Source: Paragordius varius (taxonomy: Eukaryota; Animalia; Nematomorpha). Taken from it: 64,000 nucleotides of DNA. This document shows, in pieces, positions 1 to 64,000 of the stretch (positions within the stretch are counted from its first letter, which is position 1; each line of letters starts with the position of its first letter). The stretch lies in NCBI GenBank assembly GCA_964247055.1, contig OZ176051.1, forward strand, positions 3,472,001 to 3,536,000. Reading direction: 5' to 3'. The notes below the pieces were generated by a model, which did no database searches, was not told the origin of the DNA, and saw only the letters and a list, made by a program, of their open reading frames with translations. Position numbers and translations under genes: made by a program.

Positions 1-613
1 ACTTTAGACGCTTATACTTAAAGATTTGCCATCATAATTTTATAAACCTGGATTCCAATATAAAACCGGTTCTAAAAGAATTCTTACAAAGGTTAACTCG
101 TTCCGTTCCTGTTCTTTACATTTTTTAGGTTCCAGAACCGATTTTTTAAAAATTGGAACATGTTTCAAAACAGTTCTTAAAATTTTAAAACTCTTCTTCC
201 CGTTCTCTCGTGGAACAACGGCTCTAGTTCCAAGTCCCGAAATAAACATTTTTTAATTTAAGAAGCAATTAATATTCATTTAAACATATAGTTTAATTAT
301 TGACCGTAGTAATTGAATGACATGGTTCAATTAAGATGGTATTAAAAAATTTTATTAAAAATAATTATAATCTCATCCGGTTTGAAGTGCTCGAGGTTTT
401 TCCGTATCCAAAAATTTCTGAAGCATATCAGTGGTTTCGGCAAGGGCTGTCCTTTTTGAATTGGTTAACATTTCATGTTCTGAGCCTCGATTTTTGTTTA
501 AATTTTCGGTTCTATCAATCTCGAGACCCTGTCACGCATTTGATTAAATTAAAAAATTTTACAGTAAAATGTTAAAAATAAAATATATAAATATAATTAT
601 ATCTGGTTTAATC

Positions 614-3600
614 TTAACTTTGTGAAAAACAGATGATAGACTAATGTATCCAATTATTTTTACTTGTATTTCCAAATATTTTTCTCCAACAAGTTTCCAA
701 TCCACAACATCACTTAAGGGTCTGTTTGTGGATAAACCTTTCCTTTGTGATCCGTTTGGACTTGAAAACTTAAATATGGGGTAAAAAACTATGAAATGTA
801 ATCATAACATGCGCTAAAAGCTATGAAAGAGAAAAGGATTCTAAAACATTAAAAATATAGGATTATCATTTTATACTTTGACACTATAAAATTATAATTA
901 AATTCCGGCAAAATGGCCATAAATTATTTGAAAAAATAACCTTTTCACGTTGTATAAAACCACTAGAGAACACAGATGAGTCGCCTCCAACAGGTTGCAA
1001 TTTACCACTTGGAAAACATTGCAGCTTTTCTTCCTCGTTTAAAAAAGCTTCTTTTGATAACGAGAATATCCCAACTAAAAACAAAAAAAATATTTGGACA
1101 TGATAAGGTAAGATAGCTTCGTTTACCTAAAAATGTTCACGAAACTTTTTTAAACTTTATCTAAGTAATGAGTTTTAAAAGCTTATTGTATACAGAATAT
1201 AATTTCAAACTAACATCCGTATCGATAAAGGAGCTTGAAAAAGACCCATGATTTTGTGAATAAATTGATAGGGGATGGGGCTGGTGGCTGTTTTTCGGTA
1301 TTAATTATGAGTTGTCCTCTACCATACTTCCATTCTAAATCTGATTCTTCCTAAAATAATAATTGAATATATTTGTTATTCATGTTTACCATTAATAAAT
1401 TTATTTATGATAATTTCCCTAAAATCAAGAGATGAAAATTAAATTTCGCCGATAGCAGTTATCGATCTCAGACTTCCAACTATTGCCACGGAGTTATATT
1501 CAGTGTTTTTAACAAAAAAATTATTTTTAATCATTAATTTAAAAATTTTCCCATTTATTTTGCAATAATAGTGCAGACTATGCCAAAATTATATATTAGA
1601 ACCAACCATAAGTTAATTTAGAACATATAAAAACGAATAAATGCGAAAATAATAAGTAAGCAAATATGTGATTTTCATCATTTTAAAACTTTAAAAGTTT
1701 GCGATTAGTTTCTAAAGTTTATATGGATATATTGTTATAATGAGTCCTAATTAGAGTAGGATTTGACTTATGAAATCATTCATGAGTGAATTGAATGCCA
1801 CCTCTCCTAAAAAACTCGGTCTATAAATCATTTTTGTATCTCATTAATTTGCTATCAAACGCTGTTAAAGATTGGTTGATTTTGTTTGTTTAGTTCCAAC
1901 ATATATTTTTCTGATATTAATATTTACTGGTGTCACCAAGTATGATTGCATTCAAAAGCTATCAAGACCGGTTTTTTAATATTAACTGGCCAAAATCCTT
2001 ACATTAAACCAAATATTCACCTTTTACCATTTGTATTTGTTATTGGCTAATCAGGAAGAAAAGCTGCACTGATTATGAAAGATCTACCAGTATTATAATT
2101 TTAAGAAGTTTTATTGCAAACACGCCTTAAATGTTCGCATAAATGCATCCGTATTAATCATTACAAAGAAAGGATTGAATCAAGTGTTCCATATTTAATT
2201 ATCAGTTTTTTATAAAAATTGACCTTGATTAAAAATATGTTTATTTATTTTCAAATACCCTCTGTAATAATTTATTGACATACCAATTTTATATGATGAT
2301 TTTTAACAAATTACCTGTATAGTTTCATACGTATAACTTAACATGGCTATAAGCAAGTTGAGCAATACTATGAAAGTCACCATTAAAAATATTCCAAAAA
2401 CTAGTTTTGACCAAACAAAGCTGTATGCAGGTGTTTGATTTTGTACAGGGAACATGTCGGGGGACACGAGTCCAAACAGTGAGAAAAACAAAAGCTCAAA
2501 ACTTTGAATGGGATTCAGAAAATTGGTTTTGTATATTTCTGTTATAGAAAACTATATGTTTCATCAACTGTAAATATTAAAATTAAGCGTGAGTTTCAAT
2601 GATTTATAACAAACTTTTTTTAATTATTAAAATATATGATAAAAAATTAATATCAGTTAAACACATATAATAATGTCAAATATGAATAAAACAATGACAC
2701 TGTATGGTTTTAAATATCTCTAACTTTAGTTTAGTATGGTGATAACTTAAATTAATTTTAACAAATCAGTTTTTAAACCTTCTCCGACTGCATTAGTCCG
2801 AGTTTTTAAGGGCATCATGGGTACATAAATGGTTGTAAACGCAAAAGAAAATCCAACCAAAAATAAGGCTAACACTATGAGAAATCTAGACATATCCGTT
2901 ATTAATTCACGTATCACAACAGCCCAGGGCCCAAACAAATCATCAAAACTGTAAAATGAAGGTAAAAAAGTGTTGACCAAATTAGTTTAATTAGATACTC
3001 AAAGGGTAGAAATAGTTATTAAAATCTCTATATTATTCTATAAAAAAAGATTAGTTTTACCTTAAGAATTCCAAGAATTGAATGAAAGCCATGACCAAAG
3101 CAATCGCAAACAATTGATTTCGTGTATATAATACTATTAATCTGGCCCTTCCTTGGAAAAAAATTCCCATAAAATGTACAAAGATGGCTACTCCGCACAC
3201 AAGTAATATTAAAATTTTAAGCCAACCTATATGTGAAAATAAAATTTAAAAGTTATTTTTATTTAAACAATTTTTCAAACCTAATCCAACGATTTGGTTG
3301 CGGGAAAACAATTCTTGAACAAAATTTCCCAGAATCCAAATCAAAAGAAGCCATTCATTCCAATGTGGTATTAACGAAGTTGATTGCCAGGCCTGATAGA
3401 TTTGAAAAGCAGTTACGGATAACAGGAGCAAACAAAATATTACGTGGGAACCTAGGTAGCATATAAACTAATCTCAGTATGGTATATACAAATTACAATA
3501 TGTGTATGTGGTTATATGAGAAACAATTCAAATAAAAGAAAGTATACTTTGATGATGGGATTGCGATTAAAACGATAGCAACAGGGGAGACTTAGACTTA

Positions 3601-6600
3601 TCCAGAGGGGTGGAAATATGAGCATACCTATGAATAGCAGAACGAAATAGTACCAAGGCCAATCAGCAAGCGTGTCAACCCATAATTGGGAAAGCCAAAT
3701 TTGTATAGAAGGGTGACTGGTTAGGGTTTTGAGTTCGTTTTGAAGGATTAAATTAATTAATTGCCGCTGTCCTGTGTGATCTGAAGCCCGAAGGAGGGAG
3801 CGCGCCCCACCTGGAGCCAATTCAACCGCTAATGAAGTTAACTCATAAGCCATGGCTTCACAATACGTTCCGGTTAAATTTAATTCACGGGCCCTTTCTT
3901 TGTTACGGGCCGCTGTGTCGTTAAATCTATTGATATATAAGATTGTATGGTTATAGTTTATAGATTTAATAATGCATAAGACTTAAAAGCATGTAGGATT
4001 TATTTGAAGTAGAGAATTTGAAGTAGCTGTCACTGTATCTTAATTGGTCTTTTAAGCTCATTATCATGCTTTTTTCCGATTTTTATATCATATATTTCAT
4101 GATAGAGCCATCGAAAATTGCTTATAACTTTCACGAAATAACTCGTTAGTGATTTATAAGCCATCATAATGAGTTAAAACCAATACAAAACGTATTTAAT
4201 CATATTTTCTATGTATAAATCTAAAAGTGGAATTAAATAACAAAAAAATTTAATTTAATTTTTAGATTTAAATAATAAGCCACATATTTTTCCCACGATT
4301 GGGGTCATTTATGCCGGTTGTGCAAATCGAAAAATTATACCTTTTGGCCAAGACAACGGCAACTTCTATGGGTGCAGGTGAATTTAGCACATATTCAACA
4401 ATGTTACGATTGTTGTAAAAGCGGCCACACACCATCATGTCAAATATGAAGTTTTGTTCCATTAACAATTCGAAGATGGGATGTTCCTTTTTAACCAAAA
4501 AACTAAACACGGATATGTGGTTATTTGCTTGTGCCAATGTCAATGGGATGTCACCAGAGCTCGTTTGTGCGAGGGGTGACGCACTGGCCTGGATTAATTT
4601 TCTTACAATTTCCAGGTAACCGGCTTTTGAGGCGAAATGCAATGGTGTCCATGAATTCTGAATATTTACGGTTTGAAACATATTTATTTCATAATGGTCA
4701 CATTTTATCTGTTAATAAAACAGTGATAGAATACATACATTATCCCGGCTATCGACTTGTGCACCTTGACTGAGTAAAAGAGACACCATATCAGTTTGCC
4801 CATTGTAAGCAGCAATATGAAGAGGAGTTCGCCCCCTTTTATCCTTGGTTTGAAGTTGAAGGGCTGATTTTGAAATGAGTATACTAGCAACGCTTGTGTG
4901 CCCACCCAACGCGGCATAATGCAATGGAATGTAACCCATCAATTGCGAGGGTGAATTAACTTCCACCCCAGGCGAATTTAATAGTAACCGAACGATGCTT
5001 TCATGACCATATTGGGCAGCAAAGTGTAAAGGAGTTAATCCATACTTTTGGTTTTTTTATTTAAAAAATGATTATGTTAAATAACTAGAGTGAATCGCTT
5101 TTTAAAATTTTCGGAGTAGTTTTTAAATTCCAAATTTTTATAATTAATTGGTTAGATAATGTTTATAGTATTTAAATTTTTTGCATGTATGTGAAGCGAA
5201 CAATCTATACCATTTACAATTTAAATTCACCCTCGAACAATTCAAATCACCTTATCTTTCTTAAGATTAACAATTACCTATATTTTAATATATTTTTGAG
5301 AATAAAAATTTTGTTTTATTCAAAATAATACTGAAAAAATAATAAACTATGCCATAAAGATATATTTCATATTAATAATGAGTTTGATTATTTCGAAAAC
5401 ACATAATTTATTTTTAGGTTGAATTTGATCTGTAAATGGTATATAAATTTAGATAATTTTATATTTTATGTCAAATTGTGTCTCAAATCATTGCCGTACC
5501 TTGCCTTTGGCGTTATAAAACAATTTAAAAAAAATAAATTAATATTTCTCATTACAGAAAAACAACTCCATATAGTGGTACTACATATTTTGCAATCAAA
5601 TTAAAAAACGATAACTTAAATAGAGTTAATGATGGTAAAACATAAACATCAATCTTATCCCTGGATGTCCTATTGTGGTTAGCTATATCAGTCGTTAATT
5701 CTGATTTAATAGTTGCAGGAATTTTTTCTAGCATTTCTCTAACAAATTCGACTTTGCCTGATCTAGCAGCCACATGTAAAGGGTTTAAACCCGATTTCGA
5801 ACTCACAACTGAGGACATGGCAGGGGAAAAGGCTAATATTGCTTTAAGCACAGACGTTTGTCCAGATTGTGCAGCCAACTGTAATGCATTGTATCCATTC
5901 TACACCACAATAAATAGTTATTATAAATCCAAAAAAAGATGTAAAATTAAAACTGAGAAAATGTGGCTTTGTAAAAATTATACTTTATCCTCCTGAGTGG
6001 GTAGTGCGCCAGCTTCCAATAAAATCCTAACTATGTTAATGTGTCCGCCCTGTGCCGCTAACTGCAATGGGGTTGACATTAACTCCTAAAATAAGGATTT
6101 GAATAACATTTTTATTAAATTAAAAAAAATATTAGTTTTAAATATTTACCTGATTAATTTGCATTACAGAGTCTGGATTATATTTCATGAGTGTTCGAAT
6201 AACGTCAAGGTTTCCCTTCATAGCTGCAATATGAGCACATGTATTGCCATTCTTAAGAAATTTATATTTTTACAATTTAAGGTTTTTATATAAAATGATT
6301 GATATTATAATAATAATTGGTATTGTATTACACAAAATACTCTATTTATAATCCTATATCATTTGATAACCAAAAGCTTCATATAATAAATATCAAAAAT
6401 AAATGCGGTCGGCAATCTAAAAAAAGTTTCATTTTTCTGATATTAACTAAAATCAAAAAAATCTCATTCTTTGTCGCACATTTGGTCGAATAAAATTGAA
6501 TACAAGCATGATTGATATTTCTTTAAAAATTGGTAATTATTTTGCTTGTGTATATATCTCTTTTCATTCTGAATTTTTATATTGAGATCTAAAATATCGA

Positions 6601-9600
6601 AGAATTTGGTTTTAACATCCATTCATGTAATACGATAAATTTCAAATGAGTTATAAACATTCGTAAAAATATTATCATTATAAAAGTTTTATGAACCATT
6701 GTAAGTATGGTTGCCATATCAGGGTATTGACTCAAAAAAATCTCAATAACTTCACAATGATTATTTTCGGCCGCAAGATGTAAAGGGGCGTATCCATTTG
6801 AATCAAACGTAAAAGGATCGGCAGAGTATGTGAGTAATGTTTTGCACACTTTCACTTGCCCAGTTTGAGCTGCCAAATGTAGGGGTGTCTTTTTGTTCTA
6901 TAAATTGGTAAATGACCATGTGTTAAAAATTAATCTGAAGTGAGGGAAAACTGTAATGCATATTTTGTAAGCCAAATTTTTTACAATAGAAAGAGTTAAA
7001 CTAAAAACCTTTACAAGCTAAGAATCTGTTTAATAATAATCAAAACAGCAGCCATATACCAGATTAAAGTAGATTTGAATATATGCAAATTACAAAAATT
7101 GAAATAAATTAATTAGATAATGTCTAAGTTTAATTATGCTATTCTCATACAGTTGATATCCACATGAATATCACCATATAAAATACATATTAGTCCACAT
7201 ACTAGAGATCCGGTGGAGACGTTAGCCCCGTACTGCTCAATGAGTTTTTTGGATAAGGTGTCATAACCATTTAGGGCTGCCAAATGTAGGGGTGTAATGC
7301 CTAGTTTGGATTTAACGTTGACATAAGCCTTGTTAGCTACCAAAAGGTCGACAATGTCTTCGTGTCCGTTTTCACAGGCTAAGTGAAGAGCTGCTTTACC
7401 TTGCTAACAAGAGCATACGTGTGAAAAGCATTAACTTTGATTTGAATAAAATGTATACAATATTTTTATTGGTATGACCATGAGTGACCGTATTTATGAG
7501 CGATTACTTATTATTTAGTCATCCGTCTTATACCTACCCTAACTATAGGCAAAACCTAAAATTTAGATCGAATTTTGTAATACAGTGTTATTTAATTTTA
7601 TTAATAATTCCCCTAATAACTACATTCTAAGGATACGGAACTTATCAAAAACGAAATTAATCAATCCAATTTCGTGTTTAATAGTACTAATAACATTGAT
7701 AATGACAAATTAAGAATGGATAAATTTTAAATTTAATATTTATACCTAAGATTGTTAAATTAAAATCACTTGATAAACACAAGTTTAAATTATAATTATT
7801 TATGTAAGCGACCAAGTGACGGCAAAGGATGCATTATAACCGATCAGACCTCACTCTAAATCGAACACACCACTTCATTTGAAATAAGCATGATTTGGAT
7901 AAATATGTAATTACTTCATCAAATACATCCACACGAGCTTGATACTTTAATAAAAGTTGGACAGCTTTCAAACTTCCGTATTCGCTTGCAACCAATAAGG
8001 GACTCCATCCCGCCTTATCTTGCAAATTTACAATAGCTGATATCTTTTCAGACGGTATGCTACGTAACATAATTGCAAGAGCTTCCGAGTTCCCGGCTTT
8101 GGCACAGTAATGCAGGGGTGTTTCTCTTAACTGCATATTGATATCATTAATTAAAAATAAAAACTGTTTTTCATATGTACTTTAGCCAAACGCACTCTAA
8201 AGACTATAAACATTTTAAAAAGTTAATAATTAATCAGGTGTTGCAAAAGTCAATCGATTGCTTTTTTCTATACAAGTTTTACTTTAATTGTAGTTTTATT
8301 AACATCGGCTCCATAGGCTAAAAGCGACTCCACGATATCAGTTTCTTCGTTTAAATGATGAGAGACCGTGTTTGTTAATTGTGCGGCTTTGTGAAGAACG
8401 GTTTCTCCTTCCTATACACAAAAAATAATATTTGATCGTATAAAAATATATCCAATTAATATCAAAAGAAAGAAATATTACTAAATTTGGGTAGTTAACA
8501 TATTTGATGGCATTCCCTTTCCCATCTCTGTGGGAAACTGTTTGAAGAATTAATTTAACGATGTCAGCATGACAAGCCATAACAGCAAAATGGAGGGCAG
8601 TTTCTTTATCCTATATACACACAATAATTAATTTAAGGGAAAAGTGAGCCATTTAGTATCTTTAATAATCTTTAACTAATTTTACCTTGTTTATAGCATA
8701 AACATCCACTTGTTCCTGGAGTAATAAATTAATTATCTTAATATTCCCAAATTTCGCTGCTATCTGTAAGGCTGTTTCATTATTCTAGAGGAGTAATATA
8801 AGTATTATATTACGAGAAAAAAGGGTGAATACATTTTGAAAATTTAACATACAATAATATAAAAGCACAACCTTATTTTATATTCTCTCTTTTTCAGTAT
8901 TATACCGTTATATTCAAATTTAATATATTTTATATATAAAATTTTATACATCGGCATTTACGATCCTAGCCCCAAACTCAAAATTTAGATCTGGAGCCCT
9001 AAAACTATCGTATGCTAAAAAATTCTAGAAAATCTTTATGAACCCCTAATATTGTTAGAGGAAAAGATATTACAAAATAAGCTTTAATACCAATTGTGTA
9101 GCATCAACGTTTGCTCCACTTTTTATCAAAAGTTCAGCACATCTTTCTTCATCTGGCAATTGCGAAACCATGTGTAAAGCCGTTTCCATATTCTGAATTA
9201 TAAATAGGCGTAATTAAGATTAATTTATCCTTTTTTACTTAAAAAGGGTTAAATTTGATAAAAATCAAACTATCTGATACACAACCTAAATAATGTTCTG
9301 TTATTATAGGCAAAAAACATTTTCTGAATTTTTTATGTTTGTTAAATAATGTTTTAAACTAGATAACTGGGATTAAACTTCCACAAACTATTTATAAAAA
9401 ATCTTAACGGGCACTAGGCGTCAGTAGTGAAACGATAGTCCCGCGAAGGAAAAAGGTTATATTTGATTTTTTCTGTGTTTTTTATTTAGTCCTACTGCGC
9501 ATTATTATAGTTTGGTTGGCCAACACAAAACCTTATAATGATATTATTGATGCGTTTCGTTTATTAACACTCCAATACCTTTTGAGGTAGCTTTTATATC

Positions 9601-12600
9601 CCAGAGCGATTTGAAATGTCAACATATTAAAAAGTATTTAAGGTAATAAGCCGATTTAAAAATTTGCTTCTTTAGCCTTTTAGGCGCATTATACAAAGAA
9701 ATTTTTTGAAAAAAACGTAAAATTGTAAAAAAAACCTCATCTCAAAATATATTTTTTTTAAATCGTCTATGCAACAGGCAAATAAAAGTATATAGTTAGA
9801 AAATGGAAATTGACTAACTTTAAGGAGCTATCAAACTGGATATATTTTGATATTAATATCAGCTGTTCGTTTCAATCGTGTTTTGGAGCTATTTTAATTT
9901 AAGACTCTAGAAGTCACTAAACTATAAAAAACATAAGCTTTTTATTTAATACATGAGAAAAATGTTTGATAATTAAATTTAAATAAAATAACTTTCAAAA
10001 CTGTAGTTAATTTAGATTATTTAGAAAATTATGCCCTGAGATATAAAACTACCAAAAAATTTAAATCAGGACAAAAAAGTGAACAGATAAAGGTGAAGTG
10101 CTAATTTAAATAAAAAATATATTCAAATAAATGGATTAAAAGAGTATTATAATAATTTACATTGTTGTAACATATGTAAAGTTGAACAAAATTTCTTTCG
10201 AATCATCCACTAATGTAATATTTCAATTTTTACGGCAGCCTATCTTTGCTATCATAAAATATTGCATAGAATAATTTTATTTTGTATTGGTGTAAACCTT
10301 TTTGGCGTTCAAATTATATTGATTTGTAATGAATAAAATGAAATTGTAAAAAACAGCAAAAAGAATAATATTAAAACAAATTTTAACAAAACGCACCTTG
10401 CCTCCTTTAAGATCAACCTGAGCCCCATAACCCAGGAGTACTAAAATAACAGAGGGTTTATTGTACATGACTGCAATATGAAGGGCTGAGAACCGGTCCT
10501 TAGTGAGTGCGTCCACATTTACAGAATTCTGTAGCAAAAGTTTTACCATTTCAGTTTGTCCTCTTCGTGCGGCTGAATGTAGAGCTATAGCTCCATACTT
10601 TAGCAGAAACATAAATTAGGGTAAAATAAAAAATAGTAAATTTATATATCCTTATATGATCAAATTTGGTTATGCTATGGTTTATACCAAGGGTGTCCAA
10701 CACAAATGGCTTTGCCGGCCGCATTTGAAATATATATTGGCATTTATATATAATTTATAAGATTTCAAACATATGATTGTAATATGCCAACGCAATATTA
10801 CAATTTTTTTTGCCAATTGAATAGACTAATTTAGAAATTATTTTAAGAAATATCAATTTTGCTACGATTTTGTGCGCATATTTTTGCAAATTAAGAATTT
10901 CCAAATTTTTTGCGGGTCGCATATTGAACACTCCTGGTTTTTGCTGACAAATATAAAATTATGCCGAAATCGATATAAGCCATACGAAATTAATATGCTT
11001 AATGTTAAAAAGACGTTAATAGGTACAATTTTAGCATAAATAAGGTTTTATTGCAAGATCAGTTAATTTAATATGGTGGATAGATGGGTCAGTCTTTGGT
11101 TGTTAAATTAATTAAAATTATTTATTTTCCAATTTTATGCCCAGATTAAATTCAAAGTTTGGGGGCAAATAGCTAAAACTAATAAATTATCAATACAAAT
11201 TCATAATCATTTCACTCTTATAAGTAGATTTTTTTACGTTTGTGAATGAAAACCTTATTTGGCATTAGAAGAGGGACTCCCTTCTTAATAAACAACTTTG
11301 CCGTTTCAGGTTGACCACTGAGTGCTGCTATATGTACCAAAGTACTACCATCATCAGTCCTGGCATTGAGACTTGAATGAAATTTATCAATCAAAATATC
11401 GACAATTTCTGTGTTTCCTCGTTCTGTGGCTATATGCAAGGGTGTTCGGTCAAACTGTTTTTCAAAGTAAATACTTGAAATTTTATAATCTACAAAATGG
11501 ATTTTACAGAAATGGACGGTCATAATTATTAAAGGGTGAAAATTACTATGTATCGATTCCCATTTATTTCCGTATCATATATTAAAATTATATATTATTT
11601 AAATATATTTTACTTTTGAAGCATATGCTACATTTAAATAAAGATTAAATTAAAAAAATATTTTGGTAAATTCTTTCAAAAGTAATTTTATTTTAAAAAT
11701 ACAAAGATCAATGGGATCAAATATAATGGGATAAATATTTGTATAGATAAGTGTGAGTCCGAAAATAGTAACCCTGTTTAGAAAGGGATATGGATTTTAG
11801 ATACGTCTACTTGTTTAAAAAACCAAACTACTTTATGCAAAAAACAAACACTAAATTAATATTTGTAATCATTTGATAATTATTCTATATTTTTGGTAAG
11901 GAGGCGGCCTACTTTGTCCATAATATTTGGATTGGCGCGGAATTCATATAAAATTTCAACTATTTGCGCCTCTCTTTCCCATGCCGCTATATGCAGTGGT
12001 GTATGGCCTTCATTCTAAATATGTGTAAGTTTTTGCAAAATTATACTATAAAGTATAAACAAACATTAATCAAACAGCATTTTACAGTCCTATTTATGAA
12101 TAAATTAAGCCAAAATTTGAATATTCCTAACTTAGATTATTAATCCGGAAATCGCGTAACAATCTCATTGAAAATGATTAGTGTGGAAAATCTAATTTTT
12201 TATAGCGTTTTTTTCTCATGAATGTATGTGAATAAAAATGATTAAGATATATATAAATACGTACATTTTGCATATCGATGGGAGCTCCGGCCTCCAAAAA
12301 TAATTTTGCTAAATTGATATCTTTTTTACGGCACGCAAGGTGTAACACTGTGTCACCCGTATCCTATTTATAAAAAAACTATATAACTTAATTTAATCTG
12401 CATTACATGAAAACTAAAGACTATTCTCCTTTTAATTACCAGCAAATTTAAAAACAGATTAAAAAAGTATTTATGATTTGCATCGCTGTAGTGACATTAA
12501 AAGTCGTTTAGCCTTAAAAAATTGAATATGTTTTTTTCTAGTGGCATTTTATATTATGTAGTTCAAATATATATGATTTTTTCCATTATTTGTCCTTATA

Positions 12601-14551
12601 GGAAGATATTTTTTGTAAATAATTTGATTTACAATTAAAAAACTAATTGTAATTTATACCAAAAATATTTTATATCTGTATATAGTCTTTCACCATACTA
12701 TAACATATTTAGGGTGTTTTATATAGATCGATCAAACACATTTTGAATAATTTGAAAGCGGCATATAACCAATTTTCTCCACACTGATTTTAATCTTAAT
12801 TAAAAAAATGAAATAACCCTTTTAGCATATCGCAATTGTAATTTTGTTTGGGCATTCAACAACTCCCTACATACTACAAGATTATTATTATCTGTGGCTA
12901 AATATAATGGAATTGAATCTTCTGCATCGGGCGTTAAGCGACAATTGGGTCCAGAAATTTTAAGGAGTAATTTTACTAAACTTTGGGCTCCAATACTCCG
13001 ACAGCAAGCATAGTGTAACGCTAATCTTTCTAGGTCCTAAATATGGTTTAATCGGGATTTTGTAGGGTATTTTAAATTAGCTAAACTAAACTTTGTAGTT
13101 TATCTAATAAATAATGAAAACAGGGGTGAACAATCGGCCCTCCGAGATATTTTGTGAGGCTAGCTACAGATTTGGAATATTACCAATAAATACGAAATTC
13201 TTTGTTCAACAAGATGCTTATAAATCTTAGCAGAATTGATGTGTTTTAAAATTTTCTGAAATCGTCTTTCTATATTTTGAACTAGCAAAAACTGGTGAGA
13301 TAAATATCAGTCGTATTGTTTTCGTAATTTTTAATACTATAATAAAGTATTTATAACATAATTTTAATAAAAGTGCGACCCGCGAAGCCTGTAAATAATT
13401 AAACCAACATCAAAAAACATACCCCACCCTTGGCTGTAGCGTCCGCATTTTTCTGTATTAACATCCTGACCACATCTTCTTTCCCATATATCGCCGCATA
13501 ATGGATTGGTTTCAATCCATCCTATTATTTAGGAAAAAAATATTTTTTGGGGAAAATCGAATACCTTATCGGCAGCGTTAACATTAACGTTAAAATCAAT
13601 CAAAATTTCCACAATTTTAGTTTTGTTGTCCTTCAAGCCAAAATGCAATAGATTTTGTTTGGTACTCTATCAAATAAATAATACAATTATTAAATCTTAA
13701 TTAGAAGTGAGATTAGATTCAAAAAATAACCCGTCTGACCGCTTATGAATGCAGCTATTTATTACCATAAGCATTTTCTTACTAGAACTCAAAGATGTAT
13801 GTTGAAAAACCAAAGGACGAATTATATCGTTAATGGATTAGTTTGATAAATAATATATTAATGAACAATAGAATTTGCCAAATTTTTAAAATATTATTAT
13901 GCTTTATTTTCATGAGATAAACATATGTTAAAAAATTTTCGACTGATTATTTTTAAAAGCGGCCACAATCACGGTAATATATGCATTTATTACCGTACAG
14001 ATTTAACAGCAAAAAACTATATATAAACCTACACATTTAACATCTGTAGCTACCGATTGCCACGTATAAATAAAAGCGCTTTCCAATATCCCTAGTAAAG
14101 CCAAGCCAAAAACCAACATTTTTTAACTTTCATATTGGGTCATTAATTAAGACATATGTTTTTAATTTATTAAATAACAAATATTTTATGCCCTATTTTT
14201 TCAATATTGTTAAGGAAGTGACCTACTTTTATAACCCAGGGTATGATAAAGCAGGATATAGTGTAGAATAAAGATTTTTTTTATCAAAATTAGTGTTCGA
14301 ATTCGCCATTACATAAATAGTTAAAATCTTACCTTGTCTGTTTGGGATAAAATGTGGCCAATATTTTGACGCAACTTTTCACCATCAATATCTTGTGTAA
14401 TTCTAAGTGTTTTCCGAAAATTTTCATAAAATTTTGTCAAATTATTTTCGATTTCTTGCCATTCAGAAAGTTTAGCTTTTTGAATCCATTCTGAAATGTT
14501 TAATGTTTTAACGAATTCCTCAGGGTTATTGATGGTGAAATCGGGTAACAT
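614..14551 (-). CDS. nompC: TRPN1/NOMPC mechanotransduction channel (29 ankyrin repeats, 6 TM segments, TRP box), about 1633 aa over 28 exons plus an uncertain last exon
   Basis: Exons (minus): 14551-14333, 13666-13565, 13521-13423, 13036-12818, 12363-12265, 12014-11913, 11454-11254, 10597-10397, 9192-9091, 8784-8686, 8610-8482, 8411-8283, 8130-7915, 7403-7203, 6897-6697, 6251-6150, 6085-5984, 5899-5648, 5044-4739, 4657-4341, 3926-3548, 3467-3281, 3226-3061, 2948-2779, 2538-2315, 1350-1215, 1074-941, 768-664. All junctions are GT-AG and frame-consistent. Motifs match NOMPC as I recall it: DRTPLHIATERG..ILIDKF, SPAPIEVA, DDLFGPWAVVI, LLNLLIAMLS, EESDLEWKYG, DVVDWK. The last exon (640-614) and the start codon are less certain. 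Confidence 0.95.
5206..5443. mobile_element. TATACCATTT-terminal MITE (TRPN intron 18)
   Basis: Perfect 12-bp TIR TATACCATTTAC / GTAAATGGTATA with subterminal AAATTCACC motifs. Same family as 27262-27519 and 42360-42946. Confidence 0.6.
9655..9745. repeat. Dispersed repeat fragment, reverse-complement copy at about 54915-55000
   Basis: CTTTAGCCTTTTAGGCGCATT...AATTGTAAAAAA..C.T.ATC is shared between the two sites. Confidence 0.5.
10688..10936. mobile_element. hAT (Buster/Charlie type) MITE in TRPN intron 7
   Basis: Ends CAAGGGTGTCCAAC and ATTGAACACTCCTG are imperfect TIRs. The 8-bp flanks GTTTATAC and GTTTTTGC match at 6/8 positions, and the left one has a central TA. Confidence 0.6.
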
Positions 14552-15540
14552 ATATTAGTATATGTACAAGGAATATAATATAATATAATGGATTATAATT
14601 TTATTTATTAAATAATAACGATAAATGCAGAGATCAATAATTTTTATTTTCATGCGATTATTAATTTTTTTGAGACAATGTTCCATTTTGAAGTATTAGC
14701 ATTAAAAAACTATATGAATTTATACCGGAAACATTTTGGCTTACTTTTTTTATTATCCTGTACTAGAATCCAAAATTATATTAGGTACAAGAGAAAAGGT
14801 AATTTTAAAGTTTCTAACCAATACATATGGAATCAATATTTTACCTTTAAAATCAATAAAATTATAAATAGCAGACACAAATTGGTTATTTCTAAGAAAC
14901 ACAATTCCTTTAGAATTTAGTATTGATTGAGAATCAATTATGGTGTTTTAAGGGATCATTTATCAATATTCAGTAAGTTTTAAAAATTTGATAATTTCAA
15001 AATTTGGATACCATTATGTATATATGCCAGAGGTTTAATACTTTTTTAATATATGTTCAAAAATAAGTAAACCTAAGATTGCGAAATTTCCTACAATTTA
15101 AACTTTATTTTATATTAATGGTAATAACCAAAATTAGAAGGATACAGAAAGTAAAATTCCCTCAAAAGTGCTTATTAATAATTTTTTATTAGATAACTGG
15201 AATATTTTGTCGTATGGTATAAAAATATTGACTTCCAATATATAAGGTAAAATGATAAAAAATATTTTTCTGGTGAATGTCTTTAAAAACGACATTTTAG
15301 TAATTAAAAACGTTTCATCTTCGAACTTCAATACCACTTTGTCAATTCTAATCCTCTTAGAAAGAAAATTTCAAAAATCTACTAAAACAAATTCGCATAC
15401 CCAAAGACACGATTGTAAGAAATTTTATTTTTTGGAAGTAGTTTTTTTTCCGGAGATTATGCCTAAACCTGGCTGCTAAAAAATGGGTTAAGTTTAATTG
15501 GAATATGCTTAAATAAAACTATGTGCGAAATGTTATCAAA

Positions 15541-15660
15541 AATTTTTTCATTAGATAGCTTATAACTAATGAATTCAGTTGCCGCAAAAATTTTTATCTG
15601 CTGACAACCTACTTTGGAAATATTGAGGGAAAATCGAAATTGGGCAAAAAGTAAAAATTA
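15541..15660. repeat. Dispersed repeat, inverted partner of 17962-18080
   Basis: TTTTTTCAT..GATAGCTTATAAC..A.GAAT...ACCTA...AATATTGA...AATTGGGCAAAAA is found reverse-complemented at 17962-18080. Confidence 0.6.
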
Positions 15661-15847
15661 GAATAATTAATAATAATATAATTTAAGATATTAAGATTTA
15701 TTATCATTTTATCAAATATTTACAATTTATAATTAGCTTGAAATCATAAATTAGGGTTTTTATTAAAAGGATCAAGTAATCATGTTTACCTTTAACATAT
15801 ATAACATTCCAAAAAATTTTAAAACTATATTAAAGTAATTTTTTTTA

Positions 15848-16350
15848 ATTATTTACTAGCTGAACTCAATATTAGAATCTTAACAATAATATTTTATACA
15901 AGCAATATAAAATTAAAAAAATGTTTTTTTATTTTTTCTTGTCATCTGTTTATGAGTGTATAATAGATTTAATGTTTTATTTTACTTACATGAGCGGAAA
16001 TTACTAATTAAATAGATTAATACAAAATAGGATTTACAAGTAATGGAATATCAAACAACAATCCGTACAAATCTCAGTAAAAGGTTTGTTTTAACACAAA
16101 TTCATATTTTTACTGGTATTTTTACAGATTTTTGGTTGATATTTACTTGTAAATCCTATGTATTAATTTATTTACTTTAAAATCCCCGCTCATGTGAGAT
16201 TTTTTGAAAAAAGTAAAATTATTATACACTCATAAACCAGATGACAAAAAATGATAACTAAAAACAAAATTTTATTTTCACATATAGTTATTTTTACTGT
16301 GTAAAATATGAATGCTAAGATTTTAATAGTGAGTTTAGCTAGTAAATAAT
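15848..16350. mobile_element. Foldback/MITE with inverted arms of about 200 bp
   Basis: Left arm ATTATTTACTAGCTGAACTCAATATT...GTCATCTGTTTATGAGTGTATAAT...ACATGAGCGG...TAGGATTTACAAGTAA is mirrored on the right by TTACTTGTAAATCCTA...CCGCTCATGT...ATTATACACTCATAAACCAGATGAC...GAGTTTAGCTAGTAAATAAT. Confidence 0.75.
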
Positions 16351-16378
16351 GAAAAAAAATATTTTATATTTTCACAAA

Positions 16379-17805
16379 TCTAATATTTATAAAAATGGAA
16401 AATGCTGGCTTTGTGATCTCTTTCCGGCCGGTAGACCCATTTAAATCCAAACATCAAAAAAATATAATCATTAATAAATGTCCCGACAATAGCCTTGCCC
16501 TTTTTTGGAATTAGGTTCCCAGTTCGGTCCCACCCCGTGTGAAAAACGGGTTTTTTTGTAAACAAAAGTCAACAAAAATCGTGTCTTTGAGACAATTTTC
16601 TGGAGAACGTGTTGGACCATTCAATTTCAAATATGATTTTTGTTTACTTATTTTTGATCGCGCCGAACATAGTCGTCTCACTTTTTTAATTTAGGCACTC
16701 TTTTTACCCGCTCTCCCTGTAAAGCCCACAAAAATAATTTTTTGAATCTATTTTGCGCCAAAGGTATGAGACCATAAAAATTCAATAAGGATTCCAGGGA
16801 TTCCCTGTTAAAAGGCAAAAATTTTAGTCAAGCGTTTCTTTGATGATAGCTGCTGAGTAAGGAGCTACCCGCGAAAAAGTGACCCGTCATATCGAAATAG
16901 CTTGCTTTTGGGGCTAAATTTCAGAAACCTATCAGGCCATATGAGTTTAATAGTTGCTTAAAGTATAACCCGTAAAAAAATTTAGATGGTGCGGGTTTTT
17001 AAAATTATACGTTAATTAAGCCCTTCACGCCCTGATAAATGCGCCACCATAGAATGATTTTTTAATTTTGAGGCAATTTTTCCAAAATATAATTAGAGCA
17101 TATGGAATCAATCATGATTCCAGGTATTATCCGTATAAAGGAAAAAATTTTAATCAGGCGCTTTTTTTGTATCAGCCTCTGGGAAGGGAGCTACCCGCTA
17201 AATAATGCACCACTATATGAAAATTACATTCTAAAGAAAACTTATGCCATATGAGCTCATTTAAAGTTCGAATACCTGTAACTAGGTAAAAATTAAGGTC
17301 ATGCCTTTTTTATTAGCCGTTAATTTGAGGCCTTTATGCCCTAATACGCCATCATATAACGATTATTTAGTTTTGAGGTATTTTTTCGAATAATCCATGA
17401 GACGATGGTCTCAGCGCTTTTTCCATATGGGCTTATGGGTAGGGGTCTACCGGTTTAAAACTGAGATGCCATACAAAAATGGCGTGGCTTTGTAGATAAT
17501 TTTCAAAAAACTTAAGAAGTCATACGAGTTCAATTAAGGCTTTAAATATTAAGCATAAAAAGGTAAAAATTATAGTATAGCGGTTTTTTCCGTTAGCCGT
17601 CAATTTGGGGTCTTTACACCAGTAAACAATATATTAGTATGAATCAATATTTAGAAAATTCTATGACATCATAGCTATTAAATAATGTTTCGAAATAATC
17701 CACATATATGGATCATTTTATTGATCCCTTTTTGAAAATAGACCACCCCCCCCAGAAGTCCGAAGGACTTCATCGGGCTGCATAGCAGCACGAGATTTAC
17801 GCCAG
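16379..17805 (+). mobile_element. Non-autonomous Helitron, copy 1 (1427 bp)
   Basis: 5' end A|TCTAATATTTATAAAAATGG. A 3' hairpin GAAGTCC-GAA-GGACTTC (17755-17771) is followed by ...GATTTACGCCAG|T. No TSD; A/T flanks. Colinear with the copies at 48392-50816 and 56971-58985. Confidence 0.82.
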
Positions 17806-18775
17806 TATTTTATTAAATATGTTAAAGGAAAAACACGATCATTTGATGTGAGTTTTAATAACCCTAATTATATGATTTATAGCTATTTATAAATTGTAAA
17901 TATCTGATAAAATGATAATAAATTATTATTCAAGTCTTACTGTTATTTTTTTTATTATCCTTAATTTTTAATTTTTGCCCAATTCGGATTTTTTTTCAAT
18001 ATTTTAAAAACTAGGTCGTCAAGAAATGAAAAATTTACGGGAAACAAATTCGTTGGTTATAAGCTATCATGAAAAAATTGTAGTTTAAAAATTGACCCCC
18101 TTTTTTTCACACACTGATATAAATGGTAACCAAGTGATTAACCAACATTTACATTTTTCGTAATGTATATTGTAAATAAATATATATTCGCAACTACTGT
18201 CTCTAGCAAATTTATTAACATCTTATAATTTTATAAATACGTTGTGGTAATTATGAATTCAGGAGGTTTTTAAATAAATAATATGCTCTCTGCTACCAAT
18301 ATGTTTTAAGACACCATTACTCAATGGTGGAACTAGCTTAACACGGGTGTCATTTATTTTCGGCTAAGCAATTTTATATTTATTATTTGTTTACAATGTA
18401 TTACTTTAAAGTTACCTCTACCCATGCAAATCGAGTAATAGTATAAATTAGAGTTTAGTTTTGATTTAAAGCGGATAAAACCTTTACGAAACCTATCTTT
18501 TTTTCTAGGATGCAATAAATTTTGCTATGATGATAGGTGTTGAACATAGACAAATATTAGTAAACCGTTTTATTATTATTAATAGGCTGTTTCCAGATAT
18601 ATCTATCGTTTTGGTTAGACATGTCCATTTTCTTTTTTAAAAATTTAGTTAATGGTTTGGTACCATGAATAATTACACATATTATTTAATTTGACAATAA
18701 TAATTAGTTTTTTCGTACACCCTTAATCATCATCTTATTAATTGTGGATTAAATTTATTATATTACGCTCATTAA

Positions 18776-19357
18776 CACTTGGATACAACACACTCATTTT
18801 AGTCCTTCGATTCAAATTGGGGTAGTTGGATACCCCAGGCCTGTTTAAAATCAAATACTTTAAAAAGTATGGAAGCAATCCAAACCATGGCAAAATTTTG
18901 CACTTATATAACATTAATAAACCGAAATATGTAAAAAATTTTATTCTAAAATACTTGATATTAGTTATATTGAGCTAAAACTGAAAGGTAAAAATTTGGT
19001 CAAGGTGACATGTGTCAAATTGTAAAATTAAAAAATAATACAAAATAAACCGCTTTTTCTATTTCTATCAATGTTAGATGTGATTTATATAAAAAATAAG
19101 CTTTAGTTTTACCCTTAAAATTAAATGAAGACGATATTTTGCAAAATTTTTGTAAAATAAAAATGGCGTCGAAGTAGTTTGAGATGGAACTTTTTTTTCA
19201 AAACAAAATTTTATCAAGATATTTTGGCATATTTATATAATATTTATCAGGATAGAAGCATAAATTTAAATTGGGACCGTTTCCTTCAGTAGTTTTTTAA
19301 AAATTTTAATATAAATTTAGTCTGGGGTATTTAGATACCCCAATTTGAATCGAAGTG
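18776..19357 (+). mobile_element. TTAA-flanked piggyBac-like MITE, copy A
   Basis: TTAA|CACTT...AAGTG|TTAA. The internal inverted repeat CGATTCAAATTGGGGTA..ATACCCCAG is directly terminal at one end and offset by 27 nt at the other. Confidence 0.8.
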
Positions 19358-19487
19358 TTAAATCATATATAAAATATCATAAGCACGGTACTGTGAAACC
19401 AATATTTTAAATCTTTATAATGTAAAAATAATTTATAAACAATATCTAATGCAATTTGCAATATTAATAATCCATTACAAGCATATA

Positions 19488-22400
19488 TCACACTTTAGAA
19501 TCCGTAATATAATTTGGAAGAGTATTTTCGCCTGAATCTACATCCACACCTATAGTTTTTTTAAAGCTGGAGACACTTGGAAGTTGAGCAAATTTATTAT
19601 TTATCATAGCATAATTTTCTTCAGGTTCCACGGCGTTTTTCCATTTCTACATACATGAAAACAAAAAAATCATTAAATAGTTTTATCTGTTAATAGAATG
19701 AAACTTTAAAAAGTAACATTTACAATGATTTATAAAATTTTAGACTATTTAAAACACATGTAAATTAAACCTGATAACAAGTGGTACCCGGGGACAGAAC
19801 AAATTTGTAAATGGCCAGAATAGGAATAAAACCCGCTGTAATGAATGTTAGGATTCCCCCAAACACATGAGACCACAATGGAAAATGTCTATCACCATTT
19901 TTAATAATATTGCCTTGCGACATTTGATAAACGGAAAAAATGCCGATGGACTAAAAAACACGGTTTTAATTTAATAATTAAATAATATTTCCTAAAACCT
20001 AAATGATTAATTATATCATCTAATAATTTAATTTCAAATGATCAATCAAAAATAAGTTAAAAAAAATCAAAAATTAATTACGAATAGGACAAGAGGGCAA
20101 ATTACAATCCACGACACTTTCCAATAAAATTGATTTGACAATTTTTTCCCAATCATAATTTCGATATCGCTTACAAAATTTTTGTAACCTAAGGATATAA
20201 AATTACACATTTTTCATAGAATATTTTATCATACATTTCACATTTAATAATTATAAATTTAGGAAGGTTTATTAATTTCCCTCCATTTATATCCCCCATT
20301 TATAATGAAAATACCCATTAAATTTTGGAGGTAACTTATTTTATCTAAGCTATAAACGGATAAAACGAAAAAAACCTGATAAAATATTTAATTAAAAGCA
20401 ATAGAAATATAAAGGCCCTAAAAAACTTATGCGTGAATATAGTAGGTTTCGTTTTTTTACATCTATAAAATTTGCTTACATATATTCAAAAAATTTTTGA
20501 TGGTAAATAGTTCTTTAAATATAAAAATTTTGCATAATTATAAGTATGTAGGTTATTTATATGATGGTCTAAAAGTTTAGGCATCTAGAAGATTGCATTA
20601 ACTATAAAAGTTACCATAAAGCCAAATGATTGCTATGACTTCGAAGCCTCCAATGAAGACAAGACTGAAATCGGCAACATAACTATTGATAATTTCCAAC
20701 AAGTAAAATCCACCCTAGAAAAAATTTGTTCTATAGTTTATTAATTTAATTAAGAGCGAATGAGTTTATAAGCAACAAGAAGAAAACATAAAAAATCATA
20801 TTTATATGCAGTAAATTACATTATGTACATTTATGCTCGCTTATTTACATTATTGTTTATCAATCAGAAACACAGTAGTGTATGGATAAAACAACAAAAT
20901 TTGGAGTTTAAACATTGGTCAACAATAATGTGAATAGGTCAGCATAAATATGCGTACTATGAATAATTACTCTTTACTGTAAATACTATCTGACAATATA
21001 AAAAATCAGCAATGTAATCATTTATAATAACTTTAAGGCATAAACATTTCTTAATTTCTAAATATATTTATTAATTTATATACCTCAGTAACTAAGGTAA
21101 GGCCCAACAAGAAAAATAAGATACACATCCCTAAGCAAACGTAAGATTTATGTTTCCAAGGAAAGAGTTTTGGAAATGTGTCATGTAAACCACAGAGAAC
21201 GACTTCAATAGCGGCAACTATGCTATCCAACCCAAGGCTATACAGTGTCAAGAAAAATAAAATGGTCCATATCTGTGGGAAGGGTAGACTGGCTAATGCT
21301 TGAGGATAAACTACAAACACTAAACCGGCGCCTGTAATTTAAAATACAAACACTAAACCGGCACCTGTGTTAAATATTTAAATTAATGAGAAAATTTTAA
21401 AAATAAATTATGGTTATATTTTAAGATAATTAACAAACAATTTGCTTTATAAACGGCATTCCCATTAGCATTATATGCAATGTTTTAAAAAGACATACAA
21501 TATATTTTCAATAATATCTTAACTTTTTTAATGAACTTATATAAATAATTCATGTATATTTATTTTACAAATAGAATCATCTTTTTTTAATTTTAACGAA
21601 AATTTTTTAATCGCTTTAGGGTAATAGATGTTGCAAAAATTATTTAATTATTAATTTAATATTTTGCCTAGAAAAAAAATGCTTTTACCACGTTGTAAAT
21701 TTTTTTATCTTCAAATCCAATAAAATAAAAATGATACCAGATTTGGATGCCACTTGATCCATGGGTATTGATGTGGTATAAGACATGAATCCCAGAACAG
21801 AAAATATAACTATCCCAGATAAAAGACTCGTGACAGTGTCCATAATGCTTATTATCAAAGTATCCCTGTAACAATTGTTGTGAAATGAATTAAAGCTTGA
21901 GAATGCAATGACTCCACCAAGCGTAACGCTCAATGAAAAAAACATTTGTGAACATGCCTCTTGCCATACCTATAAAAAATCATGGATTACGATAAAAAAT
22001 TTATCTGTCAAAAAATAATTGCGAATAATTAAAAATAACCCAATATAGATAAATAACAATTTGCAAATGAATAGTAACTTATTATATTTAATAGGAGTTT
22101 ATTCAATTATTATACTTTAATATGTGTCAACCGTTCCCACTGAGGTTTAAACAAATACAAAAGGCCCTTGGATGCACCTTGTAACGTTACACCGCGAACC
22201 ATCAAAATAAAGAGTAAAACATACGGCAAAGATACTGTAAGATATATGACCTGAAATAAGCAATATATTTAGTTTATATTTTATAATTTCAATATGAAAT
22301 ATATTTTAATCGTGCTAAATGACAAACCTTTCCGGCAGATTTTATGCCTTTGCACAAACAAGCATATGTAATTGCCCAAGAAATAAATAGAAATATACAG

Positions 22401-24383
22401 AGATCCCATTTAATATTTTTGATTCCGTACAGATGATCAGATTTCCCCAAAACACCAAAACTAAAAAATATTTGGCAAAAATTAGTATTTAAACAATAAG
22501 TTGAAAAAAAAGTTTTAATAAGTGATAAAAATTTATTACATACTCCCAGTATTCCTGAAAAGATGAGCTTGTGTTTGCAACAAATTGGGTCGAATTGCTA
22601 CCATTAAAAGCGCTGAGTGTGAAGCAGTTTTTTGTATTAAATGTCTGCATGACAAAATCATAATAATAAATCGATTTTAGAGCCATTAATTGAATATTCA
22701 AATGTCACGATTAATATACATTGCTAGCTTTTGACAAGATAGAATTTACAGAAAAGAGCAAAACAAAAATATTGACTAAAGTCGGTGAATTGAAAAAAAT
22801 ATACTGATATTTCTTGTTAATATTAACGCTATCCGGCAATTTTTAATAAAAAAACGCGCAATGAATTATTAATCATAGCATTTGTTGCAATTAGATTTTT
22901 TTGATGTTTACACATATATATGAAATTAAAACGGTATGTTATTATAAATTAAGCAATTCCTCTCAATATATTTGGATTGTCTCTTTAAAAAATGATTTAT
23001 GTTATGTTACAAATAAAATGATGAAAATACATTGTTACAATGGGTCCAGGGCAGTGTTGATTGAAAGGAAGCATATGTGAAGTAAAGAGTGTAAGCCATC
23101 AAAACATTGTAGAATACGCTAATGAAAAATGAGATTCCCGTCATGGCAGCACCGACACCTTTTAAAAATATATTTCGATATAAACTTTCCAAATTTTTAA
23201 ATTTGTTTCAAAACATTTAACGAATAAGAACCTTTTCATTGGTGCGAATGGCATATGAATATCTGGCTCGTAAAAATTATTTAATAGATTTGAAAAATAA
23301 AACAGTTTCTTGCAAAGTTATTGTGTAAATTATTGAAAGATATGTTGACTACTAAATTATTTAATTTATTAGTCAGGGCGTGGTATCTTCCTATGATCCC
23401 ACCAATATATTGCTGGAAACCACGTCAATTTTTTTAGCTGTTTAAATGGTTATATATTTTGATTAAGTCATTATACATGAACTTTATCATCCGTAAAATA
23501 TTCGACATTTGCCCAAGCTTTGTAAGAATATGTTACCCTTTTGTTTTGTTAAATATGGTTTCTGATTATTTTGACATTAATGTATGCATGAGTAACCACT
23601 AATAAGATTTCCCTCACACATTAAAAATAAAAATATGAAACAGTTAAAATTTAAGTTTGCCACTTACAATATAGGATCTCTCAAATCGACTTAGATGTAA
23701 ACACCGTATACTCTCTCAAAAACATTTTATTTTTTGTTTAAAATAGAAAGTATAATTTATAAAATTGATGTATGGATTGTTCAAAATCAACGCAATAATA
23801 AGACCCAACTGTTTAATTATGAACAATAAACATCTCCAAACAAACCACCATTTCACACCATATTATAAATTATATAAATAAAAAAGTTAATTTTTTAACC
23901 AACTTACCAGCAGCAATCGGGCAAATCCGAAAAGCACCCGAGGGACCCAATTGTGTGAGTTGGCCAAGTGCCATCTCCAGCAAATATATCGGTTTTCCAA
24001 CCAATACTAACATCAATACGTAGGGGATAAGGTATGCACCTATTTGAACATATATTTCGTTGTAACGTTTAAATCGGTTGCATAAAAAAGGTTTTTTTTC
24101 TAATAAGGTAGAAAAATTGAAAAAATTTATATTATATTATAAAACACTTATTGGATAAAAAAAGTATACCTCCCCCATTGCTATAAACAACGTAAGGGAA
24201 TCTCCAAACATTACCGAAACCTACCGAGTAACCAATAGTTGAAAGAATAAACTCCAAATGATTAGACCATTCATCTCGTTTTTTTGTATCTGTCGTACTC
24301 TGTACCAATTCCAATGAATTTTTATCACCATTAATACTTTTTACTTGTTGAATGTTGGGTGCGATTTCAACTTCTTTATTCAT
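19488..24383 (-). CDS. SLC6 (neurotransmitter:sodium symporter family) transporter, amino-acid/nutrient type, 622 aa, 12 exons
   Basis: Exons: 24383-24170, 24039-23908, 23158-23031, 22644-22544, 22460-22328, 22250-22116, 21969-21738, 21331-21084, 20714-20615, 20188-20082, 19950-19771, 19646-19488 (TGA). Total 1869 nt, in frame. Motifs: [65 protein letters not shown]. No Asp in TM1, so not a monoamine transporter. Confidence 0.93.
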
Positions 24384-25775
24384 TTATAGTGTTACTTGTT
24401 GGGAATAGAGCGTTGTTTTATTCAAAGTTTTTCGTATTAATTTTAGTTTGAAAATTTTGTTTAACTGCAAAAATTGGCGAATAAAGATGATTCATTGATT
24501 AAAAATGTAAATGATTGATTTGGAAAAAATAAAATTTATGGTGTAGCCAAAATAATTACCGTCTGAATATTTGTAATATATTCAATTGTACCTTGAACGA
24601 AAAATGGATGGTATAGACGATTGATTAACCAAAATAATAATATTTTTATACCTTGTTGGTATATGATAAATTTGAAAAAAAAAATATATTTTTGTTTTTA
24701 ATAAATTATCGAATATATAAATATAATTACTTTTTTATGATAGTTATAAATAGCAAGCACTTTAAAGTATATTTAAATTTTATCAGAAAAAGAATGTACA
24801 TAAAAAATTATATTTAGTAAACTTTTTTGTCATGTCTAGAGACATAGAGAGATAGATGGATACCTTTACAAAAATAAAGACGAAAAAATGTTGTTTTTTA
24901 TAAATATCAATTTTTTGTCTAAATGTTAAAATTATTACGATTGCATCATCATCAAAATGCCTATGGCCATTAACAATAAAAAGGTGATTTATAATATATA
25001 AGGTTTCAAATAATAGATATAAGAATTCGGTTCAAATTATAAGATTTAACTTAAAAAATAAAATTTTAAATATCTTTATTTATTTATTTATTATAATTTA
25101 TTTATGGACAATTTTCCTGCCCTCAAGCCATGAAAAAGCAATACAAAAAAGTTAACATGCATAACTTTGAAATTTAATGTGCAAAATCATCAAAAAAATC
25201 AAATATTTAATTTATTGAATCATTCAATTTGTCACATAATTATATAATAATATACATAATACATAGTTGCATATTTATTTTGATAAATATTATATATATA
25301 GTTAATTTTGATTTAACAAAATAAACAGCGATTCCGTTAAAATATTAGGACAAATATCCTAAAAATGATTTTATAAAATTTTAATTCCTAGATAAATTTC
25401 AAAAATATCAAATTTTAGGGGTTTTTTTATAAATTATAAGAGTTTTTGTTAGCCGCTCTTAATATTCTTGGATAAAGTTGAGAATGATGATAATGAGATT
25501 ATATCATATTGAAAGTAATTTTGTTTTTGTGAAACCAAATTGGATTTTGTGTGGTGCATATTTAATTCATATTATTACATTAATTTTCAAATGCAGAGAT
25601 ACAATCATTCAATTACATTCATATTTTAGGGCCAAATTAAAAAATGTTTTTCCCATGTACTGAGAAAAATATTTTATTTATATTTTAACCTTTACACAAA
25701 TTACATAATATATTACAAATATAATTTATAGTAACTTCATAAATGTGGTGAACAAAAATCATGTTTAAGGTCTTT

Positions 25776-28700
25776 TTAGTTTATAGGAGTGTGTTTCCCA
25801 GTTTCAGGCAAAATTTTAACTTTGGAAAGAGAATCGGTATAACAAAGAGGTGCCTGGCCTCCTTTTTCATTTTCGCCCTCTTGTTGTGGAGGTGAAATGC
25901 TCCTTAAATTTCGTAAAATTTCATTCTCACCATCCACACGGGGTTCATTTTCATGAAATGGCGAAGCTTTGATAGAAGAATCATCACTTCTGTTATTTTC
26001 CGCTGATAAAATATAATTCGGAGACCAAATTTGTTCTTGGGCACTGGCCCAAAAACAATAAAGAAAAGCCCCAATAGCTAATACGGCAGATGCGAAAAGG
26101 AAGACATATGTCCAACCTTGAGATTGATACTATAATGATATAATAATTGTTTGTTTGAAGAAATATTTTTGTGAAAAAATTTTTTTATAACTTATGAAAA
26201 ATTATTTATTTATATATGAGCAAACCTTGAGCAAAAATGCAGACGTGATGGATGGACTAATTATCCCCGAAAGTGTTCCAAATGTATTTGATATACTCAT
26301 TATTATACCTGTGATGTAAAATAATATATTTATACACCATAAAAAATATGCATTAGGCACCTATATAGTTCTTTTAAGAATTCAAATATCATACAATATT
26401 AAAACTTCCATTACACGGTTACACAATGAGTGTTTTTTAAAAGTCTTTAAACTTAATTAAGGTATTTTAAATAATATATTTATATGTCGCGATTCAACAA
26501 ATATGAAAAAAAATTGGCGGCTAAAATTTTGAGACAAGGATTTTTTTACAATCTAACATTTTTTCCAAATATATTTCTTGTATAATGCGCCCCAAAAAGC
26601 CAAAATATGCTTATTTCAAATTTAGATCCCATATCACAATATTTTTCAGATATATTTTATCATGGATAAAGAAATCATCAAATATTAAGATAGTTTATAG
26701 AAATTTTTAAAAAAAAATACCCGCAAGCGGTGGGCTTAAATCAAGCGGATTAACCATGTAACCCGAATTGCCGAAACCCAAAAAACCGGCTATACAAGTT
26801 ATGAGAAATATTGCGATAACTAATTGAGTACGATTTTGAGGTGCATTTGCTATGCTGGGGATTGCATTTGTCCCATTTATATTGCAATCGAAAATGAGAG
26901 TATTATTATTATTCACTGGTATATTCATGCTTTGGGTTGATTGCTTGTTTTTCATCACGATCGATATAATGATCAAGAGTACTGAAGGGACGAATAAACC
27001 TAAATATTTGGGTTAGATTTAAATTACGTGTTATTTTATTAAAAATACGTGAAAATACGTTTTAAAATTCGATTTTTTTTTCCCAAACAATAAATATGTA
27101 AAATTGAAATGGAAATCACCTAAAGAGTTCATAATTTTTCGAATGCGAATAGTCTGCACTTTTTTCCTGGAGCGCAAAAAATCAGTAATTTGACCGCCTG
27201 ATAACATACATACCCACATGGCAATAAACGGTAGGGAGGATAATAACCCATTCTAAATTAAATATACCATTTGTACCTCAAATCACCCTTGAACATTTCA
27301 AATTTACTCTAAAATATAAGCGTTTTTTAACTTATATAAGACAGCATAAATATGCTCTATTTCTTTATGATATTCTGAATTTATATTAATTTTAAGCCAA
27401 ATTTCATTTCTTAAAAATATAAAAAAATAAAAGTAATTTTTGATATTCAAATACACCTAATTTATTTTAGGGTAAATTTTAATTCTTCAAGAGTGATTTG
27501 AGGTGTGTAAATGGTATATAATGGAATTCTAATACATATTTATCATAAAAAATTTGTTTACAAATAAAAAACGTACAGAGTATATATTGGTTAGTCCAAG
27601 CCCTTTTTTGTAATACGTGGGTATTTCTGTGATGAGTGTATACAAACCCCAAGTGTGGGAAACATTTGAAACTACAATGGCCCAGAAAGGGATGCTGGAT
27701 AGCATGGATATGAGTGGCACTGATCTCCAACTCTAGAAATAATATGTAAATAAAATTGCTGAAAAACAGATTTTGGAATTAATTGATTTTATAAAATCTC
27801 TCGAAAAATATTTAAAAAATGTTTTGTTAAGGGCTGGCTTTCATTTTCAATTTTACTTTTTATTTATATATTACTGGCAAAAAATATATGTTTATTATGC
27901 CACAAATTTATAACCATTTTAATTAATATATTTTAAACATAAAATGCTTAAAAATATTTCAAAACTTAAAGTTTCAATTAAATAAAGAGTGCTTATACCA
28001 TTTTCGATTTGGTGTCCATTAGTTCGCTTTGATGTGGAAATTTTTCTCTCACATAAAGCTTTTGATCTTCCGCCAAAGTCGGGTTATGCAACGGAGTTTC
28101 ATAAACAAATATGACCCATAAAACGAACCAAAGGCATCCAAGTAAGCCTGTTTAAAGAGATTAATATTTAATCATTGTTTTAGTCAATATTAAGTTTTAT
28201 TCCAGTCAAAAAATAATAAGTGGAATTTATACTACAATAGAAAATGAATGCTAAAATGAAATATGATTCATTTAGATTTAAATATTTGAGAAAAATTTAA
28301 ATTTTATAGCTTTTTAATAATTATGTCCCATACTTAAACCTGTTTTATAAGCAGTTATCATAAACCGGTCAGAAACCCTTATTATAGGTAATTAAGTTAA
28401 ATATATATTTACCAGTCACGTAAAATATTGAGGGCCAACCTCCATCAAATCCATATCTGGCCAAATATCCGCTAAGAGGCATTGAAACAATCGTGCCTAA
28501 AGGAATGCCTAAAACAAAATAAAAATCATGTATGTAACTTAGGAATGTGTAACTTTTTAAAAATTATTTTTCAGAAAAAATAATTTTAAACTTTTAGTGT
28601 TTGATAAAATTGTTATTTATAAAATAATTACCAGAATATATTAGTGTTGTCAATTTGGTTTTTTGCATGGGAGTTGCCCATTTAGAAATTAAGTTATGCG

Positions 28701-29655
28701 TGGCTGGCAGTATAACACCCTTAAAAAAATTAAAATATTAATTAAAATTTGTTTAAAAATTCAAAAAAGAGCACGACAAAAATTATGAGTGGTGTATTTT
28801 TAGACAATTGTGTCAAAACTTTCATGGTCACATTAATATTTAATATAAATCAAAAGTTTTCATATTTCAACCCGAAAATCGCAAATTTCGAAGACATTAT
28901 GTTCAGAGAAGTTTGATGTATTTAAAAACGAATAATTGTGTATAAATTTAACTTCAAAATTGACACAAATGGGTTGTTACCAAAAAATATACTTCCAAGA
29001 AACAAAATGAAATACTATCGGGTTAAAATCTCGAGACTTTTATATAAAAATGTTAAAAACAATATATAACAAAAAATTTATATAAACTTTTAGAAATCTA
29101 ACTAAATATGAAATATTGACAATTTGTTCTTAAATCGATCTAATGTTACAATCAGAATCATTTTATAACATTTAGTGAAAACAGTAACAAAAAAATAAAA
29201 GTATTCACCTGGCCTAAACCCTGCACAAATCTACAAAACATAAACCCGTAAGCGCTCCAACGAGCAACAAATGGACTTATTAGGGTAAATACAGATGCAA
29301 GCAATATTCCAAAGCCGAGAACACTCTTAGAACCATATTTAAAAGACAAGCAACCACCCGGGATTTGGGTAACAATATATCCGTAAAAAAATGATGCAAG
29401 TATGTAGCCTTGAGTATGAATATCCCAATCAAATTTAATTTGTTTATATCGTTGGTCTAGGAGGCTTTGGTTGTTAATTGTCTAATATTAAATGGCATAT
29501 ACTTGATTATTATCACAGATATGCCTTGAAGAAGTATTATGTACCATTGCCACAATAGCGACGCTAAGATTTGTGCGTATAATATAGGCAATAAAAAGCC
29601 CAAAGAATGATAAAATCACTACAACATTCCTAGAAACAGCAAATGATTTAAACAT
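25776..29655 (-). CDS. SLC17 / anion:cation symporter (sialin/VGLUT/Picot-like) MFS transporter, about 587 aa, 10 exons
   Basis: Exons: 29655-29503 (or 29545), 29481-29209, 28719-28632, 28508-28413, 28147-27999, 27732-27577, 27252-27120, 26999-26721, 26308-26226, 26129-25776 (TAA). Motifs: RTNLSVAIVAM, FDWD..QGYILASFFYGY..TQIPGG, RFVQGLGQG, GWPSIFYVTG, PFWAI, LLSSLP, VNPLDLSP, ISNTFGTLSGII. The true 5' end is uncertain. Confidence 0.9.
27262..27519. mobile_element. TATACCATTT-terminal MITE (SLC17 intron 6)
   Basis: Imperfect TIRs of about 55 bp: ATATACCATTTGTACCTCAAATCACCCTTGAACATTTCAAATTTACTCTAAAAT and its reverse complement at 27465-27519. Confidence 0.7.
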
Positions 29656-29739
29656 TGGGTAGTTTTCAAAACCGCGTGCTTTTAGGGTTTATCCATCTGA
29701 AAAAATGCATGTTCACAAATCATACACACCATTTAAATT

Positions 29740-32239
29740 ATGAAAGAAGGTGAAATATTTGTAAAAAATTTAGATGCTGTTTATAAGTTGAAAAAATGGC
29801 GTGAAGAAAATATAAAAAATAGCAAAGAAGTAGTCGAATTGTTTACTAAAATTATACAACCTGATATCCTAAAGTATGGCAATGAATCATGGTTGATTTA
29901 TGAACAAGTTTTAATAGCGGCATTGGATTGTAAAAATATTGATTTGGCCAAAAAATGCTTTCATGCCCTAGAAAAAAAATTTCCAAAAAGTCTCAGAGTC
30001 GCAAAATTATATGGTTACATTTTAGAATATTACGAAAGGTAAAAGTATTAATAAGTTTTATTATATTCACTTGCATCTTTTATTTAATATAATTTTAATT
30101 ATTACTGATCTGTTATTTGTTTTGAATCTTTTTTATAGGTTCGATGATGCAGAAGAAATTTATGATGCACTTTTGGCTAAAGATCCCTCCAATTCAGTAA
30201 AATTATTATTTTTTAATCAGACAGTTAATCTATAAACGCAAAGTTGCATTACTGAAAGCGAGAAATTCCATACCAGAAGCCATTATTGAATTAAATGCCT
30301 ATTTGAAAATGTAAAATATTATATTATTTTATAATAAACGAGATATTAAACCGAAACCGTGGTTTTCAAAAATAAATATTGTTTGTTTTTTCAATCCAAT
30401 TTTAATTTTGTGGGTTTTGTCTAAATAATTAGATTTTCTGTAAATTAAATGGAACGAAAACCATCACTTTAAAAAACGAAACATATTCCAAATTTTGGTT
30501 AACATATTCGAATCCACTAAATCTAATATTACATACTTTTTAATTGTTAAAGATTTATATATGATCTGGAAGCATGGCATGAATTGTGTGATTTATATCT
30601 CGTTATTTTGGATTACGAGAAAGCAGCCTTTTGTATGGAGGAACTTATTCTTTCCAATTCAAGAAACTACTTTTATCATATGAAATATGCTGAGGTTTTA
30701 TATTTCGTGGTGATTTGAAATTAAATGTATTTTAAATTTTATGTATCTTAAAATTTTTTCATGTTATATAAGAATAATTTTAATACATCGCTTTTAGTAT
30801 TTCCAATGATCAAAGTATATTTTTCACCATAAGCTTGTTTTCACATTTCGCTATATTAATAGTATATATATTAACACTTCGATTTAAATTGGGGTATTTA
30901 AATACCCCAGACTATATTTAAGTCGATATTTTTAAAGACTACTAAAGGAAACGGTATAAATTCAAATTTATACTTCTATCCTAATAAAACTATATAAATA
31001 AGCCGAAATATCTAAATAAAATTTAGTTTTGAAAAAAGTGCCATATCAAGTTACTTGGACCATATTTTTATTTTACAATTGCTAAATATCATGTTTATTT
31101 GATTCTATGGCTAAAATTAAGTTTACTTTTTAATCAAAATCACATTTAACTTTATTATAAACAGCAAATGTGGTAAATTCAGGATTTTTATATCTAAATT
31201 ATGCACACATGTCATGTTGTCTAAATTTTTTAGGGTTTTACATCCTAATAAGTAATTATCAAGATTTCGGCTCATTGTTAGATAAGTGCAAACTTTTGTC
31301 ATGGTCAAACAGGCCTGGTTTTTAACAACCCCAATTTGAATCGCAGGACTGAAATGAATGTATTGTATCTAAGTGATAAGATTATAAATCATTTATCCGA
31401 TATTTAGTTTGAAAAAATTTTAATTATATATTTCACTTGATACTATTGAATAAACTTGCTTGTAATTATCAGTTTAATATTTTATTATAATTAAAATTTC
31501 TTGATTTTAGATTAAATATTCGCAAGGCGGAAATGATAATTTGGAACTTTCACGAAGCCATTATTGTTTTGCATATAAGTTAAATCCTACGAATGCCAGA
31601 TCTCTCTATGGAATCATATTGGTTTTAATTAATTTAATTTTACCAATTGCATTTATCACCTATTTTTTATAACTATACGATTCTTTTTCACCAATAATTT
31701 CATACACTTGGGTTTATAACAAATTATATTGTTTTTTAATTCAACAAAATAATTTTATTAAATGTGTCATTTTAAAATTTCAATATATAATTTAGGTTTC
31801 GAATGCATTGCAGCAATATACAAAGGGTAATATTAAAAAGCACAAAGAAAATCAGATATGCTTTGATTGGGCATCTAACCAATTAAATCAACTCTACGGC
31901 CAACACGTAAGCCATAATAAAAAACTTTAATTATTATGTTTTGATTTTAATTTTGATAATTTTTGGATATAATTTGATTGAATTATACAAGACTATTTTT
32001 TGTTTCAACTGTATATAAGGTATTTGTTTATGAATGCCATGTACGTACAAACAATTTTTGGGGGGTATTGTATAAACATTAATCAATACTTGTTAAGAAT
32101 ATCCACCTAAAATTTTTATTTAATATAAGCCTTAAAAATTTTTATTGTTATACAGAAAAAGCGTACTTCGTCCAAAGAAGATTCTACGCTTAACCTGTTG
32201 GGTCCTATGCTTGCTTCATTGCAATTAAATACTGCTTAG
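29740..32239 (+). CDS. EMC2: ER membrane protein complex subunit 2 (TPR protein), 296 aa, 7 exons
   Basis: Exons: 29740-30038, 30139-30196, 30225-30310, 30553-30694, 31511-31621, 31796-31906, 32156-32239 (TAG). Motifs: KWREEN, WLIYEQVLIAALD, YKRKVALLKA, DLEAWHELCDLY, KAAFCMEELIL, YAEIKYSQGG.DNLELSR. The length matches vertebrate EMC2 (about 297 aa) only if the 28-nt intron is removed. Confidence 0.92.
30875..31375 (-). mobile_element. TTAA piggyBac-like MITE, copy B (EMC2 intron 4)
   Basis: TTAA|CACTTCGATTTAAATTGGGGTA at the left and ...GTATCTAAGTG|ATAA at the right; reverse complement of copy A. Confidence 0.75.
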
Positions 32240-32564
32240 ATAGAACTTAACTGATATAATTATTTATTCATGTTTACTAAATGTGCATTTGATTGTCATA
32301 ATTTGGAGATTATATATGTGTTTATAAAATAATTAATGTAGTAATGAATAAATATGTAAAAAAATTTAGTGTTGATTTTTATGAAAAGGGTTTAATGATA
32401 TAAAAAAATTGATTATGTAAGGTATTACATTATTATGCATTATGTATGGAAACTAACTAGATAAGTAGTAATATAAGTATTGCGTTGTTAAATGCATATG
32501 TTTATATGTAGATAGTTTATAGGTTTAAATAAACATAAAAATCAATTTTTTTATGTCAAAAAAA

Positions 32565-35500
32565 TTAGTAATAGGCAGGTCCTCCTGACCTTAGCGTGCC
32601 ATTGTTTGTTGTACCATTATTGTAATTTGGGATTCCGATATACCCAGCAATTGGCTGAGAAGGGGGTTGTTGGTTACTTATTATACAGTTTTCTAAATTA
32701 CTGTTTGATGTGACACTACACGTGTGATGCTTAAGTTTAACTTGATGAATTTGATCAGATGTCCCAATATTATTACATATACTGCTGCTGTTGTTATAAA
32801 GATTCGTTTCAGATATGTTACATCCGTTGTGTCCCGCGATCGAAGCATTTTGATAAATGTATTGATTGTAATTAGTTAAATTATTTTCTTGACTACCATT
32901 GTATAAAATAGTTGTATTATTCATGTTGTTTAAATTATTTTGTAGTGTTGTCAAATACGTCATATTGTTGGCCCCATTTAGGAGCGAACCAGCTAAAAGG
33001 GTCGGAGTACACCCATTAACACCATTGTAGTAGATTGGGGTTCCTTGATAATTTCCTGACGAATCCACCTCCAAAGGACCCAAGTCTAAAATATGGAAAT
33101 ATAAAGTTTGATTAAAAATTTATTAGACACATCTTTATGTACTTATAATTGTCGGTCCTGCCATGTCCAAACCTGTACCACCACCACTGGTTTGCATAAA
33201 ATTGATGCCATTAAGACTAGATAAGCATTCGATCGGTAAGAGATATGGCTGAGATGCGATTCCTGTATTCTGCGCGGTTGGGGTTACTGGTGAACAATTT
33301 CCCCCATTTTGTGGTATACAACCTAGATCTAGAAAGTTTACATATTAAAAATTCCTTAACAAAAGACAGATTATTGATTAGCGAAAATATGAGCTTCAAA
33401 CATTGGTTAAAAAAATGATATATAAACTATTATACTTTGGACTGCTGTAATAGCTGGGGTATATGTTGAACCATTTATATAAGGATTCGTATTTGTGGCT
33501 ATGAGTTGGTTTGTTAAAGGATTGTACAATACGGTAGGAGATATGCTAAATATGGAAATGTTTGAAAATTATAACAAGTACATTGATTATTATCTAAAGC
33601 GCCACATAAATTTTTAGCTCTTTTTATTATATCACCATGTATATGGATACTTACAGAATTGTTTATTTTTTATTCTTTACAATATATTTATGTACTAACT
33701 TGTTTGATAATCCAATTGTAAATAAATCATAATAATTTAAATTGACAATAAGAATAAAGAATCTGGAAGATATGTAAAATGATTTATAGGGGACCTGGAT
33801 ATAAGGAAATTAATAATAAGTGACGCTTTAATGCAATTATTAGGGGTAGTACCACTAATATATTAATTAACAATTCGAAATCACCTTGGAACGATTCAAA
33901 TTCACCTTAAAATAAAATGTGTAATTTTAAAATTACCTATACTTTTTATATTTTTAAAAAGTTTGAAATTTCGTTATAAGATCAACGCATTTATTTTAGT
34001 CCTTTAATTTTATTAGGGGTAGTTAAATACCCCAGGCTTGCTTAAAATTAAATATTTCAAAAAATATGGAATAAAAAGAAACCATGGCAAAAGTTTGCAC
34101 TTATATAAAATTAATCAACCGAAATAAAATTAAAAATTCATTCAAAAATACTAGATATTTTTTATTAAGAGGCAAAACCCAAAGCTAAATATTTAGCCAC
34201 TATGACATGTGTGCGTAAACTAATTTAATAATGCAAAATATACCACTTTTTCTGTTTATATCAATGTTAAATGTGATTTTAATAAAAAGGAAAATTTAAT
34301 TTAGGCTTTAAATCAAATAAACACGATATTGTATAAAAATGTTTTAAAATATTAAACGTCAAATTAGTTGGATACAGAACTTTTCCAAAAATAAACTTCA
34401 TTTTGATATTTTGGGTTATTTGTTTAATTTTTATTAGAATAGCAGCATAAATTTGATTTGGAACCGTTTCTTTTAGTATTTTATATCAAATATTGCCTGG
34501 GGTATTAAAATACCCCAATTTTATCAAAGTGTTAAATTAATATAAAACTGAAAAAATAATGAAATGCCATAAGAATATATTTCTTTTATTGATGACTTAT
34601 ATTAGCCTGAAAACACATGATTTATTTTAGGGTGAATTGGTATTGTTCATGGGTAAATTTTTTCAAACAATTTTTATATTTAGGTATCACAGAAAAAATT
34701 ATCTTATAACATTCTTGACATTTCTAAACATAAAAATTTTTGACTGTCGAAATTAAACAGATGTTGTATAATAAAATTTGGCCAAAATACTATGATAACA
34801 ATTCTGCTAAAAACTAATATATTTGGCGGTAAAAGTTTAAATGAGGATTTTTACATGTGTTATTATTTAAACACTTAAGGAGAATGGATTTTTTAAAATA
34901 GGAAGCAAAGATTTTGATTTTATATCTGTAAATTTCAAATCGTTCCCCATAGTAAAATATTATCAACAATTTGAAAATGTTAAACAATATATCAAATTTA
35001 ACATTGTAAATGGTGTAATTCAACTTATTGACTTAAAAATATATATTACCACCCAAATTATGTCAAATATATATAGAAAAATAATAAAATTCATACGCGG
35101 TTCCGTTCGGCAAGGCGTAAACTGTCCCAAGAGGAAGATTTAAATCTGTTTAATAGAAGAAATGTTAATTAGTTACCGATTACTTGAACATTTATAAATT
35201 TGTCATGATTGTGACTATTCTTAATATAAGTAGGCAAATGAAATTACAAATTAATGGTTTAATCGAAAAACACAGTGAAATCATTTTAGCCCAGTTTTCT
35301 TTAAAAATTCACACTTTTTACCTATTTTTCTAATGTATCTTATCCAACCCTAATATGTAATAAAAACTATCCACAAATCAACCGTATCTCAATTTTAAAT
35401 AGTTTGCATCTAATCAGTCACAATACATTATATGTGTCTTTTCAATATTATCGAATTCTTACTAAATGGAGATCCTGTTACACCGGTTCCGGGACCACCA

Positions 35501-37102
35501 TTGCTTAACAGATTATTTAGTATCAAAGGATTGGTTATTTGTCCATTTGTACGCGGTTTGGCCCCGATATAAGCGAGATTAACATTGGCTTTCCTTCCAT
35601 CAATGATGGGATTGGGTTCTAGGGTGGCTCTTTCGGCAGCTAATTGTTCTGACATAGTTACCTTTTCAAAAATTAAATCAAAAAAAAATTGCAAATTCCG
35701 ATATAAAAATGGTAATATTGGCATTTGCTGGCTATTTGTTTATGCGAAAACTAAATTAAAACTTGATATATAATATAACGTGACATACATAAAAGTATGT
35801 TCATTTAGTTACTAAATGCTTTGTTTCAAATTTCCTTAATTGACAGTTTATATTAAGGTGGGACGATATTTATTCGAAAATGATACATTAAATTACATTT
35901 AAGTAGTTTTATAGGATTTTAGTTATTGAATTAGCCTCAGATATCGTGCCGTCCATAAAGGGCATAAAAACAATTATAAATTTGGTTATTTCAATATGTC
36001 TTTTCCGTAAATATTACATTTTTTAGAAAAATGACCTGTTATGAAACTATTTAGTTATACTGCAATTTTTTTCCAAATTTATAGAGAATGTATATGTTAG
36101 TTAAATCTTTTCATTATAGGATGTGCAATTAAAATTTTCCTAAATTGGGAGAAATCATCAATACTAATAATGGTTTACTTAATAAAAATTGGATATCCCT
36201 CAAAAAATATTCAACTTTACCTGTTGCTGTTAGAATCATTATTTTAAAATTATAAAGATCTTGAAATATTATACAAGGGCCTCCAAGTATTTCCAGACAT
36301 ATTATAACAAATAGTGATATTATTAAATAAAAGATCTGTAAATGATTATTAGACTTCTGCAGTTGATTTAATGAACTATAGCACCAAATCGATACTGTAT
36401 AAAAACCAGTTATATATTTTTTCGGGAAAAACAAAATTAATAATGGATAAGAAGCAAACGCTTTTTATACATGTAACAAAATTTTATTTGCTATACTTTG
36501 TCCAGCCTAATTATATTTTAAATTAAAATGTCTTATCGCTTAAATGATATGCGCCACTAAATTTATTTTATCTGAAATTAAAGATTTAATGAATTAAAGA
36601 AAATATAATTAATAAAAAACCAAATTAATACTTATCACAGGGACTAAAAAACTCGAAATCTTGGCAAAAAACAGGAATTTTAATAATCATGTAAAATTGA
36701 GTTAAGACGGTCAATAAGCTAGTTTTATATATTTTAGCGTTATTTTTAATATCTCAATTCCGCTGGAAAAAACACAACTGTGAGATGATTTCACAATTTT
36801 TACGTTTCATCGTATATTAATCTAATCAAAATATAAATTTCAAATTTGAATATCAGATTATCGTGCTAAAATGATTAATGTTAGTTGCTCTTTTAAACGC
36901 TTCCTTAAAATTATGGAAAAAAATCGCTAAAACATTTGATTTTTTCGTAACGGTGAATTAACCGAATAATATTTAACTGTTATGGCATGTGCGCTTAGTG
37001 AGGTCATCTCATGATTTTATATATATATATGAATTTATAATATTGGCACTATAATACGTAATATTTACTAAATAAATCATCATCTTTTAAATAAGGATAG
37101 TA

Positions 37103-37147
<45 letters not shown>

Positions 37148-38149
37148 TAGGGTTTGGAATCAAAAATTAAAATAGCCTCTTCCCTAAGGCCTCTGATTAT
37201 TTATGTTTATACGACTTTTCAACAATTATTACAAAATATAAATATTATAGTATAAAAAACAAATTACATTTCATAGATAAATATATAAAAAGCGAAAAAA
37301 TCTTACAAATCCATAACCACGTGATTTTCCAGTTTGTCGATCAGTTATAACTACAGCTTCTTCGATTTCACCAAAAACTTCAAAGAATTTGCGTAATGAA
37401 TCATCCGTGGTGTGATACGGTAAACCACCCACAAATATTTTAGTGAAAGTTGTATCCTTTTGACATATTTGATTTGATAATGGTACATAGGTTGAAACTA
37501 AATCTCCATTGCTTAAATCCCTATATTTTCTTTCATCCAATGTTATATTCTCTTCTGTACTCTCTGTTTGTTCCAAGGAATGGGTATACGAGCTGTCTAG
37601 GTCATGAGCCGATTTGTTATTATTATATTCTAAATTTTGTTTCACAAATACAATATTTGAAGTGGTGTCCATTGGTCTGTCAGTATTTGAGTCGGAAAAT
37701 GATGTATACATTTCATTTTCATTATTTAGGATGGTGGTAAATCCATTTTCGCTAAGAAGGGAATTAACTGAATCGTTTGTTTGACATGACTGTAATTGTG
37801 GTTGATTCCCACCGATTTCCAAAGAGGTAGATGGAGTTGAAATTTTTTGCAAAACATTATTTTCCAACATATTTGCATTTTCTTGATATTTTGGCGTAGT
37901 GGAAGCTATAGATGTAGTAGTTTCAATATTTATGTGAAGAACACCACCGTTTATATTATTGTTATCTTGTTTAACATTAAGATTGTATTCGTCCAAATTT
38001 TGATTTGTAAAATTGATAATCGAATTATTCCCATCACTCGGAATATTATTATTATTATTATTATTATATGTTTCGCAACCAACACCGTTATTGCCAGCGA
38101 TCAAATTTAAACTGTTATTTAAGGCATCTGTGTGTTTTTTGCAAAGCAT
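32565..38149 (-). CDS. RBM24: RBM24/RBM38 (SUP-12/SEB4) single-RRM RNA-binding protein with long Asn-rich extensions, about 635 aa, 6 exons
   Basis: Exons: 38149-37307, 35661-35463, 35145-35097, 33545-33436, 33328-33143, 33085-32565. The [53 protein letters not shown]|VTM...[22 protein letters not shown] is the RBM24/38 signature. The C-terminal exons are supported by phase consistency (1,2,1,1) only, not by homology. Confidence 0.88.
33975..34531 (+). mobile_element. TTAA piggyBac-like MITE, copy C (RBM24 intron 3)
   Basis: Colinear with copy A (GGGGTAGTTAAATACCCCAGGC, AACCATGGCAAAAGTTTGCACTT). The right end AAGTG|TTAA is intact; the left end is degenerate. Confidence 0.65.
37105..37144. 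repeat. (TA)n microsatellite, about 20 units
   Basis: Read directly; in RBM24 intron 1. Confidence 0.97.
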
Positions 38150-40590
38150 AGTTAACTTAGCTTTTTATTTATATCTCGTAATAAAATTGCTAAATAATAA
38201 ATGTGGACTTGAGTTGATTGGATTTAGCGATTATAAAATCAAACCGTTTATTAAACGCTTCCTTCAATCGAAACAAAAATTATGAACAAATGTGTAAGTA
38301 AGTAAATAAATGTTCTGATGCTAAGCTACGCCAAGGACATATTTAAATTGAGTGATCATTAGTTTTATGATTAAATAATGGATCTTCAGGATTTAAAAAT
38401 AAATTTTTCTGTAATTCTCCTTTGGAATGAGAGTTGCATAATTTCACAATACTTATAAAAAGAATTTAAAGAAAACGGTAATATTATGGTTGTTTCATAA
38501 TTTTTTAGCGATAAATTGGATATCAATTTTTAACAAAAAATAAATTTAACCATTATCCAAAAATCAAAAATAAATAATTACAAATAATGGTGTTTTATCC
38601 ACATGATGAACAATTCAAAAATAATAATATTTTTTTATTTCTAAATAATGATCAAAAAAATAATTTTTTATATATGAATATTAATATTATTCAACAGCAT
38701 TAGAAAGTGGATCAACCAAAAAGTAAACCAAATCACTGCAATCTTTTCATTTTTCCCGATATTTTGTTTAAGATACGCATTATATATATTTTCGTTTTTT
38801 TCCAATACTGTGTGTAAAAATCGAATCTTTTGAAGAACAACATCAATATTGTTTCAAAAACAATGTTTGAAAAAAGTGTGCAATTAAAATACATGGGCTG
38901 GGATCGTCGTCCCTAAAATCGATAAAATCTTGTATAAATACCTATCAATATATTAATTTGTACGATTTTGTAAGTTTTAAAATCAGTATAAATACTACTT
39001 ATAGAATATCAATGCTTCCAATAATTAACATATTTTATTACAATTTTTGACCTGAAAAGTAGCATAACTTATAAAAGTTGATTGAAGTTGCTAAGCAAAT
39101 TATTAAAGCACAAAAATTTATTTAATCGCTAATTTTTTTCAACTATTTTTTCATTACCATATTGTTATGACGAATTGATATTTGTAGATAATTATTTTCA
39201 AAAATATTAACAATATTTTAATCTCATTCGAGGCAGCGAAAAAAATGTTGGAATTAATATTTCTTGCAAAAACTTTACAAAGCGATTATGATTGGTAGAC
39301 AAAAAACAACAAGGATTAAATGCTTACTAAAAAGATAAATTAATTTATGTGATGGTAACAATAATTTATATAAAAACAAAAAATATAATATTTTAATTAT
39401 TTGTGCTTTTTTGATTGTCAATGTCGAATTCGTTGATAACATGAATTAAAATACTTATTGCACACTTCTATTCATAAAACATGTTGAATATTAATTCTGA
39501 AATTTTAAAAACAATTCTAAAAGTAGATAGCCCAATACTTGTAAGATTAATTATATTAAATTTGGTAGAGAAAAATAAGGAAATAACTTTAAATAGTACG
39601 GGTTTTATATTGCATGCCCTTACGAGCTGCATGATCAAGAATGTTCAAAAGGCGGTTTTTGGAATAAAATGACCTCCACCCCCAATATTAACAAACATTA
39701 TATTGTTTGTTCTATTTGACTTTAATAAATGTTGATGATATATTGTCTAGCTTGAAAAAGTGGAAATCCCGATAATATGTCAGAGGATATGTCAAGTTTT
39801 GGGTATATTGTAGTTTGTCAATAACCGATAAAAATGAACATTAAAAAGCACATAGGGAAATAAAACCCCAAAAACTAATTTTTAGTTGTAAACCTTTTTT
39901 ATGTAGATAATAGGTTATCACATTATGTTTTATCAAAATTTATGTATTATATCAGGATATTTTTTACGACCCTCACATTTTGTGAAATTTGTGTAATCCC
40001 AAAAGCATATGAAATGATATTTATTATGACGCCCAATTTCGTCCGAGTATTTGCAAGTATTTTCGTTGTGGAAGGTACCATATCCAATATAGCTGATTTC
40101 GGTTTTATTAAAATTATCCGGGTTTTTTGCCATATTTATTCTATTATCTTTTTTTGCCACATTTTATCCTCGGATGTTCCGATTCTTAACAGTTGTTTAA
40201 ATATTTAAGGTTATTGATATTAATTAAAGATTGATAAAAGACATCGTGTGTGCCTATATTATTAAACACTCATTTTTATTAAAAATTCCATTTTTATAAA
40301 TATATAGATTATATTTAAGTTTGGATAATTTATTATTACATAAACACAATATATTAGGGCGAGATTGGAGCGACAACAATAAATATATAAAAAATAATCA
40401 TATAGTAATTAATTAAATTAAATATATAATAGCATGTTCCCTTGTTTAGTTTGGTGAAGAAATTATATAATGTAAACAGCAAATTATGTCTAAAAAATAA
40501 ACTAGGAATGAAATAAATTTACAAAGCATAATCAAATTCAAGATAATCATAATTAAAATTCTTCTAAATTTAGTATTGGCTTCTGTTGAT

Positions 40591-43370
40591 TTATTGTGTA
40601 TCATCGGCTAATCCGCAAGTAACTTTGGAAAAGTCAAAAGGAGAGCCTGTAACACTTTCATAAATTTTTAGGACATCATCACACGTTGATTCGAAATGGC
40701 TTGTGGCATCATAACTTTTACTAATATAAATCTATCGAAAGGAATGTATAAATAAAATATCGATTTAAAATTAATTGCTTTTCCTACCCTAAGGCCAAAT
40801 TTAATTGTTAAAAACTATGTAAAAACATAAAAACAAATATTTTTTCCAAAAGACCACTGTACTTTCTTAAACTTGATTTTTTAAATACCTCATTGTCATA
40901 AATTGCAGTGTTAGAAATAGAGAATTAGCACAAGCTTGCAATTAATAAAGTTTAAAAAAGTTTATATATATATGTTTGTATACTTTCATTTTTACGTAAT
41001 AAAATAAAAAAAATTTTATTAACGACGCTAAGCGTAAAATTTTATGAAAATATTACAAAATTTGCGAATATATTTATTACGTGATTTTCTTTGCCATCAT
41101 TGATTGGGACATAGTATGGGGAAACATCGATAAAACGAGCAGAGACAGGAGGCAAAAGCTCAAGACCAGCCATGATTTCATGTAAAGCTTGCTCGGGTGT
41201 TGGTTTTGTTCCCAAGGGAGCTTGAGATTGCGTTGAAACAGTAGCCACATACCAACCCTGGGCCGCTATACAATGCTCATAGGATACGAAAGACACGTAA
41301 ACATCTACAACAAACAAAATAACATATATATATTCATTTTAATCTAATCTCAAAATAAAAGTAACCCAAAAAAGTCATGTGGTTAACTTTCAAAAGTTTA
41401 TAATAAATATTTAATTTATTGGAAATATTTTTCACAAGTGTACCAAAGTTTCGCTTAGCTTGAGCAAATGGTATTATAATTTGGCATGATTTGGAGTTAT
41501 CCGTGTTTGGAATGGGTTGATTAATAAAGCAAATACATCGTATAATCTGCAATCATGTAAATAAACGAATGATTTTAAAATTTATAAGCATATAAATTCA
41601 CTTATGTTTAATGTTAAATTGATTTTAAACCTAGTTGTACTAGCCAAGTTAAATTGTAAAAAAGTCCCATAAATTCTAATGACAATTATATCAATTAATG
41701 CATCAGTAAAGCCTTAGTTTTATAAAAGAAAAATAATGCCAATATATTTATATTTTAGGGTTTGTTAACTTAAAGTTTCTAGCTATTTATATAATTGTGA
41801 ATACCCAGCCATTTTGCTTAACAAGATTGGGGAAATATGAAGGATCCGCAATAATTTTATTGCATCTAGCCAGACCATTCTTGGTTTTTATGCAGTGGGC
41901 TGAATCATCAATATGATGGTTTGTATGACCATTACTTTTTTGATTAGGGGTAGCTTGGCTATTTCCATCCCCTCCCAAATCAATCAAGGCAACTTCATTA
42001 GCGATTTCGTTAGCATCTTTCTTTCTGGGAAAATCTCCACTTTTTCCAAGTTGTAAGACAGGAGTATCCAACATATAAGTTCCACCATACACAGCGCTTA
42101 ACCTGAAATTGTGCATTTACAAAAGTGTTTATAAACACACCTTATTGTATTGTCAATTAAACTCTTAATTTTGTGTTTTATAAACAATATGGTACTTGTG
42201 AAATGATATATATGGATAATATTAGGACTCCATATTCGGAGTTTTGTATCCACGAAGTAATTTCCTCCATAAATTACGATCTTTACATTGTTCTGTGGAA
42301 AGGCTACGTTGATTCAAGTCCATTTTTATATTATCATTATAAGAAAAAAGTGGTCATATATACCATTTGCACTTCAAGAGTGTCCTTGAACATTTCAAGT
42401 TTGTCCTTGAACACTTCAAGTTGGCCTTTGAACACAAGTTGGTTCTTAAAATTTTTAAATTTTAATTTAACCATAATTTTTGCAGGTATATTTTTATTAT
42501 TTTTTAACCTAATTTTCTTTATTTATATTATATTTATTCATTTAAAAATAAAAATCTTTGTTCAAAAACAACTTTTTTGTTTCAAACAAATTTTTTTCCA
42601 ATTTAACAAAATTATTAACTTTTAAATGTTTTCTATGAAAAATTGGTAATAATAACCGAGAAATAATATGTTTTTTAAAAAAATACATATAAAATTTTAT
42701 AAATACCCATAATAAGAAAATAAAGATATACGTTTCTCAAAAATTAAAAGTTGATATTGATATATAATTTATAATAAATAATAGAAAATAGGTAAAACGA
42801 TAAAATAGTTGAATGATTTACGATTCGATTGATAAAAATTAAAAACAAAATAAAAAAGTCAAAGGACCAACTTAAAGTGTTTAAGGACCAACTTGAAATG
42901 TTCAAGGACCAACTTAAAATGTTCAAGGAAACTCCTCAAATGGTATTAAAGTAAAAAAATAAGGTCAAAGTTTATTAGTAAAAGCAGCATTTCCAAAAGA
43001 CAAATATTATATGAATTCTTAAAAGGGTTATATGGGATAAGATATTCTTAATAGCCGTGTTTAACAAGTTAATCATATAGATTCTTTATAATTTTAAGTA
43101 TTTAAAATACAAAAGACTTTAAAAAATTCCCTCTTCTTTATATATTGGGGTTCTCTTCTTTTATAAACTTTTTTCAGTTATATAAACTTTACCAAATATT
43201 AACCTTGCAAAACCTTGAGGCAATTCTCCCAACCCATACAAAGGATAAAGAAAAGGTGATTTTCCATAACACGCTAGCGATTCGCAATACAATCGAATTC
43301 TCATGATTGTTTCAATGGCAGGCTTGGCTTTGTAACTAATGTAATATATATAATTTACTATTCCGGGTAA

Positions 43371-43454
<84 letters not shown>

Positions 43455-44430
43455 ACTAAATAATTAAAAATATTAAATTTGAATACGCATCTTAAATTAG
43501 TTAAATTTTGAGAAAATTTAGCATTATAATCGCCCACAGACACTTTAACCAAAGAAGCCTTTGCTTAGAAAATATTTTAACACTGTTGTATATAAATTAA
43601 GATTTAATTTCACACAGTTCAAAACTAAATTATTCATGAAATAAAACAAACAAGTTTAAAAAATTTAAATAGTTAAGGAATATTATTATGATAAATAAAA
43701 CCTGTCATTAGTCCAAAGGGCCAAAGCATGTCCTGTAAAACTGGCAGTATTATCGTCCAAACTAAATTTTTCAAATAAGGCAGTCATTGGAGTTTGTTGC
43801 ATATTACCAACTTGAACATGATTGTTGGGATCAAATTCGGACACAAAGGTTAAAAACTTTTTAAACCTAAAATTTGAAAAACAAAATTTAAAACTCTTAA
43901 TATATTGTTGAGTATAATAAGGCAAATATATTTAAATTATACCTTCGTTTTTCAAAAATACCCATAAGACCAGAACTTAAAGCCTCAACCTCTGAAGCGG
44001 GTACTTTGTAAGTCTTTTTATCCTTCTCAACATAATTTCCATCAACGACTTTAAAATCAAGGTATTTTGTAACACCAGTATGAATCAATAACTTAACTAG
44101 TAATCCTAAATTTTAAAATTAAATTATTTCAATACCCTTTGCCATCAAAAATTTGGGAATCAAATCAACATTCCAATCTTTGCTCTTTCCAAATTTTTCC
44201 AAATTATTTTTTTCTTGTCCAAAATGTTCATAGACCTTACACATTAAATTAAATTTACTTTTTCTAAGGGTAGTGATGTGCTTTCCCCACCATAATAACT
44301 GTTTTTGTCCAAATGCAGAACTTTTTTGCCATCAACTGATAGTAAACCAGATAAAATACATTCCTAAACATTATAAACGATAAACAGTTAATCCAGTTCC
44401 CAATATAACAACATCATAAAACTCATCCAT
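40591..44430 (-). CDS. GDI: Rab GDP-dissociation inhibitor, 491 aa, 10 exons, with introns of 22, 23 and 30 nt
   Basis: Exons: 44430-44386, 44363-44259, 44235-44136, 44105-43943, 43866-43702, 43335-43204, 42102-41805, 41546-41444, 41304-41081, 40731-40591 (TAA). Motifs: [15 protein letters not shown]|[71 protein letters not shown]. Confidence 0.95.
42360..42946. mobile_element. TATACCATTT-family MITE with 21-nt tandem units in both arms (GDI intron 6)
   Basis: Termini ATACCATTTG and CAAATGGTAT. Left arm carries a roughly (ATTTCAAGTTGGTCCTTGAAC)n array of 3-4 units; the right arm carries the inverted array. Confidence 0.6.
43379..43452. repeat. (AT)n microsatellite, about 37 units
   Basis: Read directly; in GDI intron 5. 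Confidence 0.97.
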
Positions 44431-45414
44431 GAGTTAGGTATTTTATTGATTACGGTCTGGCGAAAAAGCGTTTTAGCTTGTGGTACAATTAAAAAAAATA
44501 ATTCAAAAATATTTTAATAAATATTATAAAAGTAAAGATGAAAAATTTTAAACTAGGTTCCAATTTTTCTCATATTTTAAATTCGCGATATAAAACTTTA
44601 ACATATCACGTTTTGAAACGATAGCCTTAATTAAAATAGTCGGCAAAATATCATCCTATTCTAAGAAAAACCTGACACGGTTGCTAAAATATATTTAAAT
44701 TTTAAAATGCCGTTAGTAAAGACCATTTAAGCTTTAATATAATCATTTCTTTATTAATTAATTCATTTGATAAATACACTATTTTTAACCATAATGGAAT
44801 GCTTATCAATTAAACATATACTCATATATCAAGCGTGATATAAATATTATCCAGATAAAAACATTATTAAAGCAAAAGAGCTGAAGCTGTGGTGTGCTTA
44901 TTTGATATCAAAATAAATTAATTTTTTTAATAAAATATGAAATATTTAAATTTTGACAAATGTTGAAGTGTTTTATATAAGAGGCATGTTAACACACTAA
45001 AAATATTACAGGCTAAAATAATTTAAAAACACCTTTTGGACTTTGTATATTATGATGCTGCTGATATCTCTCACTTAAAATTATGGTTTTAAATACTGGT
45101 TTAATTAGTAACACAAAAGACCAAAAGAATCTTGATAAATTATACATTTGTTATAGTAAAATGCATAAAGATTTCTTGGTGTTTTTAGTTTTGAGCCATT
45201 TAAATTTTGTACATTGGGGGCCATGAAAAAATATCTTGATGAAATAAATTTATTCTGATAGAAATATCAGGTATCATGATGCGTTTGGTGTTGGCTTTAC
45301 GAGTGTTATAAGAAAGTTATTTACACTTTTGTGCTAAGTGCTTTACATCAGAAAATAACAAAATATGAGCACATGTTTTGTAATAATTTTTTTTTGATTT
45401 AATCTAAATACTTC

Positions 45415-47834
45415 TAAATCCAACTTTGAAAAGTCTTGTTAAGTTCATATAGAAGGGGATTGGAACAGCAAAGTTGGTAGAGGTAGAGTGGATCAAATAG
45501 TCGGGCCATATGGATTGGGAGAACGAAACGAGGCCGGGGAAGCACTGATCAATTTTTGTCAAGAAAATGAGATGATGATAACCAACACATGGTTTCCACA
45601 ACACAATAGGAGGTTATACACATAGACCTCTCCATGTGGTAAATATAAGAATCAAATTGATTACATATCCTCAAAAATGGAAAAGCTCTATAATCGATAC
45701 CAAAACAAGCAAAAGCAGCGATTGCTCTAGCGATCATGAGCTTCTAATAACCAAAATCAAACTTAAAATAATTAAAAATAAGGATAAACAGATATACAGA
45801 TATGACACTCGGAACATTCCAAATAGTTTTAGAACAGAAACCAAAGATAGATTAGGAAGATTGGACAATGGATGTAGCTCAGAACAATTATGGGGAACGA
45901 TAAAAAATGTTGTTAATGAAGTGGCAAAAGAAAAAGTGCAGAGAGTAAAGAGGAAAGATAACAAATGGATATCAGAAAAGAGTATAGAGATAGCAGAAAA
46001 GAGGAGAAAAGCTAAATCAAGAGGTGATAATAAAATGGTAAAATTATATAACAAAGAATTTCAACGACAAACAAGGAAGGATTACGAAGATTTTCTTAAT
46101 AAACAATGTCTGGAAGTGGAATTAAATAACAAAAAAGGATTAATGCAACCAATGTTCCAGAAACTGAAGCAAATGACTCATAAACCTTTTATATCATCAC
46201 AAAAGATTAAAAAAGAGAATGGCACCATATTGTGCAAACAAACAGAAGTACGAGAAAGATGGAAGGAATACACCCAAAAACTCTATCAGGCTCCTCAAAC
46301 AAAGGTGTTACAATTAAAAGAAGAAGAACGTGATCCAGATATATTAAGAGAGGAGGTTGAATTAGCCTTAAAACAAATTCCTAACAACAAAGCGATGGGA
46401 TTAGACAATATCCCAATAGAGTTCATAAAAGCTATTCCCGTTGAAAAGTTACACCAGTTATGTCAAAAGGTGTGGGAAACATGTGAGTGGCCAAACGATT
46501 GGGCATCATCTGTATATCTCCCAATATATAAAAAAGGAGATGTACTCCAATGCGAGAATTATCGGAACATATCTCTTATTAGCCACGCTAGTAAGGTCTT
46601 ACTAAAAGTAATACAAAACAGAATGCACAGTATCATACAGACAGAAATACCAGAAAATCAAGCCGGATTTATGAAGGGAAAAAGCACAAGAGACCATATC
46701 TCAAACATGAGAAGGATAATGGAAACATCAAAAGAGTTCCAGAAAGAATTATACATGTGTTTTATTGATTACAGACAAGCATTCGATTCAATTAACTATG
46801 ACTCCTTGTGGGAAACATTAAATTTAATAGGGGTATCGTCTCACTTAATAAGATTGATTAGCTCTCTGTATGTAAAACAAAGAGCGATTATTAGAACACC
46901 AGCGGGGGACACAGACGAAATACCAATCTTGAAAGGAGTCACACAAGGGTGTTGCTTATCCCCTTATCTGTTCAAGTGCACAGAAATGATAATGAGGAAG
47001 TTGGATGGTAAAAATATTGGAGTAAGAATAGGAGGGAGAACAATCAATAATTTAAGGTTTGCAGACGATACCACTCTTATAGCTGAAAGTGCAAATGATT
47101 TGAAGGAATTGATTGAAGAGATTCGAAAGGAAAGTTTGAGGTATGGTCTTAGGCTTAATACTAACAAAACCAAAATATTATGTACAGGAAAAAAGCCTAC
47201 AATTATAATAGAAGGAGTAGAAATAGAAATAGTTAAACAGTTAACGTTTTTGGGCGCAATAATTTCAGAGGATGGGTCTTCAACTCCTGACATCAGAAAG
47301 AGAATAGGATGGGGTAGAGAAGCGATGACCAAATTAATAAATATTTGGAAAAACAAAAGCGTAGGAGTTGAAACCAAAAAAAGATTACTCTACTGTTTCG
47401 TTCTCCCGGTCACCACATATGGATGTGAGAGTTGGACTCTCAGAAAAAAGGACAAAGAAAGGCTCATGGCTTTTGAAAGGAGTTGCTGGCGTAGGATGCT
47501 AGGATACACCTGGAAGGATAAAATTAAGAATGAAAATCTAACTACAGAAATAAAACCTAAAACAAACATCATGGAGATAATTCTAAAAAGAAAGTTAACA
47601 TATTTTGGTCATGTCATGCGATCGAATTCTCTGGAGAAAGATACAATGTTTGGGAAGGTAGAAGGGCAAAGGAAACGAGGCCGACCACCGATGAGGTGGT
47701 TGGATATGATAAAAGAAGAGACCAAAATGACACTGAAAGAGCTCAATATAGCGGTTAAAGATAGAAAAAAATGGAAAGAAATAGTTAAAACTATATCCAA
47801 AAAGTCGTTTACGACTTAGGAAAAACCAACCAAC
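45415..47834 (+). mobile_element. 5'-truncated RTE-clade non-LTR retrotransposon (partial AP endonuclease plus reverse transcriptase)
   Basis: The endonuclease remnant GDWNSKVG..YGLGERNEAG..TNTWF..RLYT*TSP..NQIDY has a stop and a frameshift. ORF 45636-47819 contains NYRNISL, ENQAGF, CFIDYRQAFDS, GVTQG..LSPYLF, NNLRFADD, YGCESWT and RGRPPMRWLD. A 3' hairpin AAGTCG-TTTA-CGACTT lies at 47802-47817, followed by a short CAAC tail. The direct repeat CTAAATACTTC at 45404-45414 and 47835-47845 is the TSD. Confidence 0.92.
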
Positions 47835-47969
47835 CTAAATACTTCAGTCCAAAAATTATCACTAAATATATCATAACCTACTTATAAAAGGAAACAATAT
47901 TTTTAAAAAAAATTAATATATGGGCTCCGAAAGTCCCAAATTATTTTCTCTTCTAAATGAGTTAGTTCT

Positions 47970-48391
47970 TTAACATTAAATTATAACACGTCCATTTCAG
48001 GCTTTCGATTCGAATGGGGGTAGTTAGATACCTCAGGTTTTATTAAACACTACAAAAAATTTAAAATGAATTGAAATGGCAAATTGCACTTACCTAACAT
48101 TAATGAACCGAAGTATAAAAAAAATCATTTATTAAGACTTGATATTACCTATCTTAAGGTAACGCCTAAAGGTAAAAATTTGATCAACATGACATGTGTG
48201 CATTAGCTAAATTTGAAAATAATAAATAAACCTCTTTTTCTGTACCCATCAATGTTTGTAATGTAAAAAATAGCTTTAAAATTATATAAACACTATTTGC
48301 AAAAACATTGATAAAAATGGTGTTGAAGTAGTTTGATCTTTTTATTAAAACTTAATTTTAATTAGATAATTCGGCTAATTTATATAATTTA
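47970..48391 (+). mobile_element. TTAA piggyBac-like MITE, copy D, right end lost at the Helitron junction
   Basis: TTCGATTCGAATGGGGGTAGTTAGATACCTCAGG and downstream family motifs (CATGACATGTGT, AAAATGGTGTTGAAGTAGTTTGA) run up to 48391. Confidence 0.6.
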
Positions 48392-50816
48392 CCAGTGTAA
48401 ATCTCGTGCTGCTACCAGCCCGAGGAAGTCATTCGGACTTCCGGGGGGGGGGGGCTATTTGAAAAAAGGGACAATAAAATGATTCACACGTAGATTATTC
48501 GAAACATTAATCAAAAGTGTCAAAACGTTCATACTCATATATTGTTTACTGGTGTAAAGGCCCCAAATTGACGGCTACGGAAAAAACCGCTATACTATAA
48601 TTTTTACTTTTTTGAAAGTAATATTTAATTTTATTTAACTCGTATGGCTTCTTAAGTTATTTTAAAATTGGCTCCAAAGCCACGACATTTTTGTATGGCG
48701 TCTCAGTTTTAAACCGGTAGACCCCTACCCATAGACCTATATGGAAAAAGCACTAAGTTTAATTTTTTGCCTTTATATGGAAAATTGGAATCATCTTTGA
48801 AACCATCGTTTCATAAGTTATTCGAAAAAATACCTCAACACTAAATAATCGTTATTTGATGGCGTATATTTAGGGCATAAAGGCCCCCAAATTAACGGGT
48901 AATAAATAAAGGCCTAACCTTAATTTTTACCTAATTACGGGTAATATTTCGAACTTTAAATGAGCTCATACGGCATAAGTTTTAAATTAATTTTAAAAGA
49001 ACGCATCTATATAGTGGCACAGATTTTGGCGGGTAGCTTCTTACCCAGAGGCATGTATAAAAAAGCGTCGGGCATAATTTTTGTCTTTATATGGGGAATA
49101 TCTGGAATCATAATGTCCATGTGCTCCTTTAAGTTCTTGGAAACATGGCTCCAAGAAAAAATTGTTCTATGGCGGCGATTTTTCAGGCGTAAAACTTTTC
49201 TTAGCGACTCATTGGAATAAACCCCTATACTAAAATATTTTAAGAGGTAAAAATGATTTTAGGTCTATATTGAACTTACATAGTCTCATATGTTTTATGA
49301 AATTTGGCTCCAAAGACATGCTGTATCGATATAAAGACGCATTTTTGCACTATAGTCCCCTCAGAGCCTATTTAACCGCTAGTTTAAAAAATCCGCTCGA
49401 ATTTAATTTTTGCCTTTTTACGGGTAAATTTCAGGCCCTTATAAAACTTATTTGGCCTGATTTCTGAAAATTAACTTCTAAAACACGCAATTTTGATATG
49501 GTGGCGCAATTTTAGGCTGATAGCTCCCTACGCAGAGGCCAATATAAAAAAGACGTTCGATAATATCTTTTGCCTTTATGCTCTTAATAGTTTATGGAAG
49601 AATGGCTTCAAAACCAAATAATAGTTCAATAATAGCGCATTTTTTGGGGCGTAAAGGGCTTAATTAACGGCTAATTTTAAAAACTGCTCGACTTATATTA
49701 TTGTCTTTTTTCGGGTAATATTTTAGACACGGATTGAACTCATATGGCATGATAGGTTTTTTAAAATTTAGCCCCATAGGCACATCGATAAAACGGATCA
49801 GTTTTTAGCGGGTAGCTCCTTACCCGGCACAATATAAAAAAAAACGCACGACTAAAGTTTTTGCCTTTTAACAGGGAATACCTTGAATCCTTATTGAATT
49901 TTTACGGTATCATACCTTGGGCGAAAAATAGATTCAAAAAATTATTTTTGTGGACTTATTTTTAGAAAAAGTGACATTTTACGGAAGAGTGGGTTAAAAA
50001 GGGCCTAAATTAAAAAAGCGAGCCGACTATGTTGGGGGCAATCGAAAAAAAGTAAAAGAAACCGAATGGTCCAACACGTTTTGGAAAATTGTCTCAACAC
50101 GATTTTTGTGGACTTGTTTTCAAAAAAACCCGTTTCTTTACACGGAGTGGGCTCTAACTGGGGGCCTAATTCAAAAAACGGGCGGAGCTAGTGTCGGGCC
50201 ATTCATTAATGATTATATTTTTGTTATTTGGATTTGAATGGGTTTACCGGTTTTCCGGAAACATATCACAAAGCCACACGACGAATCAGTTTTTAGCGGG
50301 TAGCTCCTTACCTAGCAACTATTATCAAAGAAACACTTGACTAAAATTTTTGCCTTTTAACAGGGAATACGTGAAATCCATATTGAATTTTTACGGTCTC
50401 ATACCTAAGGCGAAAAATAGATTTAAAAAAATTATTTTTGTGGACTTTGTTTTTTGAAAAAATGGCATTTTACGGGGGGAGCGGGTAAAAAGAGGGCCTA
50501 AATTAAAAAGCGAAACGAATATGTTCGGCGCTATCGAAAATAAGTAAACAAAAATTATATTTGAAATTGAATGGTCCAACACGTTCCTCAGAAAATTGTC
50601 TCAAAGACACGATTTTTGTGGACTTCCGTTTTCAAAAAAACGCGTTATTCACACGGGGTGGGCCCGAACTGGGGGCCTATTTCAAAAAAGGGCGAAGCTA
50701 TTGTCGGGGCATTCATTAAAGATTATATTTTTTCGAAGTTTGGATTTGAATGGGTCTACCGGTTTTCCGGTACCAGATCACAAAGCCAGCATTTTCCATT
50801 TTTATAAATATATAGA
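48392..50816 (-). mobile_element. Non-autonomous Helitron, copy 2 (2425 bp), with a duplicated 5' module
   Basis: On the minus strand it starts A|TCTATATATTTATAAAAATGG and ends with the hairpin GGAAGTC-CGAAT-GACTTCC, then ...GATTTACACTGG|T (CTRR). About 500 bp of the 5' module is duplicated in tandem (about 49795-50285 and 50285-50790). Confidence 0.85.
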
Positions 50817-51499
50817 TAAAACAATAAATATTAATTACATGTATCAAAAAAATTTATTTAATGTATCATTTATGAAACATATTAATCATTTAGTCAATTG
50901 TAATCACCAGTGATATGGTTGGAATGCAGAAGCCAAAAATAATTCCCCGCAATTTAACTATGGTCTCATTAAGGGCCTCAATAGCATTTTCCGACGAAGA
51001 TTATTTTCAGGTTCTTTTTCGGGAACGAAATCTATTATATATTTCAACATAAATAAAGGGTGGGGATTATTAAAGTATTTACTATCGAATATTTATAACG
51101 AATGTAAAAAATCGATTTTATAAAAAATTTTTTTTAAATTAGTATGCTGGTAAATCAGACGTTTGGCGCTTAATTGAGGTAAGTAGGGGTCGATTGTACA
51201 GAAAAAGTTATTTTTTATTAAGTAAATACCAACGTAACAAATGAGTAAAAAATACAAACATCCAAAATAATGGGATGATTTGTGAGATTTTAAAAGAGTG
51301 TTTATATTATAATTCTTAAATCGGAATCAAAGGAACCGTACTTAAACAATTAAACATTTACGTCGTAAAGCATAAGACTCGGTATTATCTTTTTTAAATT
51401 AAAACCGGTCCGCTTCTTAAAAATTACTTATAGAATTGCTTTTACATAGATGAAATAGTTTATATTTTGTAGTCATATATATATTTTTTATATTTTCAC

Positions 51500-52282
51500 A
51501 TATATAAATTCAACTAACAACGCACATTGGTGAAAATTAAATTTTTTTGCGAAAATTTACATTTCAAATCACATAATTGATATTGATTTAGAAGACCTTT
51601 GGTTGCCACAATCGTAAATACTAAAACATTTACATTATTAAATTTTTCATAGTTACAATGGATAATTACTTGACATCTTGCGTTATATGATTGAAAAAAA
51701 ACGGATTTGTTTGGCAAATTATTTTATCAACTATCAGATTTTATGGATACTGCTTAGCAGGTTTTAAATAATATTTAAGAATGCAGTTTTTCTGAGAAGT
51801 GCTTTTTCAATAGCTTGATTTTCGATTGGCGAATATCTAAATTGCATATTTGATAGTTCATGTGAAGCATAGTAAAATGTCTTTACATTTGCTTTTTTAG
51901 ACGAAGCCACGGTGGAGTTGCATATCAAACAAATACATTTATCATTATTAGTTATAAAAAAAATCTTCTTCCATTCATTTCTAATAACGTGATATTTTAT
52001 TAATTTACCTTATATTTTTAATCATACAAAAATATAAGGTTAGAGGATACCAGCTTCTGTTTTGTTGTTAAATTTAACATCACAAATAATTTAAAGTTCG
52101 AATAAAATACATGTGATTAAATAAATATATTAATGATAAGTTAACTTATTAAATATAAATTTTTGTTAATGAGTAAATTTTTTCAAACACAAAATAAAAC
52201 AATATGAATTTTGTGGAATAAAATTTTTAAAAACTATTTTTTTTCTTTTTTTAAACCGCGGTCGACTGTTTGGCCACCCCTG
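51500..52282 (-). mobile_element. Decayed hAT (Buster/Charlie/SPIN type) transposon 5' remnant
   Basis: A terminal-repeat-like CAGGGGTGGCCAAAC begins at 52282 on the minus strand. Downstream, NEWKKIFF....KCICLICNSTVA..KKANVK resembles the N-terminal BED-like region of SPIN/GTF2IRD2/EPM2AIP1 transposases. Several stops and frameshifts follow; no second end was found. Confidence 0.6.
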
Positions 52283-53441
52283 CTGTATACTTTTATTTGG
52301 TAATAAATTAAAAAATTTGTGCAAGTCAAAAAATATTTGTGAAAGAATTAAAAAAAAACAATAGCTGTAAGATTTTCGTCGCCTTTCACCCACACTTATT
52401 TATTTTTTTATAATAAATATCATAGTTTTCGTTATTGTTTTTTCCATTTTTAACAAATATTTTTTACAACTTGCACAACTTTTTTTATGTTAGTACCAAA
52501 TAAATGTATACACCACTGTAATCATTCCTTATTTGAGCCTGCATACTGATATTGACATTTAAAATTAAAAATTGGCATTGAATAATAATATATCTTGAGA
52601 ATTCTAATTTCCAAAAAGCTCTTTAATTATAAAGTAATGAATTGAATGATTAGTTAATTGATAATTTATAGATTATAAGACCCATGGCGATAGATTAATC
52701 AATGATGTCATTAAACAGTTATAGTGATATCATCCGTTTTGAGTTGTTGTGTTATGTCATTAAATAATAGTGGAATCATCCATATTGGAAGTTATTTCTT
52801 CCATTGCATTGCTATTTCAATTATTAACTATTTGACGACTATATTTCCAATAATTATTGTAACTTGAATTAAAATTGACCCTCGGAAAAATGTATCAATT
52901 TTTGATTGAAACAGAGATTTAGTATTCCAGCTTTCATATGCGAAAATAATACAATTTGTTACGGCATCGTTCATGGTTTTATTAATTTTAGACAGAAAAA
53001 AATAATTCCCAATGGTTTTAAAAAATATTTGGATTAAATGATGTTTTATTTTTCATGTTTATGATTGAGTCCAGGGAAAATCATAAAAAATTAATTCACA
53101 AAATACCAGTTTTGGATTACTTTTATAGGCTAAAATTTTTTAATTAAAAAAAATACATTGTGAAAAAATCAAAATGCGCCTGAGCTGGTCTCCTCTATAT
53201 AGCAAGCTTGTAATAAAACAGTATTTTTAAGTAATTTCAACTTAATTTATATATTCAATTTATACATAAAAAAATTTAAACGATAAATAATTATAGTTTA
53301 CTGGTTAATAAATGCAAAAATAATAAAATCAAATTTATATATACTTAAAATACTACATACATTTAGTATTAATCATTTAATTGACCCAGAGTTGTTTAAA
53401 ATTAACCAACAATCAATAGTTGTTTTACTATAAATATATTT

Positions 53442-54026
53442 TTATACGATTTTTGTTAATATACCCTCGTCGTTTTCGCTAACGATGTTAAGATCTATAT
53501 TTTCTTTTGATGACTTGGGCGGTGGCTTTTGATTATCCATTATCGGTCTGGGAGCAGATTCTAGATCGGGATATACTAATGTTTTGGTCAAAATACGCGT
53601 TGCAAGGGTCTTATTATCCATCATACAAAACAAACAATCTAATAAATAAAAAAAATAATTACCATTTATGTGATTTTTCGGGATTCGCCAAACCATCGGT
53701 ATAGTAAAGGGAAAGCGCACGTTCTTATTCTTTTTCCACCTGTACAATGTAATATTACATAATGTGCATATATTAGGCGGAGCCCATGTCTTTTTATAGT
53801 CAGCTAATTTGTCTTTGAAGTAGGATTCGTACATAGAAATGATGGAGGAGTTGATTGCAAACATACTGGATTTTTTGTGAATTTTTCCACATATATAGCA
53901 GAATCGTTCTCTACTTATTTTACAAAGCCTGGTCCGACCTTTAAAAATTAAAACTAACATACTTTTATTTTGTAGGATATAGGCGGGAACCTCATAACCC
54001 TCCATGTGGTCAGTTTTAAAATGCAC
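53442..54026 (-). CDS. Chapaev3-like (CMC superfamily) transposase N-terminal zinc-finger ORF, no catalytic domain seen
   Basis: FCYICG...YF..KL.D..KTWAP.NIC..C...L..W......PF.IPMVWR.PKNH..DC.FC...YPDLESAPRP matches the Chapaev3-type Cys/His domain as I recall it. The family assignment is from memory and needs a Repbase/Dfam check. Two in-frame 24-nt GT-AG segments interrupt the ORF. Confidence 0.65.
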   Translation of the reverse strand: MHFKTDHMEGYEVPAYILQNKSMLVLIFKGRTRLCKISRERFCYICGKIHKKSSMFAINSSIISMYESYFKDKLADYKKTWAPPNICTLCNITLYRWKKNKNVRFPFTIPMVWRIPKNHINGNYFFYLLDCLFCMMDNKTLATRILTKTLVYPDLESAPRPIMDNQKPPPKSSKENIDLNIVSENDEGILTKIV

Positions 54027-54213
54027 ACAAAAAATATCATGATGTATTTCTCAGAAAAATGTATTAGGATTCTTATGTGCTTTTTTCAAGCATTATGAGT
54101 GATATATGAATATAAAACCACTTTTCTGGTAAACTAGTCCCTTTCGTACCATGGCAAAATTTGTGAACGTTATATCAAATATATATCTTTGACAAAAACC
54201 ACTTGTGCATTAA

Positions 54214-54730
54214 CACTTACATACAAGACATTCATTTCAGCCCTTCGATTCAAATTGGGGTAGTTAGATACCCGAGGCTTTAAATATTTAATATGGATGA
54301 ATCGAAACCAGGGCAAAAGTTTGCAATTATATAACATTAAAATACCTAAATAAAAAGAAATTATTCAAGAATACTTAATATTACTTATTTATATAAAATT
54401 TAAATTTAAAGATTTAGTCAACGAGACATGTTTGTATTGCGAAATATAAAATTAATAGAAAATATCCCACTTTTTTTGTTTCTAGCAATATAAGATGTGA
54501 TTTTAAAAAATTACCTTAAATTTAGCCTTAGAATTAAATATACGCGATATTTTGCAAAAATCTTATAAAATAAAAATGGCGTCGGAGTAGTTTAATCGAA
54601 CTTTTTCAAAAGCAAATCATTTTTATACTAGAAGCATAAATTTAAATTGGAACCGTTTCTTTCAATGTTTTTTTAAAAATATTAACTTTAATATAGTTTG
54701 GGGTATTTTGATCCAATTTGAATCGAAGTG
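54214..54730 (+). mobile_element. TTAA piggyBac-like MITE, copy E
   Basis: TTAA|CACTTACATAC...GAATCGAAGTG|TTAC, colinear with copy A. Confidence 0.72.
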
Positions 54731-55008
54731 TTACACAGTGCACACCGAATATCCTGATGGAGAGATAAGTGCATCAATATTTTTATTGTGCTTTTATTCA
54801 ACCTTAGATACTTATAGCACAAATAATTTAATTACCTTTACTAACCATAATATACATTTACTGTCTGTTGCATATAAGATTTAAAAAAAATTGTGGAAAA
54901 AATGATCGTAGTAGGTTTAAGATAAGGATTTTTTACAATTATACCTTTAATTTTTTTAAAAAATGCGCCTAAAAGGCTAAAGAAAGCACATTTTTAAACT
55001 CAGATTAA

Positions 55009-55728
55009 CACTTGGATACAACACATTCATTTTAGTCCTTCGATTAAAATTGGGGTAGTTGGATACCCCAGGCTTGTTTAAATAAATATTTTAAAAAATA
55101 TGGAAGGAATCGGAACCATGGCAAAATTATGCACTTATATAACCTTAATAAACCGAAATATATAAAAAAATTTATTCAAAAAACACTTGGATACAACAAA
55201 TTTATTTTAGTCCTTCGATTCAAATTGAGGTAGTTAAATACCCCAGGCCTGTTTTAAATTAAATTCTCCAAAATATATGGAAGGAATCGAAACCATGACA
55301 ACATTTTGCACTTATATAACATTAATAAACCGAAATATATAAAAAAAATTATTCAAAAATACTTGATATTACTTATTTTAAGCTAAAACCGAAAACTAAA
55401 AATTCAGTCAACATGACATATGTGCAATGGTAAAATTGAAAAATTTCTATCAATGTTAAATGTGATTTAAATAAAAATTAGCTTTAATTTTACCCTTAAA
55501 AAAAAATAATGCGATATTTTTCAAGAATGTGTAAAATTAAAATGGCGTTGAAGTAGTTTGACATGAAACTTTTTTAAAAAAACTAAATTTTATTTAAATA
55601 TTTTGGCATATTTATATTTCTATTACGATAGAAGCATAAATTTAAAGTGGCACCGTTTCATTCAGTAGTTTTTTAAAAATCTTTAATTAAGTCTGGTGTA
55701 TTTAGATATCCCAATTTCAATCTAAGTG
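55009..55728 (+). mobile_element. TTAA piggyBac-like MITE, copy F, with a tandem duplication of the left 175 bp
   Basis: TTAA|CACTTGGATAC at 55009, a second CACTTGGATAC at 55184, and the right end AAGTG|TTAA at 55728. Confidence 0.78.
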
Positions 55729-56970
55729 TTAAAAGCAAACCAAAAGCTTTTTCAAAGATTTTTTAAAATTTTATACTAGTGTAAGCCTAATAATTATATT
55801 AAAATAATTTATATGATTTTTAAATTAGTAAGTCTATGAAAATTTTTGACTCATTTGAGGGTTGAAAATTTTGACCATATAAACCCAAATAACTTCTACA
55901 TCTAATTGATTTAAATGACTATTATAATTTGAAAGATACAGTTTTTTGAGCTCTTTCGAATGATATATAATACATGGCTTCATATCTATAACTTTTAATT
56001 TGAATTTTGAGTTTAATATTAAATCGGGGCCAAAAATTATTGATAAACTTTACTATCAAAAAATTCTTAGGCGTTAGACCATTTTTTTAGATATATTATT
56101 TATATACTTTAATGATATAAATTTTAAAATTACAAGAATGGCACTTAAAAAAGTCAATATTTGTTGTCTAGTGTTATCAATGGGTGGATCCGAGAGCGAT
56201 AATCGGACATTATACTGAATAAAGGAGCTGATGAAACAATGTTAATTTAACCAGGTTGTCTCTTCTAATTAAACAGTGCAAAGTAAAAAAGGTTCTGATA
56301 TTATGTATATTGTGATAGGAAAATCTATCAGTACTTTTGGTTTTGTTCCTTAGAAGTTATTTCAAAAATCTTTATGAAGAATTATTTTGGTGTAAGCTGG
56401 ATAGCTTATTTTAAAAAAAAATATAATTTACTACATATAAAAGACAAAGTTTTATACATATCAACTTTTAATTTTTAGATTTAGGCTGCAAAAATCCCAA
56501 ATTTTTGGACCCATTGGAAATGAACTTTTTCTCGCAAATATATTGAGAGTAAAAAATTATATATGATAGATTGTGGAATGATATTCTTGAGAAAATGAAT
56601 ATTTGTTGGAAAAATAAATTAGATTTTTTCTTAAAACTCATTTTACATTTTAACTAAATTTCAGTACAAACTATTTTATATTTATATTTATATGTGTGTG
56701 TGGTGATAGAAATGTTCAGCATAATCGAATTATAGGGAAAAAGTGTACTTATTATATTTTAAAGTTTTTTAAACCGTTTTCACCGTGCTCTAAAATATCA
56801 TGAAATAGGGTTCATCAAAATTGAGCTAAAAATTAAATTTATAAACTATAGTGCATTAAAATTCTTTTTGAAATAATAATCTACCATATATTAATTATTC
56901 TTAAAATCTCTATTAAAAAGAGTTCTCTTCAAGACCCCATACAAGATTTTATTGATAATCTAATGATTTA

Positions 56971-58985
56971 TCTATACATTTATACAAATGGAAAGTGCTG
57001 GCTTTGTGATCTCTTTCCGGACGACCGGGAGACCCATTTAAATCCAGCTGTCGAAAAAATTTAATTAATGAATCCCCGACAATAGCTTCGCCCTTTTTTG
57101 AATTACCAGTTCAGGCCCACCTCCTGAAAAAGGTTTTTTTTAAAACAGAATTCCACAAAAATCGTGTTTTTGAGACAATTTTCCGGAAAACGTGTTGGAC
57201 CATTCGATTTCAAATATGATTTTTTTTACTTTTTTTGATTGCGCTGAACATAGTCGGCGCGCTTTTTTCATTTAGGCCCTCTTTTTACTCGCTCCCCCCG
57301 TAAAATGCCATTTTTTTTAAAAAATTAAGTCCACAAAAATATTTTTTTGAATTTATTTTTGGCCCAGGGTATGAGACTGTAAAAATTTAATAAGGATTCC
57401 ATGTATTCCCTGTTAAAAGGCAAAAACTTTAGTCAGGCGTTTTTTTAAATAGGCTGCTGGGTAAGGTGATACCCACTAAAAACTGCCCGTCATATCGATA
57501 TAGCGTGCCTTTGGGAATTTCAGAAAACTTATCAGGCCATATAAGTCCTTAAAATACTACCCGTAACAAGGCAAAAATTTAGCGTGGGTTTTTCAAAATT
57601 AGCCGTTAATTAGGCCTTTCACGCTCTGAAAAATGCGCCACCATAGAGTAATTTTCAAAAACTAATGAGTGCATATGGAATCAATCATGATTCCAGATAT
57701 TCTCCGTAAATGGCCAAAATTTTAATCAAGCGCTTTTTTGTATTTGTCTTTGGGTAGGGAGCTACCCGCCTAACTACCATACCAAAATTTCGTTGTTTAC
57801 GAGTTAATTTCCAGAAAACCTATCAGGCTATAAAGTTTTATAAGGGCCTTAAATTTTACCCGTAAAAAGGCAAAAATTTAAGTTGAGCCGTTTATTTAAA
57901 TTAGCCGTTAATTAGGCCCTTTACGCCCTAAAAATGCGTAATCATTGAATAAATATTTAGTTTTGAAGCCATTCTTCCAAAAACTATTAAGAACCTAAGG
58001 AATGAATGATGATTCCAAGTATTTCTATATAGAGGCAAAAATTGTATTCAAGGTCTTTTTTCTATTGCCCTCTGGGTAGGGGCCTACCCGCCTACAACTG
58101 CGCCACCATATCGATACAGCGTGACTTAGGGGCAAATTTTAGAAAACTTATCTGGCCATATGAGTTCGATAAAGGCTTAAAATATTACCGTAAAAAGGCA
58201 AAAATTTAAGTAGAGTGGTTTTATTTAATTACCCCTTAAATAGACCCTTGCCCTGAAAAATGCGCCACCATAGAATGACTTTTTGGTTTTGAGGCAATTT
58301 TTCGAAAATCCTACGAGAGCATATGAAATCACTCATAAATCCAGGTATTAACCGAATTAAGGCAAAAATTTTAATCGAGCGTTTTTTTGTTTCGCCTCTG
58401 GTTAGGGGGCTACCAGCGTAAAACTGCGTCATCATATCGATATAGCATGCCTTTGGAGCCATTTTTCAGAAAACCTAAGCGTTTAATAGGAACATATGGA
58501 ATCCAATACCAAATATGCCCCATATAAAGGCAAAAATTTGCCCAACGCCTTTATTATACCTGCCCCTGGGTAAGGATCTATCCGCCAAAAACTGCGCCAC
58601 TATATAAAAATTGCGTTGTTTTGGAGCTAATTTACAGAAAATTTATGAAGTCATATGAGCTCATTAAAAGCTTGAAATACCCGTAACTAGATAAAAATTA
58701 AGGTCGGGCTTTTTTTAATTAGCCCTTAATTTGGGGCCTTTATGCCCCTAAAAATACGCCATCATATAACGATTATTTAGCGTGGAGGGATTTTTTCGAA
58801 TAACTTATGAGACGATGGTATCAAAGATGATTCCAAATATTTTCCCTATAAAGGCAAAGAATTTAACTCAGTTTCCATATAGGTCTATGGGTAGGGGTCT
58901 ACCGGTTTAAAACTGAGAGGCCATTCAAAATGGCGTGGTTTTGGAGTTAATTTTCAAAATACTTAAGAAGCCATACGATTTAGTT
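56971..58985 (+). mobile_element. Non-autonomous Helitron, copy 3, lacking the family 3' end
   Basis: Starts A|TCTATACATTTATACAAATGG and is colinear with the other copies. Similarity stops near CTTAAGAAGCCATACGA (about 58980), about 290 bp short of the family terminus. Confidence 0.78.
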
Positions 58986-60652
58986 AAACACATTTCTTGG
59001 AAAATATCATTTTTTTCCTTTAAAGAGGGATCAAAAATAATTTACTTTTTATATCCCTTGATCCCAGCCGTATGAACAAAATTTTAAAATAGAACTTTTA
59101 ACCATTTCGTAAAACGAAAACCTTAAAATAAATCCAATGTTGAATATTAACTTAAATAAGAGACAGTATAAATATGTCGATTTCGAGTAAACAATATTTG
59201 AGCCTATGCAAAAACTTGTAAAAGATTATTAAAGACATCCTTTTTATTAAATATGTTTTTTATTATTTTTTATCTTTCCCCTATTTATTGCAAATTATTA
59301 AGTATAATTATCGGTGAGACTACGTCACAGCGAAACGTGGAGGGCCAGCCAGTAATAATATAGTAAACCAGGAAACACAATCGTTTTTATTGATCATTTT
59401 ATAATTAAAATGATTTTTGAATTTTTTTTTAATTTTAATAAACAATCACATTTTTTAATATTTTCTTGACTTATATGGAAAAAACGACATACGCACCAGG
59501 CCAAGAACATTGAATACGTCAATAATGATAATTTTGATTTAGATTTTAGTGATCTGTTTTTTAATTGTATCCAATTAATTATTTATTTAACTTTTATATT
59601 TTAACTGGATTATCGGGACAAAAAAATGCTCAGCCATTTAATCAAAACACGTTTGATAAAATATTCGAAATAAAAAACCTTTTTTACTTTATCATATTTG
59701 TATTAACATTAAAAAAATAATTTGTAGATTTCAGAAATACGTAAGATTGTGGTTTTTATTTACATTGATCAAAAAATTAGAATTTATGTAAATTTTAAAA
59801 ATAAAGCCAAGAACAGGTTGACCAACAATTTTAAAGCAAATCCTTTCAATCCAAATCATAATTTTATTCCAAAATAATCATGGAAAATATCATTTAGTTA
59901 AATTTGCCAACTTTTTAAAATGAAAACTATTTTAATTATATTTTATTCTATTAGAAATGCCCAATAATTAATCCATATGTAGTATATATTGATTGAATGT
60001 CGTTTTAACGAAAAATAGCGGTAATTAGTTCCAATGTTTTATTTATAATGTTAAAATCAGTTTTTATTGTCAATTATATATATTTTTATATATTACATGC
60101 AGATCAATAACGACGTTTGGTGAAAAACCAGCAAAATGCTTCTGCAAATTATTAAATGAAAAAAAAAGTTATAAGAAAAGTAAATTTTAAACATTACTAG
60201 CTAACATTGCAAAAAATTGATAATCAATGGGATAAAATTCATTGTTTTATTTTCTTCCACATTAAAAGATACTACTAATGTTAAGTAAGTTATGTAATGA
60301 GGCGCATATGTTAGCCGATGTTTAATGCGATTTTTAATCGATTGAATATTTTTTTGATAAGCCCTTGTGCAAGAATCGAAACGATAAAAAACAATCTTAT
60401 TATTCGTATAGATTGAAATACGAAATCAACAACCACACATACACAAGGCAAGCAAGCTATAACAAATAGATATTTATTCGCTTGCGTAATTGGATATACA
60501 TATATTTTATATAATAAACATTAAAAATAAATTTCCAATAATTTTGATTTATTATTATTTATAAATATATTTTTTTTAAAGCGATTCTCATTCGATTGAT
60601 ATAGTAATTGATAATATCTAAGATATAATTTTTTTCATTCTACCCAAAAGTG

Positions 60653-62938
60653 ATGTCCTCCAGGTATAAAACTTTAGTTTATAGCTTCAAATATCTACCT
60701 TTTATTCCACAGCAGTAGTAGTGGGTCTTCAAGCAGCAGTTCAGATTCCGAAGTAAATATACAGTCATATATTTAATAAATATTTTTTCAAGTGTATATA
60801 TGGCGAAAATTGAAATTATACAGGGTAAACGTTAAAACTAAAAGGCAATCGAAATGCAATCATACTTTTTTAGCCGTAATTCCTATAAAAAATATTTACC
60901 AAATATAATTAATTGTACAATTTACATCTCTATTTCATAATTTAGAATTTAAAACAAAATAAGCTATGTTTATAACACTCAAATTCAAAACAGTATAGCG
61001 AGCGCGATTTTGAAATGAAATATTTGTCTTTATGATTACGTACGCTTTGTCGGCAGACTATCAATTTTTACCATAATAATTTATTTTTATCATGTTTTCA
61101 TTCTATTTCAGTCCTCGGATGAGCGCGACAAAAGACCAGCAGCCAAACCAGAACCTCCACGCAAACCCTCGGTCGAACAACCTAAACTATCAGCCAAAGA
61201 TGAGGTAAAATCATTTTTTGCCAATCTATTTCTTAAATAATAATGATAATAATACTATTTTGAAAATATTATAGATTGTTTCGTTACATACCAGTTTTTA
61301 GATTGTTCTAATATAATTTAAAGATCTTTTAACAAAAATTAAAGCATTTAAATGGGTAATTAATAGTAATCCTTATTCAAAATTAATCACCATAAAACGC
61401 CTCGTTAAAATAAATTATTAACTTTAGTGATTGATTTTTTTTTTCAAAACTGAAAATTATCCATATATTATATAAATTGACAAATATCCATAGCACACTC
61501 GGAAAATGGATGAAAAAGAACGACGAAAAGCCGAAGTCCGAGCCCGTTTAGAAGAGCAGAGCAAGAGCAAAAAAGGATTTTTGACACCGGAACGTAAGAA
61601 AAAACTTAAGGTAAATGCCATTCAATATATCATTTTTAAAATCGCTAAAATTTATGAATTGATACCTTTAACACTATTTTTTGTATAATTGTTATGAAAG
61701 GCTTACATTATGAAAAAAGCTCGTGAAGAGATGTTGGTAGAATTGAAAAAGAAGGAGGAGGAAAAGAAAAGATATTTAGAACAAAAAGTTAAGCCATTGC
61801 CATCTAATCTCGATACCATGGGTGATGGTAATCCATTTTTTCTTACCAAAAGATTTAAACAAAGACTTAAAACCAAATTTATATTAATATACAATTAGTA
61901 GGGCGCAGCCTTTTTTGCTTCAAAAGGGTCATTATATTTAAGTTATACGGCAATTAATATAGTGTTGACTTCACAATTCTTGTATAAATTTAGATATATA
62001 GATATTTCGTTATATCTAGAAACAACAATTTAGAAAATGCTTAAATATTATTTATATGCATACAATTTTTCCAAAATATATTCAAATTTAAAAAAATCCA
62101 TCCTGTATCTCTCAAAAATGTAGAGGAAGTTAGACGATTATGTGAAGAATTAATTGGAAAGATTAAAGAGTTGGAACTTGAACGATATGATTGGGATTCA
62201 TCTGTTAGAAAGAACGAAGAAACGGTACATATAGTTTCCTTTATTTTTTTAACAAAAATTTCTGAATTATTTTTTTGACATGTGCCTTGATAAAAATCTA
62301 ATTCAGTATTAAAACAAAGGCCTTCTTTTTTAAGAATCGCTTAGTAATATTTTATTTAACCCATTTATATATATATTAGATAAACACCCTTACTAATGAA
62401 GTCAATAATTTACGAGGACGATAGTAAGTTTTGATTTAATAGTTACATTTTTTTGGATTTTATTTATGTCTAACATTATTTTTTTGTACGACAGCGTCAA
62501 ACCCACACTCAAGAAAATTTCCAAATATGATGCTAAGTAATAAAATGTTTCTCTTTTATATGTAAAAATATTTTAATATTATTACTAGCAAAATTAAAAA
62601 TAACTTTATAAGTCAGTCATATAATTTAATATAATGTTTTGTTAGATTTGAAAAAATGCAAAAAAGCACAAAGGTTGAGGCACCCGATTGGCGCGGCGGT
62701 CTCAAAAAAATTGAAACTGGAAGATTTACTATGAGCGATGAAGTCGAGGTCTAAATTTTTATATCACAAATCTATATATTTATAATTTTGTTTTAGTATA
62801 TATCAATGAACAAATCATAATATGATAAAATAATTGAATATATTATCTTATTATGAAATTAAATTAAAACATTATAATTTTTAGACAAAAGCTAAACCAG
62901 AATGGGCAGCTGGCACCACAGCACAAGCAGCCGAATAA
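60653..62938 (+). CDS. TnI: Troponin I, protostome type, about 243 aa, 10 exons
   Basis: Exons: 60653-60663, 60713-60752, 61112-61204, 61494-61610, 61701-61827, 62124-62224, 62380-62423, 62495-62536, 62646-62748, 62885-62938 (TAA). Motifs: KAEVRARLEE..KKGFLTPERKKKLK, E.ERYDW, LRGRYVKPTLKKISKYDAKF, KPEW. The first three exons rest on phase consistency only. Confidence 0.88.
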
Positions 62939-63386
62939 TAATTTTCCATTTCAACATTTATTTCTATGCAAAATAATATGTATAAAGCATATTTGAGTTT
63001 CATTTCCAATGCTTTCTTTCAAATATTAAAATTTATAAGATTTTATGTTTACATCCCTCCAAATCAATCAACGGATATAGTCATTAATTTTGAATTTATT
63101 TATACGTTTTTATCTGTGGAGGAATATCCAATCTCATTCAAAAGGTCATTATGTGCAATAATGTTTTTAAGGGTATTTATTTAAATTGAATACCTTTTAA
63201 AAACAATCAATATTTCTTTTTATTGTTTTTATCTATCTATCTATCTTTCTCTATGTATAATGGATATATATTTTTGTATATGCTTTGAAACTTAAATTTA
63301 AATTAACTATTTTTAAAAAAATTATAACATCGTGTAACATTGTGTTGTATCTATAAACCAGCCTTTTAATAAATTCCATACAATTG

Positions 63387-63630
63387 TGATAGCGTAGCTA
63401 GGGGAAGGAAACGAGGCGGATGTACTGTGCACCATAGTTTAAGGGGCGCCGAATTTTAAATTTTTAACTTACTTCAAAAAATAGGTGTTTAAAAGTTATT
63501 ATTTTAAATAATGCATACAACATCACCAGATTATGAGTGGTCCACGGTTTGACATTGATTAATTTTTTTAAAATGCGCAAGGGTTTGCATGGAGGGGGAG
63601 GGGGCGCCAGAAACTCAAGCTATGCCTCTC
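63387..63630. mobile_element. Possible degenerate hAT (Tip100-like) MITE
   Basis: Left GCGTAGCTAGGGG, right AAGCTATGCCTC, with GGGGCGCC motifs near both ends. No clean TSD. Confidence 0.35.
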
Positions 63631-64000
63631 GCGGGTAATGTTAAAATAAAGATGTTTCATACATCAATTAGCAAGTAAGCCCTACATCTTACAACATTAC
63701 ATACAATTTTAGTATGCCATTTAAATTAGAGCTGCTAAATTATCTTACTTCTATACTCAAATAGTATGCATCAATCTAAAAGAAAATTTAAACGTTTTCA
63801 CGCCATTGTTTAAAAATTTTTATACATAGAATTTTATTTTTACAGCTAACGTATTACTAGAGAAGTCGAGTGCAGAAGCATACTTTGGTGATGGAAAGGG
63901 TATATACATACCTTATCCAGAAATTAAGGGGCACCTATTTTTTAAAATTTTTTCAAGATTATGCTTGATTTAACACCAGCAACAAATAGGGGGCGCTGTA

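Follow-up and report, generated by a model that had tools for sequence, protein, structure and literature searches.

Five introns of 21 to 30 nucleotides in three genes of the hairworm Paragordius varius share a T(T/A)TAAT motif, most likely the branch point

Ultra-short introns and their host genes

The stretch of DNA analyzed here (64,000 nt of the P. varius contig OZ176051.1, positions 3,472,001 to 3,536,000; hereafter the window) carries a Rab GDI gene, genes for EMC2, a sialin-like SLC17 protein and troponin I, a TRPN gene with detectable Ank and Ion_trans domains, and a Chapaev-like open reading frame (Table 1). The lengths of its 54 introns start at 21, 22, 23, 28 and 30 nt and then continue from 54 nt (or 42 nt, should another donor be used) to a maximum of 1204 nt. 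A distinct class of micro-introns beside ordinary introns, as proposed in an initial annotation of this DNA, therefore holds within the window, although these introns account for only 5 of the 54 and the median is not below 30 nt, unlike in the animal lineages known for ultra-short introns.

Homology searches were performed exon by exon, and junction peptides comprising 10–12 residues per side served to check the phase. Judged by this homology, all five introns of 21–30 nt (GDI introns 1–3, EMC2 intron 2 and SLC17 intron 1) are required for colinearity of the exons with their relatives in Pfam and PDB. In the Rab GDI gene, exons 1 to 4 match positions 1–15, 16–49, 51–82 and 84–140 of the Pfam GDI profile in order across introns 1–3; a word search with exon 4 returned only fragments of 54–73% identity, and the window's own protein was not among the matches; a look-up of one of the window's reading frames likewise retrieved no record. 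Only when EMC2 intron 2 is removed do the neighbouring exons abut on human EMC2 (6ww7_B), with residue 121 ending exon 2 and residue 122 opening exon 3. This intron is the sole frame-keeping GT..AG pair at its site, and the exon that follows it matches TPR_EMC2 (E 2e-10). A 24-nt version ending at a more proximal CAG was rejected because it breaks the reading frame. Exon 1 of the SLC17 gene resembles sialin residues 39–72 (E 1.6e-5) and exon 2, in the same frame, residues 100–180 (E 3.7e-20); between them lies the 21-nt intron with its two stop codons, and no other 21-nt pair that keeps the frame would eliminate both.

Table 1. Genes and introns of the window, with the location of the hexamer and of the candidate branch adenosine (distances counted from the 5' end, +, and from the 3' end, −, of the intron)
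Feature	Position	Strand	Length (nt)	Phase	Hexamer: intron positions (window)	Candidate branch A: window (distances)	Remarks
Rab GDI gene	41045..44430	−					long introns of 76, 366, 1101, 258 and 139 nt besides introns 1–3, used as long-intron controls
GDI intron 1	44364..44385	−	22	0	TATAAT, 11–16 (44370–44375)	44371 (+15 / −8)	GT..AG
GDI intron 2	44236..44258	−	23	0	TTTAAT, 11–16 (44243–44248)	44244 (+15 / −9)	
GDI intron 3	44106..44135	−	30	1	TTTAAT, 13–18 (44118–44123)	44119 (+17 / −14)	
EMC2 intron 2	30197..30224	+	28	0	TTTAAT, 16–21 (30212–30217)	30216 (+20 / −9)	
SLC17 (sialin-like) intron 1	29482..29502	−	21	0	TTTAAT, 11–16 (29487–29492)	29488 (+15 / −7)	in frame, contains TAA and TAG
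Chapaev-like candidate intron 1	53939..53962	−	24		TTTAAT, 11–16 (53947–53952)	second A at +15 / −10	in frame, without stop; unproven
Chapaev-like candidate intron 2	53639..53662	−	24				in frame, without stop; TAAT at 5' end only; unproven
TRPN (ankyrin and ion-channel gene) intron	4658..4738	−	81				33-residue ankyrin spacing fits acceptor 4658
Troponin I gene	61111..62937	+					conventional introns only (71–296 nt), used as controls

All five secure introns, and both Chapaev-like candidates, begin with GT and end with AG. The micro-intron donors read GTA or GTT with little information beyond, in agreement with the weak donors noted in the initial annotation, and they are alike in both size classes, GTA being present in four of five micro-introns and in 23 of 31 long introns. 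In the 71-nt intron of the troponin I gene, CTAAC lies at −22 ahead of a run of T. Among sequencing runs, none recorded as RNA contained the GDI stretch. Three presumed RNA runs compared with the region of troponin I, chosen as the gene with the best prospect of expression, did not cover it (longest contigs about 14.5–14.9 kb), and one DNA run labelled with another organism proved near-identical to the window.

The initial annotation had listed eight short introns, of which the five just described are backed by homology. The two 24-nt segments of the Chapaev-like reading frame are unproven as introns, since the frame stays open whether or not they are removed and there is no homologue that would reveal an insertion; the frame yielded no significant Pfam match, no homologue in a homologue search and no second copy within the window. 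The eighth, a 30-nt segment of the TRPN gene (4709–4738, minus strand), was rejected as a micro-intron and is more likely the 5' part of the 81-nt intron. Scans of the window for further micro-introns that made no use of the motif returned hundreds of artefacts of open frames but did not add a secure case.

Position of the shared hexamer and its excess over controls

The element that the secure micro-introns really have in common is T[TA]TAAT, which is present in all five. Its second A, the candidate branch adenosine, lies at +15 in four introns of 21–24 nt (GDI introns 1 and 2, SLC17 intron 1 and the candidate Chapaev-like intron 1), while it is 7 to 10 from the AG, depending on intron length. 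This fixed register breaks in the 28-nt (+20) and the 30-nt intron (+17). The distances from the 3' end reported initially for the second A of TAAT in these six introns were all exact, and the absence of the motif near the 3' end of the second Chapaev-like candidate was likewise confirmed. The accompanying description of a TAAT shortly before the AG is incomplete, since it is the distance from the 5' end that the 21–24 nt introns keep, whereas that to the AG shifts. No further AG intervenes between the candidate A and the acceptor, save for a CAG in EMC2 intron 2 (30218–30220), four bases past the candidate A; this CAG is bypassed, and the AG at 30223–30224 is used instead.

Sequence of 80–90% A+T is rich in TAAT and TTTAAT, and the five introns might share them by coincidence. 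We compared them with 535 AT-matched GT..AG segments as decoys. TAAT occurs somewhere in 33–54% of the decoys, 29% of resamplings give a 4-mer common to all five sampled decoys, and a motif-blind test of the 5' register on the five secure introns gave p 0.08, all of which speaks for chance. Against it, TAAT falls into the zone from −14 to −7 in 5/5 secure introns and in about 20% (16–28%) of the decoys (resampling p about 5e-4); of the long introns, six of 49 have TAAT in this zone (Fisher p 1.5e-4). The complete hexamer is found in all five secure introns and in 7.5–24% of the decoys (p 5e-5), and it occupies positions 11–16 in each of the three real introns of 21–23 nt and in the 24-nt candidate, but in none of 216 decoys of 21–24 nt. 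These values refer to a sample of five introns and to a motif that was picked after inspection of those same introns; when the most widely shared 6-mer was sought without prior choice of a motif, p was 0.028 for the five real introns and 0.013 with the two candidates added. Taken together, we regard coincidence as unlikely.

The motif is nevertheless insufficient to define an intron. The motif grammar fits 84 places in the window, only five to six of which are introns, and among these places the true introns rank first when ordered by flanking open frames.

Branch-site reading and its alternatives

The canonical branch site of U2-type introns is UACUAAC, or yUnAy in more general form, and for the 3' splice site the first AG that keeps a minimal distance to the branch is taken. 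We consider it probable that the five micro-introns belong to the ordinary U2-type GT-AG kind and have become reduced to near their minimum, and that T(T/A)TAAT is their branch site. The motif would represent the canonical consensus with C changed to U in an AT-rich genome, and its second A would be the bulged branch adenosine. Indeed, U-A-A-U retains the U, the A and the bulged A of the canonical site, and the C-to-U changes still permit G-U pairs with the GUAGUA of U2, with which the motif would pair. Both arms of the intron would be reduced close to the physical minimum: the first, between 5' splice site and branch A, would be 15 nt in the smallest introns, and the second, between branch A and AG, 7–10 nt, or 14 nt in the 30-nt intron, as compared with about 18–40 nt in most animals. 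A polypyrimidine tract would have no space in such an arm; the earlier suggestion of a branch-like motif so near the AG that no tract can fit is supported. The 3' splice site would be the first AG sufficiently distant from the branch, a rule under which EMC2 intron 2 would pass over the CAG that follows its candidate A too closely, just as too-close AGs are skipped in canonical introns. The ordinary U2-type spliceosome would then remove these introns.

In a more far-reaching version, the micro-introns would form a fixed two-arm class (15 nt plus 7–10 nt) in a large, repeat-rich genome, with a strong UUUAAU, no pyrimidine tract, a TAA that doubles as an in-frame stop and renders retention harmless, and a second mode of 3'-end definition operating beside that of conventional introns. 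We give this version only a small chance of being correct.

Still less probable is a reading in which TAA, rather than the hexamer, is the conserved part and acts as an in-frame stop that leads to truncation or destruction of intron-retaining transcripts, a role that Jaillon and colleagues reportedly proposed in 2008 for short Paramecium introns and that could be combined with a function as branch site. In four of the five secure introns, among them both with a length divisible by three (21 and 30 nt), the motif's TAA is indeed in frame with the upstream exon, as against an expected one third (binomial p about 0.045). However, stop codons are common in sequence of this kind, EMC2 intron 2 lacks one in frame, introns with lengths not divisible by three shift the frame even without one, and neither the flanking T residues of the motif nor its fixed position at +15 is explained.

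The initial annotation had gone further and suggested a dedicated short-intron mode running alongside conventional splicing. Such a separate pathway could be independent of U2AF, like the SPF45-dependent route in humans, which provides a precedent (10.1101/784868), and it would fit the clear size gap between 30 nt and 54 nt or more among the 54 introns, the lack of a pyrimidine tract between motif and AG, and the presence of TAAT in the zone before the AG in every micro-intron but only at background level in long ones. On the other hand, micro-introns and long introns do not differ in their donors, and a weak excess of the hexamer is seen in long introns too, 6–17 nt before the AG in 8/49 cases as opposed to 7% expected (p 0.02). 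Moreover, published micro-intron lineages retain normal U2, U2AF1 and U2AF2 (PMC13644364, PMC9505925). Nothing in the window points to a second splicing machine, and we find a separate pathway quite doubtful. An Rfam search of the window returned no RNA-family hits; neither snRNAs nor U2AF, SF1 or SF3b are encoded in it. A U12-type origin was rejected, as no donor or interior fits the /RTATCCTT donor or the TCCTTAAC branch site.

Known ultra-short introns and consequences for gene finding

Introns below 30 nt have been published for only two animal groups, myxobolid Myxozoa and Dicyema japonicum (Hadjez et al. 2026; PMC13644364). The introns described here resemble them in being animal GT-AG introns of this size with a 5' signal reduced to GTa and without a pyrimidine tract. 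In both, the A before the AG lies farther from it in longer introns; in the published lineages, in which U2 and U2AF are conserved, this shift of the A residues away from the AG with intron length implies a branch anchored to the 5' end (PMC13644364). There are also differences. Nearly all introns of Myxobolidae and Dicyema are short (median 22–27 nt) and the genomes are compact, whereas in the window, part of a genome rich in repeats, only 5 of 54 are short and others reach 1.2 kb; and where the former have two to three weakly conserved A residues, a defined hexamer is present in every secure micro-intron of the latter.

The 15–16 nt introns of the ciliate Stentor coeruleus are similar in that the branch A is nearly fixed and a pyrimidine tract is absent; the GUAGUA of U2 is conserved in this organism (PMC9505925). 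The A occupies position 10 in 15-nt and position 11 in 16-nt introns of Stentor and thus keeps a constant distance from the 3' end (−6), at 10 nt from the 5' end (PMC9505925), as opposed to +15 with a variable distance to the AG in the window. The human introns that depend on SPF45/RBM17 are also short (50–60 nt) and their dependence has been proven experimentally (10.1101/784868). Their pyrimidine tract is truncated and the 3' end is handled differently; the likeness to the introns of the window is one of sequence features only, namely the absence of the tract.

Five introns of 21–30 bases in three ordinary genes, with a T(T/A)TAAT that is most likely the branch point, extend what is known about ultra-short introns. 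Standard gene finders skip introns this short. The micro-introns are located where housekeeping genes begin, and each one that is missed will therefore truncate or break a gene model. A preprint on the genome of Gordionus gives a BUSCO completeness of 71.6% and leaves introns unmentioned; part of the gene loss reported for the hairworm phylum could be an annotation artefact. A tested grammar of GTA, T[TA]TAAT at +11 to +21 and the first AG at a distance of 6 nt or more would aid in finding such introns, and the two arm lengths would directly indicate the lower size limit of a spliceosomal substrate in an animal that also splices introns of kilobase size.

Reality of the micro-introns

The genes of the window (Table) are of animal type, and their identities were confirmed one exon at a time; the G+C content of the window (26–32%) is consistent with the 26.93% given for Gordionus montsenyensis in a genome preprint. 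Exons were searched singly and never as a joined model, and junction peptides were used solely to check phase. Judged by flanking homology and reading frame, five short introns are real: three in the Rab GDI gene, EMC2 intron 2 and SLC17 intron 1. GDI exons 1 to 4 cover profile positions 1–15, 16–49, 51–82 and 84–140 (exon 1 comprises 15 residues), and because consecutive profile positions flank them, removal of the 22-, 23- and 30-nt GT..AG segments is required. In EMC2, human residue 121 lies opposite the end of exon 2 and residue 122 opposite the start of exon 3, which is true only when the 28-nt intron 30197–30224 is taken out; this is the sole pair of splice sites that keeps the frame, and a CAG at 30218–30220 is skipped. 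SLC17 exons 1 and 2 correspond to sialin residues 39–72 and 100–180 and share one frame, the 21 nt between them containing two stops.

The two 24-nt segments of the Chapaev-like ORF are not established as introns. Both are in frame and stop-free, so that the reading frame is uninformative, and neither Pfam nor a word search nor a search of the window itself yielded a sequence comparable to this ORF. An isolated open frame nearby (51767–52009, −) matches zf-C2H2_12 (Spin-doc zinc finger) weakly and below the Pfam cut-off (E 3e-5), and may be another transposon remnant. The 30-nt TRPN segment, listed as a candidate by the initial annotation, was rejected, as ankyrin spacing fits solely when it forms part of an 81-nt intron. 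Three sequencing runs labeled with the same species and guessed to be RNA were compared with window positions 58001–64000 and left troponin I uncovered; their longest contigs measure 7.7–14.9 kb, so whole-animal RNA-seq deep enough to be useful is an unlikely identity for them.

The short introns of the window measure 21, 22, 23, 28 and 30 nt, and the next lengths run from 54 nt (42 by another donor) to 1204 nt.

Genes, open frames, motif stops and repeated elements in the window
Feature	Position	Strand	Remarks
Rab GDI gene			PF00996 match
EMC2 gene			matches TPR_EMC2 and human EMC2 (PDB)
SLC17 transporter gene			sialin-like
SLC6/SNF transporter gene			
TRPN-like gene			ankyrin and ion-channel
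Troponin I gene			
RRM gene, RBM24/38-like	37271–38149	−	
Reverse-transcriptase ORF	45582–47816	+	745-codon open frame, RVT_1 E 1e-35
In-frame motif TAA	44371–44373, 44244–44246, 44119–44121, 29488–29490	−	stop on intron retention
CATGAT, GDI intron 7	41547–41561	−	second A at −7
CATGAT, SLC6 s4	21970–21985	−	second A at −11
CATGAT, SLC17 intron 3	28509–28531	−	second A at −18
Palindromic 18-mer	19324, 30891, 34016, 34499, 55227		
GTC...TTTTTTAATTTAG segment	16672–16694	+	
GTC...TTTTTTAATTTAG segment	50498–50516	−	
GTC...TTTTTTAATTTAG segment	50005–50027	−	

The shared hexamer and its position

The positions reported for TAAT in the short introns all proved exact on recheck, and the common word is longer: of the five secure introns, four have TTTAAT and the remaining one has TATAAT. 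In the introns of 21, 22 and 23 nt, as well as the 24-nt candidate, this hexamer, T[TA]TAAT, occupies intron positions 11–16, with the second A at +15; it is found at positions 13–18 in the 30-nt GDI intron 3 and at 16–21 in the 28-nt EMC2 intron 2. Counted from the 3′ end, the second A lies at −7 (21 nt), −8 (22 nt), −9 (23 nt), −10 (24-nt candidate), −14 (30 nt) and −9 (28 nt); a TA at −9/−8 is found in SLC17 intron 1 alone. Since it is steady at +15 while the 3′ distance varies, the 5′ arm is constant in the smallest introns and the distance from A to AG sets the length. Between motif and AG there are 4–11 bases and a pyrimidine tract is absent, in agreement with the earlier statement that there is no space for one. 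In the window, 84 sites match the motif grammar.

The decoys comprised every GT..AG segment of 21–30 nt, on either strand of the window, whose A+T content is 75% or more (535 in total). For a sample of five introns and a motif picked after inspection, TAAT with its second A at −14 to −7 is present in 5/5 micro-introns and in 16–28% of decoys (p about 5e-4), and T[TA]TAAT at any position in 5/5 and 7.5–24%, respectively (p about 5e-5, the motif being picked after the fact). In the 21–24 nt class, the hexamer occupies positions 11–16 in 3/3 secure introns and 0/216 decoys. Motif-blind statistics are more sober than these motif-naming tests: the top shared 6-mer occurs in 4/5 introns (p 0.028; 5/7 with candidates, p 0.013) and one 4-mer at a common 5′ register in 3/5 (p 0.08; 4/7 with candidates, p 0.016), and no distinct 3′ register emerged among the micro-introns (p 0.24–0.9).

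As controls, we used 49 longer introns from GDI, EMC2, SLC17, SLC6, troponin I and TRPN, set by homology and phase. TAAT falls within −14 to −7 in six of them, matching the 12% background of intron interiors (p 1.5e-4 versus micro-introns by Fisher test), and eight carry the hexamer with its A at −17 to −6 (7% expected, p 0.02). Donors, correctly described before as weak beyond GT(A/T), do not differ between the classes: each uses GTA or GTT, GTA accounting for 4/5 donors of micro-introns and 23/31 of long introns.

A predicted branch site with two short arms

The simplest reading of T[TA]TAAT in the micro-introns is that of a predicted canonical branch site. Exchange of the C residues of UACUAAC for U yields U-U-A-A-U; by the established rules of U2 pairing, this would preserve both the bulged A and the U-A pairs and would permit G-U pairs with the GUAGUA of U2. 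EMC2 intron 2 supports the branch-site reading: downstream of its candidate A, a single AG precedes the 3′ end, 4 nt past the A, and it is unused, as would be expected if an AG so near the branch cannot reach the active site. Both arms of the micro-introns would be close to their minimum (about 15 nt plus about 7 nt), and such minima would agree with the smallest intron seen in the window, 21 nt.

The TAA of the motif could also serve as a stop codon flagging retained introns: in four of the five secure cases it continues the reading frame of the preceding exon (chance 1/3 each, p about 0.045); EMC2 intron 2 has no in-frame stop, but its retention shifts the frame. The dedicated short-intron mode proposed initially is improbable, as it is supported by none of the window data, micro- and long introns have the same donors, long introns are weakly enriched for the hexamer, and U2 and U2AF are retained in the micro-intron lineages described in the literature, so that nothing requires a second splicing machinery.

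The 71-nt troponin I intron (62424–62494, +) has a textbook layout with CTAAC at −22 followed by a T run; conventional 3′ architecture is therefore present in the same genome. CATGAT, found in three long introns (Table), could represent another variant of the branch site (URAU).

In the micro-introns of myxobolids and Dicyema, conserved A residues lie farther from the AG as length increases (Hadjez et al. 2026; PMC13644364). The micro-introns of the window resemble them in this respect, and their GTA/GTT donors match the reduced 'GTa' of myxozoans and Dicyema, whereas in Stentor the A is fixed at −6 (PMC9505925) and not at a variable distance from the AG. Neither the horsehair-worm genome preprint nor a 2026 survey of 51 animal genomes, the main text of which does not name the phylum, mentions such introns for it. 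New here, relative to the literature, is that a large genome contains micro-introns as a discrete minority class and that these share a defined hexamer as putative branch site.

Repeats and other features

The reverse-transcriptase ORF lies upstream of the 5′ end of the GDI gene and represents an element of non-LTR type that seems to be intact, and GDI intron 5 contains a (TA)n microsatellite of ~70 nt (about 43380–43450). In the RBM24/38-like gene, ~230 in-frame codons of Asn-rich low complexity lie upstream of the RRM. Three copies of a dispersed repeat, which also occurs around 48.4–50.9 kb and 56.9–58.6 kb, contain a GTC...TTTTTTAATTTAG segment of 19–23 nt between open frames; it mimics a micro-intron. 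The frames are open on both strands, and it is doubtful that they are coding. The palindromic 18-mer GGGGTATTTAAATACCCC is present in five copies with at most two mismatches (0 expected by chance), one of them within EMC2 intron 4, and resembles the central or terminal part of a small repeat element.

Follow-up and report, generated by a model that had tools for sequence, protein, structure and literature searches.

Three very short putative introns at ancestral positions in the Rab GDI gene of a nematomorph

In a window of 64,000 nt from the nematomorph Paragordius varius (the whole stretch of DNA that was analysed; contig OZ176051.1 of assembly GCA_964247055.1, forward-strand positions 3,472,001 to 3,536,000), the gene for Rab GDI is predicted to carry three genuine ancestral spliceosomal introns, reduced in the nematomorph lineage to 22, 23 and 30 nt, in a gene that would still be active. 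We give this reading a probability of roughly 0.9. All positions below are counted from the first nucleotide of the window.

The three segments, all on the minus strand and all bounded by GT and AG, were found exactly where the original prediction had placed them, with the same lengths and sequences. Putative intron 1 (44385-44364, 22 nt) and putative intron 2 (44258-44236, 23 nt) are both phase 0, and their removal joins GTGLT|ECILSG and PLEK|VYEHF, respectively; putative intron 3 (44135-44106, 30 nt, GC content 10%) is phase 1 within a Gly codon, and its removal joins MAK(G)|LLVK. All three joins agree with those claimed. When exons 1-4 are spliced accordingly, the resulting 138 residues align without a gap to positions 1-138 of the Pfam GDI family (PF00996; E 1.2e-66), scoring 225 bits against a curated cut-off of 23. 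Retention had been expected to destroy the reading frame, with a TAA noted in the third segment; an in-frame TAA is in fact met within five codons upon retention of any one of the three, not just the third, and the pre-mRNA must therefore lose them all. The three are clustered at the 5′ end of the gene, the remaining six of its nine introns being 76-1101 nt long, and the expectation that introns of more than 1 kb would be found beside tiny ones is borne out within Rab GDI itself by the 1101-nt intron.

By their termini, by the frame that is restored upon removal, and by a position and phase shared with other animals, the segments carry the marks of U2-type (GT-AG) introns, and would be classed as such. 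A rough estimate of the probability that three GT..AG pairs stand at fixed places by chance is <1e-6, with the positional coincidence left aside. Given that the protein alignment fixes the boundaries, that each of the six termini is canonical and that the three sites are intron positions in other animals, the segments stand well beyond chance. We infer from sequence that they are removed from RNA as genuine U2-type GT-AG introns of an active Rab GDI gene.

Candidate introns of the same size class could be recognized in other genes of the window. In a sialin-like (SLC17A5) gene, a 21-nt GT..AG unit (29502-29482, minus strand) containing in-frame TAA and TAG codons is all that separates two open reading frames of 62 and 107 codons. 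The upstream frame corresponds to residues 39-72 of human sialin and the downstream frame to residues 100-180, and the 21-nt junction coincides with the loop between the aligned blocks, with no loss or overlap of sequence. As a predicted intron, this unit is the shortest well-supported one of the window. In EMC2, removal of a 28-nt GT..AG unit (30197-30224, plus strand) joins ...DPSNS to LIYKRKVALLKARN...; as a nearer CAG (24 nt) would put the exons out of frame, the distal AG is the one required. The order of the exons across this unit is presumably that of human EMC2, and a Pfam search with EMC2 exon 1 returned no family. At 29650-29740, EMC2 on the plus strand and the sialin-like gene on the minus strand stand head to head; less than about 100 nt separates the likely start codons, which makes for a very compact divergent promoter region. 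Two further GT..AG units, both of 24 nt (53962-53939 and 53663-53640, minus strand), occur in a zinc-finger open reading frame of 194 codons (CYICG...DCLFC type), for which no Pfam match was obtained; these units are in frame and open, and whether they are introns is therefore beyond what sequence alone can tell.

All five homology-supported short introns (three in GDI, one each in the sialin-like gene and EMC2) fall in the 5′ third of their gene. In the SLC6, EMC2 and RBM24/38-like genes, the first intron measures about 100 nt or more (the RBM24/38-like frame was matched in its RRM half alone, across all animals, and so gave no hint of taxon). Unlike in genomes of the myxobolid or dicyemid type, where the median is <30 bp, short introns are not dominant in this window. 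Scans of open reading frame context across the window found GT..AG segments of 15-70 nt that join open frames to be no commoner than control dinucleotide pairs; the same null was obtained with and without GC filters or a TWTAAT box, including in the 18-40 nt range. The motif GT-N8-TWTAAT-N3-6-AG was seen 8 times in the window, with 5.1 expected. These scans are blind to the short-intron class because its exons are short and the background is high, and the proposed class in this window rests on homology in three genes, not on a window-wide statistic. No RNA family (0) was matched in the window by Rfam. The GC content of the window is about 28% (about 24-34% in 2-kb steps), in agreement with the 26.9% of the Gordionus assembly (10.1101/2023.06.26.546503). 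Read together with the GDI homology to Gordionus, this makes a gordiid nematomorph the likely source from the sequence alone.

The five short introns have an internal motif in common. T[AT]TAAT is found in every one of them (GDI 1-3, sialin-like and EMC2; 5/5), 6-13 nt before the 3′ end. In GDI intron 1 the box reads TATAAT (44375-44370, minus strand; intron positions 11-16), and its A at +15 is a putative branch site, at 7 nt from the 3′ end. GDI intron 2 has TTTAAT at the same intron positions 11-16 (44248-44243, minus strand), with a second copy at positions 6-11, and GDI intron 3 has TTTAAT at positions 13-18 (44123-44118, minus strand). TTTAAT also occupies positions 11-16 of the 21-nt sialin-like intron, and lies 8 nt before the 3′ end of the 28-nt EMC2 intron. 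With respect to the zinc-finger candidates, the unit at 53962-53939 has TTTAAT at positions 11-16 and the unit at 53663-53640 lacks the box. In the 21-, 22- and 23-nt introns and in the box-bearing 24-nt candidate, the second A of the box stands at +15, leaving 6-9 nt to the 3′ end; it is at +20 in the 28-nt intron and at +17 in the 30-nt intron. No T[AT]TAAT (0/6) was found in the last 40 nt of the six long GDI introns. If the box occurred as often as in the long GDI introns (0.005 per position), it would be found in five of five short introns with a probability of ~3e-6, for a motif chosen post hoc and with n = 5.

The sequence TTAAT fits the yUnAy rule for branch sites, and by the rules of U2 pairing it could pair with the U2 branch-recognition sequence through two G-U wobbles. 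We propose the TWTAAT box as the branch site of these introns, which would probably be recognized by intron definition on a minimal set of signals: a weak 5′ site (GTW), the internal box, and an AG that ends the intron 6-13 nt beyond the box. Apart from their general T-richness, the introns have no polypyrimidine tract of their own. The proposed working minimum from 5′ site to branch point in this organism would be ~14 nt. Since tiny and kilobase introns are found in one GDI transcript, the same spliceosome must handle introns of 22 nt and of 1101 nt that lie a few hundred bases apart. Both the size floor of splicing and the minimal distance between 5′ site and branch point are thereby open to direct testing in an animal.

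The same signals may be read in another way, namely that the tiny GDI introns are real and are spliced poorly or conditionally, retained copies running into TAA and being degraded or truncated, so that the introns, far from being neutral relics, would serve as a brake or switch on GDI output. The in-frame TAA in every segment and the weak 5′ signals (GTW) would suit such a role, and a passage in PMC13644364 puts the median splicing efficiency of very short microsporidian introns at ~25%. However, Rab GDI is a housekeeping gene, in which the losses at three inefficient introns in a row would compound, and the conserved, position-fixed TWTAAT box argues for recognition that is tuned and efficient. 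For these reasons regulation by poor splicing is considered unlikely, and splicing of the three segments as ordinary, shrunken introns is preferred.

A full model of Rab GDI was built from GT and AG boundaries and then translated. The complete gene (40591-44430, minus strand) has 10 exons and a coding sequence of 1476 nt, or 491 codons plus the stop. Its nine introns, in 5′ to 3′ order, are 22, 23, 30, 76, 366, 1101, 258, 139 and 349 nt long, with GT-AG ends in each (9/9), and the spliced frame of 491 codons is free of internal stops (0). Translation would start at the ATG at 44430 with MDEFYD, the canonical N terminus of Rab GDI; an in-frame TAA lies two codons upstream. Exon 1 (44430-44386, 45 nt) encodes codons 1-15 (MDEFYD...GTGLT) and exon 2 (44363-44259, 105 nt) codons 16-50; they are followed by exon 3 (44235-44136, 100 nt), exon 4 (44105-43943, 163 nt) and a 76-nt phase-2 intron 4 (43942-43867). 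When searched one by one, the later exons fall in order on PF00996, covering positions 86-137, 139-194, 196-238, 262-295, 297-329, 332-396 and 398-433 of 436. The locus is thus intact and is no decayed copy. The closest homologue of the 138-residue N-terminal product is from Gordionus (Nematomorpha), with 79% identity over the full query; identity to proteins of other phyla is at most 71%. With the same 138-residue protein as query, no GDI fragment from the same species was found. Exon 7 (42102-41805, minus strand, 298 nt) encodes an insertion of ~45 residues relative to the Pfam family, between profile positions ~260 and 262; the insertion has many charged and polar residues. Exon 7 as query gave five weak matches, with no nematomorph protein among them.

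For comparison of intron positions, the genomic DNA of partial GDI models from Limulus (horseshoe crab), Helobdella (leech) and Dissostichus (teleost) was used. Exon chains were derived for these loci so as to translate exactly to the annotated proteins, and the proteins of all four genes were then aligned jointly. The site of GDI intron 1 (alignment column 15, phase 0) is shared by all four genes, with introns of 2817 nt in Limulus, 8997 nt in Helobdella and 5155 nt in Dissostichus. The site of intron 3 (column 85, phase 1) is likewise occupied in all four (3376, 5755 and 444 nt, respectively). At the site of intron 2 (column 52, phase 0), the window and Dissostichus (2719 nt) have an intron; in Helobdella an intron of 6332 nt is offset by no more than one codon, where the alignment is gapped, and Limulus has none. 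The lengths of the flanking exons are also alike: exon 1 is 45 nt in all four genes, exon 2, of 105 nt in the window, has counterparts of 108 nt (Helobdella) and 111 nt (Dissostichus), and exon 3 measures 100 nt in both the window and Dissostichus. The intron positions that had been stated for vertebrate GDI1 hold as seen in the teleost Dissostichus (5155, 2719 and 444 nt), not in human GDI1. The idea that ancient introns have shrunk near to the minimum is supported by the positions and phases shared with Limulus, Helobdella and Dissostichus; introns 1-3 would accordingly be old introns, already present in the bilaterian ancestor and shortened in this lineage.

In the window, exon 4 runs on continuously (EALSS|GLMG) across the site of a fourth old intron, which Limulus, Helobdella and Dissostichus all have in phase 1 after EALAS. 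Nine codons downstream of this site stands the 76-nt phase-2 intron, whose position is shared with none of the three outgroups (0/3). The absence of the one and the presence of the other may reflect a loss plus a gain, or a shift.

If the locus were a decaying pseudogene, the segments could be small insertions that are never removed. This is very improbable: after nine GT-AG removals, all 491 of 491 codons are open and the product is colinear with Pfam GDI as far as position 433 of 436, three random insertions would hardly all be GT..AG units at ancestral intron positions and in the right phase, and the sole listed polymorphism (44280) is synonymous. It is about as hard to sustain that the true introns use other boundaries, through skipping of an exon or through larger introns that swallow exon 2 or exon 3. 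Such a reading draws on the splice boundaries having been deduced from sequence. Yet a product without exon 2 or exon 3 would have lost conserved portions of the GDI fold that are gapless against both Pfam and Gordionus, no alternative GT/AG pair in or beside the segments keeps the frame, and the exon lengths match those of the orthologous fish and leech exons. The boundaries given above for introns 1-3 are thus retained in the preferred reading.

Four public DNA runs (X1-X4), from three samples and two studies, with X4 filed under a second organism label, were used to check the assembly at this locus. The runs are of DNA, as exons, introns and intergenic sequence are covered to an even depth and contigs continue through introns. 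Searches for runs containing the locus, one of them with the 298-nt exon 7 by itself, yielded none of RNA. A contig of X1 (44195-44406) spans introns 1 and 2 without a gap. Two contigs of X3 are likewise gapless, one (43934-44181) spanning intron 3 and the other (44183-44482) introns 1 and 2, and a single gapless contig of X4 (43935-44444), differing at 4 of 510 letters, spans all three. Assembly error at the segments had been named as a possible refutation of the introns; contigs of the four runs cross all three without indels, and such error is therefore excluded. That the segments are spurious short insertions left by assembly or polishing of long reads is barely credible, for although AT-rich, low-complexity sequence is prone to indel errors, the independent contigs of four public runs are gapless over all three, and artefacts would not form canonical GT..AG units at conserved intron positions. 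The only difference listed for the region is 44280 G>A, seen in all four runs, which changes the codon of Ser43 from AGC to AGT and is synonymous in the spliced GDI frame; it may be a polymorphism or an error of the assembly consensus.

Ciliates, nucleomorphs and microsporidia are known to have introns of 15-30 nt, those of chlorarachniophyte nucleomorphs being 18-21 nt. The introns described here are like those of ciliates and nucleomorphs in size range, in their canonical GT-AG ends and in the conventional spliceosome that would remove them. Those organisms, however, are protists with uniformly tiny introns, whereas the present case is an animal gene in which tiny introns stand beside kilobase ones. 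The genome report of Schistosoma mansoni reportedly describes small 5′ introns and large 3′ introns, with a minimum in the high 20s to 30s of nt. The GDI gene is like the genes of S. mansoni in this polarity of intron size, small at the 5′ end and large towards the 3′ end; the minimum reported for Schistosoma lies above the 21-23 nt found here. For the ciliates, a passage in PMC13644364 cites intron lengths of ~25 nt in Paramecium and 15-16 nt in Stentor.

Among animals, a September 2026 survey of 51 genomes found introns of <30 bp only in myxobolid myxozoans and a dicyemid; it predicts that further lineages exist, and nematomorphs are unmentioned (PMC13644364). The original prediction had listed ciliates, chlorarachniophyte nucleomorphs and dicyemids as the lineages with introns near 20 nt; this list stands, with the myxobolid myxozoans to be added (PMC13644364). 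The median intron is 27 bp in Henneguya salminicola and 22 bp in both Thelohanellus kitauei and Myxobolus rasmusseni (PMC13644364). As in the myxobolids, the introns in question are animal GT-AG introns of ~20-30 nt, at conserved positions between conserved exons. In myxobolids, however, short introns prevail throughout the genome and determine the median, whereas six of the nine GDI introns here are 76-1101 nt and the tiny ones form one class among others. The hosts differ as well, a reduced cnidarian in the one case and a large bilaterian in the other. A further contrast with the myxobolids is the box found here, a defined hexamer (TWTAAT) whose distance from the 5′ end is fixed.

Dicyema japonicum is cited in a passage of PMC13644364 as the only other animal case of introns of <30 bp. 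Dicyemids offer the same picture of a bilaterian parasite in which old introns have shrunk to <30 nt with their positions kept; nearly all dicyemid introns are short, whereas the tiny introns of GDI cluster at the 5′ end. The closest homologue of the window's GDI is from a nematomorph, not a dicyemid. The GDI case is the same in kind as the known tiny-intron animals, and differs from them in that such introns form a minority class beside long ones in one gene. A search of the literature on nematomorph or horsehair-worm introns found no paper reporting short introns, and the word "intron" is absent from the Gordionus genome paper (10.1101/2023.06.26.546503); a Current Biology paper on Acutogordius and Nectonema might hold a remark.

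Given a nematomorph source, the GDI introns would represent a third animal origin of introns of <30 nt, this time in an ecdysozoan that is large and free-moving and whose genome is of ordinary size. We suggest, tentatively and at somewhat less than even odds, that Nematomorpha may be the third independent animal lineage with introns of <25 nt, and one of a different kind: a discrete class of 21-30 nt with a TWTAAT branch A ~15 nt from the 5′ site, concentrated towards the 5′ end and set beside ordinary and transposon-inflated introns. Annotation and completeness tools with a minimum intron length of more than ~20 nt will break such genes. The case bears on intron evolution, on the limits of splicing and on the annotation of nematomorph genomes.

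At the other end of the size range, GDI intron 6 (43203-42103, minus strand), at 1101 nt the longest of the gene, contains a MITE-like element at 42370-42942. The element has inverted arms of 66 nt (42370-42435 and 42877-42942) that are built from 21-nt tandem units. Word depth over the element is ~1000x that of its flanks in the four DNA runs, and it therefore belongs to a very high-copy repeat family; with such an element inside this intron, long introns are taken to be inflated by repeats. Word depth is also high in the bins 40201-40367 and 40702-40868. In GDI intron 5 (366 nt), an (AT)n microsatellite of ~100 nt (43365-43467) makes up more than a quarter of the intron. Just upstream of the GDI promoter, on the plus strand, is an open reading frame of 727 codons (45636-47816) with an RVT_1 domain (E 1e-35), which is probably a non-LTR retrotransposon. 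Nowhere else in the window is GC content as high or skew as strong as in this stretch, 45636-47816.
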